Part shown: positions 1 through 64,000 of the stretch, in pieces
Numbering within the stretch: position 1 is the stretch's first letter
Layout of the letters: each line of letters begins with the position of its first letter
Notes under the pieces: generated by a model
Told to the model about the DNA's origin: nothing
Databases searched by the model: none
Seen by the model: the letters and a program-made list of their open reading frames with translations, nothing else
Source: a virus
Length of the DNA stretch: 64,000 nt
Virus record (IMG/VR): IMGVR_UViG_3300037346_000220
Location: 32,001-96,000 of that record
Direction: 5' to 3' (one strand)
Translations under genes and position numbers: made by a program

Positions 1-188
1 ACATTTATTATTTCAACGTTGATAGCGCCTAGCAAGCTAAAAGAATTACCAAGGCCCATAGCCATTATGTCTTCCGCTGTATTCTCCCTGACGTAGTCTA
101 TCTGGTCCTCTGGAGTAAGCTCGCTAAGAACCTCATCCTCATCCACAAAGTATTCAAAAACAATACTAGCTCTTATAACCTTACTCAT
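1..188 (-). CDS. hypothetical acidic early protein, runs off left edge (MSKVIRASIVFEYFVDEDEV...)
   Basis: Hand-translated; ATGA overlap with stop of upstream ORF; no stop before position 1. Confidence 0.7.
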   Translation of the reverse strand, partial: MSKVIRASIVFEYFVDEDEVLSELTPEDQIDYVRENTAEDIMAMGLGNSFSLLGAINVEIIN

Positions 189-307
189 AACCCTAGCTCC
201 TCAATAGCCTGAACAGCCATATGAGTATCCATCATACCCTCAAGGCCCAATTCATCTCTAAGATACTCACAGGTATCGTACACCCCTTGCCAGTATTCAA
301 GATTCAT
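185..307 (-). CDS. 40-aa hypothetical (MNLEYWQGVYDTCEYLRDELG...)
   Basis: Hand-translated; overlaps neighbours in a coupled chain; GGAGG upstream. Confidence 0.65.
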   Translation of the reverse strand: MNLEYWQGVYDTCEYLRDELGLEGMMDTHMAVQAIEELGL

Positions 308-392
308 CTTCATCCTCCAGGGTATCGTTATTAGCTATAACTGGCATACTAAAGAAATTAGTCCAGGTAGTGCCCATAGTTACTTCACTCAT
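297..392 (-). CDS. 31-aa hypothetical (MSEVTMGTTWTNFFSMPV...)
   Basis: Hand-translated; ATGAGTGA overlap with upstream stop; GAGG upstream. Confidence 0.55.
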   Translation of the reverse strand: MSEVTMGTTWTNFFSMPVIANNDTLEDEDES

Positions 393-549
393 CTTCATCC
401 TCTTCCAATTCTTTTACAGTAATGTCCTCTACCTGACCAGTATACTTATAGTCCTCATAGTCCCAACCCTGTTTCTCTGCTGCCGCATAGTCCTCAGCCT
501 CTACTTCATAGGTGTAAGATACTTCTACTGTAACTTCATAGTTTGGCAT
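385..549 (-). CDS. 54-aa acidic hypothetical (MPNYEVTVEVSYTYEVEAEDYAAAEKQGW...)
   Basis: Hand-translated; TAATG coupling to upstream ORF; YEV-EA-xx-xA pattern common in small phage proteins. Confidence 0.75.
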   Translation of the reverse strand: MPNYEVTVEVSYTYEVEAEDYAAAEKQGWDYEDYKYTGQVEDITVKELEEDEDE

Positions 550-746
550 TAGTCTTCCCATTCTGATAGGTCTTCGTGTCCCTTTAGTATAGCAACGGCA
601 TACGACATTTTATCGCTGTCGGCTAGGGTGTCAAGAACACCCCACTGGTCTTCGGTTAGCTGGTCATAAGAAAAGGTAAGCAGCATGCCACTACCGTAGT
701 TGCCATCTTCTGAAACGTATGATTCTGGTCTGAGTGCATAGGTCAT
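549..746 (-). CDS. 65-aa hypothetical early protein (MTYALRPE...)
   Basis: ORF track; start moved to ATG 746, which lies downstream of promoter 776-797. Confidence 0.75.
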   Translation of the reverse strand: MTYALRPESYVSEDGNYGSGMLLTFSYDQLTEDQWGVLDTLADSDKMSYAVAILKGHEDLSEWED

Positions 747-775
747 TGGGGGGTCTCTCTTTCTTTGATAAATCA

Positions 776-797
776 ATACTACCATAGGGGTCAGACA
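776..797 (-). promoter_or_regulatory. PafBC/RecA-NDp-like promoter 1
   Basis: TGTCTG-ACCCCTATGG-TAGTAT; TTGCAT -35 also present (18-nt spacer). Confidence 0.8.
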
Positions 798-933
798 TTA
801 TGCAAGCTACTTTTGGGAGTTTTTTCTAGCTATCTTAATAGGTTATTTATGTTAGTAGATATATTTTAGAATGTCCTGGCGATCGACCACACTCTACCCC
901 CAGTGTCAAACTGAGGGCAGGCGTGTCGTGAAA

Positions 934-1929
934 TTAGGCGTTTGCCAAAACCAACTGAAGCAAACGGTTTTTCTCTGCATTTATCATTGGGTCAAAGCCA
1001 GAAGCGGAAGCCAAGATAGACTCATTGGAACCACCACGAGCTGTGCGATACCAATCCAAACGTTCTGTCATAGCATTGAAAGCACCCCAAGCGGTTCCTG
1101 AAATAGTGTTGTTATAGTCACCCACATAAATCGCTTGGATAAGGTCAACCTTATTTCCATACTTCTTGAATGAACCCTTCTTGTCCTCGCCAACTGGGGC
1201 AGGGTATGCTAGAGCAACAATCTTGTCAAACTTATCCTTAGAGATAGTCTGCTCAATCATCTGCTTAGCCATGATGTCAAATTCATCCATGTATTTGTTA
1301 GCTAGGCCAAGAGCTTCTCTGGCTTGCTGAACCTTGCCAGAAGCGGTTGCTGTATGCCTAATCTTGAAGGACTGCTTAGCCTTACCCTTTAGGGCAACGT
1401 TCAAGGTGTTAGAGCATACAACACGAACTGGAGTAATAGAAGCTTGGATGGCAACTGAACCATCGTGGCTAGTGTTGATTAGTAAATACGTGTTGACTTT
1501 ATCGCCTACACCATTAGGGTCTAACACTGTCTGACGCTCCAAGGCTAGAGAACCGAATACTTGACGGCCACCTTTGATAGAGCCAGCTGTCTCCCAACGT
1601 CCTCCACCATCCAACATTAGGTCTCCAAAGTCAAACAAATCTTCGTTCTGCAATGGAACATAACGCTCACCAACAACGCCTAGAACATCGTTCTGCTCTT
1701 TGTCAAAAGGGTTGGTGCGTGTAACAAAAGAAAAGCTCTTGTCACTTGCAAAGCCTTCAGGAATTGCAACATCTTCTAGACGGACGTTCCAATCTGAAAG
1801 GTGTGCTAGGTCTAGCATTTCCTTAGTTGTAACTTCCTCATCAAATACGGTTCCCAATCCATGCCATGCAGGCTGACGTAGGGATGCGAATGCGGTCTGG
1901 CCATTTACTGTTTCAATTTCGTGCGACAT
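934..1929 (-). CDS. DUF932 / phage-plasmid TIGR03299-like protein
   Basis: MSHEIE..., PAWHGLG, ETAGSIKGGRQVF, NTSHDGS, TPVRVVCSNTL motifs typical of the family. Confidence 0.85.
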   Translation of the reverse strand: MSHEIETVNGQTAFASLRQPAWHGLGTVFDEEVTTKEMLDLAHLSDWNVRLEDVAIPEGFASDKSFSFVTRTNPFDKEQNDVLGVVGERYVPLQNEDLFDFGDLMLDGGGRWETAGSIKGGRQVFGSLALERQTVLDPNGVGDKVNTYLLINTSHDGSVAIQASITPVRVVCSNTLNVALKGKAKQSFKIRHTATASGKVQQAREALGLANKYMDEFDIMAKQMIEQTISKDKFDKIVALAYPAPVGEDKKGSFKKYGNKVDLIQAIYVGDYNNTISGTAWGAFNAMTERLDWYRTARGGSNESILASASGFDPMINAEKNRLLQLVLANA

Positions 1930-1960
1930 AAGGGGTCTTCTCTCTTTGTTTGATAGTACA

Positions 1961-1982
1961 ACTATACACTAGGGGGCTGACA
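1961..1982 (-). promoter_or_regulatory. PafBC/RecA-NDp-like promoter 2
   Basis: TGTCAG-CCCCCTAGTG-TATAGT; TTGATA -35 with 17-nt spacer. Confidence 0.8.
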
Positions 1983-2092
1983 TTATCAAGGTCTTAATGC
2001 ACCTTCTTAAAGGGTTTTATGTAACAGTTAGATAACGAAACGCTCGAGCACAGCGAACCCCCAGGTGTCAACCCAGGGGATCAGCGTGTTGG

Positions 2093-2596
2093 CTATGCTT
2101 TTTCTAAAGTGAACGCCCAAACATAGTCATCGTTGGTTAGTCCTGCCTGTATCTCATCAAAGGTGAGAACGAGGGTAATTCCTTCATAGGTAGAAACAAA
2201 GGTTCTGTTATCTAAATTGAGGGTATAGATACCTTCACACATTAGCTCATCAAACTCAAACTCTAGGTCTAGAACAATAGGCAACATTCCATCACTAGTA
2301 GCAATCACTTCTAGAATGTCTGCGCAAGTGTTTCTTGACATAGTAGGCCAGAGCTTTTCAAACTCTTTATTGTCAAGATTTGCTTTCTCAATCCTAGCAA
2401 TTTCTAACTCCCAGACTGTATCACTCATTGTGTATAGGTTGTCAATGTTATGGGTTAGTAGTTCAATCATCTCAGGGTTACGGATAAAGTTTAGAACGGT
2501 AACGCCCGATCCAGCAGGGTAGCCATCCCATTGTCCATACTGAGAAACTACTGTGTTGCCATCTTTGATTACCTTAGTTATGTTGCGTGTTCCCAT
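2093..2596 (-). CDS. conserved phage hypothetical (MGTR...YxQWDGYP motif)
   Basis: ORF track; recurrent phage N-terminal motif; own promoter upstream. Confidence 0.75.
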   Translation of the reverse strand: MGTRNITKVIKDGNTVVSQYGQWDGYPAGSGVTVLNFIRNPEMIELLTHNIDNLYTMSDTVWELEIARIEKANLDNKEFEKLWPTMSRNTCADILEVIATSDGMLPIVLDLEFEFDELMCEGIYTLNLDNRTFVSTYEGITLVLTFDEIQAGLTNDDYVWAFTLEKA

Positions 2597-2627
2597 TTGG
2601 GATACCTACTTCCTTGGTTATACATAC

Positions 2628-2649
2628 AGACTAGCATTGGGGTCAGACA
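2628..2649 (-). promoter_or_regulatory. PafBC/RecA-NDp-like promoter 3
   Basis: TGTCTG-ACCCCAATGC-TAGTCT; no canonical -35. Confidence 0.8.
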
Positions 2650-2709
2650 CTTTAGGGTGAGCAGTTTACCTAGACTTGCTCAGGTCATTCTCCCTAAACC
2701 TTTGCAGAT

Positions 2710-3156
2710 TTATAGGAACTCTATCAACGCCCCATAGGTTGAGCCAGATACTTCCTCTTGGGTGGTCATACGCAATACCTTGAGGTTTTTCTCTAGCATC
2801 TCTTTTGGAGAGTAGTGGTCACGACCATACCAAGTTCTGCGGTTAGGCTCTTGTGGCTGTTGTGGCATCTCAGGCAATCCAGCTACCGCACTTGGCTTGA
2901 ACTCAATCTGAATACGATTATCTCCATAGGTAACAACACGAATTGGAGCGTCATACTCATAGCTAATGGTATCTTTATTCAACATAACTTTGCTAATTGC
3001 AACAGCTAGGTCTATGCGATACTGCTCTTTGTCCACCTCATACTTTGCCAAGTCATCTGCATAGCTTTCAACTGATGCGTCAATGCTTGCAATCTTTGCT
3101 TCAATTTCTGCGATTAGGAGAGCTGTTGGAATCTTTACGGAAATACTTCTAGCCAT
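2710..3156 (-). CDS. hypothetical coiled-coil early protein
   Basis: ORF track; promoter 4 upstream. Confidence 0.75.
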   Translation of the reverse strand: MARSISVKIPTALLIAEIEAKIASIDASVESYADDLAKYEVDKEQYRIDLAVAISKVMLNKDTISYEYDAPIRVVTYGDNRIQIEFKPSAVAGLPEMPQQPQEPNRRTWYGRDHYSPKEMLEKNLKVLRMTTQEEVSGSTYGALIEFL

Positions 3157-3200
3157 TATAGGGGGTCTGCTTTCATTAGGGGTTATTTGTTTACTTAGTA

Positions 3201-3222
3201 ATTATACAATAGGGGTAGGACA
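3201..3222 (-). promoter_or_regulatory. PafBC/RecA-NDp-like promoter 4
   Basis: TGTCCT-ACCCCTATTG-TATAAT. Confidence 0.75.
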
Positions 3223-3223
3223 T

Positions 3224-3268
3224 TTTAGGGGGAATAGTGAAAGGATTAGAAACTCTACTCCCCCTAAA
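3224..3268 (-). ncRNA. RNA hairpin A with conserved 17-nt loop AGUUUCUAAUCCUUUCA
   Basis: 14-bp stem (one G-U on minus strand); same loop as 5597-5637. Confidence 0.55.
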
Positions 3269-3275
3269 GACTATA

Positions 3276-3428
3276 CTACTTTACAGTAGTCCAGCGAGGC
3301 TGTCCAGATACATCTAGACGAACACGACTTGTGCCGTTCTTGTTCTGAATAACTTCCTGAATTACTCCAGTAACGCCTGACTTAGCTGTGGTGAACTGTG
3401 AGCCAACAGTTAGAGTTGCATTTGACAT
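3276..3428 (-). CDS. 50-aa small beta-rich (KOW/SH3-like) protein (MSNATLTVGSQFTTAKSG...)
   Basis: Internal ATG of track ORF 3276..3578; lies downstream of promoter 3495-3523. Confidence 0.75.
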   Translation of the reverse strand: MSNATLTVGSQFTTAKSGVTGVIQEVIQNKNGTSRVRLDVSGQPRWTTVK

Positions 3429-3494
3429 AATTGCTTCCGTTCTCGCCCCAGAGGGACTATCTTGATTAGTTACCAACGACTTGTTGATAGCTCT

Positions 3495-3523
3495 ATTGTA
3501 GCTGAAATTAGAGTGAAAGTCAA
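3495..3523 (-). promoter_or_regulatory. SigA-type promoter
   Basis: TTGACT-17-TACAAT; RTAAC pair at 3533/3544 just upstream; second promoter TTGCAA-17-TATAGT at 3587-3615. Confidence 0.7.
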
Positions 3524-3697
3524 GCCTATTTGGTAACAAAATGATAACAACTTCTAGGCTTTGTCTTCTCTTTTCCAACTACTATAACTATACCTGAGTG
3601 GGATAGGAATTGCAACTCTTAAACCTACAAAGATTTACGAGATTTTTTGTAGGTATCTTAATTGACTTTATAGGATCTGTGCGCTCGGCCACAGAAG

Positions 3698-3726
3698 AAA
3701 AAAACAGCCAGTTTCTCGTCATGGCC
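3698..3726 (-). terminator. probable intrinsic terminator
   Basis: GGCCA-11nt-TGGCT then G and a T run, downstream of stop at 3742. Confidence 0.5.
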
Positions 3727-3741
3727 AGGACGTCAGTACCC

Positions 3742-3888
3742 CTACTGAAGCTTAGTGTTTTCTATTCTCATGAAGTCTAGTTGACGTTGCATATCAACGA
3801 TGCTTTCCTCTAGGCTAACTATCTTATTGCGCATGCTTAGCAATGCTGGGTGTTGACTCTCTGTCCTAATTGGAGTTACCTTATTCAT
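3742..3888 (-). CDS. 48-aa coiled-coil peptide (MNKVTPIRTESQHPALLSMRNKIVSLEESI...)
   Basis: Hand-translated; ATGAATAA overlap with upstream stop; AGAGG RBS. Confidence 0.65.
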   Translation of the reverse strand: MNKVTPIRTESQHPALLSMRNKIVSLEESIVDMQRQLDFMRIENTKLQ

Positions 3889-4405
3889 GTGAACCTCTCT
3901 TTACTATCCAGATAATTGCTTGGGTTGTTCTAGGTGTTAGGCCATGGATTTTGGCAACTGCCTTTACTGCTTGGCTAAGTGCATGATAGTCACTTTGGCT
4001 AGGTGAGGACTTGGCGTGGTCAACGGCTTTCATCATCCAGACGTCTATCACAACTTGCTCTTGGTCACCTGCAATAGCCTTGGCGAATGCATTAGTCTTT
4101 AGGCCTTTTAGGGCACTAAACCCGTCAGTGAGTGATTTCTCTGCCATACGGATGTTATTCTTTAGGCAGCGGACTTCTTGCCCTAGTGAGAATGCTATGG
4201 CCCTAGCGATGTTCATGGTCCAACGCTCACGAGGTGAGAATGAACTTACAACACTGGCCCCTATCTCTAAGGTGGTCCCTAAGTTTATTGCCACTTTTTC
4301 AGCAATGCGCTCAGCGTCCATATACCAAATTGCTGCCTGCTCAACTTGGCCTAGGGTTGCTTGGGATACAAGCTTGGAGTATTTCTCAATGTAAGTTTCT
4401 AGCAT
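3881..4405 (-). CDS. conserved phage protein with HhH-glycosylase-like motifs
   Basis: WY..A, SPRERW..N, GLKTNAF..AI.GD..VVIDVWM, QAIIW motifs. Confidence 0.6.
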   Translation of the reverse strand: MLETYIEKYSKLVSQATLGQVEQAAIWYMDAERIAEKVAINLGTTLEIGASVVSSFSPRERWTMNIARAIAFSLGQEVRCLKNNIRMAEKSLTDGFSALKGLKTNAFAKAIAGDQEQVVIDVWMMKAVDHAKSSPSQSDYHALSQAVKAVAKIHGLTPRTTQAIIWIVKRGSHE

Positions 4406-4440
4406 TTGGGGTAAGTCTCTCTGTAGGGGTTATAGATTAT

Positions 4441-4469
4441 AGCTTAGCATGTTCTCAGCTGTTTGTCAA
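4441..4469 (-). promoter_or_regulatory. SigA-type promoter
   Basis: TTGACA-17-TAAGCT with TG extension. Confidence 0.75.
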
Positions 4470-4735
4470 CTATCTTCCGAACACCATGCGCCTAAGTAGT
4501 ATGAACTAATAACATTCCTGGCAGACACCTCGGTATTGCCCCTAAAGCTTACACCTTGCGGCAACGGTATTAGTTTATCTAATTCATCTTCCCAATAAGC
4601 GTCAATAGCTGTTATTGCCGTAGGTATCATCTGACGTGGAATTGGAGGATAGCAATTGCTACTAAAGTGGATAGCTATCTGATTCTCTAGGCTCATGCCT
4701 TGCTCTTGCAATTCTATCGCTGTCATCATTCCCAT
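4466..4735 (-). CDS. hypothetical (H..SNCYPP motif)
   Basis: ORF track; TAATG coupling. Confidence 0.75.
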   Translation of the reverse strand: MGMMTAIELQEQGMSLENQIAIHFSSNCYPPIPRQMIPTAITAIDAYWEDELDKLIPLPQGVSFRGNTEVSARNVISSYYLGAWCSEDS

Positions 4736-4929
4736 TATTTTACCTCCACGTATTCCATAGCAACCCTCAAAAGGTTGTCGTAGTCTCCCGACATACTGGC
4801 AGAAAGATACTCGCTAATTTCTGAAGCGGTTGCTCCAGACTTTTTTAGTGCAGACTTTACCGCTCCCATTACCGCAAAAGCGTTTCCATCACGACCTGTT
4901 AGTTGAACTACTACATCGTATTTTGCCAT
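4735..4929 (-). CDS. conserved small phage protein (L.G.DGNAF.VMG...GDYD.LL)
   Basis: Motif recurrent in actinophages; GAAAGGA RBS. Confidence 0.8.
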   Translation of the reverse strand: MAKYDVVVQLTGRDGNAFAVMGAVKSALKKSGATASEISEYLSASMSGDYDNLLRVAMEYVEVK

Positions 4930-4954
4930 TTTGTATCCTTTCGGTTATAAAATA

Positions 4955-4976
4955 ATCATACATCAGGGGTCAGACA
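4955..4976 (-). promoter_or_regulatory. PafBC/RecA-NDp-like promoter 5
   Basis: TGTCTG-ACCCCTGATG-TATGAT. Confidence 0.8.
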
Positions 4977-4982
4977 TTTTAC

Positions 4983-5129
4983 CTAGAACTCTAGGTCATA
5001 TTTCAAGAGCACCCTATCAAAAGCATCATCAAGTTTCTGAAGATCCGCCATCAAAGCATCACGCTGTTCTCGATCCATTTCTTTCACTTCACTCATTGGA
5101 AGTGACATTTCCCAAAATTCTTTTCTCAT
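4983..5129 (-). CDS. 48-aa hypothetical (MRKEFWEMSLPMSEVKEMDREQRDALMADL...)
   Basis: Hand-translated; ATGA overlap; AGGAG RBS. Confidence 0.65.
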   Translation of the reverse strand: MRKEFWEMSLPMSEVKEMDREQRDALMADLQKLDDAFDRVLLKYDLEF

Positions 5130-5326
5130 TTTATCTCCTCTAGGGTAAAGTCATACTCATCGCCACCTGCGAGAGCGTGTTCAAACTCATTTTGATTACT
5201 AAAATAAAAGAAGATACCGTCATCATCCTCACCCTCAGTCCACTCGGCATCAATAGCGACGGTAGCTAGGAAACCCTCTCCTGGAGTATCTTTCCATTCA
5301 ACCAATACCCTCTTGTATTCAGTCAT
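5126..5326 (-). CDS. 66-aa acidic hypothetical (MTEYKRVLVEWKD...)
   Basis: Internal ATG of track ORF; AGGAG RBS; overlap with upstream stop. Confidence 0.7.
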   Translation of the reverse strand: MTEYKRVLVEWKDTPGEGFLATVAIDAEWTEGEDDDGIFFYFSNQNEFEHALAGGDEYDFTLEEIK

Positions 5327-5486
5327 CACTCCTGCTTTCTTTGATAGCTTTATAGTTGTTAGACTGCCTTGAACCCTTATACTTATCAACTTGCGCTACT
5401 AGGTGAGGGTTCTTCAGTATGTTGTAAAATAACGCCTGGCTTTCAACCTTGCGCCTTGCCTCGTTGTATCTTCCTAATTTGCTCAT
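5319..5486 (-). CDS. 55-aa basic leaderless protein (MSKLGRYNEARRKVESQALF...)
   Basis: Hand-translated; ATG 6 nt after the -10 of promoter 6. Confidence 0.7.
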   Translation of the reverse strand: MSKLGRYNEARRKVESQALFYNILKNPHLVAQVDKYKGSRQSNNYKAIKESRSDD

Positions 5487-5492
5487 AGTGAA

Positions 5493-5514
5493 ACTATAAC
5501 ACAGGGGTCAGACA
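5493..5514 (-). promoter_or_regulatory. PafBC/RecA-NDp-like promoter 6
   Basis: TGTCTG-ACCCCTGTGT-TATAGT. Confidence 0.8.
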
Positions 5515-5589
5515 TTTTGGGAAGGAATTTTTCCTATCTTAATTAACTCATCTTAATTAGTTGTCTAATCGTTATAAACGCTCGGGCAG

Positions 5590-5637
5590 AAAAAAATAGC
5601 ACCCAAGGTGAAAGGATTAGAAACTCCCTGGGCACTA
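5590..5637 (-). ncRNA. RNA hairpin B / terminator with conserved 17-nt loop
   Basis: 12-bp stem UAGUGCCCAGGG/CCUUGGGUGCUA, loop identical to hairpin A, then U7. Confidence 0.6.
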
Positions 5638-5690
5638 CTTCTTCTGGGTGGCTTGGTTAGATCGTTTCAGGACCTCACCCAATTATTCCC

Positions 5691-5822
5691 CTAATTAGGA
5701 GGAATAAAACTTGAACGCTTAGTTGAGAAATACTTACGCTTAGCATAGCCAAGAGTGACAAGGACTGCCACAGACACTAGGACTAAGTCTACTAGCAAGT
5801 TGAAACCATTGTAAAAAATCAT
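5691..5822 (-). CDS. 43-aa membrane peptide (MIFYNGFNLLVDLVLVSVAVLVTLGYAKRK...)
   Basis: Hand-translated; one TM helix with basic tail; GAAGG RBS. Confidence 0.7.
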   Translation of the reverse strand: MIFYNGFNLLVDLVLVSVAVLVTLGYAKRKYFSTKRSSFIPPN

Positions 5823-5929
5823 TAGTTACCTTCTTTCGTTGTGAATAGTTTATCAGGGGTATCAGACAACATTAGCTCTATCTTGAAGATTAGCTCCTCA
5901 AGGGTTTCTGTGCTTAGGCGCTCAGGCAT
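5822..5929 (-). CDS. 35-aa hypothetical (MPERLSTETLEELIFKIELML...)
   Basis: Hand-translated; coupled at both ends. Confidence 0.5.
   Translation of the reverse strand: MPERLSTETLEELIFKIELMLSDTPDKLFTTKEGN
5847..5868 (-). promoter_or_regulatory. PafBC/RecA-NDp-like promoter 7
   Basis: TGTCTG-ATACCCCTGA-TAAACT (inside the 35-aa ORF). Confidence 0.7.
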
Positions 5930-6080
5930 AACCAAGCTCTCTAAGCTCTACGGGAAAGTCTTCACCTAGATAGTCTACAGCGTCTAACACTAGCATTACT
6001 CCGTCATACTCGTTGCAGCCAGAACACACATAGAACTCTACTGTGTCTAGGCAATACACGCACAATTTCATTTCATTCAT
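5922..6080 (-). CDS. 52-aa Zn-ribbon microprotein (CVYC...CSGC)
   Basis: Hand-translated; GAAAGGA RBS; promoter 8 upstream. Confidence 0.75.
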   Translation of the reverse strand: MNEMKLCVYCLDTVEFYVCSGCNEYDGVMLVLDAVDYLGEDFPVELRELGYA

Positions 6081-6107
6081 TACTTATCCTTTCGTTGTTA
6101 TAAGCTT

Positions 6108-6129
6108 AGCTTAGCACGGGGGTCTGACA
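6108..6129 (-). promoter_or_regulatory. PafBC/RecA-NDp-like promoter 8
   Basis: TGTCAG-ACCCCCGTGC-TAAGCT. Confidence 0.8.
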
Positions 6130-6261
6130 TTATAGACAGCCCACGTTCACAGTAAATTCTTCAACGCTAAAGGCACACTTTGGGCACAGGGCGTTCACTG
6201 TGTCGTCTATTAGCAATACAGCTTCGGTTGCCTTGGCAAACTTACAAAATCCACAGTTCAT
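6130..6261 (-). CDS. 43-aa Zn-ribbon microprotein (CGFC...CPKC)
   Basis: Hand-translated; AAAGGA RBS; promoter 9 upstream. Confidence 0.75.
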   Translation of the reverse strand: MNCGFCKFAKATEAVLLIDDTVNALCPKCAFSVEEFTVNVGCL

Positions 6262-6286
6262 TTATCATCCTTTTCGTTATAGGTTT

Positions 6287-6308
6287 ATCTTAGCACAGGG
6301 GTCTGACA
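6287..6308 (-). promoter_or_regulatory. PafBC/RecA-NDp-like promoter 9
   Basis: TGTCAG-ACCCCTGTGC-TAAGAT. Confidence 0.8.
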
Positions 6309-6310
6309 TT

Positions 6311-6505
6311 TTAGGTTGCTCTGCCAGAAAGAAGATAGTCAATTTCTTCTTCCCTAGCCAAATCGTTGTTATGTTCCCAAAGCTTGTTGTGAACGGATAG
6401 TGTGTGGCTAGTCTTCCACGCCTTAGCGTCAAGATAGTAGGTGGTGCTTAGTTCCTGAGTAAATCCACAGCCGTTGCAGGTGGTCTTGCGATACATTTTT
6501 GTCAT
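6311..6505 (-). CDS. 64-aa probable C2H2-type Zn protein (CNGC...H....H)
   Basis: ORF track; AAAGGA RBS; promoter TTGCTA-17-TAGGTT at 6531-6559. Confidence 0.75.
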   Translation of the reverse strand: MTKMYRKTTCNGCGFTQELSTTYYLDAKAWKTSHTLSVHNKLWEHNNDLAREEEIDYLLSGRAT

Positions 6506-6568
6506 TGATCATCCTTTGCGTTATAGGTATAACCTATCACACATCTGACCCAATAGCAAGTCTATTAG

Positions 6569-6606
6569 GTAACAGTTAGGTAACGTTTATGTAACGTTTA
6601 GGTAAC
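6569..6606. repeat. 4x GTAAC direct repeat at 11-bp period (OmpR-family MtrA/GlnR-like box)
   Basis: GTAAC at 6569, 6580, 6591, 6602, just upstream of the -35 at 6554-6559. Confidence 0.7.
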
Positions 6607-6705
6607 ATCTATTAGTTTTGGGAATAAACTTTTCCCATCTTAATTTGGGAGATCTTAAATACATTCTTAAGCTTATTTGGGGAATAAATCTATAGTGGGC
6701 GCTCG

Positions 6706-6738
6706 AAAAAAAATCGGCAAATGTCAAGCGACACGCCG
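6706..6738 (-). terminator. intrinsic terminator overlapping a CGGCGTGTCG box
   Basis: CGGCG-TGTC-GCTT-GACA-TTT-GCCG then A and T8. Confidence 0.6.
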
Positions 6739-6754
6739 TGGAGAAATAAACTAT

Positions 6755-6865
6755 TTAGTTTATCTCGCCATACGCCTCGTAGCAATTTACGCAAGCGGTT
6801 TCACCTTCAACCTCTACAGTTGGAACGGTGTTTGAACATATTTCGCAAAATTTGAAATCAATCAT
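6755..6865 (-). CDS. 36-aa Zn-ribbon microprotein (CEIC...CVNC)
   Basis: Hand-translated; GAAAGGA RBS. Confidence 0.75.
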   Translation of the reverse strand: MIDFKFCEICSNTVPTVEVEGETACVNCYEAYGEIN

Positions 6866-6911
6866 CTTTTACATCCTTTCTATTTATTTCTTTATCTTTA
6901 TTTATACTAGT

Positions 6912-6952
6912 AGTCTATACCCTACACCCCCAAAAGTCAAGACGACACGCCG
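6912..6952 (-). promoter_or_regulatory. SigA-type promoter with upstream CGGCGTGTCG box
   Basis: CGGCGTGTCG-TC-TTGACT-17-TAGACT. Confidence 0.75.
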
Positions 6953-6989
6953 TGTTTGGCGAAAGTTCTTTATAACAAAACAGTAACGG

Positions 6990-7139
6990 TTATAGGCTAC
7001 CTAGACGGCTGGCAAAGTCTTCGTTCCAGATCCAGTTCCAGGTATAGCCTAGTGATGCAACCCTAATCAATAGGTAGGCGATGTAAGCTGTGCCTGCTAG
7101 GCAAATGGCGTATACGCTAATTCTTTTTGACTTTGTCAT
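6990..7139 (-). CDS. 49-aa membrane peptide (MTKSKRISVYAICLAGTAYIAYLLIRV...)
   Basis: Internal ATG of track ORF; AAAGGA RBS. Confidence 0.7.
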   Translation of the reverse strand: MTKSKRISVYAICLAGTAYIAYLLIRVASLGYTWNWIWNEDFASRLGSL

Positions 7140-7166
7140 TTCTTTATCCTTTGTTTGTATATCTAT

Positions 7167-7207
7167 AGCATAGTGCATAGGTGAGACATTATCAATACGA
7201 CACGCCG
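7167..7207 (-). promoter_or_regulatory. composite promoter 10 (GACAC box, -35 and PafBC-like element)
   Basis: CGGCGTGTCG-TA-TTGATA-A-TGTCTC-ACCTATGCAC-TATGCT. Confidence 0.7.
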
Positions 7208-7215
7208 AAGAATAG

Positions 7216-7246
7216 AAAAAAAATACCCCTATTGTTCTGGGGTATT
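7216..7246 (-). terminator. intrinsic terminator
   Basis: AATACCCC-9nt-GGGGTATT then T run. Confidence 0.7.
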
Positions 7247-7324
7247 CATTTCGGTAACAACACTAGCAATTCCAGCAATAGCGTTGTCATAGTCCTCCCA
7301 AGTATCAAAAGTGAGCGTTATCAT
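7229..7324 (-). CDS. 31-aa hypothetical (MITLTFDTWEDYDNAIAGI...)
   Basis: Hand-translated; GAGGT upstream. Confidence 0.55.
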   Translation of the reverse strand: MITLTFDTWEDYDNAIAGIASVVTEMNTPEQ

Positions 7325-7328
7325 TATG

Positions 7329-7493
7329 TTACCAACCTCTCGTTGAACCCAGAGCGTTAGCCATTACCATTAGACCGTTGATGTATTTGATTTCACTATC
7401 ACTAGGGGTATCACCTACGATAGACACTAGTGTTTCTATCTCTACCTCTATCTCTGATAGTGAGAGGGTATCCAATTCTTTGAATCTATTCAT
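7329..7493 (-). CDS. 54-aa hypothetical (MNRFKELDTLSLSEIEVEIE...)
   Basis: Hand-translated; AAAGGA RBS; promoter 11 upstream. Confidence 0.7.
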   Translation of the reverse strand: MNRFKELDTLSLSEIEVEIETLVSIVGDTPSDSEIKYINGLMVMANALGSTRGW

Positions 7494-7519
7494 TATTATC
7501 CTTTACTGTTTATACTATG

Positions 7520-7541
7520 ATACTAACACTAGGGTCAGACA
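7520..7541 (-). promoter_or_regulatory. PafBC/RecA-NDp-like promoter 11
   Basis: TGTCTG-ACCCTAGTGT-TAGTAT. Confidence 0.8.
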
Positions 7542-7543
7542 CT

Positions 7544-7678
7544 TTAGAATGTCTTGCTAAGCTGTAAGTCTATCCACCTAAGCCAAGTTGCACCTACTGG
7601 CTTATTGCCAGACTTGATGCCCTGTAGCACTGTTGAGTAAAACATTTTTTCTTCTTTATTCATTCTTGATTTCTTCAT
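7544..7678 (-). CDS. 44-aa basic leaderless protein (MKKSRMNKEEKMFYSTVLQGIKSG...)
   Basis: Hand-translated; ATG 6 nt after the -10 of promoter 12. Confidence 0.65.
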   Translation of the reverse strand: MKKSRMNKEEKMFYSTVLQGIKSGNKPVGATWLRWIDLQLSKTF

Positions 7679-7684
7679 AGTTCT

Positions 7685-7706
7685 ACCTTACCATAGGGGT
7701 CTGACA
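7685..7706 (-). promoter_or_regulatory. PafBC/RecA-NDp-like promoter 12
   Basis: TGTCAG-ACCCCTATGG-TAAGGT. Confidence 0.8.
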
Positions 7707-7708
7707 TT

Positions 7709-7849
7709 TTAGATGGACTCATTACCAGTTACCATTAGGATGGTGTAGCCCATCCCCTCAAGCTTAGCGATAGCGTTATCAACATTGGCTGGCATTGAAC
7801 CAAACCAAACCATTGAGTCATTGTCCTTGCTTACGAAAATCTTCTTCAT
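7709..7849 (-). CDS. 46-aa hypothetical (MKKIFVSKDNDSMVWFGSMP...)
   Basis: Hand-translated; AAAGGA RBS. Confidence 0.7.
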   Translation of the reverse strand: MKKIFVSKDNDSMVWFGSMPANVDNAIAKLEGMGYTILMVTGNESI

Positions 7850-7882
7850 TTCTCTATCCTTTATCTTTCTTTGTATAGTTAC

Positions 7883-7923
7883 ACTCTACAGGATAGACAT
7901 TCAAAAGTCAACACGACACGCCG
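7883..7923 (-). promoter_or_regulatory. SigA-type promoter with upstream CGGCGTGTCG box (first promoter of early region)
   Basis: CGGCGTGTCG-TG-TTGACT-17-TAGAGT. Confidence 0.75.
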
Positions 7924-8211
7924 ATGATTGGAAAACTTTTCTCATAAGGGTGGCACCAGTGTGCTCACTAATTATGCTTGCTTATTCACCCAGATCGTGT
8001 ATCGTACATAACTATAAAATATTCAGATATTGCTAAAAATAGATTTTTTCAGATTTAGGCGGTATACCAATATCCATCATATCTCTGATCTCCAGGGTAT
8101 CTATAACATACACAATATCCCATAGTAGATATAATCTTAATGTCTAGTAAGGATATCCTAAGTATAAACAATATATGGTGCTATCCTTATAGTAAAGAAG
8201 GAGGGGAATAC

Positions 8212-8262
8212 ATGTCAAAGCCTGAATGCAAGTGCACTAAATGTAAGTGTGGAAAGAACTAA
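8212..8262 (+). CDS. 16-aa Cys-rich micropeptide MSKPECKCTKCKCGKN
   Basis: AAGGAGG RBS 8 nt upstream; TGC-TATCCT extended -10 at 8179-8187. Confidence 0.5.
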   Translation: MSKPECKCTKCKCGKN

Positions 8263-8418
8263 GTAATCCACTCATATACAACTAAACATAACAAAATAAT
8301 TAAGGCTGCTGTAGGAGGAATGATCCATAACTCTTTGGTAGTCTTTTTTATTTTATCTACGTAATAACTGTCTAATTCGTTATCAGGATAGCTATGGTAT
8401 TTTCGACGGAACAAGGAA

Positions 8419-8610
8419 TCACTCTTCTTTGATCAAACCAAGCTCAACGAGCTTATCATAGATCAAACCATTACCATGTCTAAGCTCTCCCTGCATAGCG
8501 GAGATAACCTCATCAACCTGATCAGCTGGAATACCATTTGACCACGCTATTTCTTTATTCATCTTATTGATAGCATCAGACATCTCGTCTATAACTGCTT
8601 CTCTATTCAT
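8419..8610 (-). CDS. 63-aa hypothetical
   Basis: ORF track; directly follows 8614..8820. Confidence 0.7.
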   Translation of the reverse strand: MNREAVIDEMSDAINKMNKEIAWSNGIPADQVDEVISAMQGELRHGNGLIYDKLVELGLIKEE

Positions 8611-8613
8611 CTC

Positions 8614-8820
8614 TTACCACTTTCCCACTGGACATTTAGCTGCTAATAGTGTTGTCTTTAATCTCATAAAGCATCCACACTTTTTACATTTCTGAGCTTT
8701 ACTATTAAAGTGTTCACAGAGTTTACAGATAGCCATTCTCTCATCGTATAAGTCCTTATCGCTTCTTGGTTGCTTAGGATTAAATAGATCGGAAAATGAT
8801 ACATCATCATCGTTACCCAT
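8614..8820 (-). CDS. DUF6171-like Cys protein, copy 1 (R..IC..C...C..CGC.M..K...CP.GKW)
   Basis: Motif shared with 16520 and 28373; leaderless ATG 6 nt after TATACT. Confidence 0.75.
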   Translation of the reverse strand: MGNDDDVSFSDLFNPKQPRSDKDLYDERMAICKLCEHFNSKAQKCKKCGCFMRLKTTLLAAKCPVGKW

Positions 8821-8962
8821 GGTTATAGTATACACCATCAGATACCCCACCGCTTTCGTCTTTACTATTTTTTTAATATTTATTAGACATATGTTGGTGG
8901 GAATACTGATTGAGGATCTCTATATCGTCGAACTTAAACGCCGACTCAAATCCGCCGAGTAC

Positions 8963-9853
8963 CTAAGCGAAGAACTCATCGCCGAACTTAGCTATCGCCT
9001 CTTGGTGGAAAGCATCAGCGTATGACATATGATCTAAAATGCCAGGGTGCGCATCGGCGCCTATTCCATCCGCAGCGAATAACCAGAACTCTTCCTGCCC
9101 AGGCTCTGGGTCCTCAAACTTGTCGCCAAAATAGGCCTCTCCGTATTTTTTCCTGTATGAAAAGTAGCTGTTTAAGCGTTTGGTTTTATTTAGCTCATGT
9201 TCAAATCCTGGATCCCAAGTAGTATACATTAGTGGCACACCGACGGCTTCGAGGTACATCTCAAGCTGTTTGGCTTCGTTCATAAAATCACTCATTAAGT
9301 TCTTGTTCGTAATAACAGAGTTTACGATGTCTAATTCTTCTTGGTTCTCTAGTGGCTGTTCTGTTGAGGGCACAAATACCTCTAAACTGTATGGAGCAGT
9401 CGTCAATCTACCGTTATCAATGTCTATAGAATAATACCTGCTTACATTTGGTAACAAAAGCATAACAATTTTAGGTTTACCGTAACGATTAATGTATTTG
9501 TACACATCTTGGAAGATTCTAGAACAAGAATTTCCTGGTGCGGAAACATCAGCAAGATATTTTGCAGACAGCTTATCCTTTAACAGAGTAGACCACCTAA
9601 CATTTTCTTCCAGTCCCAATCCAAAAGTAACAGAACACCCACCAACGTAAATTGTATCCTTAGAAACTAAATTGTCAAAGTCCTCAGATCGGTATCCTTG
9701 CTTGTTAACAAAATATTCTATTGTTGCTCTAGAATGCTCAACGATATGCGAATCTCTTATCTGTCCGCCAACAGAATGAATGGGGAAGGGTATATCGAGA
9801 TAAATATCAAGCGAGTGACCCTTGTGTTTACCGTGTTTTTCCCTATGTAACAT
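8963..9853 (-). CDS. SGNH/GDSL-like hydrolase family protein
   Basis: GGCSVTFG block I, G.S block II, C-terminal D..HPG...H; leaderless TGG-TATAAT promoter. Confidence 0.65.
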   Translation of the reverse strand: MLHREKHGKHKGHSLDIYLDIPFPIHSVGGQIRDSHIVEHSRATIEYFVNKQGYRSEDFDNLVSKDTIYVGGCSVTFGLGLEENVRWSTLLKDKLSAKYLADVSAPGNSCSRIFQDVYKYINRYGKPKIVMLLLPNVSRYYSIDIDNGRLTTAPYSLEVFVPSTEQPLENQEELDIVNSVITNKNLMSDFMNEAKQLEMYLEAVGVPLMYTTWDPGFEHELNKTKRLNSYFSYRKKYGEAYFGDKFEDPEPGQEEFWLFAADGIGADAHPGILDHMSYADAFHQEAIAKFGDEFFA

Positions 9854-9894
9854 AGTCTATTATACCAAAAAAACCCCTTATACTTGTTACTATC

Positions 9895-10176
9895 ATGACA
9901 AACCTCGAGAGCCTTAACTATGTAGTAGCAATATCAGTAGGATTAGGCACTACAATCTCGATGCTAGGTCTTGCGATAAGATGGATGGTTAAACACTACC
10001 TAGAGGAAATTAAGCACGAGCTTAAGCCAAACGGCGGAGGATCAATAAAGGACCAGGTTAACCGTTTAGAACAAAGAATGGATGAAGCAGATGATAAGCG
10101 ACAAGCAATGCATAAAAAAATAGATAACTTATATACATTAATGATCGAATACATTGGAAACAAAAAAGAACACTAG
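9895..10176 (+). CDS. single-TM coiled-coil membrane protein (holin-like)
   Basis: N-terminal TM followed by ELKPNGG.S.KD.V.RLE motif typical of actinophage membrane proteins. Confidence 0.65.
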   Translation: MTNLESLNYVVAISVGLGTTISMLGLAIRWMVKHYLEEIKHELKPNGGGSIKDQVNRLEQRMDEADDKRQAMHKKIDNLYTLMIEYIGNKKEH

Positions 10177-10303
10177 ATAATTATATATAACTACTATATA
10201 ATATAGAACCTAATAAGTAATAAAACCTAACTAGCTATATTAGAACCTAATTAATAATAAATATATGGTAGCACAGATTTTGATCTTGTCAACACTTATT
10301 TTG

Positions 10304-10341
10304 ATAACAATATTATAACTATTAGATAACAGACTTATAAC
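10304..10341. repeat. 4x ATAAC direct repeat at 11-bp period
   Basis: ATAAC at 10304, 10315, 10326, 10337. Confidence 0.7.
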
Positions 10342-10375
10342 AAGCCTTCTATTACTTGATGTGATATACTTTAAT

Positions 10376-10434
10376 AGCTGGTATCTAGGAGGTCTCTCAT
10401 ACCCACCCTTCTAGGTATCAGCTTTTATTTTTTT
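10376..10434 (+). ncRNA. putative stand-alone small RNA (17-bp stem, 14-nt loop, U tail)
   Basis: TGA-TATACT at 10362-10370; stem 10376-10392/10407-10423 with 3 G-U pairs; T-rich run after. Confidence 0.55.
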
Positions 10435-10485
10435 CAATACCGTTACCTCTTGATTTTTATTTAAGCATGTTATAATATAACTACT

Positions 10486-10872
10486 ATGACTTCACTTTGC
10501 TCTCCTGAAATGCTTGGCGCTAACCCTGCTATTCTTAAATGGGACATTGTTAGAGGAGATACCTCTCCCCTGAGGATTGAGTTTTATCAAAATGATGAAG
10601 TAACTTTTTACGACATGACTGGCTGGACCTACCAAGCGTCTGCTTATGACTACAAAGGTGACGCCATTGATGAGCTAGACGTCGTTGCTGGAGAAGGATT
10701 TATAGAGATTAGTGCCTCGGCAGCTGTTACAGCCCTCTGGGGAACTGGTTATAATAAGATTGTTGCAGAGCTACCTTTTGACCTACAGATAACCATTGAC
10801 GAAACTACAGTTTGGACTCCTGTCATAGGAACAATCTCTGTAATCGGAGATGTGACGGGAAGCGCTCTCTGA
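10486..10872 (+). CDS. virion protein, BppU-N-like Ig fold (paralog 1)
   Basis: RGDT...FDLQ...G.I.V..DVT shared with 12872 and 17418. Confidence 0.6.
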   Translation: MTSLCSPEMLGANPAILKWDIVRGDTSPLRIEFYQNDEVTFYDMTGWTYQASAYDYKGDAIDELDVVAGEGFIEISASAAVTALWGTGYNKIVAELPFDLQITIDETTVWTPVIGTISVIGDVTGSAL

Positions 10873-11852
10873 TGGTTGCAAAAATAAAGATTATTCCACT
10901 TCCAGGCTCTTCTGGCCCAGATTCCCCTCTCGTAATGTCAAAATTCAAGATTGTCCCTATGCCAGGACAACAAGGCCAACCAGGACCCACAGGATCTAGA
11001 GGATACAAAGGTGAGGTTGGATCCACGGGTCCTCAAGGACCTCAAGGCCCAACTGGAGAAGACAGCAATGTGGAGGGCCCACAAGGATTAACTGGCAACG
11101 AAGGTCTTCAGGGAGTACAGGGAAACACAGGTCTAACGGGTGCCGACAGCACTGTCGTAGGACCCGAAGGACTAGCTGGTGAACGGGGGATTCAAGGCAT
11201 CCAAGGTGATATCGGAAACACTGGTCCAATCAGCCTCATACCAGGCCCACAAGGACCACAGGGAGAAGCAGGATTAGATAGCACCGTCGAGGGTCCTAGA
11301 GGCGCTGACAGTACCGTTGAAGGCCCACAAGGCGTACAGGGTGAGCAGGGAAACACTGGCCCAATAAGCACCGTCCCAGGTCCACAGGGTAATGAAGGAA
11401 TTCAGGGAGACCAAGGTCTTAAAGGAGATCAAGGTCTTCAAGGGCTTATCGGAGCTACTGGTGCAACGGGTATTACTTGGCAAGGCCTCTGGGATGCGAC
11501 CAGAGATTACATAAGTAACGACTCAGTCTTTAAAAATGGAGCTTCTTGGTTTGCATCTGGAGACCCAGCAGTTGGAGAGGTACCAGACTCAAATGCTGAG
11601 CACTGGTATCCTTTAGCTCTACAAGGCGTGCAGGGATTGCAGGGTTCCGTAGGAGCAACATCTACGGTAGCAGGGCCATCGGGTGCTGACAAGCTAAACG
11701 TCGTAAACGTTGCTGGTGTAGCTGCCTTAAGCCCCGTCTACGGCGGTCTATCACACGTTGCTGCCTACTCTGACCTAGAGTATGACTGTGTGACTCCAGG
11801 AGTAATTGCCATTACGGCTGCTCCAGGTATACAGTATATAGATATGACCTAA
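10872..11852 (+). CDS. collagen-like tail fibre/appendage protein
   Basis: Long G-X-Y runs; WQGLWDA..Y..ND.V..NG.SW domain; TGATG coupling gives start 10872. Confidence 0.8.
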   Translation: MVAKIKIIPLPGSSGPDSPLVMSKFKIVPMPGQQGQPGPTGSRGYKGEVGSTGPQGPQGPTGEDSNVEGPQGLTGNEGLQGVQGNTGLTGADSTVVGPEGLAGERGIQGIQGDIGNTGPISLIPGPQGPQGEAGLDSTVEGPRGADSTVEGPQGVQGEQGNTGPISTVPGPQGNEGIQGDQGLKGDQGLQGLIGATGATGITWQGLWDATRDYISNDSVFKNGASWFASGDPAVGEVPDSNAEHWYPLALQGVQGLQGSVGATSTVAGPSGADKLNVVNVAGVAALSPVYGGLSHVAAYSDLEYDCVTPGVIAITAAPGIQYIDMT

Positions 11853-11869
11853 TATAAAGGAAAGCATAA

Positions 11870-12088
11870 ATGCCAAAAATTAAAATAGTGCCGTTTCCAG
11901 GAGTCTTAGGACCTCGTGGTGCAACAGGAGCTCAAGGTATTCAGGGAGAGGTTGGCCTTACGGGGCCAATCGGATCCGTTGCCTCTCCCTACGTTCCTTC
12001 AGAGCCTTCAGACTGGATGGAACCTCAGCCTACAACAATTGCTACAGCTTTAGACCAAATAGCTTCAAGACTTTCAGCTATAGAGTAG
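11870..12088 (+). CDS. short collagen-like protein
   Basis: KIKIVPFPG then G-X-Y; AAAGGA RBS. Confidence 0.75.
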   Translation: MPKIKIVPFPGVLGPRGATGAQGIQGEVGLTGPIGSVASPYVPSEPSDWMEPQPTTIATALDQIASRLSAIE

Positions 12089-12130
12089 AACACCCTAAGG
12101 ATATCTTGAATAGTCTGAGATAATATATCT

Positions 12131-12853
12131 ATGATATCTAAAGAGATGGATTTTCCTTCCTCAAAAAAGACAAGGTATGTCGATCAAGTAGCTCAGGCTA
12201 ACACCTTAGAGCCTTCTGTTGTCACCTACCTTCCCGTTCCAGGTCCAGTAGGTCCAAAAGGTGACACAGGAAATATAGGAAGCCAAGGGCCCATAGGCCT
12301 TCCAGGAAAAGATGGAAAAACTGGACCTAAAGGCAAAGAAGGAAATCCAGGAAAAGATGCACCTGGTCATCTCCCCTCTTCGGGCCAGGGTATAGGGTGG
12401 GCTAGGTATTCTCCTAAAAAAATAGAAGAGGTTATTACTGGAGCAACAAGAGGGACTGACGGCTGGGTAGACTTATCCTTTAAAACATCGAATACCGTAG
12501 AGTTTAATAACTTTTTGCCACTAGGCTCTGCAGGACTTTATTCTCCAGGCTCAAGAAGACTTAACTTCAAAGGTTTAAAAATAGGGGCAAGAGTTTCTGT
12601 GACCTACAAGCTTTCAGTCACAACCTTAAGCCCCAATACCGAAATCATATTGAGATCTTATTTCCCACAAACAAAGAAGCAAGTCCTTACCTTGGTAGGC
12701 ACTACAAAATATGTTCACACTTACAGTTTTGACGTAACTCAGGACTTCGTAATTGAAAACGAGTCTGATCGAGTGTCAGGAGCAATCCCAGAAATGCTAA
12801 CTGATATGAGCGCAATGGCCTCACTTGAAAGTGTCACTATTTTTGTATCTTAA
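12131..12853 (+). CDS. collagen-like protein with C-terminal beta-sandwich
   Basis: G-X-Y run from about aa 39 to 78; leaderless promoter. Confidence 0.75.
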   Translation: MISKEMDFPSSKKTRYVDQVAQANTLEPSVVTYLPVPGPVGPKGDTGNIGSQGPIGLPGKDGKTGPKGKEGNPGKDAPGHLPSSGQGIGWARYSPKKIEEVITGATRGTDGWVDLSFKTSNTVEFNNFLPLGSAGLYSPGSRRLNFKGLKIGARVSVTYKLSVTTLSPNTEIILRSYFPQTKKQVLTLVGTTKYVHTYSFDVTQDFVIENESDRVSGAIPEMLTDMSAMASLESVTIFVS

Positions 12854-12871
12854 CATGCTATAATAATAGCT

Positions 12872-13249
12872 ATGGCATTTCCAGGAACCTATAACATAGC
12901 TTACTACAAAGGTGACACCTTTGAATTTAGAATATACCCCAAAGACTCTTCAGGAGCAGTATTTCCACTAGATGGTTATGACTTATCTGCAGGGGTAAAA
13001 TTTACGATTGCTCCCTCCCGAGGTTCTTCAGGAGCTGCTAGCCAAATTGAAGCTTTTGCAGAAATTTCAATAGACAGAACCTATATTTCATGTGCAATCC
13101 TACCCAGCTCTGGTAACCTCCTTAATGCCCTATCTCAGTACGTGTATGACATAGAGATTTCAAAAGTAGGAGTATCGGACTACGACTTTACCTACACACT
13201 TCTTACAGGAACACTTTCAGTAACTGACCAGGTAACAGGAGCAGTCTAG
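12872..13249 (+). CDS. virion protein, BppU-N-like (paralog 2)
   Basis: KGDTF...YDIEI...LLTG.L.V.DQVT. Confidence 0.6.
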   Translation: MAFPGTYNIAYYKGDTFEFRIYPKDSSGAVFPLDGYDLSAGVKFTIAPSRGSSGAASQIEAFAEISIDRTYISCAILPSSGNLLNALSQYVYDIEISKVGVSDYDFTYTLLTGTLSVTDQVTGAV

Positions 13250-13899
13250 TGGTCGACGTAGTCCTTGCCACCAACGACCTAACAGTACTTGGAGGACCAT
13301 CCTCTTTGACAGTTAATGTGGACATTGGCACACAGGGAAAACGTGGAAGCTTTATCTTTACTGGAGACGGGAAACCAGACGACCCAAACACAGAGCTAGG
13401 GTTCGTTGCTGCCATCAATGATCTCTACATAAACCTAAAGCCAGCAGACACAGAATACCTTTTCCTGTATCAGTATACATCTGTAAATGGAGTAGCCTCT
13501 TGGCAAAGGACGATTAGGATTGTTCCTAATACAGCCTTGTATAACCCACTAATAAATTTTGTAAGCGGTCAAGCGGTCTACGAACTTAATGGAATACAGA
13601 TTCCGACAATTCTGTTCCCCTTAGCGACATTCTTTTCTATTGATATACTTGGAGACATTGAAGCCTTAGACTTTAGTATTCAGCACAATATTCTTTGTTC
13701 AAACCCCGTGGCCTCAGGCCTTACGGTTTCTGACATTACTGCCACATATGAATTCAGTGGAGTTACAGTTCCACTAGGTAGTAGTCACTTGCCTCTTTCC
13801 CTGGTAGCTCAAGAGTTACATCCAACAAATGGCTGGCAGCCTCTTAACGGTGAATACTACGTACACACATTCATAACTATTGGAGGCCGAGCAACATAA
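13249..13899 (+). CDS. hypothetical virion protein
   Basis: ORF track; coupled; G.RGS.IF.G.G.P motif. Confidence 0.65.
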   Translation: MVDVVLATNDLTVLGGPSSLTVNVDIGTQGKRGSFIFTGDGKPDDPNTELGFVAAINDLYINLKPADTEYLFLYQYTSVNGVASWQRTIRIVPNTALYNPLINFVSGQAVYELNGIQIPTILFPLATFFSIDILGDIEALDFSIQHNILCSNPVASGLTVSDITATYEFSGVTVPLGSSHLPLSLVAQELHPTNGWQPLNGEYYVHTFITIGGRAT

Positions 13900-14819
13900 T
13901 GTCTGAAAACATAAATTCTAACTATGACCCAGTTGAAGAAACTGGAGAGCTTTACAACACTCAGATTCCAGAGTTGTCAGAAGATGCAAACATTCAAGAG
14001 GCCCTAAAGTATTTTCACTATGGGACTTTAACAACCCCAACTCAAAACTCAGAAATTTTGGAAAACTCTCTGGCTGGTCACTTAAAAAATCTTAAGACGC
14101 AAGTCCAGGTACAAGCTAGCAGAGGGATAGGTTCAGACTTTGGGCCTACACTGCCCCTAACCCCTGAAGACGGGTTCGTATTCGTAAAGTCAAATTCCAC
14201 TGCAGCAGTTTTCTCAAATACCCAGCTATCAGCCATCTATGACCCTGTAGAGCCAACAGAAAACTTAATAGCAGGAATGCTATGGGCAGATTCATCTCTT
14301 AGCCCAGCAGAGCTAAGTATCTACACAGGAGTAGAGTTCGTGCCCGTATCTTCACAAGGTGGCTCAGCCACTGCTCCAGGATCCTATACAGAAAAAAGCC
14401 TTTCGGGCTTAGGTACTGACGTCATAGGTCTAGACGCAACGACTGCCACAGGATTCGGAGTCTCGACAATTTTTGGGTATATAGAAGGTGCAGATGGAGT
14501 GCCTTTTGCTGCAACGCTACCCGTTACAAACGGAATGACAAAAATAGAAGTCCAGTTTTCTTTTGGCTTTCAGTCCACGTCAACAACCGCAGGAGACATC
14601 CAGATAGCTCGTGTCCTAAACGGAAACTTTGCTGCTCCCACACCTGTTGGAAAAATTTACTTTTCTGGAGGAGCTACCCCTCCTCATGTAGTGTTTGTAG
14701 ACACGCATGGACAAGTAGAAGGCTCAGTTATTTCCTATGTAATGTTTAACTCAACTACAGAGACTATAACTTTTGACGGAAACTATATAATTCAGGCTAT
14801 TGCCAAGGAGGTTGCATAA
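13899..14819 (+). CDS. minor tail/fibre protein
   Basis: ORF track; P...G.LW.D motifs seen in fibre proteins. Confidence 0.6.
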   Translation: MSENINSNYDPVEETGELYNTQIPELSEDANIQEALKYFHYGTLTTPTQNSEILENSLAGHLKNLKTQVQVQASRGIGSDFGPTLPLTPEDGFVFVKSNSTAAVFSNTQLSAIYDPVEPTENLIAGMLWADSSLSPAELSIYTGVEFVPVSSQGGSATAPGSYTEKSLSGLGTDVIGLDATTATGFGVSTIFGYIEGADGVPFAATLPVTNGMTKIEVQFSFGFQSTSTTAGDIQIARVLNGNFAAPTPVGKIYFSGGATPPHVVFVDTHGQVEGSVISYVMFNSTTETITFDGNYIIQAIAKEVA

Positions 14820-15454
14820 TGTCAACAGTTAGCTCAGCAGGAAAAGTTGCATATGTATATGACGAAGGAACTGATACGTGGTTCCCCGTAGCTGGCTCTG
14901 CAAACACTTCAGAAGACTATAGCTGGTCAGGAAGCCACAGGTTTTCTAATTCCGTATCCTTTGACCAAGTTGTTGGGTCCAAAGCTGGAGTTAACAATTT
15001 CTCGGGTCCAGCAGAAAGAGACCTAGCTATCCCCACACCCGTCAATGGTGTAGTAGCTTTCTTAAGAACCGATACTTCAGGAAAACAGGTAAACAACATT
15101 CAGTATTACCACAACGGTACTTGGAGAGTTTATGGAGACAACGCAAACCTTGTAGAAAAAACCTCAAACTACTCCTTGACGTTGGGGGACGGAGGTAAGA
15201 CATTTATGATGACATCTTCTTCCCAAGTTGGAGTTTCTATTCCTACCAACGCTTCCGTTTCATACCCTATAGGAACTCAATTTGCTTTTATTCAAACTGG
15301 AACTGGAAGCATTGTCTTCTCCCCTATAGAGACTAATACAACTACAATCTTAAGCAAGAACAATAATAGGAAAACAGCATCACAGATCTCTCAGGCTATT
15401 CTGGTCAAAAAAGAAGCAGACGTCTGGATGCTGATGGGCGACCTTACTGCCTAG
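14819..15454 (+). CDS. tail-fibre-associated protein with 'GDL'-ending C-terminal domain (cassette 1)
   Basis: EKT..Y.L...D...IP.NASV.YPIGT....Q.G.G...W...GDLTA shared with 20710 and 24286. Confidence 0.7.
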   Translation: MSTVSSAGKVAYVYDEGTDTWFPVAGSANTSEDYSWSGSHRFSNSVSFDQVVGSKAGVNNFSGPAERDLAIPTPVNGVVAFLRTDTSGKQVNNIQYYHNGTWRVYGDNANLVEKTSNYSLTLGDGGKTFMMTSSSQVGVSIPTNASVSYPIGTQFAFIQTGTGSIVFSPIETNTTTILSKNNNRKTASQISQAILVKKEADVWMLMGDLTA

Positions 15455-15462
15455 GAGGCAAG

Positions 15463-16278
15463 ATGATAGGCATAGGCGGAAAGTTTGCATCCTCTAAAGG
15501 AATGGTCGCAGTACCTTCAATTATAGGATTGACAGTATCCCAAGCTCACATAGCAATCCAGAATTCTGGACTTGAAATTGGTACTCAGGGAAGCACTAGT
15601 GGGTCCTCAAGTCAAAACGGAAAACTAGCCTCTCAAACAACGCCTTCTGGAACTCTTGTAGATTACGAAAGCACCATAGGGTTTGCTGTATACCTCTATA
15701 CTGCCCCAAGCGCCCCCTCAGGACCTTACCTAGTATCTACAAACACTGGTCCTAACTGTGGTACAGTTCTTGCAACAGGAATCATTTCACAAACCTGTGT
15801 GGGAAACAATTATGTAACTATTGTAGGAACTCAGAACGTAACAACGTACCGCTATAATTACTCCGATGGAACCTCCTCCTCTGGATACTCAGTTTGCTTT
15901 TCAGGACAGCAAGAATCATCAGTACCCTCTCAAGCCTGTGCTGATCAAAATGCCCCACTGCCCCCACCGCCTGTCCCCTCTAACTGTACATCATGCACCA
16001 ATGGAAGCTATACTTACTCGGGATCTGATTCAGGTTGTGCCTCTGGTAACGCCTGGTACAGCGTCTGTATTTTTAACTCTGGCTGCCAACCAGCCTCATC
16101 AACATCTAGAAACTGTGTCCCAGTTCCACGTCCACCAGAGCCCGTAAAATGCAAATGCACGGCTGGCTGTGGGGCTACCTGGAGTGGTGCCTGCACTGGC
16201 GGCACCCAAGTCCAAGCCATAAGGTGCACAGCCTGTGACTGTAGCTCATCTGTACGAAGCTGGACCAACCCCTGCTAG
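15463..16278 (+). CDS. PASTA-domain protein with 18-Cys C-terminal region
   Basis: VPSIIGLTVSQA..AIQNSGL...G.LASQ....GTLV...STI is a PASTA pattern; Cys counted in translation. Confidence 0.75.
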   Translation: MIGIGGKFASSKGMVAVPSIIGLTVSQAHIAIQNSGLEIGTQGSTSGSSSQNGKLASQTTPSGTLVDYESTIGFAVYLYTAPSAPSGPYLVSTNTGPNCGTVLATGIISQTCVGNNYVTIVGTQNVTTYRYNYSDGTSSSGYSVCFSGQQESSVPSQACADQNAPLPPPPVPSNCTSCTNGSYTYSGSDSGCASGNAWYSVCIFNSGCQPASSTSRNCVPVPRPPEPVKCKCTAGCGATWSGACTGGTQVQAIRCTACDCSSSVRSWTNPC

Positions 16279-16296
16279 ATATGTTATACTCTGTAT

Positions 16297-16527
16297 ATGG
16301 GTATTAGATATTTTGCATTTGTAGTGGGAGAAGATGTTTCAACAGTCTTTGCTGTAGACGACGAGCAATCATACAATAAAGCGGTTATCGCTGGCTTGCG
16401 CTCAGGACCCGTAATCATAGAGACAGATGAGTCTCAAGTTTCTTTAGGTTGGAAGTATCGAGATGGAGAGTTTCTTCCTCCGTTTTTAGGTGATGATGAG
16501 GGGCCAGGGTACGAGATAGATGACTAA
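16297..16527 (+). CDS. small accessory protein (F.VV...V / V..GW.Y.DG.F..P)
   Basis: Motif shared with 26999 and the C-terminus of 27967; leaderless promoter. Confidence 0.7.
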   Translation: MGIRYFAFVVGEDVSTVFAVDDEQSYNKAVIAGLRSGPVIIETDESQVSLGWKYRDGEFLPPFLGDDEGPGYEIDD

Positions 16528-16771
16528 TGCCTGGGACAGGTACAAAGAAAAACTAGGAGACACCAGACCTTGGGATCTTTTAAACCCCAACACAGTTTAC
16601 GCAGACAAGTCTGTTGCCCAAGAGAGATACAGCATCTGCAAGGCCTGCCCAAAACTTTTACCAACAAAGCAATGCGACGAATGTAAGTGCTTTATGAAAG
16701 TTAAGGTTACTCTTGCAGAAGCAGAATGCCCATTACATAAATGGGGTAAGTCTAACCAGGAAACTGATTAA
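16520..16771 (+). CDS. DUF6171-like Cys protein, copy 2
   Basis: RYSICKAC...QCDECKCFMKVK...ECPLHKW. Confidence 0.75.
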   Translation: MTNAWDRYKEKLGDTRPWDLLNPNTVYADKSVAQERYSICKACPKLLPTKQCDECKCFMKVKVTLAEAECPLHKWGKSNQETD

Positions 16772-17339
16772 GCATAGCCTTAGCTTTTTCGCTAGTAGTC
16801 CAAGCACTCCAGGAAGAGCCTCCGTCAGAGATTACATATGCAACTCTAGAGTTTACTTCAGGGCTAAAGAGTTCTTCATTAGTTTTAAGACCATGTTGCT
16901 TGAGTCTTGCTGGACCCATGCTCCCAATCATGTTGATCTGAAAAAGACCGTAAGAGTTGTCTCCAGTACTTGAGTTTTGGTTATGAGCATAGAGCCTGTT
17001 TGTTGATTCAAGCTTTACTACAGCCCAAGCCATCTGCAACCCTTTACCAGAAAATCCAGCGTTCTCTAAAACTGATATAAGATCTGTGTCAGACAAGACC
17101 ATCTTCTGAAAATCTTCTCTAAGCCAGGGCTGGGTTGTTTTGATAGAAACCTCTAGCCTGGAAAAACTTCTAGATTCTGATAATACTTCTATAAGGTTCA
17201 TTCTGTTGCCGACAGAAAGTGTTTGTGTGATTTCTAATTCTTTAGCAAAGGCTCGTGGGGTTTCAATTTCGTTACACTGGCTAACACCAGTCAAAATTCC
17301 TGCGACGATACCAAGGGAAACAATGGCTTTTTTCTCCAT
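16752..17339 (-). CDS. lytic transglycosylase / lysozyme-like protein with N-terminal signal or anchor
   Basis: ES catalytic motif, SYGLFQIN, N...A..I..GG..W.AW. Confidence 0.8.
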   Translation of the reverse strand: MEKKAIVSLGIVAGILTGVSQCNEIETPRAFAKELEITQTLSVGNRMNLIEVLSESRSFSRLEVSIKTTQPWLREDFQKMVLSDTDLISVLENAGFSGKGLQMAWAVVKLESTNRLYAHNQNSSTGDNSYGLFQINMIGSMGPARLKQHGLKTNEELFSPEVNSRVAYVISDGGSSWSAWTTSEKAKAMLNQFPG

Positions 17340-17417
17340 AAGATAACATTATACCAGGGTTATTGTCCTAAATCAACCTTGCGATGTAATCTTAAAGTAT
17401 TATGGTATACTTTTACT

Positions 17418-17792
17418 ATGGCAACCCAAAGAGGATCAACGAACTCATACGAAGTAGGAAACACTCCACCAAAAGTATCTTGGACGGTTGTCCGTGGTGA
17501 CACGGCGTCATTTCGGGTATATGTAACTGACGACAATAAGGTTTCCTTAAACATTCCCGACTGGGACATAAAGATGGACATAAAAAGAGCTGGGACCTTG
17601 GTTATGTCTTTGAGCCCCTCAGCAATCTTAGGAGAGGCCCCAGGAGAGTTTACGGTTTCTCTTCTGTCCTCTCAGTCAGAAATTTTAGAAACAGGAGATG
17701 TCTTCGATATACAGCTAACTTCCAACCCAGCACTCTACGTATGGACAGTTGCAAGTGGCAGCTTAGTAATCTTTGAGGATGTAACAAAATAA
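17418..17792 (+). CDS. virion protein, BppU-N-like (paralog 3)
   Basis: RGDT...FDIQL...WTVA.G....EDVT; leaderless ATG 6 nt after TATACT. Confidence 0.6.
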   Translation: MATQRGSTNSYEVGNTPPKVSWTVVRGDTASFRVYVTDDNKVSLNIPDWDIKMDIKRAGTLVMSLSPSAILGEAPGEFTVSLLSSQSEILETGDVFDIQLTSNPALYVWTVASGSLVIFEDVTK

Positions 17793-18097
17793 TGGCTTCA
17801 TCAGCTATTCTTAAGCAAACTCAAAAAGTTGAGATGCAAACAAAGTTCTTCCCTAAAGCCACATTCCTTTCTGGTGAGTCAACATCTCTGAAGATAACAG
17901 ACCTTGTCCATAACACCGAAAAAGTCCAGTCCGCACATTTTTCAAACTCAAAAGCCTTTGCTAACGAAAGAGCAGCTTTAGTATCTGAAAGACTCCCATT
18001 TCGGGTGAGAATAACCAATTTGGGAGTGGCTTATGGCCCCAGCCACCCTGCTCCCATTGGAATTGCCATACTGGGTTTGAACAACTATATACTTTAA
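17792..18097 (+). CDS. hypothetical
   Basis: ORF track; TAATG coupling. Confidence 0.6.
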   Translation: MASSAILKQTQKVEMQTKFFPKATFLSGESTSLKITDLVHNTEKVQSAHFSNSKAFANERAALVSERLPFRVRITNLGVAYGPSHPAPIGIAILGLNNYIL

Positions 18098-18129
18098 AAA
18101 CTTTAAAAAATACCCCCTATAATGTATAT

Positions 18130-18576
18130 ATGGCTAGAGTATCAATCCCTTATGTAAAGACCAGGTTCGAGACTGGCGACCGCCCAGAACAGGCGGACTA
18201 TCAAGACCTGATAGACACAGCAGCAGGCCAGGCAACTGATCTGGGAACCGCTGGAAACAACGAGAACACTATTGCTGGTATTGAAAACATCACGGTAATT
18301 GACAGCTTTGACGCTAGTCAGTGGAGACTTGTTAAGTACTTGGTTTCAATCTCAAAGACTTCATTCGGAGACAATAAGTTTTACGCAACAGAACTTTCCA
18401 TACTGGTAGACGGCACAGATATATCTGTCACAGAGTACGGAGTAATAGACAATGATGGGAATATGGGCACCATCGATGTTTCTAGAACTGGAGATACCGT
18501 TGCATTGACGGTGACCCCTGATTCAGTAATCAAGCCAGTGACCGTGCGATTTGCTCGCATGGGTCTCAAGGCCTAA
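18130..18576 (+). CDS. virion protein (FETGD.P...D..DLID motif)
   Basis: C-terminal TEYG domain similar to that of 18594..20150. Confidence 0.7.
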   Translation: MARVSIPYVKTRFETGDRPEQADYQDLIDTAAGQATDLGTAGNNENTIAGIENITVIDSFDASQWRLVKYLVSISKTSFGDNKFYATELSILVDGTDISVTEYGVIDNDGNMGTIDVSRTGDTVALTVTPDSVIKPVTVRFARMGLKA

Positions 18577-18593
18577 CTAGGAGATTAAAAAAA

Positions 18594-20150
18594 ATGGCAA
18601 CAGTTAATAAAGATTTCAAGGTAAAAGCTGGCTTAGTCGTTGAGGGTGCCTCAGGTACCATTAATGGCTATAGCGTACTAACAGAGGCTCAGGCCAGCAT
18701 AGACTTCATCGTAAACACTATTGGGGGAACAGCTACATCAACATCGACTCCAAATACTGTAGTGAAGCGTGACGAGAACTCAGACTTTTCAGCAGGAGTA
18801 ATAACTGCAGACATAGTCGGAAGCCTTACTGGTGACGTAACTGGAAACTCTGATACCTCAACAGCTTTAGAGACTCCGAGGACTATCTCCGTAAGTGGCG
18901 ATGCTGTCGGTTCTGTATCTTTTGATGGAACATCTGACGTATCAATTGCAATCACCTTAGACTCAGCATTTGCTACCGATGTAGAGGTTGGTACCTCTAA
19001 GAGTGAAGCTGTAACCGAAGCTGCTTCTTACACAGACGGAGAAATTTCTACTCTAGAAGCTTCCTTGCAGTCTTATGCCGATCTAGCTCAGTCAGATGCA
19101 GAGACTTCTGCTGCCTCTTACACAGACGCTCGTGAATCAGCTATTACCTCTGCATACCAAAGCTACACAGATACAGCAGAAGCTGATGCAAACACATATG
19201 CAGACTCTGCAATCGCAGCTCTAATCGGAGGAGCCCCAGAGCTTCTAGACACTCTTAATGAACTAGCAGAGGCTATTGCCGATGACCAAAACTTCTCAGC
19301 AACAGTAGTTAACGACATTGCAGCAGGTCTTGTAACAGCTAAGGACTACACAGACACCCGTGAAGGTCTTATCACTACAGCCTACCAGGGTTATGCAGAC
19401 ACTGCTGAAGCCGATGCGATCTCTACCGCAGCTTCAGATGCAACTGCTAAAGCCGACACAGCAGAGTCAGAAGCAAATAGCTACACTGACACCGAAATTG
19501 CCACAGAGGTTAGCAGTCGTAACACAGCTATTACTACAGCTGTTGACGCCCTAGATACAGACGCTATAGAGGAAGGTTCTTCAAACTTCTATTTCACTGA
19601 TGAAAGAGCTCAGGATGCTGTCGCAGCCTCCATTGCTGCTGGTTCACACCAAAACATTACTGTGACTTACGATGATGCTCTTGGCTCTCTAACTCTTGTT
19701 GCAGAAAACGGAGTAGCAGATTCTGACACGGACGATTTGGTAGAAGGTTCCACAAACTTGTACTTCTCAAGTGCACGTGCGGTGGCAGCTCTGGAAGCAG
19801 TAGTCCCTAACTTTACAGAGGTAGACCTTAACTCAGTTGCAACTCAAGTAGCTGCTACTCAAACAGTCTCTACCGCAAGTCAAGTCGTAGGATATTCCTT
19901 TAGCGGTACTTCCTACAGGACAGCAGAATTTGTAGTAAAATCTGCTTCAGGTGTGCACACAGAAGTTTCAAAGGTTCTTTTAACTTTGGACACAGCAAAC
20001 AATATTTCCATTACCGAGTACGGAGTAGTAGGAACTAATGGTTCTCTATCAACTCTTTCTGCAGGTATGGATGGGAACACGGTTCAGCTACTAGTTACAA
20101 CCCTTAACAACGGCACAGATGTTACAGTTGTTGGTACACTAGTAGTATAG
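18594..20150 (+). CDS. tail fibre protein
   Basis: L.TPRTI..SGD..GS.SFDG.SDV, APE.LDTLNELA and EGS.N.YFT motifs; coiled-coil shaft. Confidence 0.75.
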   Translation: MATVNKDFKVKAGLVVEGASGTINGYSVLTEAQASIDFIVNTIGGTATSTSTPNTVVKRDENSDFSAGVITADIVGSLTGDVTGNSDTSTALETPRTISVSGDAVGSVSFDGTSDVSIAITLDSAFATDVEVGTSKSEAVTEAASYTDGEISTLEASLQSYADLAQSDAETSAASYTDARESAITSAYQSYTDTAEADANTYADSAIAALIGGAPELLDTLNELAEAIADDQNFSATVVNDIAAGLVTAKDYTDTREGLITTAYQGYADTAEADAISTAASDATAKADTAESEANSYTDTEIATEVSSRNTAITTAVDALDTDAIEEGSSNFYFTDERAQDAVAASIAAGSHQNITVTYDDALGSLTLVAENGVADSDTDDLVEGSTNLYFSSARAVAALEAVVPNFTEVDLNSVATQVAATQTVSTASQVVGYSFSGTSYRTAEFVVKSASGVHTEVSKVLLTLDTANNISITEYGVVGTNGSLSTLSAGMDGNTVQLLVTTLNNGTDVTVVGTLVV

Positions 20151-20185
20151 TTTCATACAACAATAGAGGCAGGAGGAAGCAATAG

Positions 20186-20644
20186 ATGGCGCTAAGCGAA
20201 AAAGACTTTAAGGTCAAAAATGGAATCCAGGTATCTGGAGACGCTGTAATTGGTGGAACTATAACCGCAGCATCTCCAACATTGGGCAGCCATGTTGTAA
20301 CTTTGGAATATTTTACAGAGAATGCAAACTCTGGCTTTAAGGCACAATCTGTTGCTCCTGTTTCCCCTACTGATGGAGACCACTACTTCGACACTGCTAC
20401 CCAGAGACTAAACGTTTTTTACGATGGCTCCTGGATAACTATGGCCTCAGTAGAAGATACCCAGAATATCCCACAACACATTCACGACACTTCGATTGAC
20501 GGTTCTGGGCTAATAGTTTCAAGATTTACAGATGCAGCATCCCCCACCAGTCCACAGGGAGCACCAGTGGATGGCGGAGGAGTTTCAACCACATCATGGG
20601 ATTCAGTACTTGACGGTGGCTCAGTTTTAGATAACTTCAATTAG
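20186..20644 (+). CDS. fibre-associated protein
   Basis: N-terminal KDFKVK.G shared with 18594. Confidence 0.65.
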   Translation: MALSEKDFKVKNGIQVSGDAVIGGTITAASPTLGSHVVTLEYFTENANSGFKAQSVAPVSPTDGDHYFDTATQRLNVFYDGSWITMASVEDTQNIPQHIHDTSIDGSGLIVSRFTDAASPTSPQGAPVDGGGVSTTSWDSVLDGGSVLDNFN

Positions 20645-20709
20645 CCTAAAAAAGTTGGTATAATAGTAAAAGGCTTAAACGTGACACCCTAAAAGTAGGA
20701 GAATGGACT

Positions 20710-22560
20710 ATGGCAACAAGGATGCAACAGAGGCGTGGTACCGCAGCAGAGTGGACCAGCATTAACCCAGTTTTAGCTGGCGGAGAGATCGGCTATGAGT
20801 CAGACACTGGCCGTTTCAAAATGGGCGATGGAACAAACAATTGGGAGAACCTGTACACTTACGGCTCTATAGACTCAATTCTTGACGCAGCCCCAGAAAC
20901 TCTTAATACTCTAAATGAGCTGGCAGCAGCTATAAATGACGACCCCAGCTTCTACACAAATGTCGGTCTAGCAGTCTCAACCGCAAAGACCGAAGCTATA
21001 TCTGAAGCAGGAACATATGCAGACCTCCTTATTGGAGATGGAACTGTCGACGGAACATCTGGAAATACAGTAACAGCCAGAATTCAATCTGCGATCAGTG
21101 ACCTTGTTGGTGATGCACCTGGAGCACTAGACACTCTAAACGAGCTCGCAGCAGCACTTGGCGATGACTCAAACTATGCAGCAACCATAACACAGATTGT
21201 CTCTAACATCCAGCAAAGCGTAATTGACGCAACAACGTCTCTTAACGAAGGTATAGCCCTTGCCAGAACAGATCTGGGAGCAGATATTGACTCTGGAATC
21301 GCAGATGAAGTAACAAACAGAGACAGTGCAATCTCAGCAGCTGTAGACCTGGAGGCAACTGCCAGAGGCTTAGCCATCGCAGCAGATAGCTCAGACACCC
21401 TAGATGCGTACACTTTGGCAGTAGCTGCCGAGGCAACGGCTAGAGAAGCAGCAATCACCGACCTAGGCACAACGATAACTACAGCATATCAGGACTACGC
21501 CGATACAGCCGAATCTGATGCAATTGCGACCTCTTCGACAGACGCAAGCAGCAAAGCAGATGACGCACAATCAGCTGCAGAGCTAACAGCTTCAATAGCT
21601 TTGACGTCTCACAATGACGCTACTACGTCTGTGCACGGTATTGCAGACACCTCGGTGCTTGCCACAAAAACAGACGTGAGTACGGCACAGACAAATGCTG
21701 AGAGTTATGCAGATGGCCTTTCAGGTAACTATGATGCAGTAGGTTCAGCTTCTACAGCTCAGGATGCAGCAGAGTCTACTGCAGCCTTAGCTCTGACAGC
21801 GCATAATGACGATACTACCTCGGTGCACGGAATTGTGGATACCTCAAAACTAGTTCTTACAGAGGCTGCAAGTCAGACAATCACTGGAGACTTTATTGTT
21901 ACTGGAGATCTGACTGTTTCGGGAACGACAACCACAATCGATACTGCAAATTTTGAAACAACTGACCCTTTGATTGCACTTGGAGAAGGAAACGTTACAA
22001 ATGCAGTTGACCTTGGTTTTGTCTCAACATTCAATGACGGAGTCCAGCAAATAACTGGTTTCGCCAGAGATGCGTCCTCTGATACTTGGAAGTTGTTTAA
22101 GGGAGTTACTGACGTTCCAACTACAACTATTAACTTCGCCCAGGGATCCTTGGATGACCTATCAGTTAAAGATTTGTCTGCTGCTGTCGTAAATGCTGCT
22201 TCTGTGGTATTTGCAGACGGAACAACTCAAACTGTAGCAGCAGTGCCTTCCCTGACAGTATTCTCAGAAAAGACTGCTAGTTACACTCTAGACACCATCG
22301 ACCACAAGGACAACTTGGTTGAGGTAAACTCTGGTAGTGCAACTACATTTACTATCCCAACGAACGCCTCTTTGGCCTGGCCAGTAGGAGCTTCAATGGA
22401 TATTCTTCAGACTGGCTCTGGTCAGGTAACTATTTCCCCAGCAAGCGGAGTAACTCTAAACTTTACTCCTGGAAATAAGTTACGCACTCAGTGGTCATCT
22501 GCTACAATACTTAAAAGGTCTGCAGACTCATGGGTTGTCTACGGCGACCTAACAGCTTAA
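20710..22560 (+). CDS. tail fibre with Mtd N-terminal domain (cassette 2)
   Basis: QQRRGT..EW...NPVLA.GEIG.E.DT..FK.GDG; GDLTA C-terminus. Confidence 0.8.
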   Translation: MATRMQQRRGTAAEWTSINPVLAGGEIGYESDTGRFKMGDGTNNWENLYTYGSIDSILDAAPETLNTLNELAAAINDDPSFYTNVGLAVSTAKTEAISEAGTYADLLIGDGTVDGTSGNTVTARIQSAISDLVGDAPGALDTLNELAAALGDDSNYAATITQIVSNIQQSVIDATTSLNEGIALARTDLGADIDSGIADEVTNRDSAISAAVDLEATARGLAIAADSSDTLDAYTLAVAAEATAREAAITDLGTTITTAYQDYADTAESDAIATSSTDASSKADDAQSAAELTASIALTSHNDATTSVHGIADTSVLATKTDVSTAQTNAESYADGLSGNYDAVGSASTAQDAAESTAALALTAHNDDTTSVHGIVDTSKLVLTEAASQTITGDFIVTGDLTVSGTTTTIDTANFETTDPLIALGEGNVTNAVDLGFVSTFNDGVQQITGFARDASSDTWKLFKGVTDVPTTTINFAQGSLDDLSVKDLSAAVVNAASVVFADGTTQTVAAVPSLTVFSEKTASYTLDTIDHKDNLVEVNSGSATTFTIPTNASLAWPVGASMDILQTGSGQVTISPASGVTLNFTPGNKLRTQWSSATILKRSADSWVVYGDLTA

Positions 22561-22582
22561 TAACTAGGAGAAGAGAAAAGAC

Positions 22583-23374
22583 ATGGCAAAAAAAGAAGCA
22601 GGCGGTAGGTCAGCATCACAGAATGACTTCCTGGAGCCACTAACACCAGTAAGCGTAACAGCTTCCAATGTCGGCACAAGCCGAGTATACAACGACGGAG
22701 CTGCCACAGTTTCATTTTCACTTCCAGCTAACTCACCAGCTGCAACTTCTTATTTAGTTACAGCCTCTACTGGACAAACGGGGACTGGATCTTCATCTCC
22801 AGTAACGGTAGAAGGGCTGGGTTCTTCCAGCACTCCAACTTTTACAGTTGTAGCTTCTAACGCATCTGGCGACTCAGGTTCCTCATCCGCTACAACGGCT
22901 ATTACAATAACCACAGTTCCAGCAACCATGGCAGCACCATCCGTTAGCACTCCAACTCCTTCATCAAGCACAAACCAAACAGGAACATCTACAGACTCAG
23001 TATCCTGGAGTGCACCAAACAATGGTGGATCCTCAATAACCACTTATCGCTGGACATCCTCTGATGGAAAGACGGGGACAGAAGCTGGAACATCTGTGTC
23101 AGTAAGCCAAGAGGGTGGCTCTGCTCAAACATATTCTGTTCGTGCAGAGAACTCTAACGGATCTGGATCTTACTCAAACAACTCTTCAAGCATAACCACT
23201 TTTGGATTTACTCCATTTAGTTTTGCTCCTTTTGGGTTTACACCATTTAGCTTTACTCCATTTAGCTTTACCCCCTTTGGAGCTTTTGGGTTTACCCCCT
23301 TTGGAGCTTTTGGGTTTACCCCGTTTAACTTTGCTCCTTTCGGATTCGCTCCATTTAACTTTTCACCCAGGTAA
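22583..23374 (+). CDS. FN3-domain protein with C-terminal F-x-F-x-P repeats
   Basis: Two FN3-like units (W.AP.NGGS.IT.Y; Y.V.A.N..G); repeat tail. Confidence 0.8.
   Translation: MAKKEAGGRSASQNDFLEPLTPVSVTASNVGTSRVYNDGAATVSFSLPANSPAATSYLVTASTGQTGTGSSSPVTVEGLGSSSTPTFTVVASNASGDSGSSSATTAITITTVPATMAAPSVSTPTPSSSTNQTGTSTDSVSWSAPNNGGSSITTYRWTSSDGKTGTEAGTSVSVSQEGGSAQTYSVRAENSNGSGSYSNNSSSITTFGFTPFSFAPFGFTPFSFTPFSFTPFGAFGFTPFGAFGFTPFNFAPFGFAPFNFSPR
23201..23371 (+). repeat. coding tandem repeat F[GSN]F[TAS]P, including an exact 24-bp duplication (23267-23314)
   Basis: tttaccccctttggagcttttggg x2 within degenerate 15-bp units. Confidence 0.85.
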
Positions 23375-23420
23375 TTCCACCTGTGTGATATAATTATTAA
23401 ATAGAGAAGGGGTCTTACCG

Positions 23421-24092
23421 ATGCAACCTGAAAAAGCCATGCCACAACCAATGCAAAGCCATTCTAAGTCAACTCAGCCACACAAGTTCTTTGAGTCATT
23501 TCTAGACAATGACTTGGAGTCTTTAGCAAATGAGTTACAGGCCAGGTACCAGCTAATTGAAAACGTTGAGATTAGAGGTGTCACTCCTGTCACCGAAGCA
23601 GATGGTTGGATAGACTCTGGCAGTGTTTCAACTATGAAGTGGCAACAATACAACGTCTTCCAGTTTAACATTCCTGGTGTTCATAACCTTTACAAGGCCT
23701 TGTCTGAGATGGTTCACGAAGCCTGTAATTACTATGGAATAGATTTTGAGTCACAGAAATTTGTAGTCCAAGGCTGGTTCAATATTAACCACACAAAGAC
23801 TGGGAAGCTAGATTGGCACGACCATGGCCCTGGAGGGGCCCCTCTATTTCACGGATACTATTCCGTAGCAGCAGAGCCTTCTGAGACACACTATATCGTA
23901 ACGAACCAGGAAAAAAGAATTAATCATAATGTCAACAATCGTGCAATCTTGTCAGAGATGGCCCACCCACATGCTATGGCAGATTGGTCTTGGGAAGGCC
24001 CAAGAATAACAATCGCATATGATGTTCTTCCTATGGAGCACCTAATACCAGGAGGACCAGGCCAGGAGCAACATTGGATACCTCTAATCTAA
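23421..24092 (+). CDS. 2OG-Fe(II) oxygenase-like (DSBH) protein
   Basis: WFN...WHDH...GYY...H.M...RITIAYD pattern. Confidence 0.7.
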   Translation: MQPEKAMPQPMQSHSKSTQPHKFFESFLDNDLESLANELQARYQLIENVEIRGVTPVTEADGWIDSGSVSTMKWQQYNVFQFNIPGVHNLYKALSEMVHEACNYYGIDFESQKFVVQGWFNINHTKTGKLDWHDHGPGGAPLFHGYYSVAAEPSETHYIVTNQEKRINHNVNNRAILSEMAHPHAMADWSWEGPRITIAYDVLPMEHLIPGGPGQEQHWIPLI

Positions 24093-24229
24093 AAAAGATT
24101 TTATGCTTTATGGGAAAGCACGATATAGTCATAGCTACATGCCCATTCACTAAAGCAGAAGCCAAGTCCTGTACCAGGTGTGACTTTGGAGACTCTCACA
24201 AAAAAGACAGTGGCATGTCCTTTAGCTAA
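24074..24229 (+). CDS. 51-aa Zn-binding microprotein (LC..GKH...CP...C.RC)
   Basis: Hand-translated; TTG start with AGGAG RBS. Confidence 0.55.
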   Translation: MDTSNLKKILCFMGKHDIVIATCPFTKAEAKSCTRCDFGDSHKKDSGMSFS

Positions 24230-24285
24230 TAAAACAATGTTATACTTAACTATCCTGGTATTTTTATGCCAGATAGGAGATCATA

Positions 24286-25971
24286 TTGCTAATTAGGCTT
24301 CAACAAAGAAGAGGTACAGACACTCAGTGGTCTTCCTCAGACCCCGTTCTTGCTGCTGGAGAGATTGCCCTATCTACCGATGACCAAACATTCAGGATGG
24401 GTGATGGAGTAACGGCTTGGTCCTTGTTGCCATATTTTCAGAATGCAGCAGACATAGAAGTAATCCGATTAGCCGTCTTGGCAAACGCAAACTCCTATTC
24501 TGACACAGAGCTTGATGCAGCTATCTTATCAACTGAGAGTACCCTCTCACAAGCCATCAGCGACTCAGAGACGGCAGCAAACACTTACACGGATACCGAG
24601 ATAGCCTCTCTAATTGATTCAGCACCAGAAACTCTAAACACTCTTAAAGAAATAGCAGAAGCCATTGCTGAGAACGACGGAGACATCGGCACAATTCTTG
24701 CAGCTTTAGATACAAAAGCTGCAACCGACCACACGCATACCCTCTCCGACCTAACAAATGTAGACCCCTCAGGAGCTAATTTAAACGATGTTCTGTTTTT
24801 CGACGACTCCGATCAAACCTGGAAGCCAAAAGAACTTATAGGCATCGATGCCATAACTGTAACTACTGGAGTCCCCACAGGAGCAGGAGAGCTATCCTAT
24901 AATTCCAACACAGGGGCTTTCAGTTTTGCTCCAGCCATAACTGGAGTTACAGCAGGATCTTTTGGGGTATTGAATAGCACAACCACGTTTGCTGCATCCA
25001 CAGGATCTGTATATACTTATTGGGATGGAGCAAAGAAACTAGAAGTGTCCATAACTACGACTTCTAGTTACGTAAACCTAATAAGCCTGACCAGCGACCA
25101 CTTCGGCTCGTCCTCGGTAAAGCTTGTTCGGGTGGTTGACTCTGTAGAGACAGATCTCTTCACTTGGCCAATCTTAGGTACTAGGGACTTTGGCTGGACG
25201 TACTACGATCAGCATAATCTAGACGTAGGGACAGTAGTTACCTATAGAATTAAGGGACAGGCGTCATCAGGTACCTCGTACATTGGTCAAAACGCTGATG
25301 TTCAAATGCATGTTCAAGAAGTAGCTGGGGCTTTGGGAGGACAGCCTACAAGCCCAGACATATCCGTAGCCGTTGAGGGTACTGGAAGCACCACTGGTGG
25401 CTTGGCTTACGACGACGGACTTCTTACTTACACCCCAGTGCTTCCTGCAGCAGCAGCACTATCAGAATTAACTGACGTAGATTTAACTGGATTGTCAGAC
25501 ACGGATGTCTTAGCTTATGATCTAGCCTCTGGAACTTGGTTACCAGGTTCTGCAGCATCATCTGTAGCCCAACTTTCCGACGTAGACCTAACAGGCATGA
25601 TTGATAAATCCCTGTTGCAGTACTCTTCTTCATCGGATAAGTGGGAAGCTACGTCTATAGACATAGCTCCAAGTCTTGTAGCTTTTAACCCCAGGTACGG
25701 ACCCTACACTTTTGAGATCACAGACAAAGACAAGATGGTAGAATGTACATCGGAGGTTACCTTCACGGTACCCAACAACTCTTCAGTAGCCTTTCCAATT
25801 GGATCAACGATAACTGTTATGCAGAAAGGTTCTGGTCAAATTACTATTGTGGGAGCTTCTGGGGTGTCTCTGAACTTCACCCCTAGCAACAAAACAAGGA
25901 CCCAGTACTCTTCAGCAACTCTAGTAAAGAGAGATACGAATGTCTGGTACTTGATGGGGGACCTAGAGTAA
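24286..25971 (+). CDS. tail fibre with Mtd N-terminal domain (cassette 3)
   Basis: QQRRGT..QW...DPVLAAGEI; APETLNTL; L..L.DVD repeats; GDLE C-terminus. Confidence 0.8.
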   Translation: MLIRLQQRRGTDTQWSSSDPVLAAGEIALSTDDQTFRMGDGVTAWSLLPYFQNAADIEVIRLAVLANANSYSDTELDAAILSTESTLSQAISDSETAANTYTDTEIASLIDSAPETLNTLKEIAEAIAENDGDIGTILAALDTKAATDHTHTLSDLTNVDPSGANLNDVLFFDDSDQTWKPKELIGIDAITVTTGVPTGAGELSYNSNTGAFSFAPAITGVTAGSFGVLNSTTTFAASTGSVYTYWDGAKKLEVSITTTSSYVNLISLTSDHFGSSSVKLVRVVDSVETDLFTWPILGTRDFGWTYYDQHNLDVGTVVTYRIKGQASSGTSYIGQNADVQMHVQEVAGALGGQPTSPDISVAVEGTGSTTGGLAYDDGLLTYTPVLPAAAALSELTDVDLTGLSDTDVLAYDLASGTWLPGSAASSVAQLSDVDLTGMIDKSLLQYSSSSDKWEATSIDIAPSLVAFNPRYGPYTFEITDKDKMVECTSEVTFTVPNNSSVAFPIGSTITVMQKGSGQITIVGASGVSLNFTPSNKTRTQYSSATLVKRDTNVWYLMGDLE

Positions 25972-25972
25972 T

Positions 25973-26998
25973 ATGGGCATAAAAGCAATCTTGCGAGCAG
26001 GACAACAATCTCTTTTGAAAGAGGTTAGCCTAAACTTAAGCTCTGAACCAGACCTCTCTATTGACGCAAGCCTTGTCAACAACTCTTTAAGCTCAACAAC
26101 AAGAACAAATGCTAGAGGATCCACGTGGAGTTTTACTAGAGGTACCTGGGGGATTCTGTCAGGAAAGCTAAAAGCATCTAATCCCTCAAGTTATCCCATT
26201 GCCGTAGTTGACGCATTAGTCCCAAACGTAGAAATAAATATTAAAGATATTGGACAGGGCTCTGGAACCGCTCTTTGGTATACGGACAGCGATAACTGGT
26301 GGGGTGTCGGAGTGTATCAAGACTCTGAGAATTGTAACTGTACAACCTCATACTATAGCTGCAACTGTACTGCATACAGCTACTGTACAGGTGGCTATAC
26401 AACCTGCAATTCTGGCAGTGAACAACCTAATGGCACTTGGGCTCAACACTATAGCTATCAGACGTGCGGCCCAGCTTATGTCTTTAACTACTGCTCTTCT
26501 TATGGGACTATTAACTATAATTACACCTATGGGTACACTAATACAGGCTGTACGGGGTACTCCCAAGGTAGTAACGCCGTTTGTACAACTCATCAAAATA
26601 CTGTGATACATCAAAACTACGCATTTGTTTGTAACTCTTCGACCTATACTTGCAATCAGTGGGCTGGGGGCTCAAGCTGCTCAATATGTGCCTCAACAAG
26701 TTGCCAAACTTGCTACCCAGCGTATGTTAGAATGGTAAGGTCAGCATCAGCTACAGTTTCCACGTTGGCAACGTATGCAATTGATTATGTGGCAAGGTCT
26801 CTAAGAGTTTTCGTAAAAGACAAGCAAGTTACCATCCAACCATTTTCTGACGCAGCTGGGAATACATCTATTGGAAGCGAGATAATCTATGATGCGTCAG
26901 CAGCGACAGAGACTACAAAATTTGGAATTCTGATTTCACCTTCATCTTACGATGAGCAAGGATCCATACAAGATATATCTATCAAAAGGAGATACTAA
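25973..26998 (+). CDS. putative adhesin with 16-Cys Tyr/Thr/Ser-rich insertion
   Basis: All 16 Cys fall in aa 121-247; flanks are beta-rich. Confidence 0.7.
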   Translation: MGIKAILRAGQQSLLKEVSLNLSSEPDLSIDASLVNNSLSSTTRTNARGSTWSFTRGTWGILSGKLKASNPSSYPIAVVDALVPNVEINIKDIGQGSGTALWYTDSDNWWGVGVYQDSENCNCTTSYYSCNCTAYSYCTGGYTTCNSGSEQPNGTWAQHYSYQTCGPAYVFNYCSSYGTINYNYTYGYTNTGCTGYSQGSNAVCTTHQNTVIHQNYAFVCNSSTYTCNQWAGGSSCSICASTSCQTCYPAYVRMVRSASATVSTLATYAIDYVARSLRVFVKDKQVTIQPFSDAAGNTSIGSEIIYDASAATETTKFGILISPSSYDEQGSIQDISIKRRY

Positions 26999-27232
26999 AT
27001 GTCATTACCAGACATCCCAGCAATATCAGAGATAAACTCAGGCCGATACCCATTTAACATTGCCGTAGTGATTGACAATGTCGTGTACTCAGTCTTAAAC
27101 CTACCAGGTTCCCAGGCAGCGCTTTACGCCGCTCAGCCAACATTTGTCCAGGTTGACTTTAATCAGGTTGTTACAGGTTCGGTCTATAACCCTGCCGATG
27201 GAACATTTACTGACCCAGAAGTAAACGAATAG
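26999..27232 (+). CDS. small accessory protein (paralog of 16297)
   Basis: IAVVID..V...V..G..Y...DG.F..P. Confidence 0.7.
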   Translation: MSLPDIPAISEINSGRYPFNIAVVIDNVVYSVLNLPGSQAALYAAQPTFVQVDFNQVVTGSVYNPADGTFTDPEVNE

Positions 27233-27277
27233 GGGGCTAACTCGACAAACCCCCATGGGGTTTAGATTGGACAAAAT

Positions 27278-27967
27278 GTGAAGCTTATTAGGTTTACCTC
27301 GCATAAAGATTATGAATCATCTGGACAACCTGTCCCAGCAAAGAAGACCGTGCCCCAATGGTTTAAGGATGCAGAAGTTACCTTTACCGTACCAGGGTCT
27401 AAAACTCCTATGTCAGGGTTAAAGAAATGTATACCTTACCTTGATGTTCTGACCTCAGGGTATATGCTTGTAACTCCAGCTGACATCTATATCTCTCAAA
27501 ATAAGTCTGGCGATGGCATTGACGTCAAATGGGACGAGTCTCCCTCAGGAAGCTTTATAGATGAGAGGCCAAAAGAGCTTGGAGCAACAATGCCAAGACC
27601 AGAGGGCTTTGCTCCTAATCACATGGTTTGGGTAGGTCGCTGGGGTTGGAAAGTCCCTAGGGGTTACAGTGTCCTCGTAACACACCCTTTTAATAGGTTA
27701 GATCTGCCATTCCATACTCAGTCTGCTATTATCGATAGTGATAGTTTTTTTGCCCCAGGAAACATCCCCTTCTTCATAAATAAAAGCTTCTCTGGGAAGA
27801 TACCAAAAGGGACTCCTTTTGCACAGCTGCTGCCAATTAAGCGTGACAGTTGGAAGATGGTAAAAAATGATCAGGCCTTGCTAGAAATTGCAGATCTCCA
27901 GGGGCACGTCGTCCGATCTGATGCCCCGTACAGAATGATATCTTGGTTTAGAAAGAAGTATGACTAA
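27278..27967 (+). CDS. DUF6065-like (dUTPase-like fold) protein
   Basis: P.W.K...KKC.P..D....GY, P.GYS.L.THP.NR.DLPF, KGTP..Q..P.KR. Confidence 0.55.
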   Translation: MKLIRFTSHKDYESSGQPVPAKKTVPQWFKDAEVTFTVPGSKTPMSGLKKCIPYLDVLTSGYMLVTPADIYISQNKSGDGIDVKWDESPSGSFIDERPKELGATMPRPEGFAPNHMVWVGRWGWKVPRGYSVLVTHPFNRLDLPFHTQSAIIDSDSFFAPGNIPFFINKSFSGKIPKGTPFAQLLPIKRDSWKMVKNDQALLEIADLQGHVVRSDAPYRMISWFRKKYD

Positions 27968-28413
27968 TGACTAAAAAAAGCAAAAATGTAAACAAGGACG
28001 GAATTAGGAAGCCAGTTCCTGCCATCGTAAACTTGGAAGCAGCTAGGTTCGTAAAGATCTCTACAGCCCAGCTAATAAAGATATGGCTAAGAAAAAAGAT
28101 TATAGGAGAATCAGACATTGCTGGTAAGATTCATGAGCTAGAGCATAAGGCTCTAATGAAGGAGCAGACAGAAGACCCGTCTTACAACCCCACCCCCACT
28201 TCGGTCAAGGCTTACCACCTAGCTGTAGTCGTTGAGGGCAACGTCGTAGAGATAATGAGGGCTTCAGACGGTATGACAGAGATTCTGCTAATGTCCCCAG
28301 ACTTTATAGTTTACCTTCCAAAAGAGACTGACGTCAAGATTGGAATGGAGTATAAGAACGGAGACTTTGTAGATGTCGCAGAAGAATTTGCCAAAGATAC
28401 CACCACTGAATAA
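27967..28413 (+). CDS. accessory protein with C-terminal domain paralogous to 16297/26999
   Basis: LAVVVEG.V...V.IG..Y.NG.F. Confidence 0.65.
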   Translation: MTKKSKNVNKDGIRKPVPAIVNLEAARFVKISTAQLIKIWLRKKIIGESDIAGKIHELEHKALMKEQTEDPSYNPTPTSVKAYHLAVVVEGNVVEIMRASDGMTEILLMSPDFIVYLPKETDVKIGMEYKNGDFVDVAEEFAKDTTTE

Positions 28414-28576
28414 ACCTCAAGTTGCTATAAGCAAAGAAACAAGAGAGGCCAGGTATGACACTTGTAAGTCCTGTAAGTTTTTTATGAAGATAAACAGTGT
28501 GTGTAAACTATGCGGTTGTGATATGGAACAAAAGACTCACGTTCAAGAAGCTACCTGCCCAGCTGGTAAATGGTAA
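28373..28576 (+). CDS. DUF6171-like Cys protein, copy 3
   Basis: RYDTCKSC...CKLCGC.M..K...TCPAGKW. Confidence 0.75.
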   Translation: MSQKNLPKIPPLNKPQVAISKETREARYDTCKSCKFFMKINSVCKLCGCDMEQKTHVQEATCPAGKW

Positions 28577-28607
28577 AAAAAATAGTTTATTATGCTAAAA
28601 TAGAAAC

Positions 28608-31600
28608 ATGTCTCAACCATCGAATCTTTATGCAGAAAAGATATTTGCAGAACACCCCATAGCTCTCTGGGCCCTAGAAGAGCAGGTAGACTATCTATCA
28701 TTAGTCTCTGATCCCCAAAGAGACTTCTCCCAATGGCAGCCAGTAAATTCTGAAGTCTTGTCACCAGATAGTTCAGCCCTAGACTATCCAGCTCCTTACC
28801 CACTTTCACCCTTGGGTCTAATGTCGTTAACGACAAGCACCTCTGGGTTCACGTCCTTTGGCGCAGCGTCCCCCCTGGCATATCCAGTTATGGTTGATTC
28901 GTTTTCTTCTACGAAGGACACCTTCTGCATAGGCATTCATCTTCTAGCGGTCAGTCAAACAGTGCTCTCTATTTCAGTAGGGTACACTTATGTAGACTCA
29001 GAGACAGGCCTGCCCGTTACCAAGGCAACGTCCTTTCCAGTATCGTCAAACACTAACTGGTCTTTCATATCAGAAACCTTTTCCGTTTCAGAAATAAACT
29101 CAGAGTCGTTCTACCCCTCAATCTCTGTAGTCTCGGCCCACCCAGAATCAATTACAGGTCCAATAACTCACCTAGTCTATGTCAATGGTCTTACCGTAGG
29201 GCAAAACTCAGAAGAGTTCAACTACGGGTCATTAGGAATTTCTCCATCTGGTCAAGAAGAAAATATCTTTGGTGTAGAACCCAGCGACATCCTAGTTCCG
29301 TCCGATCAGTATGGGATAGTAGGGAGAAAAGCTTACTATGTCGTAAAAGGCGGAAACAATCTAGTCTCTCAGAACTCAGGGATGCCTCTTGTTTATGGCG
29401 CTCAGAATGCTACAGTCATGACAAATTCTCAGGGAACCCCCAACCTACTGATACCAGGATATGGGTTTATGAATGATTCAGGAAGAAACAAGGAGTACAC
29501 TTTTGAAATGTGGTTTAGACCAAACTCTTTTGCAACATCTTCCACTAGAATTTTTGGACCAGTAGCCTCAAATGACGGGATCTACATAGATGGAGCATTC
29601 TTAAGGTTAAAGCTAGGAGGTTCTATAGCATCACACTATGTAGGCGATTCCTTCAGGCCTATGCTCGTAAACATTAAAACTCTAAAAGACTCAGCTTCCT
29701 TGCTTATTAACGGAGAGTCGGTAGCAACTATAACGTTTGATTCAGCCACCATTCCTCTACCAGCTCCTAAACTTGATGGAAAGAATCAAGACTTTTTAGC
29801 ATTCTATACTTCAGACGCTGTTCCTCAGATTGATGTAGACTGCGTGGCCATCTACTCATACTCAGTTCCTTCCTTAGTAGCTAAAAGGCGAATGGCCTAC
29901 GGCCAAGCTGTAGAGTTTCCAGAAAACGTAAACACGGCATACAGTGGGACAACGGCGTACTTCGATTATAACTTTGCAGATTACACAAACAATTATTCAT
30001 ACCCAAATATCGGAAGATGGTATCAGGGAATTTCAGACAACCTTGTTTTTGACAATGATGTCCTCTCAACGCCAAGCTATGGGCTCCCACAGCTAGTTAT
30101 GCAGGATGAGACAACTTATAAGAATTGGGTTTCTGAAAACTCTGATAATCAGGTGGTAGACGAAGACCTGTTCTTCAGCTTTAGCTCACCTGGCTACCTG
30201 TACTTTGAAAAACTTAGAATGCTTACTCAAGATACCAGGGCTATCTATATGGTTTTTGAAACCTCAGGATACTCAGAGAACAAGCAGGTATTGCTTAGAG
30301 TTGAAGACAACTTGACAACCAACAACTTCGAGGTATCTGTTACTGGATCAGATGTGTCTTACACCCTAAACTACCAAGGGGTAGAGACTTCCCTATACAC
30401 GGAGTCAGACCTGATAGCAAACACAAAAGCCTTTGCAGGGATAGACATAGACGGTTTGGCAAAGTATTTCGGAAGAACCTTTACTGCATTCTTTGGTAAC
30501 AAGTCACGCCTCAGTGTTTATGTTGGATCAGACAAAGACTTTGAGAGCCCATTCTCAGGAAAGATTTACTCTATAAATTTCTGTACCAACAAAAACTTTC
30601 AGAAGGTCTCAGCCTTTTTCCAAGATCCAGAGATCATTAGCACAGACTTTGTTGCTGACGCAGGAGATAACTACTTTGGCACTGACGCATCGACATGGTT
30701 CAGAACCTTTGACGGAGGCTTTGTAGATTCTTTTAGCCTAGATGGAGCAGCTAGCCACATAGCGAGTTATAGCCTAAGAGCTAAAAGCATTTTTGATAAT
30801 TACTCTATAGACATCCTAGCAGATTCTTATTGGGAAGATTACATTCCCCTAAAGCATTTTGCACAGTATGTCACCAACAGTGACTCAGGATCTTATTATG
30901 ACTTGGATTTTTTGCAGTTTAACGTGGGATACCCAGCAATTAGAAAGTTCTTAGCTGGAAGTTTTGATACGTCTAATAGCTCCGTAAAGAGTTATATAAC
31001 TTTTCAGTACTTAGCTACAGGAGCGACAGCGCAACCAGGATACTTTACAGAGACCATGAGCGCACCACAGAGCGGTATTGTAGAGCCTGGAGATAACTGG
31101 ATGACAACAAGGTACGAGGTTGTCAATGGTTCGATCATCTACCTTCCAAAGAACATAGACTTTTTAGACATAGCTTTGGTGACAAGCTTAGAGATAGTTT
31201 CCCAGGGCATCAGTTTAGATAAGATAAAGATAAAAAGCCTAGAGTATGCATCTCAGGCTTTTAATGGAGACACCTCAAACCCTATTGGTACTCGGTTTGG
31301 TCTCCCTGTGTTTCCCTACAGAAAATACAACCTTTACTACGACTATAAGACTAGGAACCCATACAAGATATACAAGAGGGGCTCTCCTTATCTTTACTTG
31401 ACGTCAGACAGCGGAATCAAAAAGGTGGGAGAGCAAGAGAGGGTCACAGACAGAGGGCTTTCAATACCAGTTAACTTAAACCTATCAGAAAAGTATAGGG
31501 TGGTATCTATGCAAATGGCAATGAGGTTTGACGAAGAATCTTTCCCCGACAAGGTCAGAGTATTTGAGGTTGAAGCAAAGAACTCATATATTAAGTTTTA

Positions 31601-32144
31601 CTTAGCCAAGGTTGGAACTTCAGGAAAGAGGGCAAAGCTGTATGCCGTCAATGCAGCAACAGGCGCAGTAAACGACGGTGTCGCTTTTTATCTTAATGGA
31701 AAGCTTGTCCGTCAACCTGTGATCAATCTAGACCAATGGAACATGCTAGGAGTAACATTCTCGACAGTTCTCAATTTTGACTCATACTCTGGGGGTATCA
31801 GAATTACTGGTCCTCTAATGGTTAATAATGTTTCGCAGTATCAGTCTACAAACCTACAGGAAATTCAGGAGCAAGACTTTAGGCAATGGTCTGAGGTCGC
31901 CACTAACCCAGCAGACATATCAGGACTTGGCTGGAAGTTCTGGAGCAATACATATATTTGGAATGGGGTTCTAGTAAAGTCCTCTACAAATATCTATGGA
32001 ATAACTCCTGACGATATATATAGGACTTACATAGGGACAAATAAGATAATCGTTGACGACAATCAATCAATATCTATAGGAAATTACGAGTATTCAGCTT
32101 ATGCTGACATCAAGTGGACCACATCTGTTGCCACTCCCGTATAA
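28608..32144 (+). CDS. large virion protein with LamG/ConA-like domains
   Basis: AEHPIALWAL.E, YTFEMWFR..., LLINGE.V patterns; 1178 aa. Confidence 0.65.
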   Translation: MSQPSNLYAEKIFAEHPIALWALEEQVDYLSLVSDPQRDFSQWQPVNSEVLSPDSSALDYPAPYPLSPLGLMSLTTSTSGFTSFGAASPLAYPVMVDSFSSTKDTFCIGIHLLAVSQTVLSISVGYTYVDSETGLPVTKATSFPVSSNTNWSFISETFSVSEINSESFYPSISVVSAHPESITGPITHLVYVNGLTVGQNSEEFNYGSLGISPSGQEENIFGVEPSDILVPSDQYGIVGRKAYYVVKGGNNLVSQNSGMPLVYGAQNATVMTNSQGTPNLLIPGYGFMNDSGRNKEYTFEMWFRPNSFATSSTRIFGPVASNDGIYIDGAFLRLKLGGSIASHYVGDSFRPMLVNIKTLKDSASLLINGESVATITFDSATIPLPAPKLDGKNQDFLAFYTSDAVPQIDVDCVAIYSYSVPSLVAKRRMAYGQAVEFPENVNTAYSGTTAYFDYNFADYTNNYSYPNIGRWYQGISDNLVFDNDVLSTPSYGLPQLVMQDETTYKNWVSENSDNQVVDEDLFFSFSSPGYLYFEKLRMLTQDTRAIYMVFETSGYSENKQVLLRVEDNLTTNNFEVSVTGSDVSYTLNYQGVETSLYTESDLIANTKAFAGIDIDGLAKYFGRTFTAFFGNKSRLSVYVGSDKDFESPFSGKIYSINFCTNKNFQKVSAFFQDPEIISTDFVADAGDNYFGTDASTWFRTFDGGFVDSFSLDGAASHIASYSLRAKSIFDNYSIDILADSYWEDYIPLKHFAQYVTNSDSGSYYDLDFLQFNVGYPAIRKFLAGSFDTSNSSVKSYITFQYLATGATAQPGYFTETMSAPQSGIVEPGDNWMTTRYEVVNGSIIYLPKNIDFLDIALVTSLEIVSQGISLDKIKIKSLEYASQAFNGDTSNPIGTRFGLPVFPYRKYNLYYDYKTRNPYKIYKRGSPYLYLTSDSGIKKVGEQERVTDRGLSIPVNLNLSEKYRVVSMQMAMRFDEESFPDKVRVFEVEAKNSYIKFYLAKVGTSGKRAKLYAVNAATGAVNDGVAFYLNGKLVRQPVINLDQWNMLGVTFSTVLNFDSYSGGIRITGPLMVNNVSQYQSTNLQEIQEQDFRQWSEVATNPADISGLGWKFWSNTYIWNGVLVKSSTNIYGITPDDIYRTYIGTNKIIVDDNQSISIGNYEYSAYADIKWTTSVATPV

Positions 32145-32162
32145 TGTGGTATACTATTGTAC

Positions 32163-32531
32163 ATGGAAGAGAATAATAACGGGCAAATTGGTAAATCAAA
32201 GATTACAGTCTTAAACAAGGACTACCCCTGGGGTATTTATTTTTGGAAGAAAGCAAACGGGAAGCCTTATACAGACGGCCACGGAAGTGTTTTAAACATT
32301 CCTTCACACAAAGGTGACGTTCTTCAGCTTCAGAAGCTAACAAACGAAGCGACAGCCCTAGGCCATGGTGATGGATCTTACGAGTTTATAGCAGGTGCTG
32401 GCCGAGTTTCAGAAGAAGAGTATTCTGAGCAGGTAGATCGAATGAAGCAAGGACTCCTTCCAAACCTTAATGACTTAGGAGCTGTCCAAGCAGCCAAAGA
32501 CACCATATCTCTTTATGGAGATGAGGAATAA
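32163..32531 (+). CDS. hypothetical upstream of portal
   Basis: Leaderless ATG 7 nt after TGG-TATACT. Confidence 0.65.
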   Translation: MEENNNGQIGKSKITVLNKDYPWGIYFWKKANGKPYTDGHGSVLNIPSHKGDVLQLQKLTNEATALGHGDGSYEFIAGAGRVSEEEYSEQVDRMKQGLLPNLNDLGAVQAAKDTISLYGDEE

Positions 32532-34132
32532 TGACTGACTACGAAGTTCCATTTATTCAGGCAAACTTAGATCAAGAACAAAAGTCCGAAGACTTATTTA
32601 AAAAGCAAGACCCGTTTAACAAAAGCTGGGACATGCTTAAGGGCTTGGTCAACATCGAGCCAAATTTTAAGCGTAGAACTAGCAGAATCTCCAAAATTGC
32701 ACCACCTACAGACAACTATCTCGCAACAGCAAGAGCAATTCCTACAGGTGAAGGCGCAGCCTCAAAAGAGATTAATCCTGGAAGTGTATACAATAATGGC
32801 TACGGACTCTTTGACGTAATCACACCACCATGGAATCTTTACGAGCTAGCGAACTACTATGATACCTCGTTTGCGAACCACGCAGCTATTGACGCAAAGG
32901 TCGAAAACATTGTGGGCCTGGGTTATGATTTTGAGACAAACCAGAGAACAATGCTGAAGCTTGAGATGAACAACGACAAAGAGGCCACAGCAAGAGCTAG
33001 GAAGAGAATTCAGAGAGTAAAGGTTGAGCTTAGAGATTGGCTAGAGAACCTAAACGATCAAGACTCAATGACTCACACACTCATGAAGTTCTATACAGAT
33101 GTGCAAGCAACTGGAAATGGCTACCTAGAAGTAGGTCGTAAAACAAACGGAGACATTGGTTATGTGGGACACATCCCAGCTACGACCATGAGAGTACGTA
33201 GACTCCGTGATGGTTACGTACAGATTATTGGTCAAAAGATTGTGTACTTCAGAAACTTTGGGGCAAAGAACAAGAACCCTATAACCACTGACCCAAGGCC
33301 CAATGAAATTCTTCATTACAAAGAGTACTCGCCTCTTAATACGTTTTACGGTATTCCAGACATAATGTCTGCCATATCTTCCTTACACGGAGATCAACTT
33401 GCAAGTCAGTACAACATTGATTACTTTGCTAACAAAGCAACTCCAAGATACATTGTTACTCTTAAGGGTGCAAAGCTTTCAAGCGATGCCGAAGATAAGC
33501 TATTCAGATTCTTACAGACTAGCCTAAAAGGTCAGTCCCACAGAACACTGTACATTCCTCTACCAGGAGATACAGAGAATAGCAAGGTAGAGTTTAAAAT
33601 GGAACCCATAGAGAACGGTGTCCAGGAAGCCTCATTCAATGAGTACCGAATGCGAAATCGTGACGATATCCTTGTAGCCCACCAGGTACCTCTTTCTAAG
33701 ATTGGAGGAGGAGACGGAGCAAGCATTGCAGCAGCTCTCGCTCAAGACCGTACGTTTAAAGAGCAGGTAGCCAGACCAGCACAGACAAATCTAGAAAAAA
33801 TGCTCAACAGGATTGTTCGTGAAAAGACAGACATCTTAGAATTAGCTTTTAACGAACTAACTCTGACGGATGAAATTGCTCAGTCACAGATTCTAGAGAC
33901 ATATGTAAAGACTCAGGTCATGACTCCTAACGAAGCAAGAGAGGCCTTAGGATTGCCACAACGACCAGATGGAGATAAAATGTTTGACTTATCTCCTCGC
34001 CAAGCAACCGACGCAAGAGCCAACCTTGCACAAAACCGTGAAAGAGATAGTGAAAGATCTAATAACCAGGCAGATTCATCTGGTACAATAGATGGTAGGA
34101 ATGCACAAGGAGAGGGTAGGGCCAGTAACTAG
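32531..34132 (+). CDS. portal protein
   Basis: GNGYLEV, YGIPD, YF.N.A.P, ILVAHQVP, MTPNEAR..LGL. Confidence 0.9.
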   Translation: MTDYEVPFIQANLDQEQKSEDLFKKQDPFNKSWDMLKGLVNIEPNFKRRTSRISKIAPPTDNYLATARAIPTGEGAASKEINPGSVYNNGYGLFDVITPPWNLYELANYYDTSFANHAAIDAKVENIVGLGYDFETNQRTMLKLEMNNDKEATARARKRIQRVKVELRDWLENLNDQDSMTHTLMKFYTDVQATGNGYLEVGRKTNGDIGYVGHIPATTMRVRRLRDGYVQIIGQKIVYFRNFGAKNKNPITTDPRPNEILHYKEYSPLNTFYGIPDIMSAISSLHGDQLASQYNIDYFANKATPRYIVTLKGAKLSSDAEDKLFRFLQTSLKGQSHRTLYIPLPGDTENSKVEFKMEPIENGVQEASFNEYRMRNRDDILVAHQVPLSKIGGGDGASIAAALAQDRTFKEQVARPAQTNLEKMLNRIVREKTDILELAFNELTLTDEIAQSQILETYVKTQVMTPNEAREALGLPQRPDGDKMFDLSPRQATDARANLAQNRERDSERSNNQADSSGTIDGRNAQGEGRASN

Positions 34133-34191
34133 TTTTTGCTAATATTACAAAAACGTAACAATTTAGCAAAAAGGGTCTATAATATAGTAGT

Positions 34192-35559
34192 ATGACTATT
34201 TTAAAAGCACAGTGGGATTCAGACGGCGATAAGCTGCGACTTTCAATGCCCTTTTCCAAGGTTGATAAAGAGCGTAGAATTGTGTCTGGGTTTGCCACTT
34301 TAGACAACGTAGACAAGCAAGATGACATAGTCACTGCCGATGCCAGCCTCGACGCATTTAAAAGATTTCGTGGGAATATTAGAGAGATGCACCAGCCACT
34401 AGCAGTTGGCAAGATGGTAGCTTTTAAAGAAGACAAATACTTTGACCCAGAAAGCAACAAGTTCTTTTCTGGAGTTTACGTTTCTGCTTACGTATCTAAG
34501 GGTGCACAAGACACTTGGGAAAAGGTTCTAGACGGAACCCTTTCTGGTTTTTCCATTGGTGGGAGAATGAACAAGTGGGACGACGCTTATGATGCAAAGA
34601 TGGACAAGCCTATTCGTATTATTAAAGAGTACGACTTAGTAGAGCTCTCCTTGGTAGATACCCCAGCAAACCAGTTTGCAAACATTCTGTCCGTTGAAAA
34701 AGTAGACGGAGCTGACGTTCTTAAAGGCGATTTTGTAGACATCGAGATAGAAAATGTCTTCTACGATGAAGAGTCTGGACTCGTTGTTCTCTCAACAGAA
34801 GAGACAGCTCAAACCCCTATTGATGGTTCTGAAATGAAGAACATAGGTTTCGTTGAAAAGAATGATAACGAAAAAACAGAAATGATGAAGTTCTTAGTTG
34901 ATAGTGCTAAAGGCATTAATCTTTCTAAGATGACAAAGGAGGTAAGTCCTATGACTGACAAAATGAATGAGGTAGCAGAAGCTGCCGTAACAAAGTCAGA
35001 TGAGGTCGCTCCAGAGGCAGATGCCCTAGTAGAAGCAGTAGCTACAGAAGATGTAGCAAAAGCAGACACACCAGAGGTTGCAAAGACAGAGAACATGGAA
35101 GAAGACGAAGAAAAGTCTTACTCAGATGATGAGGAAGAAAAGAAGAAGTCTGAAACTATGGATGAGGAAGAAGAAGAAATCAAGACTGCAAAGTCAGATT
35201 CTCCAGAAGCCACTGTTGAAGTAACTGAAGAGGTATCAAAATCAGATGATGTATCAAGTGGGATAGCAGAGCTAACTTCTACAGTTACATCAGCCTTTAG
35301 CGATCTGACAGCAGTCGTAAAATCTCTAAATGAGGAGATTGCTGATCTGAAGAAATCACTAGGCCTAGCAACTGCAAAACTTGAGGATGCAGAAGTTGGT
35401 TTTAATGAGCTTGGGAAGAGGGTAGACGCAGTTGAGTCTGACACCGCTTTCCGCAAATCTGGCGATCTCGGCGAGATTGTACAGGAAACTCAGATGGAAA
35501 AATCTGAGCAATCCCTATGGGGCGGTCGTTTCCTCAAAACTGCCGATTTATTTAAATGA
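34192..35559 (+). CDS. HK97-type prohead protease fused to acidic scaffold
   Basis: REMH, GFSIGG, ELSLVD.PAN; Glu/Lys-rich coiled C-terminal half. Confidence 0.88.
   Translation: MTILKAQWDSDGDKLRLSMPFSKVDKERRIVSGFATLDNVDKQDDIVTADASLDAFKRFRGNIREMHQPLAVGKMVAFKEDKYFDPESNKFFSGVYVSAYVSKGAQDTWEKVLDGTLSGFSIGGRMNKWDDAYDAKMDKPIRIIKEYDLVELSLVDTPANQFANILSVEKVDGADVLKGDFVDIEIENVFYDEESGLVVLSTEETAQTPIDGSEMKNIGFVEKNDNEKTEMMKFLVDSAKGINLSKMTKEVSPMTDKMNEVAEAAVTKSDEVAPEADALVEAVATEDVAKADTPEVAKTENMEEDEEKSYSDDEEEKKKSETMDEEEEEIKTAKSDSPEATVEVTEEVSKSDDVSSGIAELTSTVTSAFSDLTAVVKSLNEEIADLKKSLGLATAKLEDAEVGFNELGKRVDAVESDTAFRKSGDLGEIVQETQMEKSEQSLWGGRFLKTADLFK
34951..35559 (+). CDS. probable nested in-frame scaffolding protein
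   Basis: AAGGAGGT 7 nt before in-frame ATG 34951. Confidence 0.6.
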   Translation: MTDKMNEVAEAAVTKSDEVAPEADALVEAVATEDVAKADTPEVAKTENMEEDEEKSYSDDEEEKKKSETMDEEEEEIKTAKSDSPEATVEVTEEVSKSDDVSSGIAELTSTVTSAFSDLTAVVKSLNEEIADLKKSLGLATAKLEDAEVGFNELGKRVDAVESDTAFRKSGDLGEIVQETQMEKSEQSLWGGRFLKTADLFK

Positions 35560-35591
35560 ATAAACTAAACAATCACTTAGGAGGTGACAAT

Positions 35592-36713
35592 ATGTCGGAA
35601 GAAATTATCAAGAACAACCCAGACACAGCTGGCGACGACTCAGGACTATATAACGGAGAAGGTGCTTTTGCTTCTGGAGGTATTGGTGGAGTAACTACTC
35701 CTGGAGCTTCAACTCTAGGAAATATTCCAACTGCAAACATGGGAGTAACAAGCGGTGGTAATGCCGTCAACCCTTCTGGTGATGCTGGTAGTGGTATCCT
35801 ACGCCCTGAACAGGCACGTCGTTTTATTGACTACGTATGGGATGCAACAGTTCTCGCCAAGGATGGTCGTCGTGTTACAATGCGAGCGAACACCATGGAG
35901 CTAGAAAAGGTTAATGTTGGAGAGCGTGTTATCCGTGCAGCAGCACAGGCAACTGGCGACTACAACAACACAGGCGCTACCTTTACAAAGGTAGAGCTAA
36001 CCACAAAGAAGATTCGTTTGGACTGGGAAGTCTCTGCTGAATCACTAGAGGATGGAGTCGAGGGCGCAGCCCTAGAGGATCACCTAGTACGTCTAATGAC
36101 AGGTGCTTTTGCAAATGACATCGAGGACCTAGCCATCAACGGCGACGGTACTACTGGTGACTTCTTGTCAATCATGGACGGGTTCGTAAACAGGTCTAAG
36201 ACTGGTGGAGCACACGAGTCAATAGTTACTGTAGAGAACAACTCATGGACCCCAGAGGTCATGCAGAACCTTATCCTGGCTATGCCACGTAAGTACCGTG
36301 CTATCAAGAACAACCTAAAGTTCTATGCAGGTACAGACGCATTCCAGGGTATCGTTAAGAACAACGGAACACTTGCAGACGCTATTGCTGAGGCCTTCGG
36401 ATCTCACCCAGGCGCTGCTGGTACTCCATCGGGACGTGACCGTTACCTAGACGGCGCAGACCAGACATTCGGTGGAGCTCGCTCTACCCGTGTTCTTGGT
36501 GTGCAGGTACAAGAAGTACCTTACTACCCAGCTGGCTTCGTTGATCTAACCTTCCCACAGAACCGTGTTTGGGGTTTCCAGAGAGACATCACTGTAAACC
36601 GTGAGTACAAGGCTAAGAAGGACACCATTGAGTACACCGTATTCGTACGTTTCGGTATTCAGTGGGAAGAAGAGGACGCAATTGCTTGGGCTGACGCTGC
36701 AGCAGATGCATAA
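35592..36713 (+). CDS. major capsid protein (HK97 fold)
   Basis: G.L.PEQA.RFID, D.EDLAINGD; AGGAGGT RBS fixes start at 35592. Confidence 0.9.
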   Translation: MSEEIIKNNPDTAGDDSGLYNGEGAFASGGIGGVTTPGASTLGNIPTANMGVTSGGNAVNPSGDAGSGILRPEQARRFIDYVWDATVLAKDGRRVTMRANTMELEKVNVGERVIRAAAQATGDYNNTGATFTKVELTTKKIRLDWEVSAESLEDGVEGAALEDHLVRLMTGAFANDIEDLAINGDGTTGDFLSIMDGFVNRSKTGGAHESIVTVENNSWTPEVMQNLILAMPRKYRAIKNNLKFYAGTDAFQGIVKNNGTLADAIAEAFGSHPGAAGTPSGRDRYLDGADQTFGGARSTRVLGVQVQEVPYYPAGFVDLTFPQNRVWGFQRDITVNREYKAKKDTIEYTVFVRFGIQWEEEDAIAWADAAADA

Positions 36714-36732
36714 TCTATAACTAAATAACCTT

Positions 36733-36771
36733 AAGGGGGGCTGGGGCATCTCGCCCTGGCCCTCTTTTTTT
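36733..36771 (+). terminator. intrinsic terminator after MCP
   Basis: GC-rich hairpin plus T run. Confidence 0.8.
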
Positions 36772-36819
36772 ACTTAATTCAGTGATATAATTATCATATA
36801 GAAAGCAAAGGAGAATCAA

Positions 36820-37308
36820 ATGTCAGATTTCAAAGAACACGCCCGTGACGGCGACGGAGACGGTCTAGTTCAGGACGGTACAGAATGGGAACGTCCAGTG
36901 GCAGAAGAGGCAGAAGAGGCTCAAAAAGAGTCAGAAGCTGAACTGTTCGCAGAAGAGCTAGGAATTGAGGCTTCTGTTTCAGAAGCTGTAGAGGAAGAGT
37001 CAGTAATCAGTACTCCTACTTATAAGTCAGATAAGGGCTCAAAAAAGAAAGCTATGACTTCAGTAGCTGACGGAGTAATTGGAACCGACGTTCCGTCAAA
37101 GCCAAAAGCCAAGGTTACCAACCAGGTAAAGAACATTACAGACAAGACAGTAGCTATCTACTCTGGTCGTAATGTCCGCTGGGAAGGTGTTGGAAAGATC
37201 AACAAGGGTTACAACATCTTAGACCCTGAGACTGCAGATCTATGGATCGGTAAGCTGTCTCACGTTAGACTTGCTACTCCAGAAGAGGTTTCTAGGGAAC
37301 TAGGCTAA
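36820..37308 (+). CDS. hypothetical head-associated protein (DGDGDG.VQDGT.WER)
   Basis: ORF track; own promoter and AAGGAG RBS. Confidence 0.7.
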   Translation: MSDFKEHARDGDGDGLVQDGTEWERPVAEEAEEAQKESEAELFAEELGIEASVSEAVEEESVISTPTYKSDKGSKKKAMTSVADGVIGTDVPSKPKAKVTNQVKNITDKTVAIYSGRNVRWEGVGKINKGYNILDPETADLWIGKLSHVRLATPEEVSRELG

Positions 37309-37312
37309 CCTC

Positions 37313-38200
37313 ATGGAGATATTGAGGGTTCCACCATATAACACCATTAGTGCATCGATAGATGTCTCTGTCGCAGGAGATTCCTACGAGGTGTCTATTA
37401 TTAATATGGTGGACTCCTCTTTATCAACAGTCACAGTAGTAGCATCAGCAAATTCAAAAGTTGCTATTCCGCTACCTTCAGACTATGACTCAGAGTTTTT
37501 GTTACAGATAGATGAAGAAGAGCACCAAGTAGAAGTTACAAGACCATACGTAAACCCCAAGACTAAAGCCGACACCGCATCAGCAATCGCAGAGTATGCA
37601 GGTAACGAAGAGATCGCAAGAGCAATAATTGACTCGATCATAAAAGAAGGATTCTATTACAAAAAGCATGTTCTAGAGATGATAGGAATGGGTTCAGACT
37701 ACTTGCCTATATGGGTAGAGTCAAGAAAAGTTTTGCAGGTGTACGAGAACAACGTTCTTATCTTTGATGCCTCTGCCCCCTCCTCATACTCCAGAGCATT
37801 TGCAATCTCTGCAGATAAGACATCGGTCATAGAAACTACTTATGACGCTGGAAGCGTAAATCGTTTAGAAAGTGCGGTAATCATGATCCCACTAGCAGCT
37901 ACAGACTCCAACCACATGACATATTACAACAGTGGCTTTGTTAAGAATTCAGACTATAAGGTTATCTTGGCAGCAGGATACAAAAACGTACCATCAGACA
38001 TCGTAAAAGCCACCGAGCTTTTAGTAGAGGATATTTCGTGTGGCAAGTTGGACTATTACAAAAGGTACATATCAGATTACAGCACTGACCAGTTTAAGAT
38101 AAAGTTTGATAACCGAGTATTCGAAGGAACAGGAAACATAATGGTAGATAAAATACTTTCAAAGTATTACAAGTCTATCACTAGACTAGGGGTCCTGTAG
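37313..38200 (+). CDS. head-tail adaptor
   Basis: Position; GY..VP.DI..A, TGN..VD.IL..Y. Confidence 0.7.
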   Translation: MEILRVPPYNTISASIDVSVAGDSYEVSIINMVDSSLSTVTVVASANSKVAIPLPSDYDSEFLLQIDEEEHQVEVTRPYVNPKTKADTASAIAEYAGNEEIARAIIDSIIKEGFYYKKHVLEMIGMGSDYLPIWVESRKVLQVYENNVLIFDASAPSSYSRAFAISADKTSVIETTYDAGSVNRLESAVIMIPLAATDSNHMTYYNSGFVKNSDYKVILAAGYKNVPSDIVKATELLVEDISCGKLDYYKRYISDYSTDQFKIKFDNRVFEGTGNIMVDKILSKYYKSITRLGVL

Positions 38201-38201
38201 C

Positions 38202-38651
38202 ATGTCCGTAAATGAGACCCCAGATTTCTTGTACCCCACATTGGCAACAGTTTTCTACCCCTTAGTTGAGCAGGGGGCCTACGGAAACATTAAGAAACAG
38301 TGGATAGCCGACAGGATAGTTGCTGTGAGCATGAACAGCCAGGGATCTGCCATGAGCGAGGATGTCAAGCCAAACGTAAACATCACCCAAGAAGTTACCC
38401 TCGTGGGAAGAACGAAGACAGACCTGAGAGTCTCCAGTAAGCTTGCAAAGACTTCAATAACAAACATCGTAGTTAGTAATTTTTGTGACAAGAATGGGAA
38501 TCAGATCTATATCGAGACAGCAGGCATTAGGATAGGGAAGTCAACCATATTTGAGGTAGCTGGTCAAGAGCCATTCCTAGGACCTTTCGGCAACGTAGAG
38601 TATTACAAGGTTATGCTTAAAAGATCTGAGAACCAGTCAGTAGATATTTAA
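38202..38651 (+). CDS. head closure/stopper protein
   Basis: Synteny and size. Confidence 0.55.
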   Translation: MSVNETPDFLYPTLATVFYPLVEQGAYGNIKKQWIADRIVAVSMNSQGSAMSEDVKPNVNITQEVTLVGRTKTDLRVSSKLAKTSITNIVVSNFCDKNGNQIYIETAGIRIGKSTIFEVAGQEPFLGPFGNVEYYKVMLKRSENQSVDI

Positions 38652-39329
38652 ATGAAAGTCTCGTATAACACGGCAAAGTTTGCCAGAGAGATGAATAACA
38701 TCATAGACTACTCCATAGGCTTTCTCGAGGGTGCCCAAAAGGGAAAGACCATGTTCCTGAGGAACCTAGGAGAGAACGCCACAGAGATAATGAAAGAGTT
38801 CGTGGACTCAAGTGCTAGGATAAATCCAGAGTCTCTTCACCACGTATATGAGTGGTACAAGAACGGCAGCCCAGAAGCCAGACTCTTTGATATAAACTAT
38901 ACAGTTAGTAACTTGGGACTCTCTTTTAAGTCATCACTTAGCCAGTCTTCATCAGTAAAAGCTGGATCGAAAGTACCATTTTATGACAAGGCGAGAATCA
39001 TGGAAGAGGGTATTCCTGTTACCATAAGGCCCGTTTCATCTCAAGTTCTAGTTTTTGACGTGGATGGAGAGACTGTGTTTACAAAAAAAGAAATCAGAGT
39101 AGAAAATCCAGGTGGAGTAGAAGTCCAAGGATCTTTGGAAAGAACGCTAGACATGTTTATGAGACAATACTTTACTCAAGCATTCCTGTATAATAGTGGT
39201 ATAGCAAAACACTTTAGCAATGGCACCATGTTTAAGAATAACATGAGATCGGGCAAGAGTCTAGGTAAGCCAAAAGGTATTGAGACAGGCTATCGCTGGA
39301 TCGTTAACGTATCAAAGGGAGCTCTATAA
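38652..39329 (+). CDS. neck / tail-completion protein
   Basis: Synteny; KA..MEEG...I.P motif. Confidence 0.55.
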   Translation: MKVSYNTAKFAREMNNIIDYSIGFLEGAQKGKTMFLRNLGENATEIMKEFVDSSARINPESLHHVYEWYKNGSPEARLFDINYTVSNLGLSFKSSLSQSSSVKAGSKVPFYDKARIMEEGIPVTIRPVSSQVLVFDVDGETVFTKKEIRVENPGGVEVQGSLERTLDMFMRQYFTQAFLYNSGIAKHFSNGTMFKNNMRSGKSLGKPKGIETGYRWIVNVSKGAL

Positions 39330-39886
39330 TGACAATTTTTTATCCACCAGCTTTTATTAATGGATACATGAAAGAAAAGATTACGGATTACTTTTCTGAG
39401 AATCCCCTCAACGGGTTTACGGGTGACACTAACCTGCCCTTCTTCCCCACCAGTCCTACAGCTATAGAAGACTTGACAGCAAGCTTCCCAAATGGTGGTG
39501 GGCAGTTCGCAGTCTACGATAGAATGATGAAAATGAGAAGGTCCCCATTCCCACACATCAAGTCAGAGCAGCTGCTTTATTACTTCTATGCAACTGGAGA
39601 AAATCCCATTCCGTTCATGATCGAGCTAGCTCAAAAGGTTCAAGACCTTCTAGACAATGAGGATGAGTCTGCTCAAGATCTTAATGCTTGGATAAAAGCA
39701 AAGCAGTCTTCAGCATCACCTCTAGTCGATGATTCAGGAACCCCACTCCCCCTTCCATTCTTTCACAAGATAAAAATTTACCAGCTTGAAGAGAGCAGAG
39801 ACATTGTTGATTTTGGCACAGCCAGAACCTTTGCAGGTAATAAAATAATTATTGACTATGACTGGCATAAGAGTAGTTCTTCATAA
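39329..39886 (+). CDS. tail terminator-like protein
   Basis: Synteny, just upstream of major tail gene. Confidence 0.5.
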   Translation: MTIFYPPAFINGYMKEKITDYFSENPLNGFTGDTNLPFFPTSPTAIEDLTASFPNGGGQFAVYDRMMKMRRSPFPHIKSEQLLYYFYATGENPIPFMIELAQKVQDLLDNEDESAQDLNAWIKAKQSSASPLVDDSGTPLPLPFFHKIKIYQLEESRDIVDFGTARTFAGNKIIIDYDWHKSSSS

Positions 39887-39957
39887 ACCTCTGGTATAAT
39901 TGTAATTGAGGAAACAAACGCCCTTTCTATCTATTAAGAAAAAGAGGTGAAAGAAAT

Positions 39958-40605
39958 ATGGCATATACACGTGGTACGAGTGCAAACATCATTGTTGGTG
40001 CAGCAGCTCTATTTACATACGAACTTGGCGAGTTGAATGACGCAGCCATGCCAGCCTACGTTGATAACGAATCCCTAAAGGATACGCTTGAGGCAGATGC
40101 TGACTTCCGAAATGTTGGTTACACCAGCAACGGACTGGAGCTACAGTTCCAGCCAGACTTCGGAGAAGTAAGCGTTGACCAGGTACTAGACGTTGCAAAA
40201 CTTTACAAGCAGGGTATGCAGGTTAACCTGAATACATCGTTTGCAGAGGCAACACTAGAGAACCTACTGTTTGCAGTAGCTGGACAGGATGACGACCTAG
40301 TCGACGTAGTCGGCACAGGTGGAACATCTTCCACACTAAGCACCCTAAACCTGTCCGCAGGTGACATCGGTGAGTGTCCAGTAGAGCGTGGTTTGGTTGC
40401 TGTTGGTCCAGGTACAGGAGACTGTGCTGCTGGTTCAGCAATTGAGCGAGTCTATGTTGCATACCGTGCACTCTCAATCGAGAGCGTTACAGTATCAGCT
40501 AAGCGTGACGAAGCAACAATGTTTGAGGTAAGCTTCCGCTTGCTACCAAACAACGCTGCATCATACGGAAAGATCGTTGACCGCACACTAGAAATGCCTG
40601 CGTAA
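39958..40605 (+). CDS. major tail (tube) protein
   Basis: NIIVGAA, VGYT..G.E....P....V.VDQ, T..AEATLENL. Confidence 0.85.
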   Translation: MAYTRGTSANIIVGAAALFTYELGELNDAAMPAYVDNESLKDTLEADADFRNVGYTSNGLELQFQPDFGEVSVDQVLDVAKLYKQGMQVNLNTSFAEATLENLLFAVAGQDDDLVDVVGTGGTSSTLSTLNLSAGDIGECPVERGLVAVGPGTGDCAAGSAIERVYVAYRALSIESVTVSAKRDEATMFEVSFRLLPNNAASYGKIVDRTLEMPA

Positions 40606-40630
40606 GCAGACCAAAAGATTAGTTAGATTT

Positions 40631-40662
40631 CCCCCTAGTGTAATGCTAGGGGGTTTTCTTTT
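40631..40662 (+). terminator. intrinsic terminator after major tail gene
   Basis: CCCCCTAG...CTAGGGGG plus T-rich tail. Confidence 0.75.
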
Positions 40663-40676
40663 GCTATAATAGAAGC

Positions 40677-41369
40677 ATGGCAACTAGAGTATATAATTCA
40701 GGATACGTCTACACAGTAGACGGGGTAGAGATTTACGTAACCCCACTTAAAATAAAGTTTCTCCGTGACTTCATGGTTGAGTTCGCAGAGGTAAGGACTT
40801 CTAAGGGGGCTAACGATGATGTAGCTCTTAAGCATCTCATAGAGTGCATAAGAATATCTATGAGACAGTACTGCCCCTCAATAAAGACATCCGAAGAAGT
40901 CGAGGACAACTTTGATGTTCAAACTCTTTACGAAATACTCAATTACGCAGCAGACATCAGTCTGAGTACAGAAAAGCCTGAGCCAATATCTGATCAGGCT
41001 AAAGAGTCAGAAGCAAGCTGGGAAACTTTTGACCTTGCCAGTCTAGAGGCAGAAGCTTTTCTTCTGGGAATTTGGAAAGACTATGCGGAGTTGGAGAGTT
41101 CTATTTCCTTGCCAGAACTAAGTAAGACCATAGAGATGAAGAGAGAGCTTGACTACGCAGAGAAGAAGTTCTTGGCAGCTATGCAGGGTGTTGACCTGGA
41201 TGAGCAGACGGGTAAGAAAGAGGCTAACGCATGGGAAGAGATGAAGGCCAGAGTATTCTCACGTGGAAAGACCTCAGACCCTGACGATATTATAGCCTTA
41301 CAGGGAAACAACGCTGCAAAGGCTGGTTTCGGTATAGGTATGGGCCTGTCGTATGAGAAGATCGGATAA
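40677..41369 (+). CDS. tail assembly chaperone, long (GT-like) form
   Basis: N-terminal half homologous to 41433..41747; position between MTP and TMP. Confidence 0.7.
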   Translation: MATRVYNSGYVYTVDGVEIYVTPLKIKFLRDFMVEFAEVRTSKGANDDVALKHLIECIRISMRQYCPSIKTSEEVEDNFDVQTLYEILNYAADISLSTEKPEPISDQAKESEASWETFDLASLEAEAFLLGIWKDYAELESSISLPELSKTIEMKRELDYAEKKFLAAMQGVDLDEQTGKKEANAWEEMKARVFSRGKTSDPDDIIALQGNNAAKAGFGIGMGLSYEKIG

Positions 41370-41432
41370 TCCGTCCCCTAACTATGCTATAATTGTGTAG
41401 ACTAATAAAGGTCTATGGAGAGGTAAACACAA

Positions 41433-41747
41433 ATGGCTACAACAACTATCGGGCAAACCGAGATCGAACTAATGGATGGAACTAAGCTAACCGTTCGTCC
41501 CCTAAAGGTTTCACTGCTACGCTCATTTTTGAAGAAGTTTGGAGAAATTTCTGAGGTTGCTACAGACAATGACAAGTCAATGGACATTCTTATGGAGTGT
41601 GTGCAGATTGCAATGCGTCAGTACAAGCCAGAAATTGCGGATGATCTAAAGGCTCTTGAAGAGAACCTAGATCTTCCAACTGTTTACAAGGTGGTAGAAG
41701 CAGCATCAGGCATAGTCCTAGATGATGCCAATGTTCTTGCAACATAA
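41433..41747 (+). CDS. tail assembly chaperone, short (G-like) form
   Basis: PLK...LR.F...F...EC..I.MRQY.P.I...E.N.D..T.Y. Confidence 0.7.
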   Translation: MATTTIGQTEIELMDGTKLTVRPLKVSLLRSFLKKFGEISEVATDNDKSMDILMECVQIAMRQYKPEIADDLKALEENLDLPTVYKVVEAASGIVLDDANVLAT

Positions 41748-41770
41748 TAATTAACACGAGGTGCTAGTGA

Positions 41771-44700
41771 ATGGCTGATTTCGAAGCTAAATTCGGCGTA
41801 AACATAGATACAACGGCAGCTCTTGCATCGATTAAGCAACTTCAGTCTCAAATATCAACCTTTCATCGGCAGCTTGCAAAGGGGTCGGCAGTCAACACTG
41901 CTAGCCAACAGAACCTACAACGTAACTTAATATCCGACATAAACTCATCTGGTAAGTTTAATGCCAGTATGCAAAGAGTGCATTCCACCACAGAGAACTT
42001 CACGAATGCTCTTGAGAAAAACAAGCTGTCTATGGGGCAGTACTTTAGATACGCTGGTGGGGCATCTAAAACCTTTGGTCGTAAATTCATTAGTGAGTTT
42101 AACACCATAAACAAGGTAGCACGAGAACGTGTAAAAACCCTGCAGACCCAATACATTGCCATGGGTCGAGACGCTAATGGGGCACTACAATCTATAGCAG
42201 TCAGACCTTTGAGTCTGGACATGAACAATCTCGCCACTAAAACAGCTATAGCAGCCCAGAAGCAACAAATCTTTAACCAACTGCTTAGGCAGGGGTCTAC
42301 CAACCTACTGAACTTCGGAAAGAATACTCAGTGGGCTGGTAGACAGCTTATGGTTGGTTTTACTATTCCTCTAGCAATCTTCGGATCCATGGCTGGTAAA
42401 ACATTCATGAAGGTCGAAGAAGAAGCTATTAGATTTAGGCGTGTATACGGAGAGCTCTTCACCCCACCAGAAGAAGCCAACGCCATGATTGACCAGCTTA
42501 AAGAGTTGGCCTCAGAGTTTACCCAGTATGGAGTATCCCTAGAATCAACCCTGGCACTAGCCTCAGACGTAGCTGCCATGGGTAAGACAGGGGCAGACCT
42601 AATGGCCCAAGTATCAGAAGCTACAAGGCTGTCCGTGCTGGGATCTGTGGATCAAGCAAAAGCCCTAGAGGCTACGATCTCTGTAACAAACGCTTTCGGA
42701 ATCTCGGCAGAAGACTTAGCAGGAAAGATAGACTTTCTTAACGCTGTAGAGAACCAGACAGTGACGGCCATTGAAGACTTAACCATAGCTATTCCAAAAG
42801 CTGGTCCAGTTATCCAACAGCTTGGTGGAAGCGTAGAAGACCTAGCCTACTTCTTGACCGCCATGAAAGAGGGTGGCATCAATGCCTCAGAAGGAGCTAA
42901 CGCTCTAAAGTCGGGTCTTGCCAGAATAATTAACCCAACCATGAAAGCATCAGAAATGATGAAGGGTCTGGGAATTAACATTAATGGTATTGTTGAGGGC
43001 AACGCAGGAGACATAAAGACAACCGTAACAGAGCTTGCTTTTGCGCTAGATGAATTGCAGCCTTTGCAAAGATCGAGAGCTATTGAAGAACTTTTTGGAA
43101 AGTTTCAGTTCGCAAGAATCTCAACCCTATTCCAGAACATAACAAAAGAGGGTAGCCAGGCAGCAAGGGTTCTAGATTTAACTAGAGCTTCAACTCAAGA
43201 GCTTGCAAACCTATCTTCCAAAGAGCTTGGAGCTGTTTCAGAGTCAACCACCTTCGCATTCAAGAAGGCTTTTGAGGACTTGAGGATTGCAATTGCTCCT
43301 ATTGGAGAGCAATTCATCAAAGCAGCCACACCTATTATTCAGTTTGCTACTAAACTTCTTAGCCAATTCGATAAGATGGGTGACGGAGCAAAGAACTTTG
43401 TCGTAATCTTAACAGCTGTCCTGGGACTAATAGCACCCGTAGCTCTGATGACGTTTGGTCTTCTTGCTAACGGCGCAGCAAACATTCTTAAAGGTTTTGC
43501 AGCTCTAAGAACTATGTTCCTAAGAACAGCTCAGGACACCAGCGTACTGGGAAGCCAAACTCAGTACCTGACACAGGAGCAACTGATAGCCAACGCAGCA
43601 TCAGCATCTCTTGAGCAGTCACACATGAGGCTAACTCAGCAGTTCACATCCGAGACTACAGCTGTATCCCTATTGACAGCAGCATACGAAAAAGCAGCTC
43701 TCGCTGCATCAAGGCTAACAGCAGTTCGTCCCATGCCAACATCCATCGGAAAAGGTGCGGTCAAAGGATACGCTTCTGGTGGAATAATCTCAGGTGAGGG
43801 AACAGGGACTTCAGACTCTATCTTGGCGCAGGTCTCTAATGGAGAAGCTATCATACCAGCCAAGGTAGTAAGCAAGAATCCAGGATTTTTTGCTAAGCTT
43901 ATTTCAGGAGGAATCCCAGGATTTGCTAAAGGCGGAATTCTCGGAGGTAAGGTCAACGTCGGAGGCAAAGAGTATGGTGTCCCAGATGGAAGAAGTTCAG
44001 GAGCCATGCAGTCCAGAATACAAGGTCTCGCCGATGCAGGGACATCCCTTGACTCCCTGACCTCTGTTATGGATAAGCTAGAGGCCCAATCAAAATTAAC
44101 CGCAGCAGCCCTTAAAGCAGAGGTCAGAGCCAGAGGCCTGTCTCCAAAAGGTGGCCCAAGCGAGGTACAGAGAGCTCACCTTACCCTGCCTACAAAAAAT
44201 GCAGACGGATCTATGGGTCTTTCTGGTCTAACCAGAGAAATGTCCAGAGAGCAAAACATAGCACTTAGGACTGGGCAGAATAAGGATCAGTTCTTAAAAG
44301 AGTATTCTTCAAGAAAAGGTGGCCTGACCGCTGCAGGAGAAGCTGGCATGCGACAGACGGGAGCCCTAGGACCCAGGGAATCTATGTCTTCGGATATGGT
44401 AGCTACCATGCAACAGCTTGATGACGAAATAGGAAAGTTAGCCCACGAGCTCTCTGTAGACGGTTTAGTATCTGACGCCGAGCTAGCAAAAGCTGCAGAC
44501 ATCGTAATCAGAAAAGCAGAGTCTAAGTCAGGGAATACGGGAACTGCAGGCAGTGCTCTAAGAGAAAGACAAAAAGCCCAAGTAGCTACTAGGTCAGCAA
44601 TATCATCAAAGATGAATGCGGAAAACATTAGGTCTGGAAAAACTTCTCTTCGAGGTAATGGTGTCACTCTCGTTGATTCAAATGGAGCAGTTCAAGGCAA

Positions 44701-47700
44701 ACTGCACAAGGCTGATGCTGATAGGGCTCACGCTGCTAGATCTGCTCAGGAGAAAAGAGAGATCACAGCTGCTTCTAGGGTAAGTAGCTCAACGACAGCT
44801 CTAGCTGGACAAAGGTCCTACACAGGATATAAGCAGATGTCTTCACCAGCAAATAGCCAGTCTGCCCTTATCAAAAAGGGAGCTGAAGACACAAAAGCCT
44901 ATAACAAGGGAGTCCAAAGCAACAAGTCTCAAGACCAGTATATGCAGAACAGAGATCGGAAGAGCCCACACAGGCTCGCTGCCAAAGATGGATCCGATGA
45001 CGCTAAAGCTTACAACCAGGGAGTAAAGTCTGGGTCTAGGAGATCCTCAAGTGCTGGCCAGCAGAGGCAGTCTGGAATCATAGATGCTGCAAGTCAGAAG
45101 CCAGCAGGCAAAAGAAGGTCCTCAACTCCTCAGCAAAACACGTCTGGAGATGCAGCGAGAGCTGCGGTTGCACAAAGGCAATCCGTTATAGCGACCCAAG
45201 CCCAAAGCGCAGCTACAAAAAACAGCACTGCAAGACTTCAGAAGATGTCAGGGGCCCTAAGCGGAGGAATGTTTGCTCTTACCTCTCTTGCAGGTGCAGG
45301 AATGATGGCAGGTGGAAAGCTTGGAGAGGTATCTCAGAAGGTCTTCCAGTTGTCAGGAGTCTTCTTTGCCTTAATCCAGATAACTCAGATGCTTACAAAA
45401 GAAAGTTTCTTGCTTTCCGTAGCCAACAGAAAAAGAGCAGCCTCAGAAGCTGCAGCCACGGTCGCTGCCGCAGGTGGAGGGGGATTGAAGAAGGGGCTTG
45501 CAGGAATCAGCGCTTTCGTTGGAGGTCCTATGAAAATGGCTTTTGTCGCAGCTGGTCTAGCTGTGGCAGGACTTATCGCTGTGTTCCTGCACTTTAAGAA
45601 AAAATCTGATGAAGCAGCAAAGAGGGTAGAGAATCTAGGGAAAGCTTCAAACTTTAGCGCAGAAAAGCTACAAGCTCTGGGTACGCTTTTTGGAAAAGAC
45701 ATAAACACTAGCTCCCCTGGTTCGTTAGGTGGCAGGACAAACGGAAAGAATGCAGACCAGAAGAAGCAGATTGACGAGTTGTCAAAGAGTGAAGAGCTAA
45801 AGGCTCAGTTTGGAGATGAGATTGCTGGACTTGAATCCGCTTCTAATGCTCAGGCTAAGTCAATAATGAGGTCTTTAGCTTTTGCCTTAGCCTCTGGAGG
45901 GGTAGACGAAGAGTCCGCAGGAATAATTCTACAGTCAATAGCCATCGCAGCAGAGAAGGGAAACTTAGGTCTAGATTTTTCTAAGATTCCAGTTACAATC
46001 CCCGACTTAACAAAAGACAGACTCGAAGTTTCTGAATCCGCTAATAGCGCTTTCGACAGTGCCTTAGTGCGAAACACTCCGAACCCCACAGATGTTCAAA
46101 AAGCAAGACAGGTATTTGAGGAATTTGGACAGCAGCTAACTCAAGATGTTATATCCACGGCCTCTGACCTGGGGTCTCTAAGGACTGAGTTTGAGAACTC
46201 AGCGATGTCAAGTCTAGACTTCTCCACTAGTGTGACAAAGTTGCTAAGGCCTTTGACTAGTCTAGAAGAAGAAATGCAAAAACTATTGCTGCCTAACCTA
46301 GCTGAGCAGTTGAACCTAGATCCAGAAGCCTTTGTTAACGTTGAAAACTTAGCTGGAGCTCTCTCAGTTCTTAAAGCAGTAGCCATGGGGATTGACATCG
46401 ACGCCTCGTTCCTGGAGACATTCAATAAAAGACCTAAGAACTCCGAAGACAAAAAAGAGCAAGCCTTGGCTCAAAGAGAGCTAAACAAGATCATAGAGAA
46501 GAACATAGAGCTTACAATTAAGGGCAGAAAAGCTACCGAAGATAAAATCATTACCGATCAAGCAGCAGCTGACCTAGCCGACCTTGAAGCAGAAGTCATA
46601 GCAGCTAAAGAGAAGAAAGCAGCTTTTGAAGCCTTGGTTCTCGCAGGCAAAGACCAAACAGAAGCTTTAGAGATGGTATCAAACGGTAACATGCTAGTAG
46701 CTCTAACCTCAGCAATTGCTGCAGATGAGGTTAATCGCTTAAACAACAACATGGGAGATACAACCGCTGTGGAGGACGTTATGGCTTTGTTTGCAGAGCT
46801 GGCAGCCCAAGAGTTGCCTTCCTTTGACCGAACCTCAGGCTCAGGAGATAAGAGCCCCTACCAGCTAGCCATTGAGTCACTAAAAGAAGAAAGAGCTCAG
46901 ATAAAGAATAACCTAAAAGCTTACGGACTACTACGTAAAGCTGGTATGGATATTTCTGCAGCTTCTGATGCAGCGTCTGACTCAACCTTAGCTCTTGCTC
47001 TAGCTACTACAAAAGTAGGAAGTAAGAAGTATAAGGAGATCTTGTCTCTTGTAAAAGAGATTGACGTAGTAAGCAAGAAGAATGCTTTGAGAGAACTCCT
47101 TGGTGGCAGGTCAGAACAGATTCAGATGCAATCTCAGTTCTTAAAGATAGTTCCGATTCTTAGTAAGATGGGGGTTGAGGCACAGGACATAGTCGACATT
47201 CTTGGAAATGCAGACTTAGCAAAGGCTTTCATTGCAGATCTTAAAGATGGAAAGCTGGATGCTGCAGCACTGAAAAACTACCTAAAGCAAATTGAAATGA
47301 TGAAGTCTCTTGAGATTCAGGTAACTCTTACGACTCCTGAAGGTCAGGCAGCAGCTGTAAGCGAAGCCTTTTCTAATATCTCAGAATGGTTCGCAACAAA
47401 GAAAGCAGCCATAGATATTCAGTTCCGACCTCGGTTCGACGCTGCAGGTAAAATAATAAAAGAAGCAGAAGAGGCTATCGAATCCTATACAGACAAAGTA
47501 AGCGAAAACGAATACCAGTTGTCTGGAATAGAAAGGTCTGAAGATGCTATCAACGAAAAATACGAAGCAAGAATTAAGTCTCTGGAGGCAATTCAGAACG
47601 TAAACAAGCTCATTCAGTCACAAGAGAAGGCGTCTCTAAACGTAGCTGACGCACTGTCTCGTGGTGACATAGCTGCTGCAGCACAGGCGGTACAGGAAGC

Positions 47701-48610
47701 CAGGTCCCAGGCAGCTTCAGACCAAGCTGACACGATGAAGGCAAACATTGACACAGCTAAGGAAAGAGAGTTAGCTTCCATAACTTCGACCAGTGGCCAA
47801 ACGAGGGTTGAGCTGGAGAAGCAGATTGCTGGCTGGAAGCAAGAGATTGAAAGAATTGAGCACGATACCTTGGTCCCAGCCCAGAGGTCTCTAAACATAG
47901 CGGAAAAAGCAAGAGACGCACAGTTTGACACTCTGACCTATCTGGGTAGAACAGAAACGCAGTGGGGAGACATTGAGAACGCAACTAACCTAGCTCGAGT
48001 TGAAGCAGAGTCTTACATGGATGCAATAAAGAAAGCTTTGGCTCTTCTTCCAGGACTAACTGGAGGTAAAGTAGACTTAGGTATGGGTCCCGTAGACAAG
48101 GGCAACTCCAACGACTCTGAGACAGCAGAGCTTAACAGGCTAATTCAGATTACTAGAGACAGAGTCCGTAGTGGCAACTTTGAAGATGCAGCCATGGGGA
48201 AAAGGCTCGAGAGCATAAACATTGAAAGAATTAAAAAAGTTAGAGGCTTGACTGGAGATCAAAATACTATGGGTGGCAGAGGATACGCCATGGGTGGAGT
48301 GGTCAGAGGATATTCTATGGGAGGCCTGGTTCCCAAGTACTTTGCTAGCGGAGGCTTTGCTATGGGTTCTGACACTGTTCCAGCAATGCTGACTCCAGGA
48401 GAGTTCGTAATGCGCAAGTCAGCAGTAAAGAGTTTCGGGGTAGATAAGATGAAGTCAATGAATAATGGAACATCCTCAGCTGATTCAGTGTATAATTATA
48501 GCTTGAACGTAAATGTTAAGTCAGATGCCAACCCTGACCAGATTGCTAGTGCAGTGATGCAAAAAATAAAGAGTATAGACTCTCAAAGAATACGTGGAGG
48601 TAGGTCGTAA
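41771..48610 (+). CDS. tape measure protein (TP901-like core)
   Basis: 2279 aa, Ala-rich helical; GG...G.D.VPAML.PGE motifs. Confidence 0.92.
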   Translation: MADFEAKFGVNIDTTAALASIKQLQSQISTFHRQLAKGSAVNTASQQNLQRNLISDINSSGKFNASMQRVHSTTENFTNALEKNKLSMGQYFRYAGGASKTFGRKFISEFNTINKVARERVKTLQTQYIAMGRDANGALQSIAVRPLSLDMNNLATKTAIAAQKQQIFNQLLRQGSTNLLNFGKNTQWAGRQLMVGFTIPLAIFGSMAGKTFMKVEEEAIRFRRVYGELFTPPEEANAMIDQLKELASEFTQYGVSLESTLALASDVAAMGKTGADLMAQVSEATRLSVLGSVDQAKALEATISVTNAFGISAEDLAGKIDFLNAVENQTVTAIEDLTIAIPKAGPVIQQLGGSVEDLAYFLTAMKEGGINASEGANALKSGLARIINPTMKASEMMKGLGININGIVEGNAGDIKTTVTELAFALDELQPLQRSRAIEELFGKFQFARISTLFQNITKEGSQAARVLDLTRASTQELANLSSKELGAVSESTTFAFKKAFEDLRIAIAPIGEQFIKAATPIIQFATKLLSQFDKMGDGAKNFVVILTAVLGLIAPVALMTFGLLANGAANILKGFAALRTMFLRTAQDTSVLGSQTQYLTQEQLIANAASASLEQSHMRLTQQFTSETTAVSLLTAAYEKAALAASRLTAVRPMPTSIGKGAVKGYASGGIISGEGTGTSDSILAQVSNGEAIIPAKVVSKNPGFFAKLISGGIPGFAKGGILGGKVNVGGKEYGVPDGRSSGAMQSRIQGLADAGTSLDSLTSVMDKLEAQSKLTAAALKAEVRARGLSPKGGPSEVQRAHLTLPTKNADGSMGLSGLTREMSREQNIALRTGQNKDQFLKEYSSRKGGLTAAGEAGMRQTGALGPRESMSSDMVATMQQLDDEIGKLAHELSVDGLVSDAELAKAADIVIRKAESKSGNTGTAGSALRERQKAQVATRSAISSKMNAENIRSGKTSLRGNGVTLVDSNGAVQGKLHKADADRAHAARSAQEKREITAASRVSSSTTALAGQRSYTGYKQMSSPANSQSALIKKGAEDTKAYNKGVQSNKSQDQYMQNRDRKSPHRLAAKDGSDDAKAYNQGVKSGSRRSSSAGQQRQSGIIDAASQKPAGKRRSSTPQQNTSGDAARAAVAQRQSVIATQAQSAATKNSTARLQKMSGALSGGMFALTSLAGAGMMAGGKLGEVSQKVFQLSGVFFALIQITQMLTKESFLLSVANRKRAASEAAATVAAAGGGGLKKGLAGISAFVGGPMKMAFVAAGLAVAGLIAVFLHFKKKSDEAAKRVENLGKASNFSAEKLQALGTLFGKDINTSSPGSLGGRTNGKNADQKKQIDELSKSEELKAQFGDEIAGLESASNAQAKSIMRSLAFALASGGVDEESAGIILQSIAIAAEKGNLGLDFSKIPVTIPDLTKDRLEVSESANSAFDSALVRNTPNPTDVQKARQVFEEFGQQLTQDVISTASDLGSLRTEFENSAMSSLDFSTSVTKLLRPLTSLEEEMQKLLLPNLAEQLNLDPEAFVNVENLAGALSVLKAVAMGIDIDASFLETFNKRPKNSEDKKEQALAQRELNKIIEKNIELTIKGRKATEDKIITDQAAADLADLEAEVIAAKEKKAAFEALVLAGKDQTEALEMVSNGNMLVALTSAIAADEVNRLNNNMGDTTAVEDVMALFAELAAQELPSFDRTSGSGDKSPYQLAIESLKEERAQIKNNLKAYGLLRKAGMDISAASDAASDSTLALALATTKVGSKKYKEILSLVKEIDVVSKKNALRELLGGRSEQIQMQSQFLKIVPILSKMGVEAQDIVDILGNADLAKAFIADLKDGKLDAAALKNYLKQIEMMKSLEIQVTLTTPEGQAAAVSEAFSNISEWFATKKAAIDIQFRPRFDAAGKIIKEAEEAIESYTDKVSENEYQLSGIERSEDAINEKYEARIKSLEAIQNVNKLIQSQEKASLNVADALSRGDIAAAAQAVQEARSQAASDQADTMKANIDTAKERELASITSTSGQTRVELEKQIAGWKQEIERIEHDTLVPAQRSLNIAEKARDAQFDTLTYLGRTETQWGDIENATNLARVEAESYMDAIKKALALLPGLTGGKVDLGMGPVDKGNSNDSETAELNRLIQITRDRVRSGNFEDAAMGKRLESINIERIKKVRGLTGDQNTMGGRGYAMGGVVRGYSMGGLVPKYFASGGFAMGSDTVPAMLTPGEFVMRKSAVKSFGVDKMKSMNNGTSSADSVYNYSLNVNVKSDANPDQIASAVMQKIKSIDSQRIRGGRS

Positions 48611-49263
48611 TGGCAAGCAACGCTTATGTTACTGGTAGGCAGAAGTATGCAAGACCTCAAGCTGTGCTTTGGTCAGAGACAGAGCCTGTTCTGACAAACG
48701 GGTTATACCTGCCATCGGGTTCCGAGCCAGGTTCTAATAATTGGATCAAAGGCAATGACGAGTTCATAATCCTCTCTGACCACAACAGGCAACCTATTGA
48801 TGTTGCTATAGAGAGAATAGAAAACAGGCAAAGGACTATTAACGGAAGAATGCGATCTCACCATATTGCAGACAAGATAACTCTAGCCCTGTCTTGGGAC
48901 ATGCTTCCTTCAAAATCTTACGCTTTAGACCCTAAGTTCGATACCGAGGGAAAGACTGAATACCTTGGCGGTTCTGGAGTCCCAGGTAAAACAGACATGG
49001 AGTATACGGTTGACGGTGGCGCTGGAGGCGCAGAGCTTCTTCACTGGTACAACAATCACCAAGGATCTTTTTGGGTAATGCTCTCTTACGACAATTACAA
49101 GGACACTGTTTTTAACGGAACAGACATGTACTCAGACCTGGCTATACAGAGGTACACTCAGGTAAAAGAAATGTTCGTTTCAGACTTTACCTATAGCATC
49201 CAAAAGAGGGGTGCTGGAAACTTAGATCTTTGGAATCTGTCCGTATCTCTGGAAGAGGCCTAA
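48610..49263 (+). CDS. distal tail protein-like
   Basis: Immediately after TMP; RTINGRMR, LEE C-terminus. Confidence 0.65.
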   Translation: MASNAYVTGRQKYARPQAVLWSETEPVLTNGLYLPSGSEPGSNNWIKGNDEFIILSDHNRQPIDVAIERIENRQRTINGRMRSHHIADKITLALSWDMLPSKSYALDPKFDTEGKTEYLGGSGVPGKTDMEYTVDGGAGGAELLHWYNNHQGSFWVMLSYDNYKDTVFNGTDMYSDLAIQRYTQVKEMFVSDFTYSIQKRGAGNLDLWNLSVSLEEA

Positions 49264-52200
49264 ATGTATAATAGTCCAGAACTCAGTTCTCACATAAACA
49301 CATCTGCAACAATAAAGTCTCAGACCCTAATCTTGGCTGAGTGGAATATGAACTTTGCAGATAATATAGAATTGGTAGGAAACTACAGATTTCGTCCAAG
49401 GGATGAAACAAAGTTCTCAAACATCCCTAATTCCTTTGATCCCTATGACACTGGTGGATACTACACAAACGCCACCGATGCGGATGTCGTAATCCAAGGA
49501 GGATACCTAGACCAAACACTAAGCAGTCAAGAGTTAATTCCCACAGCCTTTCTTTCTATAAAGCAAAAAGAAAAACTTCTATATTCTTTAGATGACTGCT
49601 TTGCAAGGTTCAGGCCAAGGTCTGGAATAAACAAGCTTCGCATTGGAGTAAATAACAACTATACTCACTCTGCAAACATGTATATGTCTCAGAGACCAAG
49701 GTACTATGCTTCAGATAAGAAAGACAAGTTTAAGTACTGGACGTCATACAGGACAGAGGGTGGCATAGAGTATGGGATTGCTAATGATCAGCAGGGCAGT
49801 AAGTTCTACATAAGTGATGCAGCCCCCTTCGTAGTATACAAAGAGCCTGTGCCAGCTAACAGAGTTGTCGTAAAGATGCAGACGAATATTGGTTCCATAG
49901 ATCTGGGACCCTTCTCTACAGAGGACGGAGCAATAGATGATCCTTTATACGGAGAGCTCTATCAGACGACACCTGTTGACTGGGAAATCCAGTACTTAGA
50001 TGCCGATAACTCCTGGGTAAACGCACTATCATTCTTATCATCTGACAGGAGAAGAGATGGGTCTCCTATCATCGGTTCCGACGGATATGTGGAGATTGGA
50101 TACGGCCTAGACATACCAGAAGCTTTTGTAGAAAGTTTTAGCGTGGTGGGAGAAGTTTCCGACTTTCTTTCTTTAGTGCCATCCGACAGGGTCGGAGACG
50201 CATACCTGGTCAGGGATAACGCTTCTGACGGTGGGACATACCACGTATGGACAGGAACGTATTACATGTCATTTGCTTCAAGTTATTCTTGGAGGCTCAC
50301 CGACTATGAGAATGACTCTTATAAGATCATAACATCTAAGATCGTAAACGCAGATAGCTTTGTCTCCGTGTCTGGACTTCCAGAGTACAGAGAGTTCAAG
50401 TACATCAACGGTCTTCGGGTAGTGGCCAAGACCATGAATAACCTAAACTCCACTTTTGACCTTATCGAGCTATCGCCTAGGCTGGTTGCGGATATCTCAG
50501 ATTATACAGAAGCTTTGTCTATACAAAAGAACGCCTCAGACTTAGGTATTAGTGGTTTGCCAGTTGGACAGCTACTAGCCTCCACGGGATCTATAACAAT
50601 CTTTGACCCCGACAGAGCCTTTGACAAAAACAATAAAAAAAGTCTTATCTCTAAGTATGCTGCAAACAACCTCAGCATATCAATCTTTGATGCCTTTTTT
50701 GGCGTGGATGGGGTCGATTACTACGTTCCGATAAAGACTCTATACGCAGATGGATTCCCCCAGATAGAACACGCAAACAGAAAAGTAACTATTAATCTAA
50801 GGGACAAGTTTTTCTATTTCGAGTCCCTCCAGGCACCACAAGTATTCCTCCCAGATATATCGCTCTCTTATGCAATATCAGTATTGCTAGACTCGATTGG
50901 ATTTTCTAATTACGTATTCAAGAGACTAGATTCAGAGTCTGATCCTGTAATCCCCTTCTTCTACGTTCCACCAGACAAGACAGTAGCCGAAATTCTTAAT
51001 GAGTTGGCGGTGTCTACCCAGTCAGCAATGTACTTTGACGAGGACAACAACTTCATAGTTTGCTCCAGAGGTTACATGCTTCCAGGATCTGGGGAAAGAC
51101 TTTCGGATACAGTTATATACGGAAGCAAGGATGACTCAAAAAACCTAGAGTCAATCATTGACGTAGCCCAGCAGGGAATGGAAGTCTTTAACGACGGGAA
51201 CATAAACTTCTCCGTAAACTATATTCAGAAGAGTTACGGAACAATAAGGCAAGCCTACGTAATGGACAAAGATAAGACCTGGATCTATAAGCCAGTGCTG
51301 CTCTGGGAAGTTCCATCGGAGGACACAACTAAGGCTATTAATGAAAGCTCTTCCACTCAGTCTGGGTACGTACTAGGGGCTATGCCACTTAATACAAGTG
51401 TTACGGACGTAATCCCCTACGTGTCTAATGGAGAAGTCAGGAATAACATTATTGACATTGGAGAAGCTGTCTACTGGCTATCTAGGTATAGTGGTTACTT
51501 CTACGCTAACGGAGAAATTATAAGATTTGATGCAGTTGAGTACAGCGTTCCTCAAAGAGTGACAAGTAACAATGCCACCTCAGCAAGTAACGTTTGGCTA
51601 ACAAGTACACAAGACTACAAAGAGTATTTCTCCCAGCTACCTTTTAATGGAAAGATCTATCCAACAGGAAGAATTCGGATTTACGCAGAGCCTAACTTTG
51701 AGTCTAACCAGGGGCTAGTCAGCTTAAAAAATGGAGAAGTGGCTAAACATGGTAGAGGCCAATTCGGAACAGAGGTGACCTCCCACTCTGCAGGAATAGA
51801 CAATTACTGGACAGGACTTTCTTCAATTTCTGGAACAGTCTCTGACCCATTCAGTAAGAGGGCCCTAGACGCAGCACAAGCTACAGGTCTAGCATCCTTT
51901 GCGATCAACGTGTCTGATACTGGTTCATCTGGAACTACAGATATCCTAGAGGTTAAGTCAAGAGCTTCTAAGTCCTATAGGTCAAGTACCATCAAAAACT
52001 TTTTGTCTAACACCTACGAGATGGAGTCCACTGACTCCCAAGCTCTCTATAGCCCAGACACCCTGCAAGCTTCAGCTTTGGTCTTTAACGGACCTAGCCT
52101 TGCATCTGACCAACTGTCAAAGAACCACGTATCTTATGTCTACAAGTCTCTTGCAGGAAGAGAAACTTCAATGACAAGCTTTGGGACTCGAATGAGGATT

Positions 52201-53610
52201 ATTGGCAAGATAGAAAACAGCGAGACAACTTCTCAGTCCCCAGCAGGAGGCATGCCATACTATACAGTATCAGGTGGCTCAGCAAATCAGGATGCCTCCA
52301 TATCTGGTGGATCAGGTGGGCTAGGAGTTCTGATAGAGCCAACATACGGAACTGGATACTACTTTGAGCTAGCAGCCTTGTCAGATAGAAACATTGAGAA
52401 CTATGACACTGGAAACATTTATAACATAGCTTTTTACAAAAGCACAAAGTCAGGATCAGGGAATAAGATACAGTTCCAGACTCACTACCTTTGGAACGGA
52501 CTCTCTAGTGTCCTAGTCGATGACGGCAAGTTTACTGGACAAGGAAGAATTTTAGCAGAAGAAAACACCACAGTATACGACCTGGCAGTAGAGTATGAAG
52601 ACTTTGCTTCCTACAGAAGGTTTTACTTATACATCAACGGAACCCAAATTGCAACCGTAGATGATAAAGATCCCCTTCCTGTATATCAGAACATGTCTAT
52701 GTTTGTCAGGGGTTCCTCACGGTGCATGTTTGAGCATGTGTTTGCTTTGTCAAATAACTACGGAGAGAACCCCTCTTCAAAGATTGATGCTCCAATCTCC
52801 ACTGCCTTTGGAACTCAGTCAATAACCTCAAACGAAGCCTTTAGAAAGTATTCTATCTCTGGTCTAGTTCAGTCGACATACCTGTCTGGGATAAGTAGCT
52901 CAGGAACAAAGTACAACATTTTTTACGATGAGTTCGGGACCATAATGAGAGAGGCAGCCTACTTTGACATAAAGTATGATAAAGCTTACCCAGCTCTCTA
53001 CGCCAGACTATCTCCTACGTTTAACAAGCTAAGAGGCTACGTGGTATCTGGATTCCAAGGAAACCCCTATGGGGCAGAGTTCTTAATCTTTAACGCTACA
53101 GATACACAGTTAGTCCTAGATGAGACAAGTGGAAACTACCTAAGGATCCAGGGTGTTACTTTTACCCAGTCAGGCCAGACTGCATTATCCGTAGACGAGT
53201 TCTACCAAAAGCACAGCGACCTAAGAGACACCTCGTTTGTCAATGATCCAGAAATCAGGTCTCCGCTATTAGTAAAAGAAGAATACAAGAACATAAAAGA
53301 TAGCAGAATGAAGTATGGAAGAAGAGAGTTCACTCTTGACGCAAACTACTTGCAGACAAATGAAGACGCAAGGTCAATGATGTCATGGGTCATGTCAAAA
53401 GTATCTAAGGAGAGATTGGCTGTAGGAGTAGATATATTCCCTAACCCTATGATACAGCTGGGAGATATCGTAAACATATACTACAAAGACTCTGACGGTA
53501 CGGACAGAATCTTGCCAGAAACTATTCAGTTTGTAGTATACTCAATATCATACACAAAGAATAGTGGCGACAGTTCCTCTATGATGTTATACCTAAGTGA
53601 GGTAGGATAA
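49264..53610 (+). CDS. tail tip / baseplate hub protein
   Basis: 1448 aa; L.ELA.STQ..MYFDE, P.IQLGD.V motifs. Confidence 0.7.
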   Translation: MYNSPELSSHINTSATIKSQTLILAEWNMNFADNIELVGNYRFRPRDETKFSNIPNSFDPYDTGGYYTNATDADVVIQGGYLDQTLSSQELIPTAFLSIKQKEKLLYSLDDCFARFRPRSGINKLRIGVNNNYTHSANMYMSQRPRYYASDKKDKFKYWTSYRTEGGIEYGIANDQQGSKFYISDAAPFVVYKEPVPANRVVVKMQTNIGSIDLGPFSTEDGAIDDPLYGELYQTTPVDWEIQYLDADNSWVNALSFLSSDRRRDGSPIIGSDGYVEIGYGLDIPEAFVESFSVVGEVSDFLSLVPSDRVGDAYLVRDNASDGGTYHVWTGTYYMSFASSYSWRLTDYENDSYKIITSKIVNADSFVSVSGLPEYREFKYINGLRVVAKTMNNLNSTFDLIELSPRLVADISDYTEALSIQKNASDLGISGLPVGQLLASTGSITIFDPDRAFDKNNKKSLISKYAANNLSISIFDAFFGVDGVDYYVPIKTLYADGFPQIEHANRKVTINLRDKFFYFESLQAPQVFLPDISLSYAISVLLDSIGFSNYVFKRLDSESDPVIPFFYVPPDKTVAEILNELAVSTQSAMYFDEDNNFIVCSRGYMLPGSGERLSDTVIYGSKDDSKNLESIIDVAQQGMEVFNDGNINFSVNYIQKSYGTIRQAYVMDKDKTWIYKPVLLWEVPSEDTTKAINESSSTQSGYVLGAMPLNTSVTDVIPYVSNGEVRNNIIDIGEAVYWLSRYSGYFYANGEIIRFDAVEYSVPQRVTSNNATSASNVWLTSTQDYKEYFSQLPFNGKIYPTGRIRIYAEPNFESNQGLVSLKNGEVAKHGRGQFGTEVTSHSAGIDNYWTGLSSISGTVSDPFSKRALDAAQATGLASFAINVSDTGSSGTTDILEVKSRASKSYRSSTIKNFLSNTYEMESTDSQALYSPDTLQASALVFNGPSLASDQLSKNHVSYVYKSLAGRETSMTSFGTRMRIIGKIENSETTSQSPAGGMPYYTVSGGSANQDASISGGSGGLGVLIEPTYGTGYYFELAALSDRNIENYDTGNIYNIAFYKSTKSGSGNKIQFQTHYLWNGLSSVLVDDGKFTGQGRILAEENTTVYDLAVEYEDFASYRRFYLYINGTQIATVDDKDPLPVYQNMSMFVRGSSRCMFEHVFALSNNYGENPSSKIDAPISTAFGTQSITSNEAFRKYSISGLVQSTYLSGISSSGTKYNIFYDEFGTIMREAAYFDIKYDKAYPALYARLSPTFNKLRGYVVSGFQGNPYGAEFLIFNATDTQLVLDETSGNYLRIQGVTFTQSGQTALSVDEFYQKHSDLRDTSFVNDPEIRSPLLVKEEYKNIKDSRMKYGRREFTLDANYLQTNEDARSMMSWVMSKVSKERLAVGVDIFPNPMIQLGDIVNIYYKDSDGTDRILPETIQFVVYSISYTKNSGDSSSMMLYLSEVG

Positions 53611-53611
53611 G

Positions 53612-54088
53612 ATGGCTTCAGCAACACCAGAACTTCCCCAGATTATTGCAAAGACATATGCTACATCCAGCGAAGACTTTTTAAAGCCAGCTACGATAGA
53701 CCTAATGCTTGATAGTTCAGAAGTAACTATAGAGCTAATGACAAACCTAATCTTTGAAGAGATAGGTGGGCAAGAGCTAATTAGTCTTAGTAGGCATGAC
53801 ATGCTTAACGGGCAAGATGTGTCCTACCAGCCCATAAGAAACATGAACAGGATAGCCTTGCAGTATAGCCCTCGATCCTTAGTTCCCCTATCGGGCTCTT
53901 CTGACGAGTTCTTTAAAAACTTTGCAATTAACATAGATGAAAAGCTTCCTACAGAAGAATACTCGGTGGGATACTTCGAGGATGTTACTGGAGATATCGT
54001 CATAAACTTAAACAATATTTCCCAAGATGAGCAAGTAGAGATCCAGGTTATTTCATCTACAAGGCTATTTAATGATACAATATACTAG
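53612..54088 (+). CDS. minor tail protein
   Basis: Synteny. Confidence 0.55.
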   Translation: MASATPELPQIIAKTYATSSEDFLKPATIDLMLDSSEVTIELMTNLIFEEIGGQELISLSRHDMLNGQDVSYQPIRNMNRIALQYSPRSLVPLSGSSDEFFKNFAINIDEKLPTEEYSVGYFEDVTGDIVINLNNISQDEQVEIQVISSTRLFNDTIY

Positions 54089-54096
54089 GAACAACT

Positions 54097-55245
54097 ATGA
54101 TTACTAATACTGGAAAAACTATACTTGCCAAATATCTTATTGGCCAAGCACCTGCCTATGCCTCGTATATTGCAGTAGGTTGCGGACCAAACGCACTCTT
54201 GAAAACAGACGTAATCCCCTCAGAAGAATTTGCAGTAAAGACAAGCTTAGACTTTGAGATGTTCAGAGTTCCCATAATCTCTAGGGGTTACGTACAGGAT
54301 GATGGAGTATCGAAGATAGTTTTGACGGCAGAGCTACCGACCTCTGACAGGTACGAAATCACCGAGCTTGGAGTTTATTCAGCAGGCTCAAACCCTTCAG
54401 CAGGAGCTTACGACTCCAGGATGGTCTATGCCTTTAGCAGCAACGAAAGTTGGGAACAGCACACAGGAGAAACCATCTCTCAAATACCAAACATTTTGGT
54501 ATCTCTAGGAGACGAAGTAACAACTTATAACATTGTACAAACTGCTAATGCATTCTTTACTAACGCAGACAATAAGACAATGTCTAACACTGCCAGGATA
54601 GGTAGAAACGAGACCCCCAGGTACTTAAACAGTACTCTTTTTATAGCAGGAAACTCCTCCACTTTGACCTATGATGGAACACACCTGACACCAACCAGCG
54701 GTAGCCATGTACACATTACAGGTATTTCTGCAGACTACAATAAGAACTCTCCAGAGGATGAGCTAAGGCTAGTATTTTCTGTAGTCAACAGAGAGGCTAA
54801 CTCAGCTCTCATTCCCGACTCAGTAAAGATTATAGTTGAGTTCACCTCTGCAGACACTTCACTAGAATCGGGAGACTGGGCCAGGATGGAAGTTGTCGTG
54901 GATGACATCTCTTCCTCGGATGCCTCAACCCAAAAGCATGACTTTACAAATGACAGATATGTTAACTATACTATTCAGCTAAATGACCTGAGTACCAGTG
55001 AAGGCTTTTCCTGGCAGAATGTGTCGACAGTTAAGGTCTACGCTTCCGCAGAGGTGGGTGGGGTAGTCACAAATGATTTCTACATCGCTCTTGACGGCCT
55101 CAGGCTTGAGAACGTAACAAGCTTTAATCCTATATATGGACTTTCTGGATACTCCGTGATTCAGACTTTGGACGCTACGCCAATTACAAAATTTGCCAAT
55201 ACGGCAAACTTGGTAGAGTTTAGGTTTGGCCTGGGGGTAGAATAA
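54097..55245 (+). CDS. minor tail / baseplate protein
   Basis: MITNTGK...Y.AVG.G, ITELGVYS. Confidence 0.6.
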   Translation: MITNTGKTILAKYLIGQAPAYASYIAVGCGPNALLKTDVIPSEEFAVKTSLDFEMFRVPIISRGYVQDDGVSKIVLTAELPTSDRYEITELGVYSAGSNPSAGAYDSRMVYAFSSNESWEQHTGETISQIPNILVSLGDEVTTYNIVQTANAFFTNADNKTMSNTARIGRNETPRYLNSTLFIAGNSSTLTYDGTHLTPTSGSHVHITGISADYNKNSPEDELRLVFSVVNREANSALIPDSVKIIVEFTSADTSLESGDWARMEVVVDDISSSDASTQKHDFTNDRYVNYTIQLNDLSTSEGFSWQNVSTVKVYASAEVGGVVTNDFYIALDGLRLENVTSFNPIYGLSGYSVIQTLDATPITKFANTANLVEFRFGLGVE

Positions 55246-55676
55246 TGGCAATCAAAAAAGCCAAGTTCCCAGCATCCCAGCTCCCAGCTATCAACGCAGA
55301 AACCGAGGGGTATCTGTTTAGGTTTCGAATTGTGTCTGAAGATAAGAACAGAACCTCTGCGTGGTCACCTGTATACTCCCTAGACCCTGATTACGTTTAT
55401 GACTTGGGTGTAGCAGCTCTCACCGTGTCAGGTTCAATTCTCACAGTATCTTGGGATGCAGTAAATATTGTTATTAACGAAGAGAACGTTAGGCTAGTGA
55501 ACAACTATGATATATGGGTTAGCTGGAACGGATCTGACTACGAGTTTTACGGATCAACTCCTGTAACGTATGCGAATATCTTAAAGCCTGCTTCTGCAAC
55601 AGCAAACGCTGTGAGAATCTACCACAAGACTAACCCCCCTACAGAAATACCAAAGTTTAAGCTATACGACATATAG
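55245..55676 (+). CDS. minor tail protein (FN3-like)
   Basis: R.RIVS.D.NR.S.WS. Confidence 0.55.
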   Translation: MAIKKAKFPASQLPAINAETEGYLFRFRIVSEDKNRTSAWSPVYSLDPDYVYDLGVAALTVSGSILTVSWDAVNIVINEENVRLVNNYDIWVSWNGSDYEFYGSTPVTYANILKPASATANAVRIYHKTNPPTEIPKFKLYDI

Positions 55677-55704
55677 CCATCGCCTTGTGCTATAATTAAC
55701 TACT

Positions 55705-56148
55705 ATGGCTAGAATACCAACACCCACAAGAGGACAACCTCTCGACGTATCGTACATCTATCAGATCGTTGAAGCAATCAACGAACTTGCTAACCTGGCG
55801 TCTTCATCAACCTATAAGTATGCCTCCATAGATACTACCTCTGGAGCCCAGAACATGCTTATGACGGAAACCCGTCTTACCGCAGGTGAGATTGCGGTAT
55901 ATCCAACCTTGACGTCTATCACAGCAAAGACTTCCAAAGCGTTTTCTTATTCATTCAAGGGCGAGTATAAGTATCCTCCAATCGTAACAGCTACGCCTGT
56001 TCTGATCGAGGGCACATCGGCTGGTCAAGACATGTCTGTTATCATAACTAGTATTACAACTTCAAGAGTGGACGGTAGCGTTACCTTCAACACTGGTGGT
56101 ACAATCGCAGCTAAGGTTGATATCATTGCCGTGGGCGTACCCCTATAA
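55705..56148 (+). CDS. minor tail protein, H-type lectin-like C-terminus
   Basis: F...Y.YPP.V.AT...IT...F...V..IAVG. Confidence 0.55.
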   Translation: MARIPTPTRGQPLDVSYIYQIVEAINELANLASSSTYKYASIDTTSGAQNMLMTETRLTAGEIAVYPTLTSITAKTSKAFSYSFKGEYKYPPIVTATPVLIEGTSAGQDMSVIITSITTSRVDGSVTFNTGGTIAAKVDIIAVGVPL

Positions 56149-56152
56149 AACT

Positions 56153-56692
56153 ATGAATCGTAAAGGTAGTATTGAGGACGAGGAGTATAACTCTAAGCCA
56201 GCTATTCTTGGTAGCAAGAGAGTTTGGTTTCTTAACGGGTACCTAGTAAGATCTCACCACATAAACAAGTCAAACGGAATTATGTCCGTGTATAACATAA
56301 TCGAAGATAGAATTGAAAGCTGCCTAATAGGAGACTTTAAGAAGAATCGAAAGAAAGCTTTTACTGTAGGGCAGACCGCAGAGCTAGTTAACCGACACAA
56401 AAAGTACATGCCATCTCTAGTTAAGAGAGGCGTCATCCCTCCAGCAACTGGATCACAAAAGGGGGGAGGCACTGCTTGGCAAGTAAGAAGTTATTACTCA
56501 GAAACCCAAGTCCACGAGATTCGTGATATACTTGCATCCTACCACATCGGCCAGCCTCGCAAAGATGGGTTGATCACAAATAACATGACACCCAATAAAC
56601 AAGAGTTGACAAGACGAATGGGCGATGGTATACTGACATATACAAGAACAGAAGATGGGAGATTCATTCCAGTTTGGTCTGAATCAATTTAG
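56153..56692 (+). CDS. MerR-like HTH DNA-binding protein
   Basis: FTVGQTAELVNR...KRGVIP...RSYYSE..V. Confidence 0.65.
   Translation: MNRKGSIEDEEYNSKPAILGSKRVWFLNGYLVRSHHINKSNGIMSVYNIIEDRIESCLIGDFKKNRKKAFTVGQTAELVNRHKKYMPSLVKRGVIPPATGSQKGGGTAWQVRSYYSETQVHEIRDILASYHIGQPRKDGLITNNMTPNKQELTRRMGDGILTYTRTEDGRFIPVWSESI
56606..56634 (+). promoter_or_regulatory. SigA-type promoter of replication operon
   Basis: TTGACA-17-TATACT with TG. Confidence 0.75.
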
Positions 56693-56706
56693 AGAGAGAA
56701 GTTGTT

Positions 56707-56916
56707 ATGGAAAACGAAATCACCAAAGTCAAAGTTGGGCTAGGATACACTCTTAACCTCGGTAACTTTCAATCGTTACGTATTGACCTAGAGATTACAG
56801 ATAACAAGCGTGAGGGCGAAAACACAACAGAAGCCTTTGATCGTGTATACGCATTCGTAGAGGATCGTCTGGCAGAAAAAGTCAAGGAAGCCTCCGCTGA
56901 GCTAGAAAACAAGTAA
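56707..56916 (+). CDS. conserved small actinophage protein (T.NLGNF.S.RID)
   Basis: Recurrent motif. Confidence 0.7.
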   Translation: MENEITKVKVGLGYTLNLGNFQSLRIDLEITDNKREGENTTEAFDRVYAFVEDRLAEKVKEASAELENK

Positions 56917-57224
56917 TGGCAGACCGCAAGGAAAGGTTTGCCTTGCTGAGTCGATACGCTAAGCTCCACGCTTTGAAGTATGAGGCAAGGTCCCAACTAA
57001 ACCTAAACGTAGAACAATGGGCCTCAGATGCCCTAGTAGAATCTTACGGTTTACAATTCTGTTATGATCTGCTAGACTATTACTTCGAAGTAGCCCAAAA
57101 TCCGACATGGAAATATTTTGCAAATTACGCACAGAACATTAACGATAAGCGTAATCAATACCAGCAAGATTTATACGACAGACAGCAACGCAGAGTTGCA
57201 GCGAAGAAGTGGTTAAGTGAGTAA
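56916..57224 (+). CDS. hypothetical, possible helicase loader
   Basis: Coupled upstream of dnaB. Confidence 0.6.
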   Translation: MADRKERFALLSRYAKLHALKYEARSQLNLNVEQWASDALVESYGLQFCYDLLDYYFEVAQNPTWKYFANYAQNINDKRNQYQQDLYDRQQRRVAAKKWLSE

Positions 57225-58437
57225 CGCAGAGTCCAAAGTCATATCCGCAGTCCTAAAAGACAAGCAGGTTCACGTTTTGCTACAGGCGAACGTTCAGAAC
57301 TTGATGGTAACTCACGGAGATATCTGGGATTTTATAAGAACATATTTCGAGCGCAACGGGTCCACTCCACCTGTTGATCTAGTCGTTGATAAGTTTAGAG
57401 ACTTTATTCCAGAGGACGGCATCGGAGCAACAAAGTATCACCTAGAAGAGCTACAGTCTGAGTTTATGAACTCAAGCCTTAAAGAGCTTATCCGTAATGC
57501 AGCAGCAGACATTCAGGCAGACAAGTCTCCAGAAGCCTTAGAGCTTTTAATTTCAAAGACTGCAGAGTTAAAGAAAAACGCATCCACCGTCCGAGACATT
57601 GATGCTACTGACCTCGGAGATGCTGTTGCCTATTACGAAAACGCAAAGAAGATGGCAGCCTTGGGTATCCAGGGAATCAGAACTGGCTTGCCAGGATTTG
57701 ACGATTACCTCCCAGCAGGGATTACCCCTGGGCAATTAGGAGTGTTCCTTGCGTATCCAGGTATCGGCAAGTCTTGGTTGTCCCTATACTTTGCGGTACA
57801 GGCATGGAAGCTCGGTAAGACCCCCATGGTAGTAAGCCTAGAGATGAGCGAGACAGAAGTTCGTAATCGTGTATTTACAATTATGGGTGAAGGGCTCTGG
57901 TCTCATCGTAAGCTATCTGCTGGTGAAATTGAGATTGAAGATCTTAAGAATTGGCACAAGAGCAAGCTTGAGGGCAAGCCTGAGTTTCATATCATATCTA
58001 ATGACTCTGGTGGAGAAGTAACCCCATCAGTTCTTCGTGGAAAGATTGACCAGTACAAGCCAGATTTTATTATTGTTGACTACCTTCAGCTAATGTCTCC
58101 TAACCAGAAATCTGAGAATGAGACTGTAAGAATGAAGAATCTTTCTCGTGAGCTGAAGCTAATGGCTATTTCAGAGGAGATCCCAATCCTGGCTATATCC
58201 TCAGCGACCCCTGACGACGTCACCAAGCTAGACACAGTCCCAACCCTAGGTCAAACTGCCTGGAGCCGTCAAATCGCCTACGATGCCGACTGGGTGCTTG
58301 CTCTGGGTAGGGGACCTAACTCCGATGTCATAGAATGTGTGTTCAGAAAGAACCGTAATGGGTTCATGGGCGAGTTTTTAGTTCAAGCTGATTTTGATAA
58401 AGGTTGGTATAAGTACAAAGACTATCAAGAAAGCTAG
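57217..58437 (+). CDS. dnaB: DnaB-like replicative helicase
   Basis: Walker A AYPGIGKS, SLEMS, IIVDYLQLM, YDAD, KNRNG. Confidence 0.92.
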   Translation: MSNAESKVISAVLKDKQVHVLLQANVQNLMVTHGDIWDFIRTYFERNGSTPPVDLVVDKFRDFIPEDGIGATKYHLEELQSEFMNSSLKELIRNAAADIQADKSPEALELLISKTAELKKNASTVRDIDATDLGDAVAYYENAKKMAALGIQGIRTGLPGFDDYLPAGITPGQLGVFLAYPGIGKSWLSLYFAVQAWKLGKTPMVVSLEMSETEVRNRVFTIMGEGLWSHRKLSAGEIEIEDLKNWHKSKLEGKPEFHIISNDSGGEVTPSVLRGKIDQYKPDFIIVDYLQLMSPNQKSENETVRMKNLSRELKLMAISEEIPILAISSATPDDVTKLDTVPTLGQTAWSRQIAYDADWVLALGRGPNSDVIECVFRKNRNGFMGEFLVQADFDKGWYKYKDYQES

Positions 58438-58449
58438 TATAATAGATGC

Positions 58450-58776
58450 ATGGATTACTTGCATCACAAGCCGATAAAGAAGTTCTCGTTAGAGGGAACA
58501 ATTCACGACGATGCCTCTTTCATAAGATTAAAAATAGAATACGTAAACTTACTAAAAAGCGAGATGAGACTTTCTGGCTATGTACAAAGAATAGATATTG
58601 ACCCAGACTTCACAATAGGGTATAATGAAAAAACAGAGTACTACAACTTCGAACTAACACTATATGGAATATACACAGGAAAGAAAAAGAGTGAATGGAT
58701 AGAGTCAGTAAACGCAACACAGGTCATCTATACTCCGAAGAGCAAATCAAACGAGTTCTCACAGGAGCAGGCCTAA
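58450..58776 (+). CDS. hypothetical
   Basis: ORF track; leaderless promoter. Confidence 0.65.
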   Translation: MDYLHHKPIKKFSLEGTIHDDASFIRLKIEYVNLLKSEMRLSGYVQRIDIDPDFTIGYNEKTEYYNFELTLYGIYTGKKKSEWIESVNATQVIYTPKSKSNEFSQEQA

Positions 58777-59639
58777 CTATAGAGGGTGAAGTCGACGTAG
58801 ACTTTCTCCTTTTTTGCCCATTCCATCCAAACCATCGCACCCCAGCTGGAGAAGTCGATAAATCAAAGGGAACCTTCTTTTGTTTTTCATGTCACAAAGT
58901 TGCAGACTTGATAGAGCTAGTCATGCACACATCCTCCAGAACATATTTTGAGTCTGCTAGATTTATTAAGAGTAAAGAGACTGAGATTAATCTCGCTATG
59001 GAGATTGACAGGCAGCTATACGTAAAGCCCCTATATGTTCCCTACGACGACCTTCAGATCATAAGGCTCTCCTCAGAAGCTTTAGAGTCCACACGAGCTA
59101 AGGAATACTTTTCTGGTAGAAAAATTACAGAAGAGTCTATGCGAAAGTTTAGACTTGGATTCTCTGAGAGGCAGGACATGGTGACAGTCCCAGTCGCAGC
59201 ACCAGACGGAACTAGCATTGGGTTTGTGGGTAGGTCGGTAGAGGGGAAGTCATTTAAGAACACTCCAGGTCTGCCAAAAAGTAAAGTATTGTTCAACCTT
59301 CATAGGATAAAAACATCCAACAGTGTATATGTTGTCGAGTCATCCTTTGATGTCATTAGGCTTGATCAGTGTGGCCTACCAGCAGTTGCTACTCTAGGAT
59401 CTAACGTATCCTCAATACAAATAGGACTTCTTCAAAAGTACTTCAATAATATTTTTGTTATTGCAGACAACGATGAGGCAGGTGGGAATATGGTAACTAA
59501 GCTTCAAGATAAGCTTAAGGGCCGTGTATCCGTAATAAAGATAGACAAAAAATATAAAGACGTTGGAGACATGCCAGACGAAGAGATTAAAAAGTTAGAC
59601 ATTGCGTTTGACAAATCTATAGAGGGCATGCTACAATAA
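58695..59639 (+). CDS. dnaG: DNA primase (CHC2 Zn finger and TOPRIM)
   Basis: CPFH...CFSC; VVES.FD; DNDEAG. Confidence 0.9.
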   Translation: MDRVSKRNTGHLYSEEQIKRVLTGAGLTIEGEVDVDFLLFCPFHPNHRTPAGEVDKSKGTFFCFSCHKVADLIELVMHTSSRTYFESARFIKSKETEINLAMEIDRQLYVKPLYVPYDDLQIIRLSSEALESTRAKEYFSGRKITEESMRKFRLGFSERQDMVTVPVAAPDGTSIGFVGRSVEGKSFKNTPGLPKSKVLFNLHRIKTSNSVYVVESSFDVIRLDQCGLPAVATLGSNVSSIQIGLLQKYFNNIFVIADNDEAGGNMVTKLQDKLKGRVSVIKIDKKYKDVGDMPDEEIKKLDIAFDKSIEGMLQ

Positions 59640-59669
59640 AAACAACTGAAAAACTAACAGGAGAAAACC

Positions 59670-60323
59670 ATGAGCGTAATCAAAGGGCTAAAAGATATCA
59701 ATGCAATACTTGATAAGCCAAAGTATGAATCAACAGGTCAGAAGATCCGTTGGGTAAAGCTAGCAGACGGTCAAGCAGCAAAGATCCGTTTTGTAGAAGA
59801 GCTTGACACAGAATCAGCAAGTTATAACGATGACAGGGGACTGTCAGTAGTTATTTCAGAGCACACCAATCCAAAAGACTACAAGCGAAAAGCTGCTTGT
59901 ACCCAGGAAACAGAAGGTCGCTGCTTTGCTTGTGAGATGTCTCGTAAAGAGCCTAAAGCTGGTTGGAGAAACAAGCTCCGCTTTTACTGCAACGTTCTTA
60001 TGGACGATGGAATGGAAGAGCCTTACGTAGCCGTATGGTCTCAGGGAGTTTCGAAGCAATCAGCCTTTAACACGATTCGGGAGTACGCCCTAGAAACTGG
60101 TAGCGTGTCAAACCTGGAGTGGAAGCTAAAGCGTAACGGAGTCGGAACTGAGACTAACTACACGCTTCTTCCTACAAAGCCAGACTCAGAGCCGTACACA
60201 TGGCCCGACCTTGAGCTTCCAGACCTAGAGAAGGTTGTTCGTGAAGTTCCTTATGCAGAACAAGAAGCCTTCTACCTGGGCTTTGATCAGCCATCAGTCA
60301 CATCCGCCAACATTGATTGGTAA
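59670..60323 (+). CDS. single-stranded DNA-binding protein (gp32-like)
   Basis: KIRF, H...C...C..C, KR.G.G..T.Y, acidic tail ending in W. Confidence 0.7.
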   Translation: MSVIKGLKDINAILDKPKYESTGQKIRWVKLADGQAAKIRFVEELDTESASYNDDRGLSVVISEHTNPKDYKRKAACTQETEGRCFACEMSRKEPKAGWRNKLRFYCNVLMDDGMEEPYVAVWSQGVSKQSAFNTIREYALETGSVSNLEWKLKRNGVGTETNYTLLPTKPDSEPYTWPDLELPDLEKVVREVPYAEQEAFYLGFDQPSVTSANIDW

Positions 60324-60337
60324 TTAACTAACATTCT

Positions 60338-60372
60338 TGGGGGTAGCAATCACGCTGCCCCCATTTTTGTTT
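60338..60372 (+). terminator. intrinsic terminator
   Basis: GGGGGTAGC-AATCAC-GCTGCCCCC plus T run. Confidence 0.75.
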
Positions 60373-60384
60373 CTCTTCAGCCCC

Positions 60385-60413
60385 TTGACAATAACAAACA
60401 ACTGTGTCATAAT
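60385..60413 (+). promoter_or_regulatory. SigA-type promoter of dnaE
   Basis: TTGACA-17-CATAAT. Confidence 0.75.
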
Positions 60414-60443
60414 CTTAATAATACAAAACATAGAAGGAAATCA

Positions 60444-63400
60444 ATGAGTTACGCTGGACTACACGTACACACGCACTATTCACTATTCGACGGTATTGCT
60501 ACTCCACAAGAGTATGTCGACAGAGCCGTAGAGCTGGGTATGCCAGCCATTGCTATCACCGACCACGGAAGTCTCTCTGGACACCGTGAGATGTATCGTG
60601 CTGCAAAGGCAGCAGGCATCAAGCCCATCCTCGGAATCGAGGGATACATTACTAAGGATCGCCTTCTCCACGAAGACAAGAAGCACTTGAATGATCCACT
60701 AGACCTGAACTACAACCACCTAATTATTCTTGCAAAGAATGACAAGGGTTTAGAGAACCTAAATAAGCTAAACGAACTTGCTTGGACTGAAGGATTTTAT
60801 CGTAAGCCTCGTATTGACTGGGTAATCCTGGAACAGTACAAAGAAGGACTGATCGTAACCTCTGGATGTCTCTCTGGTGTCCTAGCAAAAGCCATCGAGG
60901 CCGATGAGCTAGCCTACGCAAAAGAGCATGTCCAGTGGTGTAAGAAGACTTTTGGAGATGACTACTACATAGAGGTAATGCCTCACAACCCACCAGAGAT
61001 CAACAAGACTCTTTTGGCACTCGCAGATGAGTTTGGAGTTACTCCAGTAGTCACACCTGATTGCCACCACTCAGATCCAGGGCAGAAAGACATTCAGGAG
61101 CTAAAGTTAATCCTAAATTCCTACTCTAATAAGACTCTTAAAGATGTTACTTATGAGAAGTCAACTAAGCACGAGAAGCTAAACGACCGTCTAGATTACC
61201 TGTACGGCGCAGATCGCCCAATGACCTTTAAGCGATTTGACATATACCTACTGTCTGACGAAGAGATGCACACAGCCATGAAGGCTCAGGGTATTGACCG
61301 AGAAGACATGTACCAAGCAACTAGAGACATTGTTGCAAAGGTAGAAGACTACGACATTAGAGACCACCAAGACCTCTTGCCAGTACAGTATCAGAACCCA
61401 GACAAAGAACTTTATGACCTAGCAATTGCAGGACTAAAGATCAGAGGCCTAGATACAAACCAAGAGTACCTTGACCGTTTGGATGTAGAGCTGAAAGTTA
61501 TTAAGGACAAGAAGTTTGGTCCTTACTTCCTAGTCGTAAGGTCTATGATTGCTTGGGCTAAGAAAGAAGATATCATGGTTGGGCCTGGTCGAGGCTCTGC
61601 TGCTGGCTCTTTGCTTTGCTATGCTCTAGAGATTACAGATATAGATCCTATAGTTCACGGGCTCCTATTCTTTAGGTTTATTAACCCAGACCGTAATGAC
61701 TTCCCAGATATTGATACTGACATTCAGGACACCAGAAGAGAAGAAGTTAAGGATTACCTGACTAGGCAGTATCGCCACGTGGCATCTATTGCGACCTTCC
61801 TCGAGTTTCGTGGTAAGGGAATGATTAGAGACATTTCACGTGTCCTCAATATCCCCTTGATGGATGTGAACAAGCTTCTTAAACTTGTCGATGACTGGGA
61901 AGACTTTACTATGTCTAAGCAGTCTGCGTGGTTTCGTGAAAAGTATCCAGAGGTAGAGGTATATGGTAACCAACTCCGTGGTCGGATCCGAGGCACAGGA
62001 ATTCACGCTGCTGGTGTTGTAACTTCTAAGGAGCCAATATTTAAATATGCCCCTCTAGAAACAAGAACCTCTCCAGGAACTAAAGAAAGAATTCCTGTAG
62101 TCGCTGTAGACATGGCTGAGGCAGAGAGAATTGGTCTAATTAAGATTGACGCTCTAGGCCTCAAGACTCTGTCCGTGATTCAGGATACACTTAAGATTGT
62201 CGCTAGTAGGACTGGTAAGAAGATTGACCTCCATGATATAGATATGGATGACAAAAATGTCTACGCCATGCTGTCCGATGGTCACACAAAGGGTGTCTTC
62301 CAGTGTGAAGCAACTCCATATACAAATCTTCTAGTTAAGATGGGGGTGAAGAACTTCTCAGAGCTGGCAGCTTCTAATGCCTTGGTCCGCCCTGGCGCTG
62401 CAAACACTATTGGTAAAGATTACATTGCTCGCAAGCAGGGTAGGCAGAGTATTAGCTACCACCACAAAGTGTTCAAGGAGTTCACGGAAGAGACTTATGG
62501 TTGTATCTTGTACCAGGAGCAGGTCATGCAAGCGTGTGTCCACCTTGGAGGAATGACAATGGCAGAAGCAGACACTGTTCGTAAGATCATTGGAAAAAAG
62601 AAGGATGCCAAAGAGTTTGACCAGTTTAGGGATAAGTTTGTAAAGGGAGCATCTCAGTTTGTATCCCCAAACGTCGCAGGAGACCTCTGGAGCGACTTTG
62701 AGGCCCACGCAGGATACTCTTTCAATAAGTCTCACGCCGTGGCTTACTCGACGCTCTCATACTGGACTGCATGGTTAAAGTATGTCTATCCTCTAGAGTT
62801 CATGTATTCAGTGCTCAAGAATGAAAAAGATAAGGATGCCAGAACTGAGTATCTTATCGAGGCTAAGCGTATGAATATTCCCGTAAGGCTTCCTCACATA
62901 AACGACTCTGATGCCGACTTTAAAATTGAAGGCAAAGGAATAAGATTTGGTCTAACCGCTATAAAGTATATATCCGACAACATTGCTGGAAAGTTTATGG
63001 AAGCTAGGCCATTTTCATCGTACAAGGAACTTCAGGAATTCACAACCTCAAAGGGTAACGGGGTAAACACTAGAGCCCTATCATCTCTAAAGATTATTGG
63101 AGGAGCAACCTTCGATGATAATCCTAGGAATGACGAAGAGATTAAAGAGAATCTATACGAGTACTTAAACTTGCCAGAGTTTAATATTCCTGTGCCTTCG
63201 CACTACCACGCCTTTATGGACGAGGTATGTGACTTCGAAGAAAAGGGATCTTTTGTCTTAATGGGAATGGTCAAGAGCATAAAGCGTGGAAAGGGTTGGT
63301 CTAGGGTAGAACTTTTGGATAAAACTGGAAGCGTAGGTATCTTTGACGATGAGGACACCACTATTGAGCCAGGACAGACTTACCTGTTGTTGGCAAGTGA

Positions 63401-63728
63401 TAACAGAATTGTTACAGCTATACCAGCAGCTGAGATAAAGGATTCTAAGGCCTCAATTATTAGGTTCTTAAACTACAAGACATTGCCCTTTAAGGACGAT
63501 GAGTTGTACGTTGTAGCATTTAACACCAGGGTTACGAAAGCAGGCAAGAAAATGGGATCCCTCACCCTTGCCGATGCTTCACGTGACCTCCACCCAGTCA
63601 CTGTATTTCCTACGGCATTTCCAAAGGCATACATGAAGATTAAAGAAGGAACAGCTTATAGGTTCTCTCTAGGAAAAACGAAAGATGGAACAATTATTTT
63701 GGAGGATGTATTAGATGACAACGTTTGA
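60444..63728 (+). CDS. dnaE: DNA polymerase III alpha subunit (family C)
   Basis: PHP HVHTHYS, GRGSAAGS, PDIDTD, YSFNKSHA. Confidence 0.95.
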   Translation: MSYAGLHVHTHYSLFDGIATPQEYVDRAVELGMPAIAITDHGSLSGHREMYRAAKAAGIKPILGIEGYITKDRLLHEDKKHLNDPLDLNYNHLIILAKNDKGLENLNKLNELAWTEGFYRKPRIDWVILEQYKEGLIVTSGCLSGVLAKAIEADELAYAKEHVQWCKKTFGDDYYIEVMPHNPPEINKTLLALADEFGVTPVVTPDCHHSDPGQKDIQELKLILNSYSNKTLKDVTYEKSTKHEKLNDRLDYLYGADRPMTFKRFDIYLLSDEEMHTAMKAQGIDREDMYQATRDIVAKVEDYDIRDHQDLLPVQYQNPDKELYDLAIAGLKIRGLDTNQEYLDRLDVELKVIKDKKFGPYFLVVRSMIAWAKKEDIMVGPGRGSAAGSLLCYALEITDIDPIVHGLLFFRFINPDRNDFPDIDTDIQDTRREEVKDYLTRQYRHVASIATFLEFRGKGMIRDISRVLNIPLMDVNKLLKLVDDWEDFTMSKQSAWFREKYPEVEVYGNQLRGRIRGTGIHAAGVVTSKEPIFKYAPLETRTSPGTKERIPVVAVDMAEAERIGLIKIDALGLKTLSVIQDTLKIVASRTGKKIDLHDIDMDDKNVYAMLSDGHTKGVFQCEATPYTNLLVKMGVKNFSELAASNALVRPGAANTIGKDYIARKQGRQSISYHHKVFKEFTEETYGCILYQEQVMQACVHLGGMTMAEADTVRKIIGKKKDAKEFDQFRDKFVKGASQFVSPNVAGDLWSDFEAHAGYSFNKSHAVAYSTLSYWTAWLKYVYPLEFMYSVLKNEKDKDARTEYLIEAKRMNIPVRLPHINDSDADFKIEGKGIRFGLTAIKYISDNIAGKFMEARPFSSYKELQEFTTSKGNGVNTRALSSLKIIGGATFDDNPRNDEEIKENLYEYLNLPEFNIPVPSHYHAFMDEVCDFEEKGSFVLMGMVKSIKRGKGWSRVELLDKTGSVGIFDDEDTTIEPGQTYLLLASDNRIVTAIPAAEIKDSKASIIRFLNYKTLPFKDDELYVVAFNTRVTKAGKKMGSLTLADASRDLHPVTVFPTAFPKAYMKIKEGTAYRFSLGKTKDGTIILEDVLDDNV

Positions 63729-64000
63729 AGAAGCTCTAGCAATGCTCAACCCGAAGCTTAGGAAGAAGGTTGCGTCAGGTATTGGCATTAAAACTGAATT
63801 CCAGGCTACCCCTAGTATGGGCCTGAATAAGGCCTTAGGTGGCGGACTGCCTTATGGAAGGCAGGTTCTTCTCTGGGGTAGCAAGTCCAGTGCAAAGTCA
63901 TCTTTATGTCTTCAGACAGTAGCGATGGCACAGAAGGATGGAAAGCTTTGCGCATGGGTAGATGCCGAGATGTCTTACGATGAAGAGTGGGCACTTGCTC
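63715..64000 (+). CDS. recA: RecA/UvsX-like recombinase, truncated at window end
   Basis: Hand-translated: TPS.GLN.ALGGGLPYGR..LLWGSKSSAKS...WVDAE. Confidence 0.85.
   Translation, partial: MTTFEEALAMLNPKLRKKVASGIGIKTEFQATPSMGLNKALGGGLPYGRQVLLWGSKSSAKSSLCLQTVAMAQKDGKLCAWVDAEMSYDEEWALA

Follow-up and report, generated by a model that had tools for sequence, protein, structure and literature searches.

Early genes of a virulent actinophage lie behind at least 13 promoters that resemble host recA DNA-damage (PafBC) promoters

The early genes of a virulent phage of aquatic actinobacteria appear to be driven by no fewer than 13 promoters of the same appearance as the recA DNA-damage (PafBC) promoters of its hosts, and their sequences suggest that the phage may use the single-stranded-DNA alarm of the host as its own gene switch. 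The complete phage genome (111 kb) was studied around a window of 64,000 nucleotides, positions 32,001 to 96,000 of IMG/VR record IMGVR_UViG_3300037346_000220, and coordinates refer to this window unless the genome is named. We put at roughly 65% the probability that this virulent actinophage carries promoters of the PafBC "sigma adaptation" class at these sites; binding and activation, the single-stranded-DNA trigger and the temporal order are inferred. Reading by host PafBC, which had been proposed from the window alone, gains strong in silico support from the motif geometry, the TGTCGGTGG form found in relatives, the presence of pafBC and of the recA motif in candidate hosts, and a matrix built from host promoters, while dependence on PafBC remains an inference.

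The original prediction had listed 12 sites of the form TGTC-N12-TANNNT. A pattern scan recovered 12 of 12 where they had been placed, all on the minus strand, and a whole-genome scan added a strong 13th, at window -18..3 (genome 31982-32003), a probable 14th at 586-607 and a weak further match at genome 30588. A coding sequence opens at genome 31864-31885 (ATG TCT GAG...), and the additional match there is not a promoter. The exactness of the spacing, also claimed earlier, was borne out, with N12 recurring far above chance. Within the 13.2-kb leftward block, a spacing of 12 occurred 17 times on the gene strand, compared with 0-2 times at other spacings; a count of 10 at N7 comes from a second reading of the same sites and is not independent enrichment. 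TGTC at N12 ranked first among all 4-mer/gap pairs preceding TANNNT, and only 3 occurrences of TGTC-N12-TANNNT were found in the other 97.8 kb of the genome. No RNA runs with window 1-8000 were listed, and the runs with this DNA are salt-lake metagenomes. The sites and neighbouring promoter elements are as follows.

7883..7922, minus strand: canonical sigma-A promoter TTGACT-17-TAGAGT, preceded by GGCGTGTCG
7685..7706, minus strand: PafBC-type promoter TGTCAGACCCCTATGGTAAGGT; no -35; ATG (7678) of a 44-aa gene 6 nt past the -10; probably leaderless
7520..7541, minus strand: PafBC-type promoter (aaaGTGTCTGACCCT..TAGTAT) before a 54-aa gene starting at 7493
7198-7206, minus strand: GGCGTGTCG element at the hybrid promoter 7167..7188
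7167..7188, minus strand: hybrid promoter, TGTC box within the spacer of TTGATA-17-TATGCT (7195-7167), before the gene of a 49-aa membrane protein
6287..6308, minus strand: PafBC-type promoter (ctaaaaTGTCAGACCCC..TAAGAT) before the gene of a 43-aa CxxC protein
6108..6129, minus strand: PafBC-type promoter before the gene of a 52-aa CxxC protein
5847..5868, minus strand: weaker variant (TGTCTGATACCCC..TAAACT) before the gene of a 43-aa membrane protein
5493..5514, minus strand: PafBC-type promoter of a 55-aa gene; ATG (5486) 6 nt past the -10; leaderless
4955..4976, minus strand: PafBC-type promoter before 64-aa (phrog_1933) and 89-aa genes
3201..3222, minus strand: PafBC-type promoter (TGTCCTACCCC..TATAAT) before a 148-aa gene, with a hairpin immediately 5'
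2628..2649, minus strand: PafBC-type promoter before a 167-aa gene
1961..1982, minus strand: hybrid promoter, TGTC box and a TTGATA -35 (17 bp), before the DUF932 gene
776..797, minus strand: PafBC-type promoter with a weak TTGCAT (18 bp), before a 65-aa gene
586..607, minus strand: probable internal promoter aaaaTGTCGTATGCCGTTGCTATACT; ATG (549) 36 nt downstream
-18..3, minus strand: 13th site TGTCTGACCCCTACAGTATAAT, of which the last 3 bases lie at 1..3; ATG 7 nt past the -10; leaderless

Each site lies directly upstream of a gene, as had been noted, with the start codon 6-45 nt downstream. The observation that most sites lack a -35 also stands (10 of 13 have none); a -35 at 17-18 bp is present only at 776 (weak, TTGCAT) and at 1961 and 7167 (both TTGATA). 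PafBC promoters have been described as lacking a -35 (PMC8635444), so these three of the 13 sites, the weak one at 776 among them, speak against the PafBC reading, as does a good -35 at 17-18 bp in the DUF932 promoter of most relatives. Three features were absent from the first description: an extended -10 (TGn) at most sites; an A-tract just 5' of the box (cTAAAATGTC), where the preceding gene often has its stop codon; and an ATG 6-7 nt past the -10 at 7685, 5493 and window -18..3. The transcripts of these three sites are probably leaderless mRNAs, as in actinobacteria, and the short distance to the ATG argues that the -10 is real.

The same promoter architecture is kept in about 80 related phage contigs. 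Across 79 relatives, the N12 spacing occurred 851 times, against approximately 90-310 times at other spacings and 207 times on the opposite strand, and no single-base variant of TGTC rose above background. Many relatives carry TGTCGGTGG-N7-TAnnnT, the mycobacterial RecA-NDp form. At the orthologous DUF932 promoter, 63 of 79 relatives have the TGTC box 12 nt (N12) ahead of a TANNNT -10, and most of the other 16 have TGTC at the same spacing with a variant -10 (CATAAT or GATAAT). Within family sites, conservation falls mainly on TGTC, G6, TGn and TAnnnT at exact spacing, and the remainder is variable. This is the pattern of a promoter read by proteins and not of a homology block, and it leaves barely credible the idea that these repeats serve above all as recombination or cassette-boundary sequences which shuffle small early genes and have only incidental promoter activity, even though the sites do lie at junctions of poorly conserved, mosaic small genes and the spacer, as originally reported, starts with ACCCC at 8 of 12 sites, a pattern suggestive of concerted evolution. 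Two further lines led nowhere. The GACC and GTGG flavours of the box do not track different host genera, both occurring in the Aquiluna genus sample and in single phage genomes, and the cultured relative Streptomyces phage Moab (Stanwilliamsviridae) lacks the motif, having 4 matches compared with 6 in the control, and uses other repeats. No cultured relative with the motif was found.

The published PafBC motif is tGTCgg(N10)tA(N3)T, with its 5' part at -28..-23 and no -35, and only the GTC triplet (about -27..-25) is read base-specifically, by PafB R46 and R50 (PMC8635444). TGTC is present in 13 of 13 phage sites, and the likeness asserted earlier extends to the well-conserved positions and the geometry of the motif. 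The earlier worry over positions 5-6 proved unfounded, as these are at most 50% conserved in the motif as published and differ among host promoters as well.

By sequence comparison, the host is an actinobacterium, since a conserved WhiB gene is part of the phage genome, the portal shows 47% identity to those of Streptomyces phages, and the NrdE is closest to those of Rhodoluna, Aquiluna and other aquatic Actinomycetota; the true host is only inferred. No cellular relative of the phage WhiB was found, all 571 homologues being the phage clade's own. Tandem WYL genes, taken as pafB-pafC, were present in all five candidate host genomes, the candidate lineages including Aquiluna, Rhodoluna and Nanopelagicus. 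NCBIfam has no model naming host PafB or PafC, so solved structures were used instead, and the Rhodoluna pair, the only one so compared, matches the PafB and PafC structures (6SJ9, 7P5X). Host PafB proteins all keep R50; position 46 is Arg in three lineages and Lys in both Aquiluna proteins, and this replacement of the R46 of M. smegmatis PafB counts against the PafBC reading.

The comparison with recA promoters of candidate hosts, which had been put forward as a check, returned the same motif, aaaa(T/A)GTC(A/G)GA(C/G)(C/G)..TAGCTT. One Aquiluna recA is preceded by aaaaTGTCAGACC, and the motif also stands before host clgR, a UvrD-like helicase gene, a YneA-like LysM gene (which has a LexA box as well) and dnaX. 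Host motif matches numbered 11 against 0 and 23 against 1 for a reversed-pattern control. Furthermore, when a matrix from 20 host recA promoters was applied to the phage genome (222 kb scanned), phage sites made up the top 8 matches, the best being 7685..7706 at 23.6 bits. The host recA sites examined have no extended -10 TGn. In addition, T1 of TGTC never varies in the phages, yet some host recA promoters have A or C there and its conservation in M. smegmatis is only weak. The phage box is thus under tighter constraint than the known PafBC requirement, a point against the PafBC reading.

That excess constraint is one reason to consider an unrecognised phage factor as the reader of the TGTC box, one that recruits sigma-A or remodels it, much as MotA and AsiA of T4 do, the likeness to PafBC being convergence or mimicry. 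The particular case raised earlier, a WYL activator of the phage's own, can be rejected: there is no WYL gene in the complete genome or in 5 complete relatives. Beyond WYL, no PafB homologue, sigma region 4, integrase or serine recombinase was found in the phage genome, and no repressor was found. A Pfam search of 40 early-block proteins returned no DNA-binding domain, only DUF932, DUF7178 and DUF6171. Many early proteins are unannotated CxxC mini-proteins, and it is still possible that the box is read by small phage proteins outside all known families; the candidates are a small zinc-ribbon early protein and a conserved 50-aa protein (3276-3428), which has a canonical promoter, is kept in 70 of 79 loci and falls only into unnamed clusters in the Atlas. 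The immediate-early proteins, however, are hardly conserved among relatives, although the box is invariant across the clade. Moreover, a phage factor would need an exact copy of PafBC specificity, because host recA and other damage genes share the motif, flanks included. We consider such a factor unlikely.

A different doubt arises from the extended -10, which could give activity without any activator at most of the phage sites. The sites may then be constitutive sigma-A promoters, and the TGTC in their spacers an operator or modulator for a repressor or host factor, for instance a WhiA-like reader of GACA acting with the phage WhiB, so that the box would time shut-off and not activation. In line with this, TGn is found at most sites of this phage and at 329 of 654 in the family; the spacer, a classic operator position, contains the box at some sites that also have a good -35; the conserved WhiB is encoded by the phage; and GACA on the opposite strand matches the WhiA motif GACAC (PMC10243135) in 4 of its 5 bases. 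GACAC itself is not conserved, however, as the base preceding TGTC is G in only 5% of the 654 family sites, and WhiA sites lie 5' of the -35 at variable spacing (PMC10243135), whereas the phage box is fixed at -28..-25. The search found neither a repressor nor an integrase, and the identity with host recA promoters would be left unexplained. This role for the box strikes us as quite unlikely. From our comparison, WhiA and WhiB may fit the GGCGTGTCG element beside canonical promoters better than they fit the TGTC box.

Returning to host PafBC as the reader of the box, the following course of events can be proposed. The housekeeping RNA polymerase of the host (sigma-A) would read the TAnnnT -10, aided by the extended -10 TGn. 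As the -35 is absent, host PafBC would dock on the TGTC box at -28..-25 and bridge to sigma region 4. Single-stranded DNA would turn PafBC on, and because of this, approximately 35 small early genes and the DUF932 gene would fire once infection yields single-stranded DNA, whether on DNA entry, by nuclease attack or in replication. PafBC would not be needed for expression from a few canonical -35/-10 promoters of the block (7911, 6940, 4469 and 3523); the promoters at 7883..7922, 6912-6951 and 6729-6737 form a probable immediate-early class that needs no TGTC box. For the abundant clade of virulent aquatic actinophages as a whole (at least 141 IMG/VR contigs), a broader proposal, to which we give even odds, is that these phages have no early or middle activator of their own and that the single-stranded-DNA sensor PafBC of the host, via sigma adaptation, switches on delayed-early genes, probably those for host takeover and anti-defence. 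The damage alarm, rung also by defence cuts in phage DNA, would thus be the phage's timer, and a second promoter class, with GGCGTGTCG by the -35, may use host WhiA and phage WhiB.

Phage genes wired to the host SOS response, through LexA boxes or cleavable repressors of the CI type, are likewise expressed according to a host DNA-damage signal, but such circuits are repressor-based, RecA-dependent and mostly temperate. Here the regulator would be an activator, no integrase was found in the phage genome, and the actinobacterial LexA box TCGAAC-N4-GTTCGA was not found, the 111-kb genome containing no CGAAC-N4-GTTCG. Another parallel is given by the middle promoters of T4, in which a MotA box at -30 is combined with a sigma-70 -10 and AsiA and MotA appropriate sigma. 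In both cases, on the present reading, an activator box replaces the -35, the host housekeeping sigma reads the -10, and the promoter class follows the immediate-early one. In T4, both factors are phage-encoded and sigma region 4 is remodelled, whereas here the box equals that of a host activator and no phage factor was found; a phage-encoded activator with its co-activator, as in T4, is missing from the Pfam results for the 40 early-block proteins.

To our knowledge, sigma adaptation by PafBC has been described only in the host response to DNA damage, and no report of phage promoters in this class was found in the literature searched. Sensing of single-stranded DNA by WYL proteins is already tied to anti-phage defence. 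If the PafBC reading is true, it would link such sensing, from the phage side, to phage gene control, and a virulent phage would control a temporal class of genes through a damage activator which the host could not readily give up. The approximately 650 distinct natural promoter variants would then map the tolerance of PafBC, and the motif would serve as a sequence signature by which uncultured phages could be assigned to actinobacterial hosts.

Actinobacterial promoters that depend on WhiA and WhiB resemble the phage sites, as read here, in that sigma-A region 4 is contacted through a bridging activator, GACA(C) is similar to the TGTC complement and the phage encodes a WhiB, but the WhiA motif stands 5' of the -35 at variable spacing (PMC10243135), whereas the phage box is fixed within the spacer region and its fifth base is unconserved. 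The nearest likeness is to the mycobacterial PafBC (RecA-NDp) promoters, which share the 22-nt tGTCgg(N10)tA(N3)T, the box at -28..-23, the sigma-A -10 and usually the lack of a -35 (PMC8635444; PMC11804915). They differ in that PafBC dependence of the phage sites is inferred, and in that these sites lie on a virulent genome, at least 13 within a 10-kb early block, and add an invariant T1, the TGn, the A-tract and ACCCC at positions 7-11.

All twelve TGTC-N12-TANNNT promoter sites listed in the original prediction between positions 776 and 7706 were recovered in place, on the strand of the leftward genes. Scanning the whole genome with a position matrix added a thirteenth strong site, which straddles the start of the window (genome 31982-32003), and a weak site at genome 30588; positions 586-607 probably hold an internal promoter. 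The extended consensus of the phage sites is cTAAAATGTC(A/T)GACCCCTrTGnTAnnnT. The exact spacing also held: within the 13.2-kb block, the gene strand contained 17 copies of TGTC-Nk-TANNNT with k = 12, compared with 0-2 for any other k, leaving aside 10 matches at k = 7 that are the k = 12 sites counted twice. In an unbiased count, TGTC with a gap of 12 ranked first among all 4-mer and gap pairs preceding TANNNT, and the remaining 97.8 kb of the genome contained 3 matches. As had been claimed, most sites lack a -35 element, a -35-like hexamer being present in only 3 of 13. At 7685, 5493 and -18..3 an ATG lies 6-7 nt past the -10, a leaderless arrangement common in actinobacteria, which gives independent support for TAnnnT as a working -10.

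To examine relatives, the DUF932 protein was used as a query, giving 141 related IMG/VR stretches, from which 80 loci were retained. In 79 relatives, TGTC-N12-TANNNT was found 851 times on the gene strand, compared with approximately 90-310 times at other spacings and 207 times on the opposite strand, and no single-base variant of TGTC was enriched. Over 654 distinct sites, counting from the first base of TGTC, the conserved features were an A-rich stretch at -2..0, TGTC, G6 (80%), W7, S8, S9, TG at 14-15 (~60%) and TAnnnT, with all other positions free. Positions 7-9 of these sites mostly read ACC or TGG, two triplets that are complementary base for base (W-S-S), and mixtures were rare; this alternation might arise from readout of the minor groove or of DNA shape, or from a shared ancestry of the promoter copies. 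In 63 of 79 loci the orthologous DUF932 promoter has its box 12 nt ahead of a TANNNT -10; in most of the other 16, TGTC stands at an unchanged distance from an altered -10, CATAAT or GATAAT. Many relatives, among them loci L013, L014, L015, L023 and L065, contain TGTCGGTGG-N7-TAnnnT, the mycobacterial RecA-NDp form, and in four complete relatives 12-16 sites lie clustered on a single strand. The distantly related Streptomyces phage Moab was without this promoter class. In Moab (L001, 97341-121435), a GC-rich hairpin with CAAGCTT(CC) after it is repeated 23 times over 24 kb, immediately upstream of ribosome-binding sites, and GGGTTGACA-type promoters are also present, a different intergenic system in a cultured relative.

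The window covers bases 32001-96000 of an IMG/VR virus record that is 111,267 bp long and is rated complete by CheckV; the exact repeat of 127 bp at the termini of the record is apparently an overlap from assembly, leaving the true genome ends undetermined. Leftward genes span from approximately window position 9850 to genome position 28756, and all others are rightward, including structural, DnaB, primase, DnaE-type polymerase, NrdEF and sugar-tailoring genes. The portal shares 47% identity with those of Streptomyces phages of the Stanwilliamsviridae, the genome encodes WhiB, a family restricted to actinobacteria (PMC6282962), and searches of it for tyrosine and serine recombinases found none; the phage is therefore probably a virulent actinophage. 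Its DNA occurs in salt-lake metagenomes. The WhiB-like protein is a core gene product of the phage clade, and almost all of its 571 homologues lie on contigs of phage size:

G000:C1:8483-8773 (phage contig; L082:1483-1773 in the retrieved locus), plus strand, outside the window: WhiB-like protein, 96 aa, basic C-terminal tail

The phage NrdE is closest to those of aquatic Actinomycetota MAGs and Rhodoluna (76-77%), followed by Aquiluna (74%) and Nanopelagicus (73%). A 23-kb Lake Mendota contig binned as Beijerinckiaceae (L086, JBIPLL010000671.1) encodes an NrdE 84% identical to that of the phage, and is probably a relative of the phage wrongly assigned to a proteobacterial MAG.

Two adjacent WYL genes of ~310-350 aa were present in 5/5 candidate host genomes (the true host was not identified), and the two Rhodoluna proteins match, in the same order, PafB and PafC in structures 6SJ9 and 7P5X. 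The recognition helix RMFERDK is retained in Rhodoluna, Nanopelagicus and a Rhodoluna-like MAG; in Aquiluna PafB (L169/L175, L166/L173) it reads KMFDRDK, with Lys in place of the guanine-reading R46 of M. smegmatis. In line with the proposed comparison with host recA upstream motifs, recA in the candidate hosts lies behind (T/A/C)GTC-N12-TAnnnT; one Aquiluna recA, for instance, has aaaaTGTCAGACCgagagcgTAGCTT 37 nt upstream. Several recA promoters in a sample of the Aquiluna genus start with AGTC, not TGTC. AATGTCNG-N10-TANNNT had 11 matches in five candidate host genomes and 0 for the reversed control, upstream of recA, clgR, a UvrD-like helicase gene, dnaX and a YneA-like LysM gene. The promoter of the last reads cTTGACAAAATGTCGGTGGgtctgcgTATTCT, resembling those of phage relatives, and a LexA box is also present. 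Across 41 Aquiluna-genus genomes the WSS form had 23 matches against 1 in the control, and ATGTCAGACCCC itself was found in the genus, once upstream of an RmuC-like gene (judged by eye). When both phage strands were scanned with a matrix built from 20 distinct host recA promoters only, with 20 shuffles as control, phage sites took the top 8 places (best score, 23.6; shuffle maximum, 17.8), and 12 matches exceeded 12 bits, compared with 0-5 in shuffles. Rival readings, in which the box is bound by a phage factor of unknown family, is an operator or WhiA-like element, or marks recombination boundaries, do not account as simply for this identity with host recA promoters. Against the PafBC reading, T1 is invariant in phages and variable in hosts, a -35 is present at a few sites, and the TGn might permit firing without an activator. 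The PafBC reading remains an inference, made without expression data and without an identified host.

The alternative of a phage-encoded WYL activator was not borne out, as the phage genome has no WYL domain; neither a PafB homologue nor sigma region 4 was found in the phage, and no WYL gene in five complete relatives searched. Pfam returned only DUF932, DUF7178 and DUF6171 for 40 early-block proteins. Since the box is invariant whereas the immediate-early mini-proteins are scarcely conserved in relatives, a conserved host protein is favored as its reader. Early proteins of 31-64 aa with paired CxxC motifs (zinc-ribbon-like) form a run at window 5922-6865 and genome 31879-31974, and most have no homologue even in close relatives; early proteins encoded at 3276-3428 and 4466-4735 are conserved. 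Under the PafBC reading, PafBC-independent expression would come from the block's canonical promoters (7911, 6940, 4469 and 3523), and single-stranded DNA made during infection, an activator of PafBC (PMC11804915), would switch on the host protein. PafBC is predicted to dock on the -26 element of at least 13 phage promoters, bridging to sigma-A region 4, with TGn presumably adding strength.

Other elements lie near these promoters.

Elements near the promoters (window coordinates; each 9-mer is 1-3 nt upstream of a canonical -35)
7914-7922, minus strand: 9-mer GGCGTGTCG
7198-7206, minus strand: 9-mer GGCGTGTCG
6943-6951, minus strand: 9-mer GGCGTGTCG
6729-6737, minus strand: 9-mer GGCGTGTCG
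920-928, plus strand: 9-mer GGCGTGTCG
~3228-3265, minus strand: hairpin with loop AGTTTCTAATCCTTTCAC
~5599-5635, minus strand: hairpin with a different stem and the same loop

The 9-mer occurred 139 and 116 times on the two strands of 79 relatives, with ~5 expected per strand, frequently as ACGGCGTGTCG-n-TTGACA. Within the 9-mer lies the WhiA motif, GACAC (PMC10243135), and aaGACACGCCGAc is present upstream of Aquiluna recA; the GGCGTGTCG promoters may represent a class using WhiA and the phage WhiB. A T-run comes after one hairpin, and immediately downstream of the other is the TGTC promoter at 3222.

In the literature searched, on RecA-NDp, on PafBC and phage, and on PafBC and mycobacteriophage, no phage promoters of the PafBC class were reported; PMC12848934 cites a 2025 study of PafBC in mycobacteriophage resistance that lay outside this search. 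The published PafBC motif is tGTCgg(N10)tA(N3)T, with its 5' part at -28..-23 and lower case marking conservation of 50% or less; PafB R46 and R50 contact the GTC triplet, the sole base-specific contacts, and PafBC promoters have no -35 (PMC8635444). The concern that positions 5-6 of the phage sites depart from the mycobacterial consensus thus affects weakly conserved positions only. On all of the listed motif points, the phage sites agree with PafBC promoters.

Follow-up and report, generated by a model that had tools for sequence, protein, structure and literature searches.

The genome under study, here called G000, belongs to an uncultured phage of actinobacteria and comprises 111,267 bp; the window is a 64 kb stretch of this genome. 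On the minus strand of the window lies a block of nine small early genes (4929–7866) coding for proteins of 36–64 amino acids, with the motif (A)AAGGAU(A/G) 10–13 nt upstream of the AUG. The AAGGAU motif starts at positions 7861, 7503, 7151, 6878, 6516, 6272, 6091, and 4940, with a weaker version at 8188, and the nine genes are consecutive. In G000 the site AAAGGAU is restricted to these genes, which lie within and upstream of the two units ending in the hairpins H2 and H1 described below. The original prediction held that leaderless late transcripts would be spared from a regulation directed at this ribosome binding site (RBS). The early motif precedes none of the 129 plus-strand genes, and the late genes are devoid of it. 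The sequence GAAAGGAU, 8 nt complementary to the hairpin loop, was assigned to 6091/6080, 4940/4929, and 6878/6865; we could confirm it at 4929 and 6080 and read GAAAGGAUG at 6865. It sits at the first gene of the H2-ending unit (6080) and of the H1-ending unit (4929).

Both hairpins, which had been predicted to combine unrelated stems with an identical loop, were found again on the minus strand. H1 (3224–3268, orthologous position B) consists of a stem of 14 bp, one of them G-U, and a 17-nt loop (3238–3254) of the sequence AGUUUCUAAUCCUUUCA. It lies 7 nt past the stop codon of the small gene that precedes it, has no U-tract, and extends with its 3′ arm right up to the next early promoter. H2 (5590–5644, orthologous position A) has a core stem of 12 bp with two G-U pairs (5597–5637) which is followed by U7 and can be extended to 19 bp by using G-U pairs; its loop (5609–5625) is identical to that of H1. 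This hairpin is located 52 nt past the upstream stop codon, and the next early promoter follows ∼80 nt further on. The two are single hairpins with U-rich loops, ∼2.3 kb apart. The RBS claimed for 4929, 6080, and 6865 are real, and the loop is complementary to the early RBS; it includes AUCCUUUC, the complement of GAAAGGAU. Exactly two copies of AGUUUCUAAUCCUUUCA are present in the window and likewise in the whole genome; none of 100 shuffles yielded at least three matches at up to three mismatches. Full pairing of the stems only on the minus strand, also part of the original prediction, is clear for H2 (−26.0 kcal/mol, z −4.0, vs. −12.8 kcal/mol, z +0.4, on the plus strand) and milder for H1 (−20.7 kcal/mol, z −3.5, vs. 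−18.7 kcal/mol, z −1.9). A third hairpin, H3, is encoded on the minus strand outside the window (genome positions 29251–29292) and displays the loop AAGAUUCCUACUUUUCUA.

Both early promoters are on the minus strand and of the RecA-NDp/PafBC type (TGTCnnAC-N8-TAnnnT). The copy directly 3′ of H1 (3195–3226) reads TGTCCTAC, and the other one follows H2 (5487–5518). As the AUG at 5486 is only 6 nt past the −10 box of the latter, the mRNA of this gene is probably leaderless. The start site of a 167-aa gene (2575–2620, minus strand) has a second type of RBS, GGAAGUAGGUAUC, which resembles the class 2 sites introduced below and is a candidate partner of H3.

With a GC-rich stem of 12–14 bp the two hairpins share one feature with canonical terminators, but the short loop of about 3–8 nt is absent. 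Apart from its large loop H2 looks like an intrinsic terminator, and of the two hairpins it is the only one that does so; in actinobacterial terminators the U-tract is often absent. A terminator scan for loops of 3–8 nt reported neither of these hairpins with their 17-nt loops. At gathering thresholds no model of Rfam 15, including 6C (RF01066) and cuckoo/alpha-r14, matched the 64 kb window, and in permissive mode the region 3100–5800 gave chance-level matches only (E ≥0.19; at most 25 bits vs. thresholds of 50–127). A search for tRNA and tmRNA genes found none. Two further readings were rejected: the plus strand does not provide the RBS of an antisense gene, as no start codon follows the loop there, and an invertible DNA switch is not compatible with a spacer of 17 bp, which is too short, and with mismatches of the RNA type.

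A hairpin family in related phages

Related phages of ∼100 kb contain a family of such hairpins with about 25 distinct stems and pyrimidine loops of 13–18 nt; no cultured relative is nearer than ∼32–43% protein identity. Custom hairpin scripts were used for this comparison, because the covariance model R1 missed the classes with shorter loops and MAFFT lost the register of the unrelated stems. Among 13 distinct sequences, 98.5% of the cells in the stems are paired, compared to 52% in shuffles. In each of the ten stem pairs both positions vary; the score for covariation, 1.29, exceeds the scores obtained after shuffling (0.31) or sliding (0.19–0.47). With a strand-neutral stem definition we counted 254 Watson–Crick, 39 G-U, and 9 A-C pairs. 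The covariation and the excess of G-U over A-C pairs bear out the suggested selection on RNA structure and, as judged from these alignments, the structure is real.

The loops are bound to one strand and to the hairpin context. In ∼1 Mb of related loci there are 33 hairpins with a UCCUUU loop in sense and two in antisense orientation, and control cores gave 1–6 per strand. Sense heptamers UCCUUUC are found in hairpin loops in 30% of the cases, compared to 2.7% in antisense and 0–4% for scrambled pyrimidine heptamers; for the other anti-Shine–Dalgarno (anti-SD)-like heptamers CCUCCUU and CUCCUUU the value is ∼20%. The element is specific to phages. Viral matches to the 15-nt loop core are within a hairpin in 21 of 110 cases, on at least six unrelated stems. 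The exact 17-mer occurs in the viral contigs in one near-identical twin phage and otherwise as chance matches; in cellular genomes it occurs at chance level, and its 71 matches, of which 0–1 lie in a hairpin, give no clue to the host.

The original prediction would have been doubtful if the loop had been lost in relatives, yet it is kept. The 15-nt core GUUUCUUAUCCUUUC is the same on unrelated stems, at different sites, and in diverged phages, and its GUUUCUU stretch, which makes up the 5′ half of the loop, does not differ by a single base at several sites and between phages whose proteins are only 57–60% identical. This conservation exceeds what pairing with variable spacers would apparently need and hints at an invariant partner. 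In G000 both loops contain UAAUCC where the relatives have UUAUCC; GAAAGGAUUAGAAAC is the complement of this G000-specific loop.

The hairpins share the orientation of the genes throughout. All 24 examined hairpins are found from −4 to about +100 nt of a stop codon (one of them at +173 nt) and before the next promoter, in agreement with the predicted location in 3′ UTRs; two overlap a called open reading frame of at least 40 aa. They occupy about four orthologous positions upstream of early promoters. A small conserved gene is always found 5′ of the hairpin at position B, and different genes precede the hairpins elsewhere. At position D of several relatives the hairpin is located 10 nt upstream of an AUG without SD sequence. 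Most hairpins of the relatives have no U-tract, and in the locus L102 a separate canonical terminator comes after the hairpin. The small protein encoded upstream of H1 in G000 belongs to no Pfam or PHROG family and to no recognisable RNA-binding family; only a sub-threshold lead to R67-DHFR/SH3-like proteins was obtained (Atlas).

The public sequencing runs containing the sequence are all DNA metagenomes of salt lakes, with no RNA run listed. Of 93 variants in four DNA runs, 40 were listed; none of these falls inside the hairpins, where ∼2–3 would be expected, a number too low for the absence to carry weight. Some of the joints at H1 are due to diverged relatives whose sides are short.

Loop classes and matching start sites

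The loops fall into two classes, each of which is the exact complement of a start-site motif of the same phages: the class 1 loop (A/U)UCCUUUC corresponds to GAAAGGA[U/A] and the class 2 loop (A/U)UCCUACUUUC, which does not contain UCCUU, to GAAAGUAGGA[U/A]. Both motifs deviate from the canonical actinobacterial SD sequence, and the loops deviate from the 16S rRNA tail at the complementary positions; the departing loop/site pairs are AUCC/GGAU, UUCC/GGAA, and CCUACUUUC/GAAAGUAGG.

The loops match their own sites specifically. Class 1 loops match 3–6 own start sites per locus over at least 9–10 nt; at this length the canonical 16S tail matches none and reversed or scrambled loops match ∼0–1. 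The longest matches, of 14 nt, were found in L024 and L104. For class 2 loops the top predicted targets are sites of the type GAAAGUAGGA(U/A)..AUG of the own phage, namely the top four in L023, the top three in L058, and the top one in L025. Loop and site also vary together: where the loop has AUCC, a U follows GGA in 31 of 44 sites, and in phages with UUCC loops GGA is followed by U in ∼6% and by A in ∼48% of the sites. In L025 a UUCCUAC loop is found with a GUAGGAA site, and in L023 an AUCCUAC loop with a GUAGGAU site. All four class 2 hairpins are in loci with class 2 sites, which make up 11 of 75 loci. A prediction derived from this pattern held, as the L031 phage with its five class 2 sites has a class 2 hairpin just past the initially examined DNA, with a loop complementary over 12 nt to one of its own class 2 sites.

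L141 is an exception, as it combines an A-type loop with five GGAA sites. The group with U-type loops shows weak extended complementarity (0–2 sites of at least 9 nt). The independent covariation events are few (∼3–5), as the hairpin modules seem to be co-inherited; they were counted on a quick gene tree of DUF7178, which is blurred by module exchange. Some complementarity is moreover to be expected anyway, because loop and 16S tail are both anti-SD-like.

In G000 itself the perfect match between loop and RBS extends over 7–8 nt only. A GGAUUA start site is not present in this genome, and the UAAUCC loop pairs less well with GGAUAA than UUAUCC does. When RNAduplex energies were calculated for 2401 candidate starts of G000, the real loops were no better than shuffled loops; this set of candidate starts is noisy and chance G-U-rich duplexes dominated the energy-based target prediction. 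The original interpretation is borne out in part, namely by structure, conservation, strandedness, placement, and a complementarity that covaries, but not by the energies in G000; the idea that host mRNAs are targets as well found no support.

Similar loops in known systems

No published description of these hairpins was found in the literature. There are nevertheless several RNAs which are similar in some respects. In the icaR mRNA of Staphylococcus aureus an anti-SD motif in the 3′ UTR represses icaR via the 5′ UTR (PMC3868564), and in Bacillus subtilis anti-SD-like 8-mers base-pair with an RBS located hundreds of nucleotides away, which prevents translation and favours decay (PMC12697547). 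As in icaR, in hbs of B. subtilis (PMC5737220), and in the long-range anti-SD cases of this bacterium, the phage motif is located in a 3′ UTR or far downstream and is complementary to the SD region. In these systems initiation is blocked and decay promoted, with action in cis or in trans (PMC3868564; PMC5737220; PMC12697547). The 3′ UTR position and the complementarity to the SD region (9–14 nt in relatives) are found in the phages as well, as far as the sequence alone can tell. In contrast to these systems, the phages present the motif in a large loop on top of a strong hairpin of its own, and they do so at the ends of several operons. The phage motif fits a sequence shared by many genes instead of a single one and is found in early regions of lytic-type phages, with two classes fitted to two private RBS variants.

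Highly variable stems with one pyrimidine-rich anti-SD-like loop motif are also a characteristic of the Cuckoo/CcsR (alpha-r14) RNAs of Alphaproteobacteria (PMC4615179; PMC8034643). These are encoded on bacterial chromosomes and consist of 2–4 adjacent hairpins, each with the loop CCUCCUCCC (PMC4615179). The phage hairpins on the contrary are phage-encoded, single, and dispersed, have U-rich loops (UCCUUUC or UCCUACUUUC), and match no Rfam family. Pyrimidine-rich hairpin loops directed against purine-rich RBS are likewise known from the 6C sRNA of Actinobacteria (PMC6486639), the phylum of the phage's host, and from RNAIII and RsaE of Firmicutes, whose C-rich loops carry a UCCC motif (cited in PMC3868564); all three are chaperone-independent regulators of Gram-positive bacteria. 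They are, however, free-standing sRNA genes with C-rich loops, whereas the phage loops are U-rich, located at operon 3′ ends, and fitted to phage start sites, and the 6C model has no match in the window.

The c4 antisense RNA of the phages P1 and P7 (PMC12197685; Citron and Schuster 1990) is similar in that this phage RNA is made from the operon of its target. Its loops pair around the RBS, and between related phages a change in the loop goes along with one in the target (PMC12197685). Loops complementary to the RBS and covarying between phages are found here too; an upstream location relative to the target, as in c4, which is released by RNase P, is not. The c4 RNA is a processed multi-helix RNA upstream of a single target in the immunity operon of temperate phages (PMC12197685), whereas the hairpins described here are simple and downstream of many potential targets.

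Possible functions of the hairpins

We suggest, with a probability of roughly 0.6, that the loops of H1 and H2 are 3′-end anti-RBS elements whose pairing with early start sites restricts translation. Such a mechanism is plausible because published precedents exist with icaR (PMC3868564) and B. subtilis (PMC12697547). The hairpins would be made as 3′ ends of early transcription units in ∼100-kb actinobacterial phages, the GC-rich stem keeping the pyrimidine loop of 13–18 nt open. The loop, being antisense to the start-site motif (SD and first spacer bases) of the small early genes, would base-pair with start sites within the same mRNA; alternatively, the mRNA body may decay and a stable 3′ fragment may act on early mRNAs other than its own. 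A paired start site would be closed to the 30S subunit, and the mRNA might be degraded as well. Early protein synthesis would in this way be limited or shut off while other start sites, those of late and leaderless genes, would be spared. The loops resemble the 16S tail but carry the bases that fit the phage-private RBS variants, and would therefore pair with these sites over a longer stretch than the ribosome. We infer from this arrangement that the RNA exists and pairs in the cell, and also which way the effect goes.

The invariance of GUUUCUUAUCCUUUC would suit a single invariant partner, and the loop might be a sequence-specific protein binding site or decoy on a 3′-end stabiliser or terminator, with the loop mimicking the 3′ tail of 16S rRNA. 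The partner could be an RNA-binding protein of phage or host; alternatively, the loop could be bait for a factor that acts on the anti-SD tail, such as an rRNA-processing RNase or a UCCUU-cutting toxin of the MazF type. The RBS match would then be a by-product. The actinobacterial 16S tail does contain UCCUUUCU, which it shares with the loop, and no site of the phage matches the loop variant found in G000. The small gene always preceding the position B hairpin also recalls the CcaF1–CcsR pair, in which a small protein binds 3′ UTR hairpins (PMC8034643), but the protein encoded here has only the SH3-like lead mentioned above, and other genes precede the hairpins at other positions. The departures of the loops from the 16S tail coincide precisely with those of the phage RBS from the canonical SD, which a mimic would not need; as class 2 loops are moreover devoid of UCCUU, we regard this explanation as unlikely. 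It is quite improbable that the loop recruits ribosomes as a standby element binding S1 or the 30S subunit, thereby enhancing translation of the gene that follows or, through ribosome loading, stabilising the mRNA. Ribosomal protein S1 classically binds single strands rich in pyrimidines, and the hairpins at position D, close to an SD-less AUG, fit this idea; yet S1 binding explains neither the exact and covarying RBS complementarity nor the two discrete loop classes, and a promoter between most hairpins and the next gene would keep the hairpin off that mRNA, barring read-through.

A function at the DNA level appears highly improbable. The inverted repeats with their conserved spacer would in this case serve recombination and module shuffling, replication, or a DNA-binding protein with AAAGGAT as its target sequence, irrespective of orientation, and the way in which hairpin and early promoter flank small ORFan genes is reminiscent of mobile regulatory cassettes such as the promoter/stem–loop cassettes (PeSL elements) of T4-type phages. 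The same loop at several sites of one genome points in this direction as well. However, the stem mismatches on the sense strand are G-T much more often than A-C, H2 folds on the sense strand only, the orientation relative to the genes is constant, and stems of non-conserved sequence would be poor recombination substrates. That the hairpins are ordinary terminators which share their loop by recent duplication or by chance is very unlikely on the comparative data and scarcely credible overall. The U7 tail of H2 and the identical G000 loops, as after recent copying, would fit, but unrelated stems exclude a simple duplication, the loop family is kept in dozens of diverged phages with strong enrichment in hairpins, most members have no U-tract, and a separate canonical terminator stands behind the L102 hairpin.

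Returning to the anti-RBS function, we tentatively extend it, at somewhat less than even odds, to a general principle. Many unrelated phages may use a private translation code in which phage-specific extensions or variants of the SD sequence in early genes are combined with hairpin loops of exactly antisense sequence at the transcript ends. Such loops would outbind the 16S tail and provide a self-timed shut-off that relies on RNA only, and loop and site would evolve in pairs. The family described here would then represent this code in actinophages, with two orthogonal pairs of loop and site within one genome.

The hairpin family offers many natural compensatory variants for testing these ideas. 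If the anti-RBS function is true, loop and RBS would form a compact orthogonal part for engineering expression in Gram-positive and actinobacterial hosts, and the phages would provide a natural case of the long-range anti-SD repression which was recently shown experimentally in bacteria. The switch from early to late genes in phages is mostly attributed to transcription factors, along with a small number of proteins that repress translation; hairpins at the 3′ ends of early transcripts, made of RNA only and antisense to a private RBS code, would add a new layer to phage gene control.

Hairpins in the early gene region

Two minus-strand stem–loops, H1 (3224–3268) and H2 (5597–5637), have unrelated stems and a common 17-nt loop, AGUUUCUAAUCCUUUCA, as was originally noted. 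Neither the window nor the rest of the genome has a further copy of this 17-mer. The genome, that of phage G000, is a complete IMG/VR virus of 111,267 bp with terminal repeats of 127 bp, and the window covers its bases 32001–96000. On the minus strand the RNA of H1 folds with −20.7 kcal/mol (z −3.5) and that of H2 with −26.0 kcal/mol (z −4.0). The original claim that the stems pair fully only on this strand is borne out clearly for H2, whose opposite strand (−12.8 kcal/mol, z +0.4) equals shuffled sequences, and more mildly for H1, where the opposite strand is weaker but still reaches −18.7 kcal/mol (z −1.9). H2 is followed directly on its 3′ side by U7 and H1 is not. About 22 nt downstream of H2 the minus strand reads GAUUAGA (5567–5573). 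All 7 nt are complementary to UCUAAUC of the H2 loop, the G000-specific A included; this could be a pseudoknot or chance, the odds of the latter being about 1 in 150 over a stretch of this kind.

The minus strand encodes the genes of window positions 1–10,000, most of which are tiny ORFs. A promoter-like motif, AAAATGTC(T/A)GACCCCT-N-TAnnnT, stands ahead of them in at least 10 copies (minus strand, starting at 7710, 6312, 6133, 5518, 4980, 3226, 2653, 1986, 801, and 7), and with one of the same type at genome position 30592 there are at least 11 in all. H2 ends the unit running from the 6133 promoter (first gene 6080) and H1 the unit running from the 4980 promoter (first gene 4929). At several early promoters an AUG (e.g., at 5486 and 7678) lies 6 nt past the −10 box, which suggests leaderless mRNAs. 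The promoters, TGTC[T/A]GAC-N8-TAnnnT, fit in register the actinobacterial RecA-NDp/PafBC consensus tTGTCRgtg-8 nt-TannnT (PMC5656591), and the canonical TGTCGGTG-N8-TAGTAT is present in two relatives. The nearest relatives of the capsid protease are Streptomyces, Vibrio, and Rhodococcus phage proteins (∼43%), and cultured relatives of the DUF7178 gene, which lies between H1 and H2, are almost confined to Mycobacterium, Gordonia, Microbacterium, and Rhodococcus phages (at most 32%). Given these promoters and relatives, the host of G000 is likely an actinobacterium. Its 16S rRNA should have the actinobacterial end ..CCUCCUUUCU, for which the full Shine–Dalgarno complement would be GAAAGGAGG. 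The DNA datasets with the sequence are all salt-lake metagenomes.

The ribosome binding sites proposed for the genes at 6080, 4929, and 6865 are real and read GAAAGGAU, at 6865 as GAAAGGAUG. In fact AAGGAU stands 10–13 nt ahead of AUG in nine consecutive small early genes (36–64 aa; starts 7861 to 4940) and in none of the 129 start regions of plus-strand genes. The architecture of the units fits a 3′-to-5′ or trans interaction with this nine-gene block. The match between loop and start sites in G000 is only 7–8 nt long: both loops have UAAUCC where the relatives have UUAUCC, GGAUUA is found in no G000 start site, and an energy scan of all candidate G000 starts did not separate real from shuffled loops. 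The G000-specific base is the same in both copies, possibly owing to a host target or to concerted change.

Three further features of this region were observed. A third stereotyped start-site type, RAGAGACCCC(N1–4)AUG, is used on the minus strand at 4405, 3156, 1929, and ∼770 and also at genome positions before the window. H1 is preceded by an ORF (3276–3578, minus) that is probably only ∼49 aa long, its protein-atlas entry starting at residue 51; it is conserved, lies upstream of the position-B hairpin in every case, and has no family, the sole lead being a sub-threshold SH3-like R67 DHFR fold. A strong terminator-like hairpin with a 17-bp stem and a T-run (10376–10423, plus) opens the plus-strand gene block, and its 14-nt pyrimidine loop, UCUCUCAUACCCAC, is not anti-SD-like.

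A hairpin family in related phages

A search with the exact 17-mer found only a near-identical twin phage. Relatives were collected through DUF7178 (75 loci, numbered with L, ∼1 Mb, protein identity 41–81%), and these are rich in similarly built hairpins, which lie on the gene-sense strand and have mutually unrelated stems of 9–18 bp and loops of 13–18 nt whose 3′ part is (A/U)UCCUUUC(U), for example, CGUUUCUUAUCCUUUCU, AGUUAUUAUCCUUUCG, CUUACUUCCUUUCU, and UCUUUUCCUUUCUU. UCCUUU is present in the loops of 33 hairpins in sense and two in antisense, and reversed or complementary control cores give 1–6 per strand. Sense-strand UCCUUUC heptamers lie in hairpin loops in 33 of 109 cases (30%; antisense 2.7%), scrambled pyrimidine controls in 0–4%, and the anti-SD-like CCUCCUU and CUCCUUU in ∼20%.

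An alignment of 13 distinct members has 98.5% of its cells paired (52% when shuffled), two-sided changes in all 10 stem pairs, and a covariation score of 1.29 versus 0.31 shuffled and 0.19–0.47 slid; these counts are biased towards structure because the alignment was model-fitted. With G-T and A-C treated equally, the stems contain 254 Watson–Crick, 39 G-U, and 9 A-C pairs, and the excess of G-U over A-C points to an RNA transcribed from the sense strand. IMG/VR contains 110 copies of the 15-nt core GUUUCUUAUCCUUUC, of which 21 lie within hairpins that have at least six unrelated stems and include new contexts. In cellular genomes (596 Gb) a related 17-mer gave 71 matches, the chance rate, with essentially none in hairpins, and an Rfam search returned no matching family.

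The 24 hairpins examined are all found close to a stop codon, between −4 and ∼+100 nt past it except for one at +173 nt, and 5′ of the next promoter; two of them share sequence with a called ORF (≥40 aa). Their sites fall into about four orthologous positions, A to D; H2 is at A and H1 at B, where the hairpin invariably follows, 7–13 nt past its stop codon, a conserved small gene that ends in ..RWTTVK. The position-C hairpin of G000 (genome 29251–29292, minus, 2.7 kb before the window start) has a 12-bp stem, the loop AAGAUUCCUACUUUUCUA, and a U-run followed by a TATAAT-like box downstream. U-tracts are found in few family members, and L102 has a distinct canonical terminator 3′ of its hairpin. 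As a class the predicted hairpins are 3′ UTR stem–loops and not textbook terminators.

The loop AAGAUUCCUACUUUUCUA resembles the antisense of GGAAGUAGGUAUC, the unusual RBS of a gene whose start is at window position 2596. A conserved motif, cgtcctggccAUGACG, directly follows position-D hairpins (L026:12149–12175, L028:4143–4170, L033:10531–10558); in G000 it stands ahead of a small ORF at 3722 (3722–3745), and there is no hairpin there.

Complementarity of loops and start sites

The predicted complementarity of the loop to early ribosome binding sites is also seen in the relatives, which have matches of 9–14 nt between start sites, called by simple rules, and their own loops. Each loop was scanned against its own locus with RNAduplex. 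Besides the (A/U)UCCUUUC loops (class 1), an unbiased scan revealed a second class, (A/U)UCCUACUUUC, whose top-ranked targets are start sites GAAAGUAGGA(U/A)..AUG (all four top matches in L023, the top three in L058, the top one in L025). Class 1 loops match start sites GAAAGGAUAA.., with a perfect 14-nt match in L024 at AAAGGAUAAUAACU-AAUG, AGAAAGGAUAAACAAAUG at three start sites of L040, and AGGAAAGGAUAAGAAAAUG in L104, which comes from outside the DUF7178 set and whose fetched stretch gave no RecA-NDp-type promoter match on the hairpin strand. Over 638 start sites, matches of at least 8 nt number 57 for own loops versus 19 for the 16S tail. In the group with AUCC (A-type) loops, 3–6 start sites per locus match own loops at ≥9–10 nt, with zero for the canonical 16S tail and ∼0–1 for reversed or scrambled loops; in the UUCC (U-type) group the extended complementarity is weak.

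The RBS classes GAAAGGA-U/A and GAAAG-U-AGG are each one base off the canonical SD, and where the loops differ from the 16S tail, they do so in just the bases complementary to these deviations. In phages whose loops read AUCC, GGA is followed by U at 31 of 44 sites; in those whose loops read UUCC, it is followed by U at ∼6% and by A at ∼48%. Likewise, class 2 AUCCUAC goes with GUAGGAU in L023 and UUCCUAC with GUAGGAA in L025; L141, with an A-type loop and GGAA sites, is an exception. Independent covariation events are few, as the hairpin modules appear to move together. Position C carries a class 2 loop in some phages and a class 1 loop in others. All four class 2 hairpins are in loci with class 2 sites, which occur in 11 of the 75 loci. 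L031 has five such sites and no hairpin in its fetched stretch; the expectation of a class 2 hairpin held, as a strong position-C hairpin lies just past it, with a loop, UAUUCCUACUUUC, that is a 12-nt complement to its own site GAAAGUAGGAAU-CAUG.

Proposed role and relation to known regulators

We suggest, with a probability of about 0.6, that the hairpins are 3′-end anti-RBS elements which pair with the phage's own early start sites and curb translation. The strong stem would present the loop, the loop would form with these start sites a duplex longer than the 16S tail can make, and this pairing would limit or end translation of the early genes, while late and leaderless genes, being without the motif, would escape. 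The main rival, that the loop is a protein-binding site or a decoy for the 16S tail, draws on the letter-perfect conservation of the entire 15-nt core, but the compensatory pattern of loops and ribosome binding sites speaks against it and we consider it unlikely. Ribosome standby, a DNA-level element, and chance all fit poorly.

Two observations concern other genomes. In Streptomyces sp. NPDC004539 (L219, 7517–7533) the commonest 17-nt loop sequence is by chance antisense to a 5′ leader (AGAAAGGAUAAGAAACGGAGGGGUC-AUG), so that host start sites in exactly that form can exist. The start sites of a cultured actinophage, Gordonia phage JonJames (L207, OR159664.1), are of the GGAGG type, and its one sense-strand hairpin between genes (∼9615–9653 of the locus, minus) combines a 12-bp stem free of mismatches with a loop of 15 nt, CGCAUCCUCCUUCGC, that has a canonical anti-SD core. 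The anti-RBS hairpin principle may extend to cultured phages.

The anti-RBS reading is plausible in view of several precedents: the icaR 3′ UTR carries an anti-SD motif (PMC3868564), anti-SD-like 8-mers of B. subtilis act across hundreds of nucleotides (PMC12697547), actinobacterial 6C is a C-rich-loop sRNA (PMC6486639), and in the c4 RNA of P1/P7 the loops and the RBS target vary together among phages (PMC12197685). The cuckoo/CcsR RNAs, derived from 3′ UTRs, have one loop on variable stems (PMC4615179, PMC8034643), similar to the recurring loop motif on unrelated stems in the 3′ UTRs of the phages. Our literature searches did not turn up any account of phage elements of this kind. We rate the phage hairpins as probable members of the known anti-SD loop and 3′ UTR regulators, set apart by being phage-encoded, by their location at early-operon ends, and by their two loop classes, and the tuning of these classes to two private RBS variants would be a further distinguishing feature.

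Follow-up and report, generated by a model that had tools for sequence, protein, structure and literature searches.

Several described systems share features with the locus reported here. In the branched receptor-binding complexes that use T4 gp10/gp9-like modules (CBA120 TSP1-4, G7C gp66/gp63.1), one phage carries several receptor-binding proteins, and a conserved module is believed to carry partners encoded by separate genes; the XD1 modules are described in this literature as spacers, not docking faces (PMC8825819). A second system is the hydroxylation and glycosylation of Skp1 in Dictyostelium and Toxoplasma, which employs the P4H PhyA and the CAZy GT60 enzyme Gnt1 (PMC12101541). Furthermore, Iyer et al. 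2010 described tandem dioxygenase arrays in cyanophages (e.g., Syn9 gp41-gp54) as well as bacterial operons that combine a 2OG oxygenase, a sulfotransferase and tail-collar/collagen-like proteins, in which the co-encoded fibre-like proteins were proposed as substrates (PMC2938197). In RiPP clusters, the substrate gene adjoins enzymes matched to its chemistry, and the RiPP recognition element is a small module that occurs alone or fused to different enzymes. Mycobacteriophages, finally, reportedly O-glycosylate their virions, as described by Freeman et al. in 2023 in Cell Host & Microbe, a study cited in PMC12363180 among others; the modified parts are said to be extensions at the C-termini of capsid and tail-tube proteins, with glycosyltransferases as the only enzymes.

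The window analysed here is a stretch of 64,000 nucleotides from an uncultured 111-kb phage, whose hosts are probably actinobacteria. It encodes three tail fibres with a common terminal knob, each followed by a swappable tip gene and then by small helper genes, and the helper type tracks the tip chemistry across well over a hundred related phage contigs. The features of the window are the following.

8614..8850, minus strand: DUF6171 copy 3, not part of any cassette, immediately 3' of the gene at 8963-9853 (minus strand)
14819..15454, plus strand: fibre 1, 211 aa, GDL knob at residues ~108-209 (paralogy, AF2 model, XD1-type fold)
15463..16278, plus strand: tip 1, PASTA-like N-terminal module (aa 1-80; Pfam PASTA, 3.8e-6), then a Pro-containing 18-Cys tract whose last residue is Cys
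16297..16527, plus strand: short VGY protein 1, 76 aa (alignments A1 and A7; same position in dozens of loci)
16520..16771, plus strand: DUF6171 copy 1, 83 aa, with six invariant Cys in the pattern CxxC-x8-CxxCxC-x12-C (Pfam score 27.2 bits, cut-off 27; alignment A6)
20710..22560, plus strand: fibre 2, 616 aa, N-terminal Mtd_N (Pfam, 1.4e-10) and C-terminal GDL knob (paralogy)
22583..23374, plus strand: tip 2, FN3-like over the first ~200 aa, followed by an FxFxP tail of 57 aa with a final Arg (weak fn3 match, DNA repeats, family comparison)
23421..24092, plus strand: 2OG-Fe(II)-oxygenase-fold protein near PF13759, with invariant H133, H135, H184 and R195 (alignment A4, AF2, Foldseek)
24286..25971, plus strand: fibre 3, 561 aa, N-terminal Mtd_N (Pfam) and C-terminal GDL knob (paralogy)
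25973..26998, plus strand: tip 3 (TIP3 family), 341 aa, conserved at both ends, with 16 Cys in a variable tract between them (alignment A9)
26999..27232, plus strand: short VGY protein 2, 77 aa (alignments; start codon and stop codon of tip 3 overlap in TAAATG)
27278..27967, plus strand: DUF6065-family protein, 229 aa (phrog_7084 at 1.5e-32)
27967..28413, plus strand: long VGY protein, 148 aa, VGY module in the C-terminal half (alignments)
28373..28576, plus strand: DUF6171 copy 2, 67 aa (Pfam 30.9 bits, above the cut-off)

The first-pass annotation held that the three fibre genes end in one paralogous domain, and alignment reproduces the GDL-ended motif that it quoted. This C-terminal domain of ~100 aa is common to 14819-15454, 20710-22560 and 24286-25971 (E-values of 1.4e-30 and 1.6e-13 against the third copy), occurs only in these three copies in the 111-kb genome and, in unfused genes, ends 0-2 residues short of the stop codon. 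The AF2 model of the fibre 1 knob (pLDDT >90) is a ~100-residue β-sandwich with the predicted XD1-module fold known from T4 gp9/gp10 and CBA120 TSP4; the best structural match is the Pa223 spike knob with Z 14.9, ahead of TSP4 XD1 (80-180) and T4 gp9 (66-165) with Z 8.6-8.8, the XD1 boundaries being those of PMC8825819.

Each GDL fibre is indeed followed, in tight coupling, by a tip gene with an unusual tract (15463, 22583 and 25973); for instance, the AGGAGG ribosome-binding site that lies 5 nt upstream of the tip 1 ATG shares bases with the stop codon of fibre 1. The tip would sit at the distal end of the knob; in other phages a single polypeptide comprises knob, Pro/Thr linker and Cys-rich tip, such fusions with a (PT)n linker being found in seven loci. 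Furthermore, knob clades agree with tip family, with 8 label changes against 39 in shuffles. The best structural match of the knob, from Pa223, is the free, C-terminal distal knob of a capsid spike, which, like the spacer role given to XD1 in the literature, counts against a docking role and which its authors suspect of binding the host. One explanation is that the GDL knob is each fibre's receptor-binding head and that the downstream tips are separate appendages attached elsewhere; the same fold forms the glycan-binding domain in StcE and CpaA (PMC8825819), and most GDL-bearing contigs have no exotic tip after the GDL gene. This seems quite unlikely to us in view of the natural fusions, the pairing of knob clades with tip families and the adjacency and coupling of knob and tip genes almost without exception. 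The proposal of an adaptor fibre that carries the tip instead gains support from the XD1-type fold, the fusions and the clade agreement. The several receptor-binding proteins and the XD1 fold recall the gp10/gp9-like complexes, but the module lies here at the fibre C-terminus, whereas theirs belongs to an N-terminal hub, neither an XD2 nor an XD3 docking domain was observed, and the partners are small low-complexity tips, not enzymatic tailspikes.

Every tip combines an N-terminal module that is conserved within its own family (PASTA-like, FN3-like or TIP3-type) with a hypervariable low-complexity tract. The PASTA domain of tip 1, originally described as PASTA plus 18 Cys, lies above the Pfam cut-off, and conservation among 30 tips is confined to the N-terminal 80 aa. 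For tip 2, described as FN3 plus FxFxP repeats, the tail is confirmed and is encoded by 15-, 24- and 30-nt DNA repeats at 23199-23326; the fn3 match is weak (5.8e-4, below the Pfam cut-off). Tip 3 has ~40 homologues, nearly all directly 3' of a GDL gene. Its 16 Cys are present but do not form an insertion, as had been suggested; they occupy a variable region, in place of which Cys-free homologues have a Tyr/Asn/Thr-rich one. In Cys-rich tips the Cys count is even in 33/41 (p = 1e-4) and a Cys is found among the last five residues in 36/41, so that these tracts are probably disulfide knots.

The Cys-rich tips 1 and 3 are both followed, as first read, by a VGY protein and a DUF6171 protein (16520 and 28373, both above the Pfam cut-off). 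The accessory set of cassette 3 is fuller than first noted, as it also includes 27278 (DUF6065) and 27967 (long VGY). The two short VGY proteins, 16297 and 26999, have no significant mutual BLAST match, and the first matched no Pfam family; a profile built from the pair nevertheless found small proteins that occupy this gene position in another 7 and 36 loci, and the C-terminus of 27967 is a third VGY copy. In the DUF6065 family, 4 of 12 members match PF19541 and the alignment has no invariant His; the long VGY gene adjoins DUF6065 even in Cys-free relatives. The small genes 3' of each tip would be tip-specific maturation factors chosen by tract chemistry, a function suggested by a pairing that comes from comparison. 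Cys-rich tracts would be matured by the short VGY protein with DUF6171, and TIP3-type tips by DUF6065 with the long VGY protein.

Co-occurrence of tract type and accessory genes, on which the first-pass annotation had staked its reading, was tested on homologous loci and is strong. When three unrelated tip families are pooled with stratification, DUF6171 accompanies 52 of the 56 Cys-rich tips (≥8 Cys) and 3 of the 19 Cys-poor ones (0-3 Cys), irrespective of a P4H or GT60 gene nearby. Within the PASTA-type family, 15 Cys-rich tips have DUF6171 and three do not, against one and 10 Cys-poor tips, respectively; the TIP3 family has it with 25/27 Cys-rich tips and with 0/4 Cys-free ones, which are a single clade. 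Conversely, a protein with at least 8 Cys is encoded among the three upstream genes of 55/77 DUF6171 genes versus 6/619 background ORFs, and these neighbours fall into eight sequence clusters, including the window's own two tips.

The oxygenase reported after the Pro-repeat tip 2 was confirmed by the fold of 23421: its AF2 model (pLDDT 82) gave 3bvc and 2rg4 as best Foldseek matches, then PHD2 and the P. putida P4H, and its Atlas neighbours bear PF13759. This oxygenase type occurs with all five FxF...R tails and with 0/27 other tails of the same tip family. Since one of its paired tails contains no Pro at all, the conserved feature is not Pro, and the Phe-rich FxF...R tails would be the substrates of the PF13759-like enzyme. 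Long (X-Pro)n linkers have a PF13640 (prolyl-hydroxylase-type) gene within 3 kb in 18/18 cases. PF13640 is also the gene directly after DUF6171 in 44 loci, and the Cys-type cassettes of relatives usually carry a PF13640 oxygenase and a GT60 directly behind DUF6171. The modular reading is partly supported, in its co-occurrence and in its adaptor-fibre part, but the rule that Cys goes with DUF6171 and Pro with an oxygenase is too simple.

The phage's own genome has a PF13640 P4H gene and a PF11397 gene, which we take from the Pfam description to be GT60, >16 kb upstream of the window. The order in relatives, PF13640 then PF11397 directly behind the tip, recalls the Skp1 pathway; in the analysed phage, however, the cassettes contain neither enzyme, the place of Skp1 would be taken by virion tips with (X-Pro)n linkers in which hydroxyproline is putative, and nothing in that pathway corresponds to DUF6171, VGY or DUF6065. 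The cyanophage arrays likewise hold 2OG oxygenases of several families, but here the type of oxygenase goes with the tail chemistry of the adjacent virion tip, and the Cys-specific VGY and DUF6171 pair is added. Mycobacteriophages are the parallel of actinobacterial phages that reportedly modify their structural proteins with transferases of their own; here fibre tips are the candidate substrates, and oxygenases and Cys-specific helpers accompany them.

Because loci were sampled by similarity to the analysed phage, many are kin; independent evolutionary events are few, the independent-pairs tests comprise only 1-5 pairs, too few for significance, and in the FN3 tip family DUF6171 status is mostly equal between the paired rows. 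Kinship and scarce contrasts would suit linkage without shared function: tails and neighbours would move together through recombination at a hot spot, and the accessory proteins would have other targets, such as host envelope proteins or small metabolites; Iyer et al. 2010 interpreted the dioxygenase arrays of phages as enzymes of secondary metabolism (PMC2938197). However, the pairing recurs in three tip families whose N-terminal modules are unrelated and in eight clusters of Cys-rich neighbours, the accessory set changes with tail type at equal N-terminal divergence, and (X-Pro)n length and Pro content track P4H presence, which makes such exchange a highly improbable account.

DUF6171 is a six-Cys module that probably binds metal, and its Atlas model is of low confidence. 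Elsewhere, at the identical gene position, it is fused to the N-terminus of GT60, P4H, GT-A-like and sulfotransferase-like enzymes; the DUF6171-GT60 fusions lie directly 3' of a Cys-rich tip, with a recognisable VGY protein in two of the four loci whose upstream genes were available. Because of these fusions, DUF6171 would recognise or hold the Cys-rich tract and couple it to tailoring enzymes. Another explanation, which we regard as unlikely, is that DUF6171 is purely a redox or metal chaperone, like zinc-finger holdases or PDI-like factors, that holds the 16-18 Cys of a tip in a reduced or zinc-bound state while it is in the reducing cytoplasm, up to assembly or lysis, with no enzyme recruitment. 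DUF6171 accompanies 21/21 Cys-rich tips without a nearby P4H or GT60, has two CxxC-type motifs and six invariant Cys, and the Cys parity and terminal Cys of the tips are as expected of disulfide knots. In animal collagen P4H, PDI is the beta subunit, and so even the P4H fusion would be intelligible. The chaperone poorly explains the GT60, GT-A-like and sulfotransferase-like fusions, and the DUF6171 core of ~50 residues has no thioredoxin fold and no flavin site. It also leaves unexplained the early-gene copies, which speak against the coupling role as well: copy 3, far from any fibre, and those of Stenotrophomonas phages lie among small early genes without a Cys-rich neighbour. Homologues of the 8963-9853 gene beside copy 3 are found in other phages within the enzyme block behind DUF6171.

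VGY and DUF6171 might instead be structural tip subunits, i.e., small distal caps or adaptors in the virion, as their genes lie inside the structural operon in tight coupling to the tip genes and one natural protein (P0036) joins DUF6171 to a GDL-like domain. Enzyme fusions would be unusual for a purely structural protein, and a promoter-like motif immediately ahead of VGY1 may indicate that it is expressed separately; we consider this decidedly improbable. With DUF6171 as a coupler, its occurrence alone or fused to different enzymes and the adjacency of candidate substrate and chemistry-matched enzymes resemble RiPP clusters by analogy, not by membership: the substrates are folded structural proteins of 263-341 aa, no leader, protease or exporter is present, and no similarity of DUF6171 to RiPP recognition elements was detected.

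Taken jointly, knob-docked tips, helpers chosen by tract and a DUF6171 that couples the tract to tailoring enzymes form a reading to which we give somewhat better than even chances. At the level of sequence comparison, the pairing of tips and helpers points to an undescribed route of virion-tip maturation.

Three fibre genes, all on the + strand, end in one paralogous domain, as the first-pass annotation had proposed; the aligned copies match the third with E-values of 1.4e-30 and 1.6e-13, and the whole genome contains only these three. This ~100-residue C-terminal domain (the GDL knob) is followed in each case by a gene for a protein with an unusual tract (the tip), set off by a gap of 1-22 nt and equipped with its own ribosome-binding site. 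Each fibre, its tip and the accessory genes behind them (the helpers) are called a cassette. Among the helpers, VGY denotes proteins with the motif V..G..Y.DG.F.

Features of the fibre region and its flanks (window positions; single numbers are gene starts)
8614-8850 (-): DUF6171 gene, among small non-fibre genes
8963-9853 (-): 296-aa protein of no Pfam family, directly upstream of the preceding DUF6171 gene
10812-11852, 11870-12088 and 12131-12853: three proteins with collagen-like Gly-X-Y repeats, just ahead of the fibre genes
14819-15454 (+): fibre 1; behind it the PASTA-like tip (15463), a short VGY (16297) and DUF6171 (16520)
16752-17339 (-): SLT_3 protein resembling lysozyme (Pfam 5.7e-15), separating cassette 1 from the fibre genes that follow
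20710-22560 (+): fibre 2; behind it the FN3-like tip (22583) and an oxygenase (23421)
24286-25971 (+): fibre 3; behind it the TIP3-family tip (25973), a short VGY (26999), a DUF6065-family gene (27278), a long VGY (27967) and DUF6171 (28373)
32.5-36.7 kb: portal, protease and major capsid genes, after the fibre region, which is part of the structural module

Two entries correct the earlier gene list, namely the DUF6065-family gene and longer VGY gene of cassette 3, and the third DUF6171 gene at 8614-8850. All three DUF6171 proteins (PF19668) score above the Pfam cut-off of 27 bits, with 27.2 (16520), 30.9 (28373) and 34.2 (8614), and so the earlier assignment of the two cassette copies holds. 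The tip at 15463 does carry a PASTA domain (PF03793, residues 15-72, 27.2 bits against a cut-off of 23.2, E 3.8e-6) together with 18 Cys. For 22583 the FxFxP tail is real (57 residues, with DNA repeats of 15, 24 and 30 nt) and the fn3 match is weak, while 25973 has the 16 Cys reported for it in a tract that is not an insertion, because its Cys-free homologues have a Tyr/Asn/Thr-rich region at the same place. The proposed likeness to RiPP clusters, which comprise a short leader-core precursor, a recognition element, a protease and an exporter, is one of analogy and not of membership: the candidate substrates here are 263-341 aa long with folded N-terminal modules, and no protease or exporter gene lies within the cassettes.

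More than 586 viral contigs carry the GDL domain, and in every unfused gene its end lies 0-2 residues short of the stop codon. AlphaFold modelled fibre 1 (211 aa) with a pLDDT above 90 across residues 108-209, and this part superposes (VIA-align) on the knob at the C-terminus of the capsid spike of Pseudomonas phage Pa223 with Z 14.9 and an rmsd of 1.7 A, followed by CBA120 TSP4 80-180 (Z 8.8), T4 gp9 66-165 (8.6) and T4 gp10 49-149 (8.4). Residues 80-178 of TSP4 form the XD1 module, which recurs in gp9, in gp10 and, as a glycan-binding domain, in StcE and CpaA, and which is described as a spacer and not as a docking face (PMC8825819). Because it superposes on TSP4 XD1, gp9 and gp10, the modelled GDL domain is an XD1-type, putatively trimeric knob, a fold from the repertoire of branched adsorption complexes. 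The architecture differs, as XD1 of T4 and CBA120 lies in an N-terminal hub and is followed by the docking modules XD2/XD3, whereas the GDL knob is C-terminal in all three fibres and takes up their final ~100 residues; residues 1-107 of the fibre 1 model gave no XD2/XD3-type match, only weak ones (Z <=4.6) to residues 50-108.

The tips belong to three families whose conserved N-terminal modules are unrelated (PASTA-like, FN3-like and TIP3). Along a tree built from 84 knob domains, the tip-family label switches only 8 times, compared with 39 in shuffles, and each of the three knobs of the window falls inside the clade of its own tip family. Furthermore, the adjacency of knob and tip genes is almost invariable, and in at least seven contigs the knob runs without a stop codon into a linker of the (Pro-Thr)n type and a Cys-rich region, a Rosetta-stone fusion. 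These fusions, the pairing of clade with family and the adjacency suggest that the tip is seated on the knob, a physical attachment that we infer, since co-inheritance alone could give both the clade pairing and the adjacency.

Comparison of homologous loci supported the suggestion that accessory genes go with the type of tract, and the helpers were found to follow tract chemistry. Among 77 DUF6171 genes from contigs picked solely for the presence of DUF6171, 55 have a protein with at least 8 Cys among the three upstream genes, against 6 of 619 background ORFs; these Cys-rich neighbours fall into eight sequence clusters, which include the two such tips of the window. Conservation of the PASTA-type tips is confined to the first 80 residues. 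Cys-rich members of this family have DUF6171 within 1.6 kb in 15 cases and not in three, which have one further downstream, and the Cys-poor members lack it in ten cases and have it in one. Four syntenic relatives (L009, L011, L030 and L056) carry Phe/Pro tails instead of the Cys tract and no DUF6171, and VGY is absent as well, with one exception. In the TIP3 family, DUF6171 accompanies 25 of 27 Cys-rich members versus none of the four Cys-free ones, which also miss the short VGY, keep DUF6065 and have a recognisable long VGY in two cases.

One alternative is that DUF6171 merely travels with a block of tailoring genes, the prolyl-hydroxylase-type oxygenase PF13640 (P4H) and the transferase PF11397 (GT60). 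This was rejected on a pooled and stratified comparison, in which DUF6171 goes with 52 of 56 tips of >=8 Cys versus 3 of 19 tips of 0-3 Cys, whether P4H/GT60 is nearby or not. All the co-occurrence counts given here overstate independence, and the Cys-free TIP3 tips are a single clade. When independent pairs were sought on a tree of each tip family, the tests had 1-5 pairs, too few for significance, and in the FN3 family the DUF6171 status was mostly equal between paired rows. What still stands is that the same pairing appears, from the sequences compared, in three unrelated tip families, and that the Cys-rich neighbours of DUF6171 belong to as many as eight sequence clusters.

The Cys tracts themselves are probably oxidized in pairs. 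Among 41 unique and complete Cys-rich tips, 33 have an even Cys count (p = 1e-4), Cys is the final residue of 21, and 36 contain at least one within their last five residues; because counts such as 10, 14, 18, 22 and 30 occur, paired disulfides would fit better than four-Cys metal sites. DUF6171 is itself rich in Cys, with six residues invariant in 20 sequences (CxxC-x8-CxxCxC-x12-CP.GKW), and the main rival to the reading developed below is that it is purely a redox or metal chaperone. The family is essentially viral, being present on more than 577 contigs of IMG/VR, and a literature search found no mention of it and nothing directly relevant on P4H or GT60 acting on phage fibres.

Its longer relatives connect DUF6171 with enzymes. 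It stands ahead of a GT60 transferase in at least 18 clusters and ahead of a P4H in one, and other relatives have it ahead of a GT-A-like, sulfotransferase-like or GDL-like domain, or consist of three tandem copies. The DUF6171-GT60 fusions take the place of the free protein directly behind the Cys-rich tip, with a recognisable VGY in between in two of the four loci for which upstream genes are available. A PF13640 oxygenase is the gene directly after DUF6171 in 44 loci, and what comes next is often GT60, GT61, a sugar epimerase or DUF6065. In the window phage the PF13640 and PF11397 genes both lie 16-27 kb upstream of the window; in relatives they adjoin tips. Homologues of the 8963-9853 protein occur in enzyme blocks behind DUF6171 at four loci (L096, L098, L114 and L129).

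From the Cys pairing, the enzyme fusions and the gene positions, we read DUF6171 as a putative factor specific for the Cys tract that can be coupled to tailoring enzymes. A more specific version, offered tentatively and with doubt, is that DUF6171 is a recognition module that would bind the Cys-rich tracts and pass them to tailoring hydroxylases, glycosyltransferases or sulfotransferases, acting either as a free subunit or as the N-terminal domain of such enzymes, with the short VGY as a co-factor.

VGY proteins had been noted behind the Cys-rich tips, and this position stands, as a profile finds small proteins at the same place in dozens of loci; BLAST is blind to them, the sequences being too divergent. 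None of the 33 members has a credible Pfam family, the window's proteins match no PHROG, and no longer, fused forms were found, which is weak evidence. Compared with the tail-fibre assembly chaperones Tfa, gp38 and gp57A, VGY fits only by its gene position directly behind the tip, a place that would suit a tip-specific assembly factor. The DUF6065 family (PF19541) is not matched by the window protein 27278 itself, but is matched by four of its 12 aligned relatives (best 3.6e-8) and by a paralogue of the locus (4.3e-33). The family alignment has no invariant His, and no dUTPase is encoded in the genome of the phage.

A second pairing concerns aromatic tails. Within the FN3 family, each of the five FxF...R tails is followed by an oxygenase of the 23421 type, as against none of 27 other tails; FFPP tails pair with PF13640 arrays and DUF6065, and Cys tails with VGY and DUF6171. 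Pro-rich linkers have P4H neighbours: 18 Cys-rich tips contain a long (X-Pro)n linker, and for all 18 a PF13640 gene lies within 3 kb. The Pro content of the tip separates those with such a neighbour from those without. The 23421 protein is not this prolyl 4-hydroxylase, as the only PF13640 gene of the genome (5024-5275 of the full record) lies outside the window. Its AF2 model has the double-stranded beta-helix fold of 2OG-Fe(II) oxygenases (pLDDT 82, pTM 0.84), with the PF13759-type structures 3bvc and 2rg4 as the best Foldseek hits, followed by the prolyl hydroxylases PHD2 and P. putida P4H, all four at probability 1.0. Where the superfamily has an HxD/E...H iron triad and a basic residue for 2OG, the invariant residues H133, H135, H184 and R195 give the sequence pattern HxH...H with an Arg 11 residues past the last His. 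No Pfam family matches 23421 at E <0.1, PF13759 is matched by one of 10 relatives (0.11) and carried by its Atlas neighbours, and sequence-profile searches of the PDB with the 23421 and DUF6065 families returned chance-level matches only.

Prolyl hydroxylation as the common job of the 23421-type enzymes was rejected because Pro is not conserved in the partner tails and may be lacking altogether; one FxF...R tail (L014) is built from Tyr, Asn and Phe and lacks Pro entirely. An aromatic, Asn or terminal Arg residue is thus the more likely target. In the homologues of tip 22583 paired with this enzyme (L007, L011, L014, L030 and L035), the last residue of the tail is always Arg (…FGFR, …FSFTR, …FSPR), irrespective of Pro content, and this residue may serve for recognition or be the target itself.

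The virus record is complete (111,267 bp with direct terminal repeats). Its capsid protein is nearest to those of Streptomyces siphophages of ~133 kb (44% identity), so the host is probably actinobacterial; megablast found no DNA-level match to the whole region among cultured phages. The collagen-like proteins share N-terminal motifs and are possible further substrates of phage hydroxylases. The 148-aa protein 18130-18576, which matches the PHROG "baseplate wedge tail fiber protein connector", has a domain in common with the C-terminus of the 518-aa fibre 18594-20150 (32% identity over 71 aa, E 3e-6), and the two may be another docking pair. The adjacent genes 40677-41369 and 41433-41747 have their first 96 residues in common (34% identity, E 1e-16) and directly precede a 2279-aa protein (41771-48610), probably the tape measure from its size and position.

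A promoter and terminator consensus scan of 14000-29000 found no more sites than in shuffles. Extended -10-like motifs are present at three places: an exact ATGTTATACT (16281-16290) ends 7 nt ahead of the ATG of the first VGY gene, suggesting a leaderless transcript, and is found again 40 nt ahead of fibre 3 (24237-24246), and TGATATAAT (23386-23394) precedes the oxygenase gene. If one mismatch is allowed, the window contains 13 copies of the 10-mer versus 5.1 expected.

Two named phages encode DUF6171 in different settings. In Synechococcus phage S-IOM18 (L166, HQ317383.1 15888-26121), a cultured cyanophage, the gene SWYG_00021 lies downstream of a fibre gene, by five genes, and of the gene for a 9-Cys protein, by two, with a 201-aa protein with an HH...R motif next. 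In Stenotrophomonas phage Moby (L167, MN095772.1) it is surrounded by small genes of early type, and its neighbours encode neither a fibre nor a Cys-rich protein, which resembles the third copy of the window. Since cultured phages such as S-IOM18 carry DUF6171 near a fibre gene, experiments are feasible, and S-IOM18 is a possible model.

Four described systems come nearest. One is the Skp1 hydroxyproline-GlcNAc pathway, which uses a P4H and a GT60, both enzyme families being encoded in this genome, and another is mycobacteriophage virion glycosylation. The others are the branched tailspike complexes (PMC8825819) and the cyanophage dioxygenase arrays noted by Iyer et al., who read them as metabolite enzymes (PMC2938197). 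Helper sets matched to fibre-tip chemistry, or a role of DUF6171, are described for none of the four. What is new is the rule that links Cys tracts to DUF6171 and VGY, the assignment of the knob to the XD1 type together with the match between knob clades and tip families, the association of FxF...R tails with an oxygenase like PF13759, and the presence in a single genome of three different cassette types next to one another.

Genes for DUF6065, DUF6171, 2OG oxygenases and GT60-like transferases abound in the genomes of lake and ocean phages, and this locus and its relatives give each such gene a candidate substrate, the tract of the fibre tip next to it, together with a testable rule, that tract chemistry predicts the helper set. 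If DUF6171 does act in recognition, phage structural proteins would follow a RiPP-like logic of a recognition element plus a swappable enzyme. If the rule holds, the host-recognition proteins of phages would be matured by dedicated, exchangeable kits of enzymes and chaperones, which would bear on host-range prediction, on the expression of recombinant receptor-binding proteins and on the origin of eukaryote-style modifications (hydroxyproline, O-GlcNAc and disulfide knots) in bacterial viruses.
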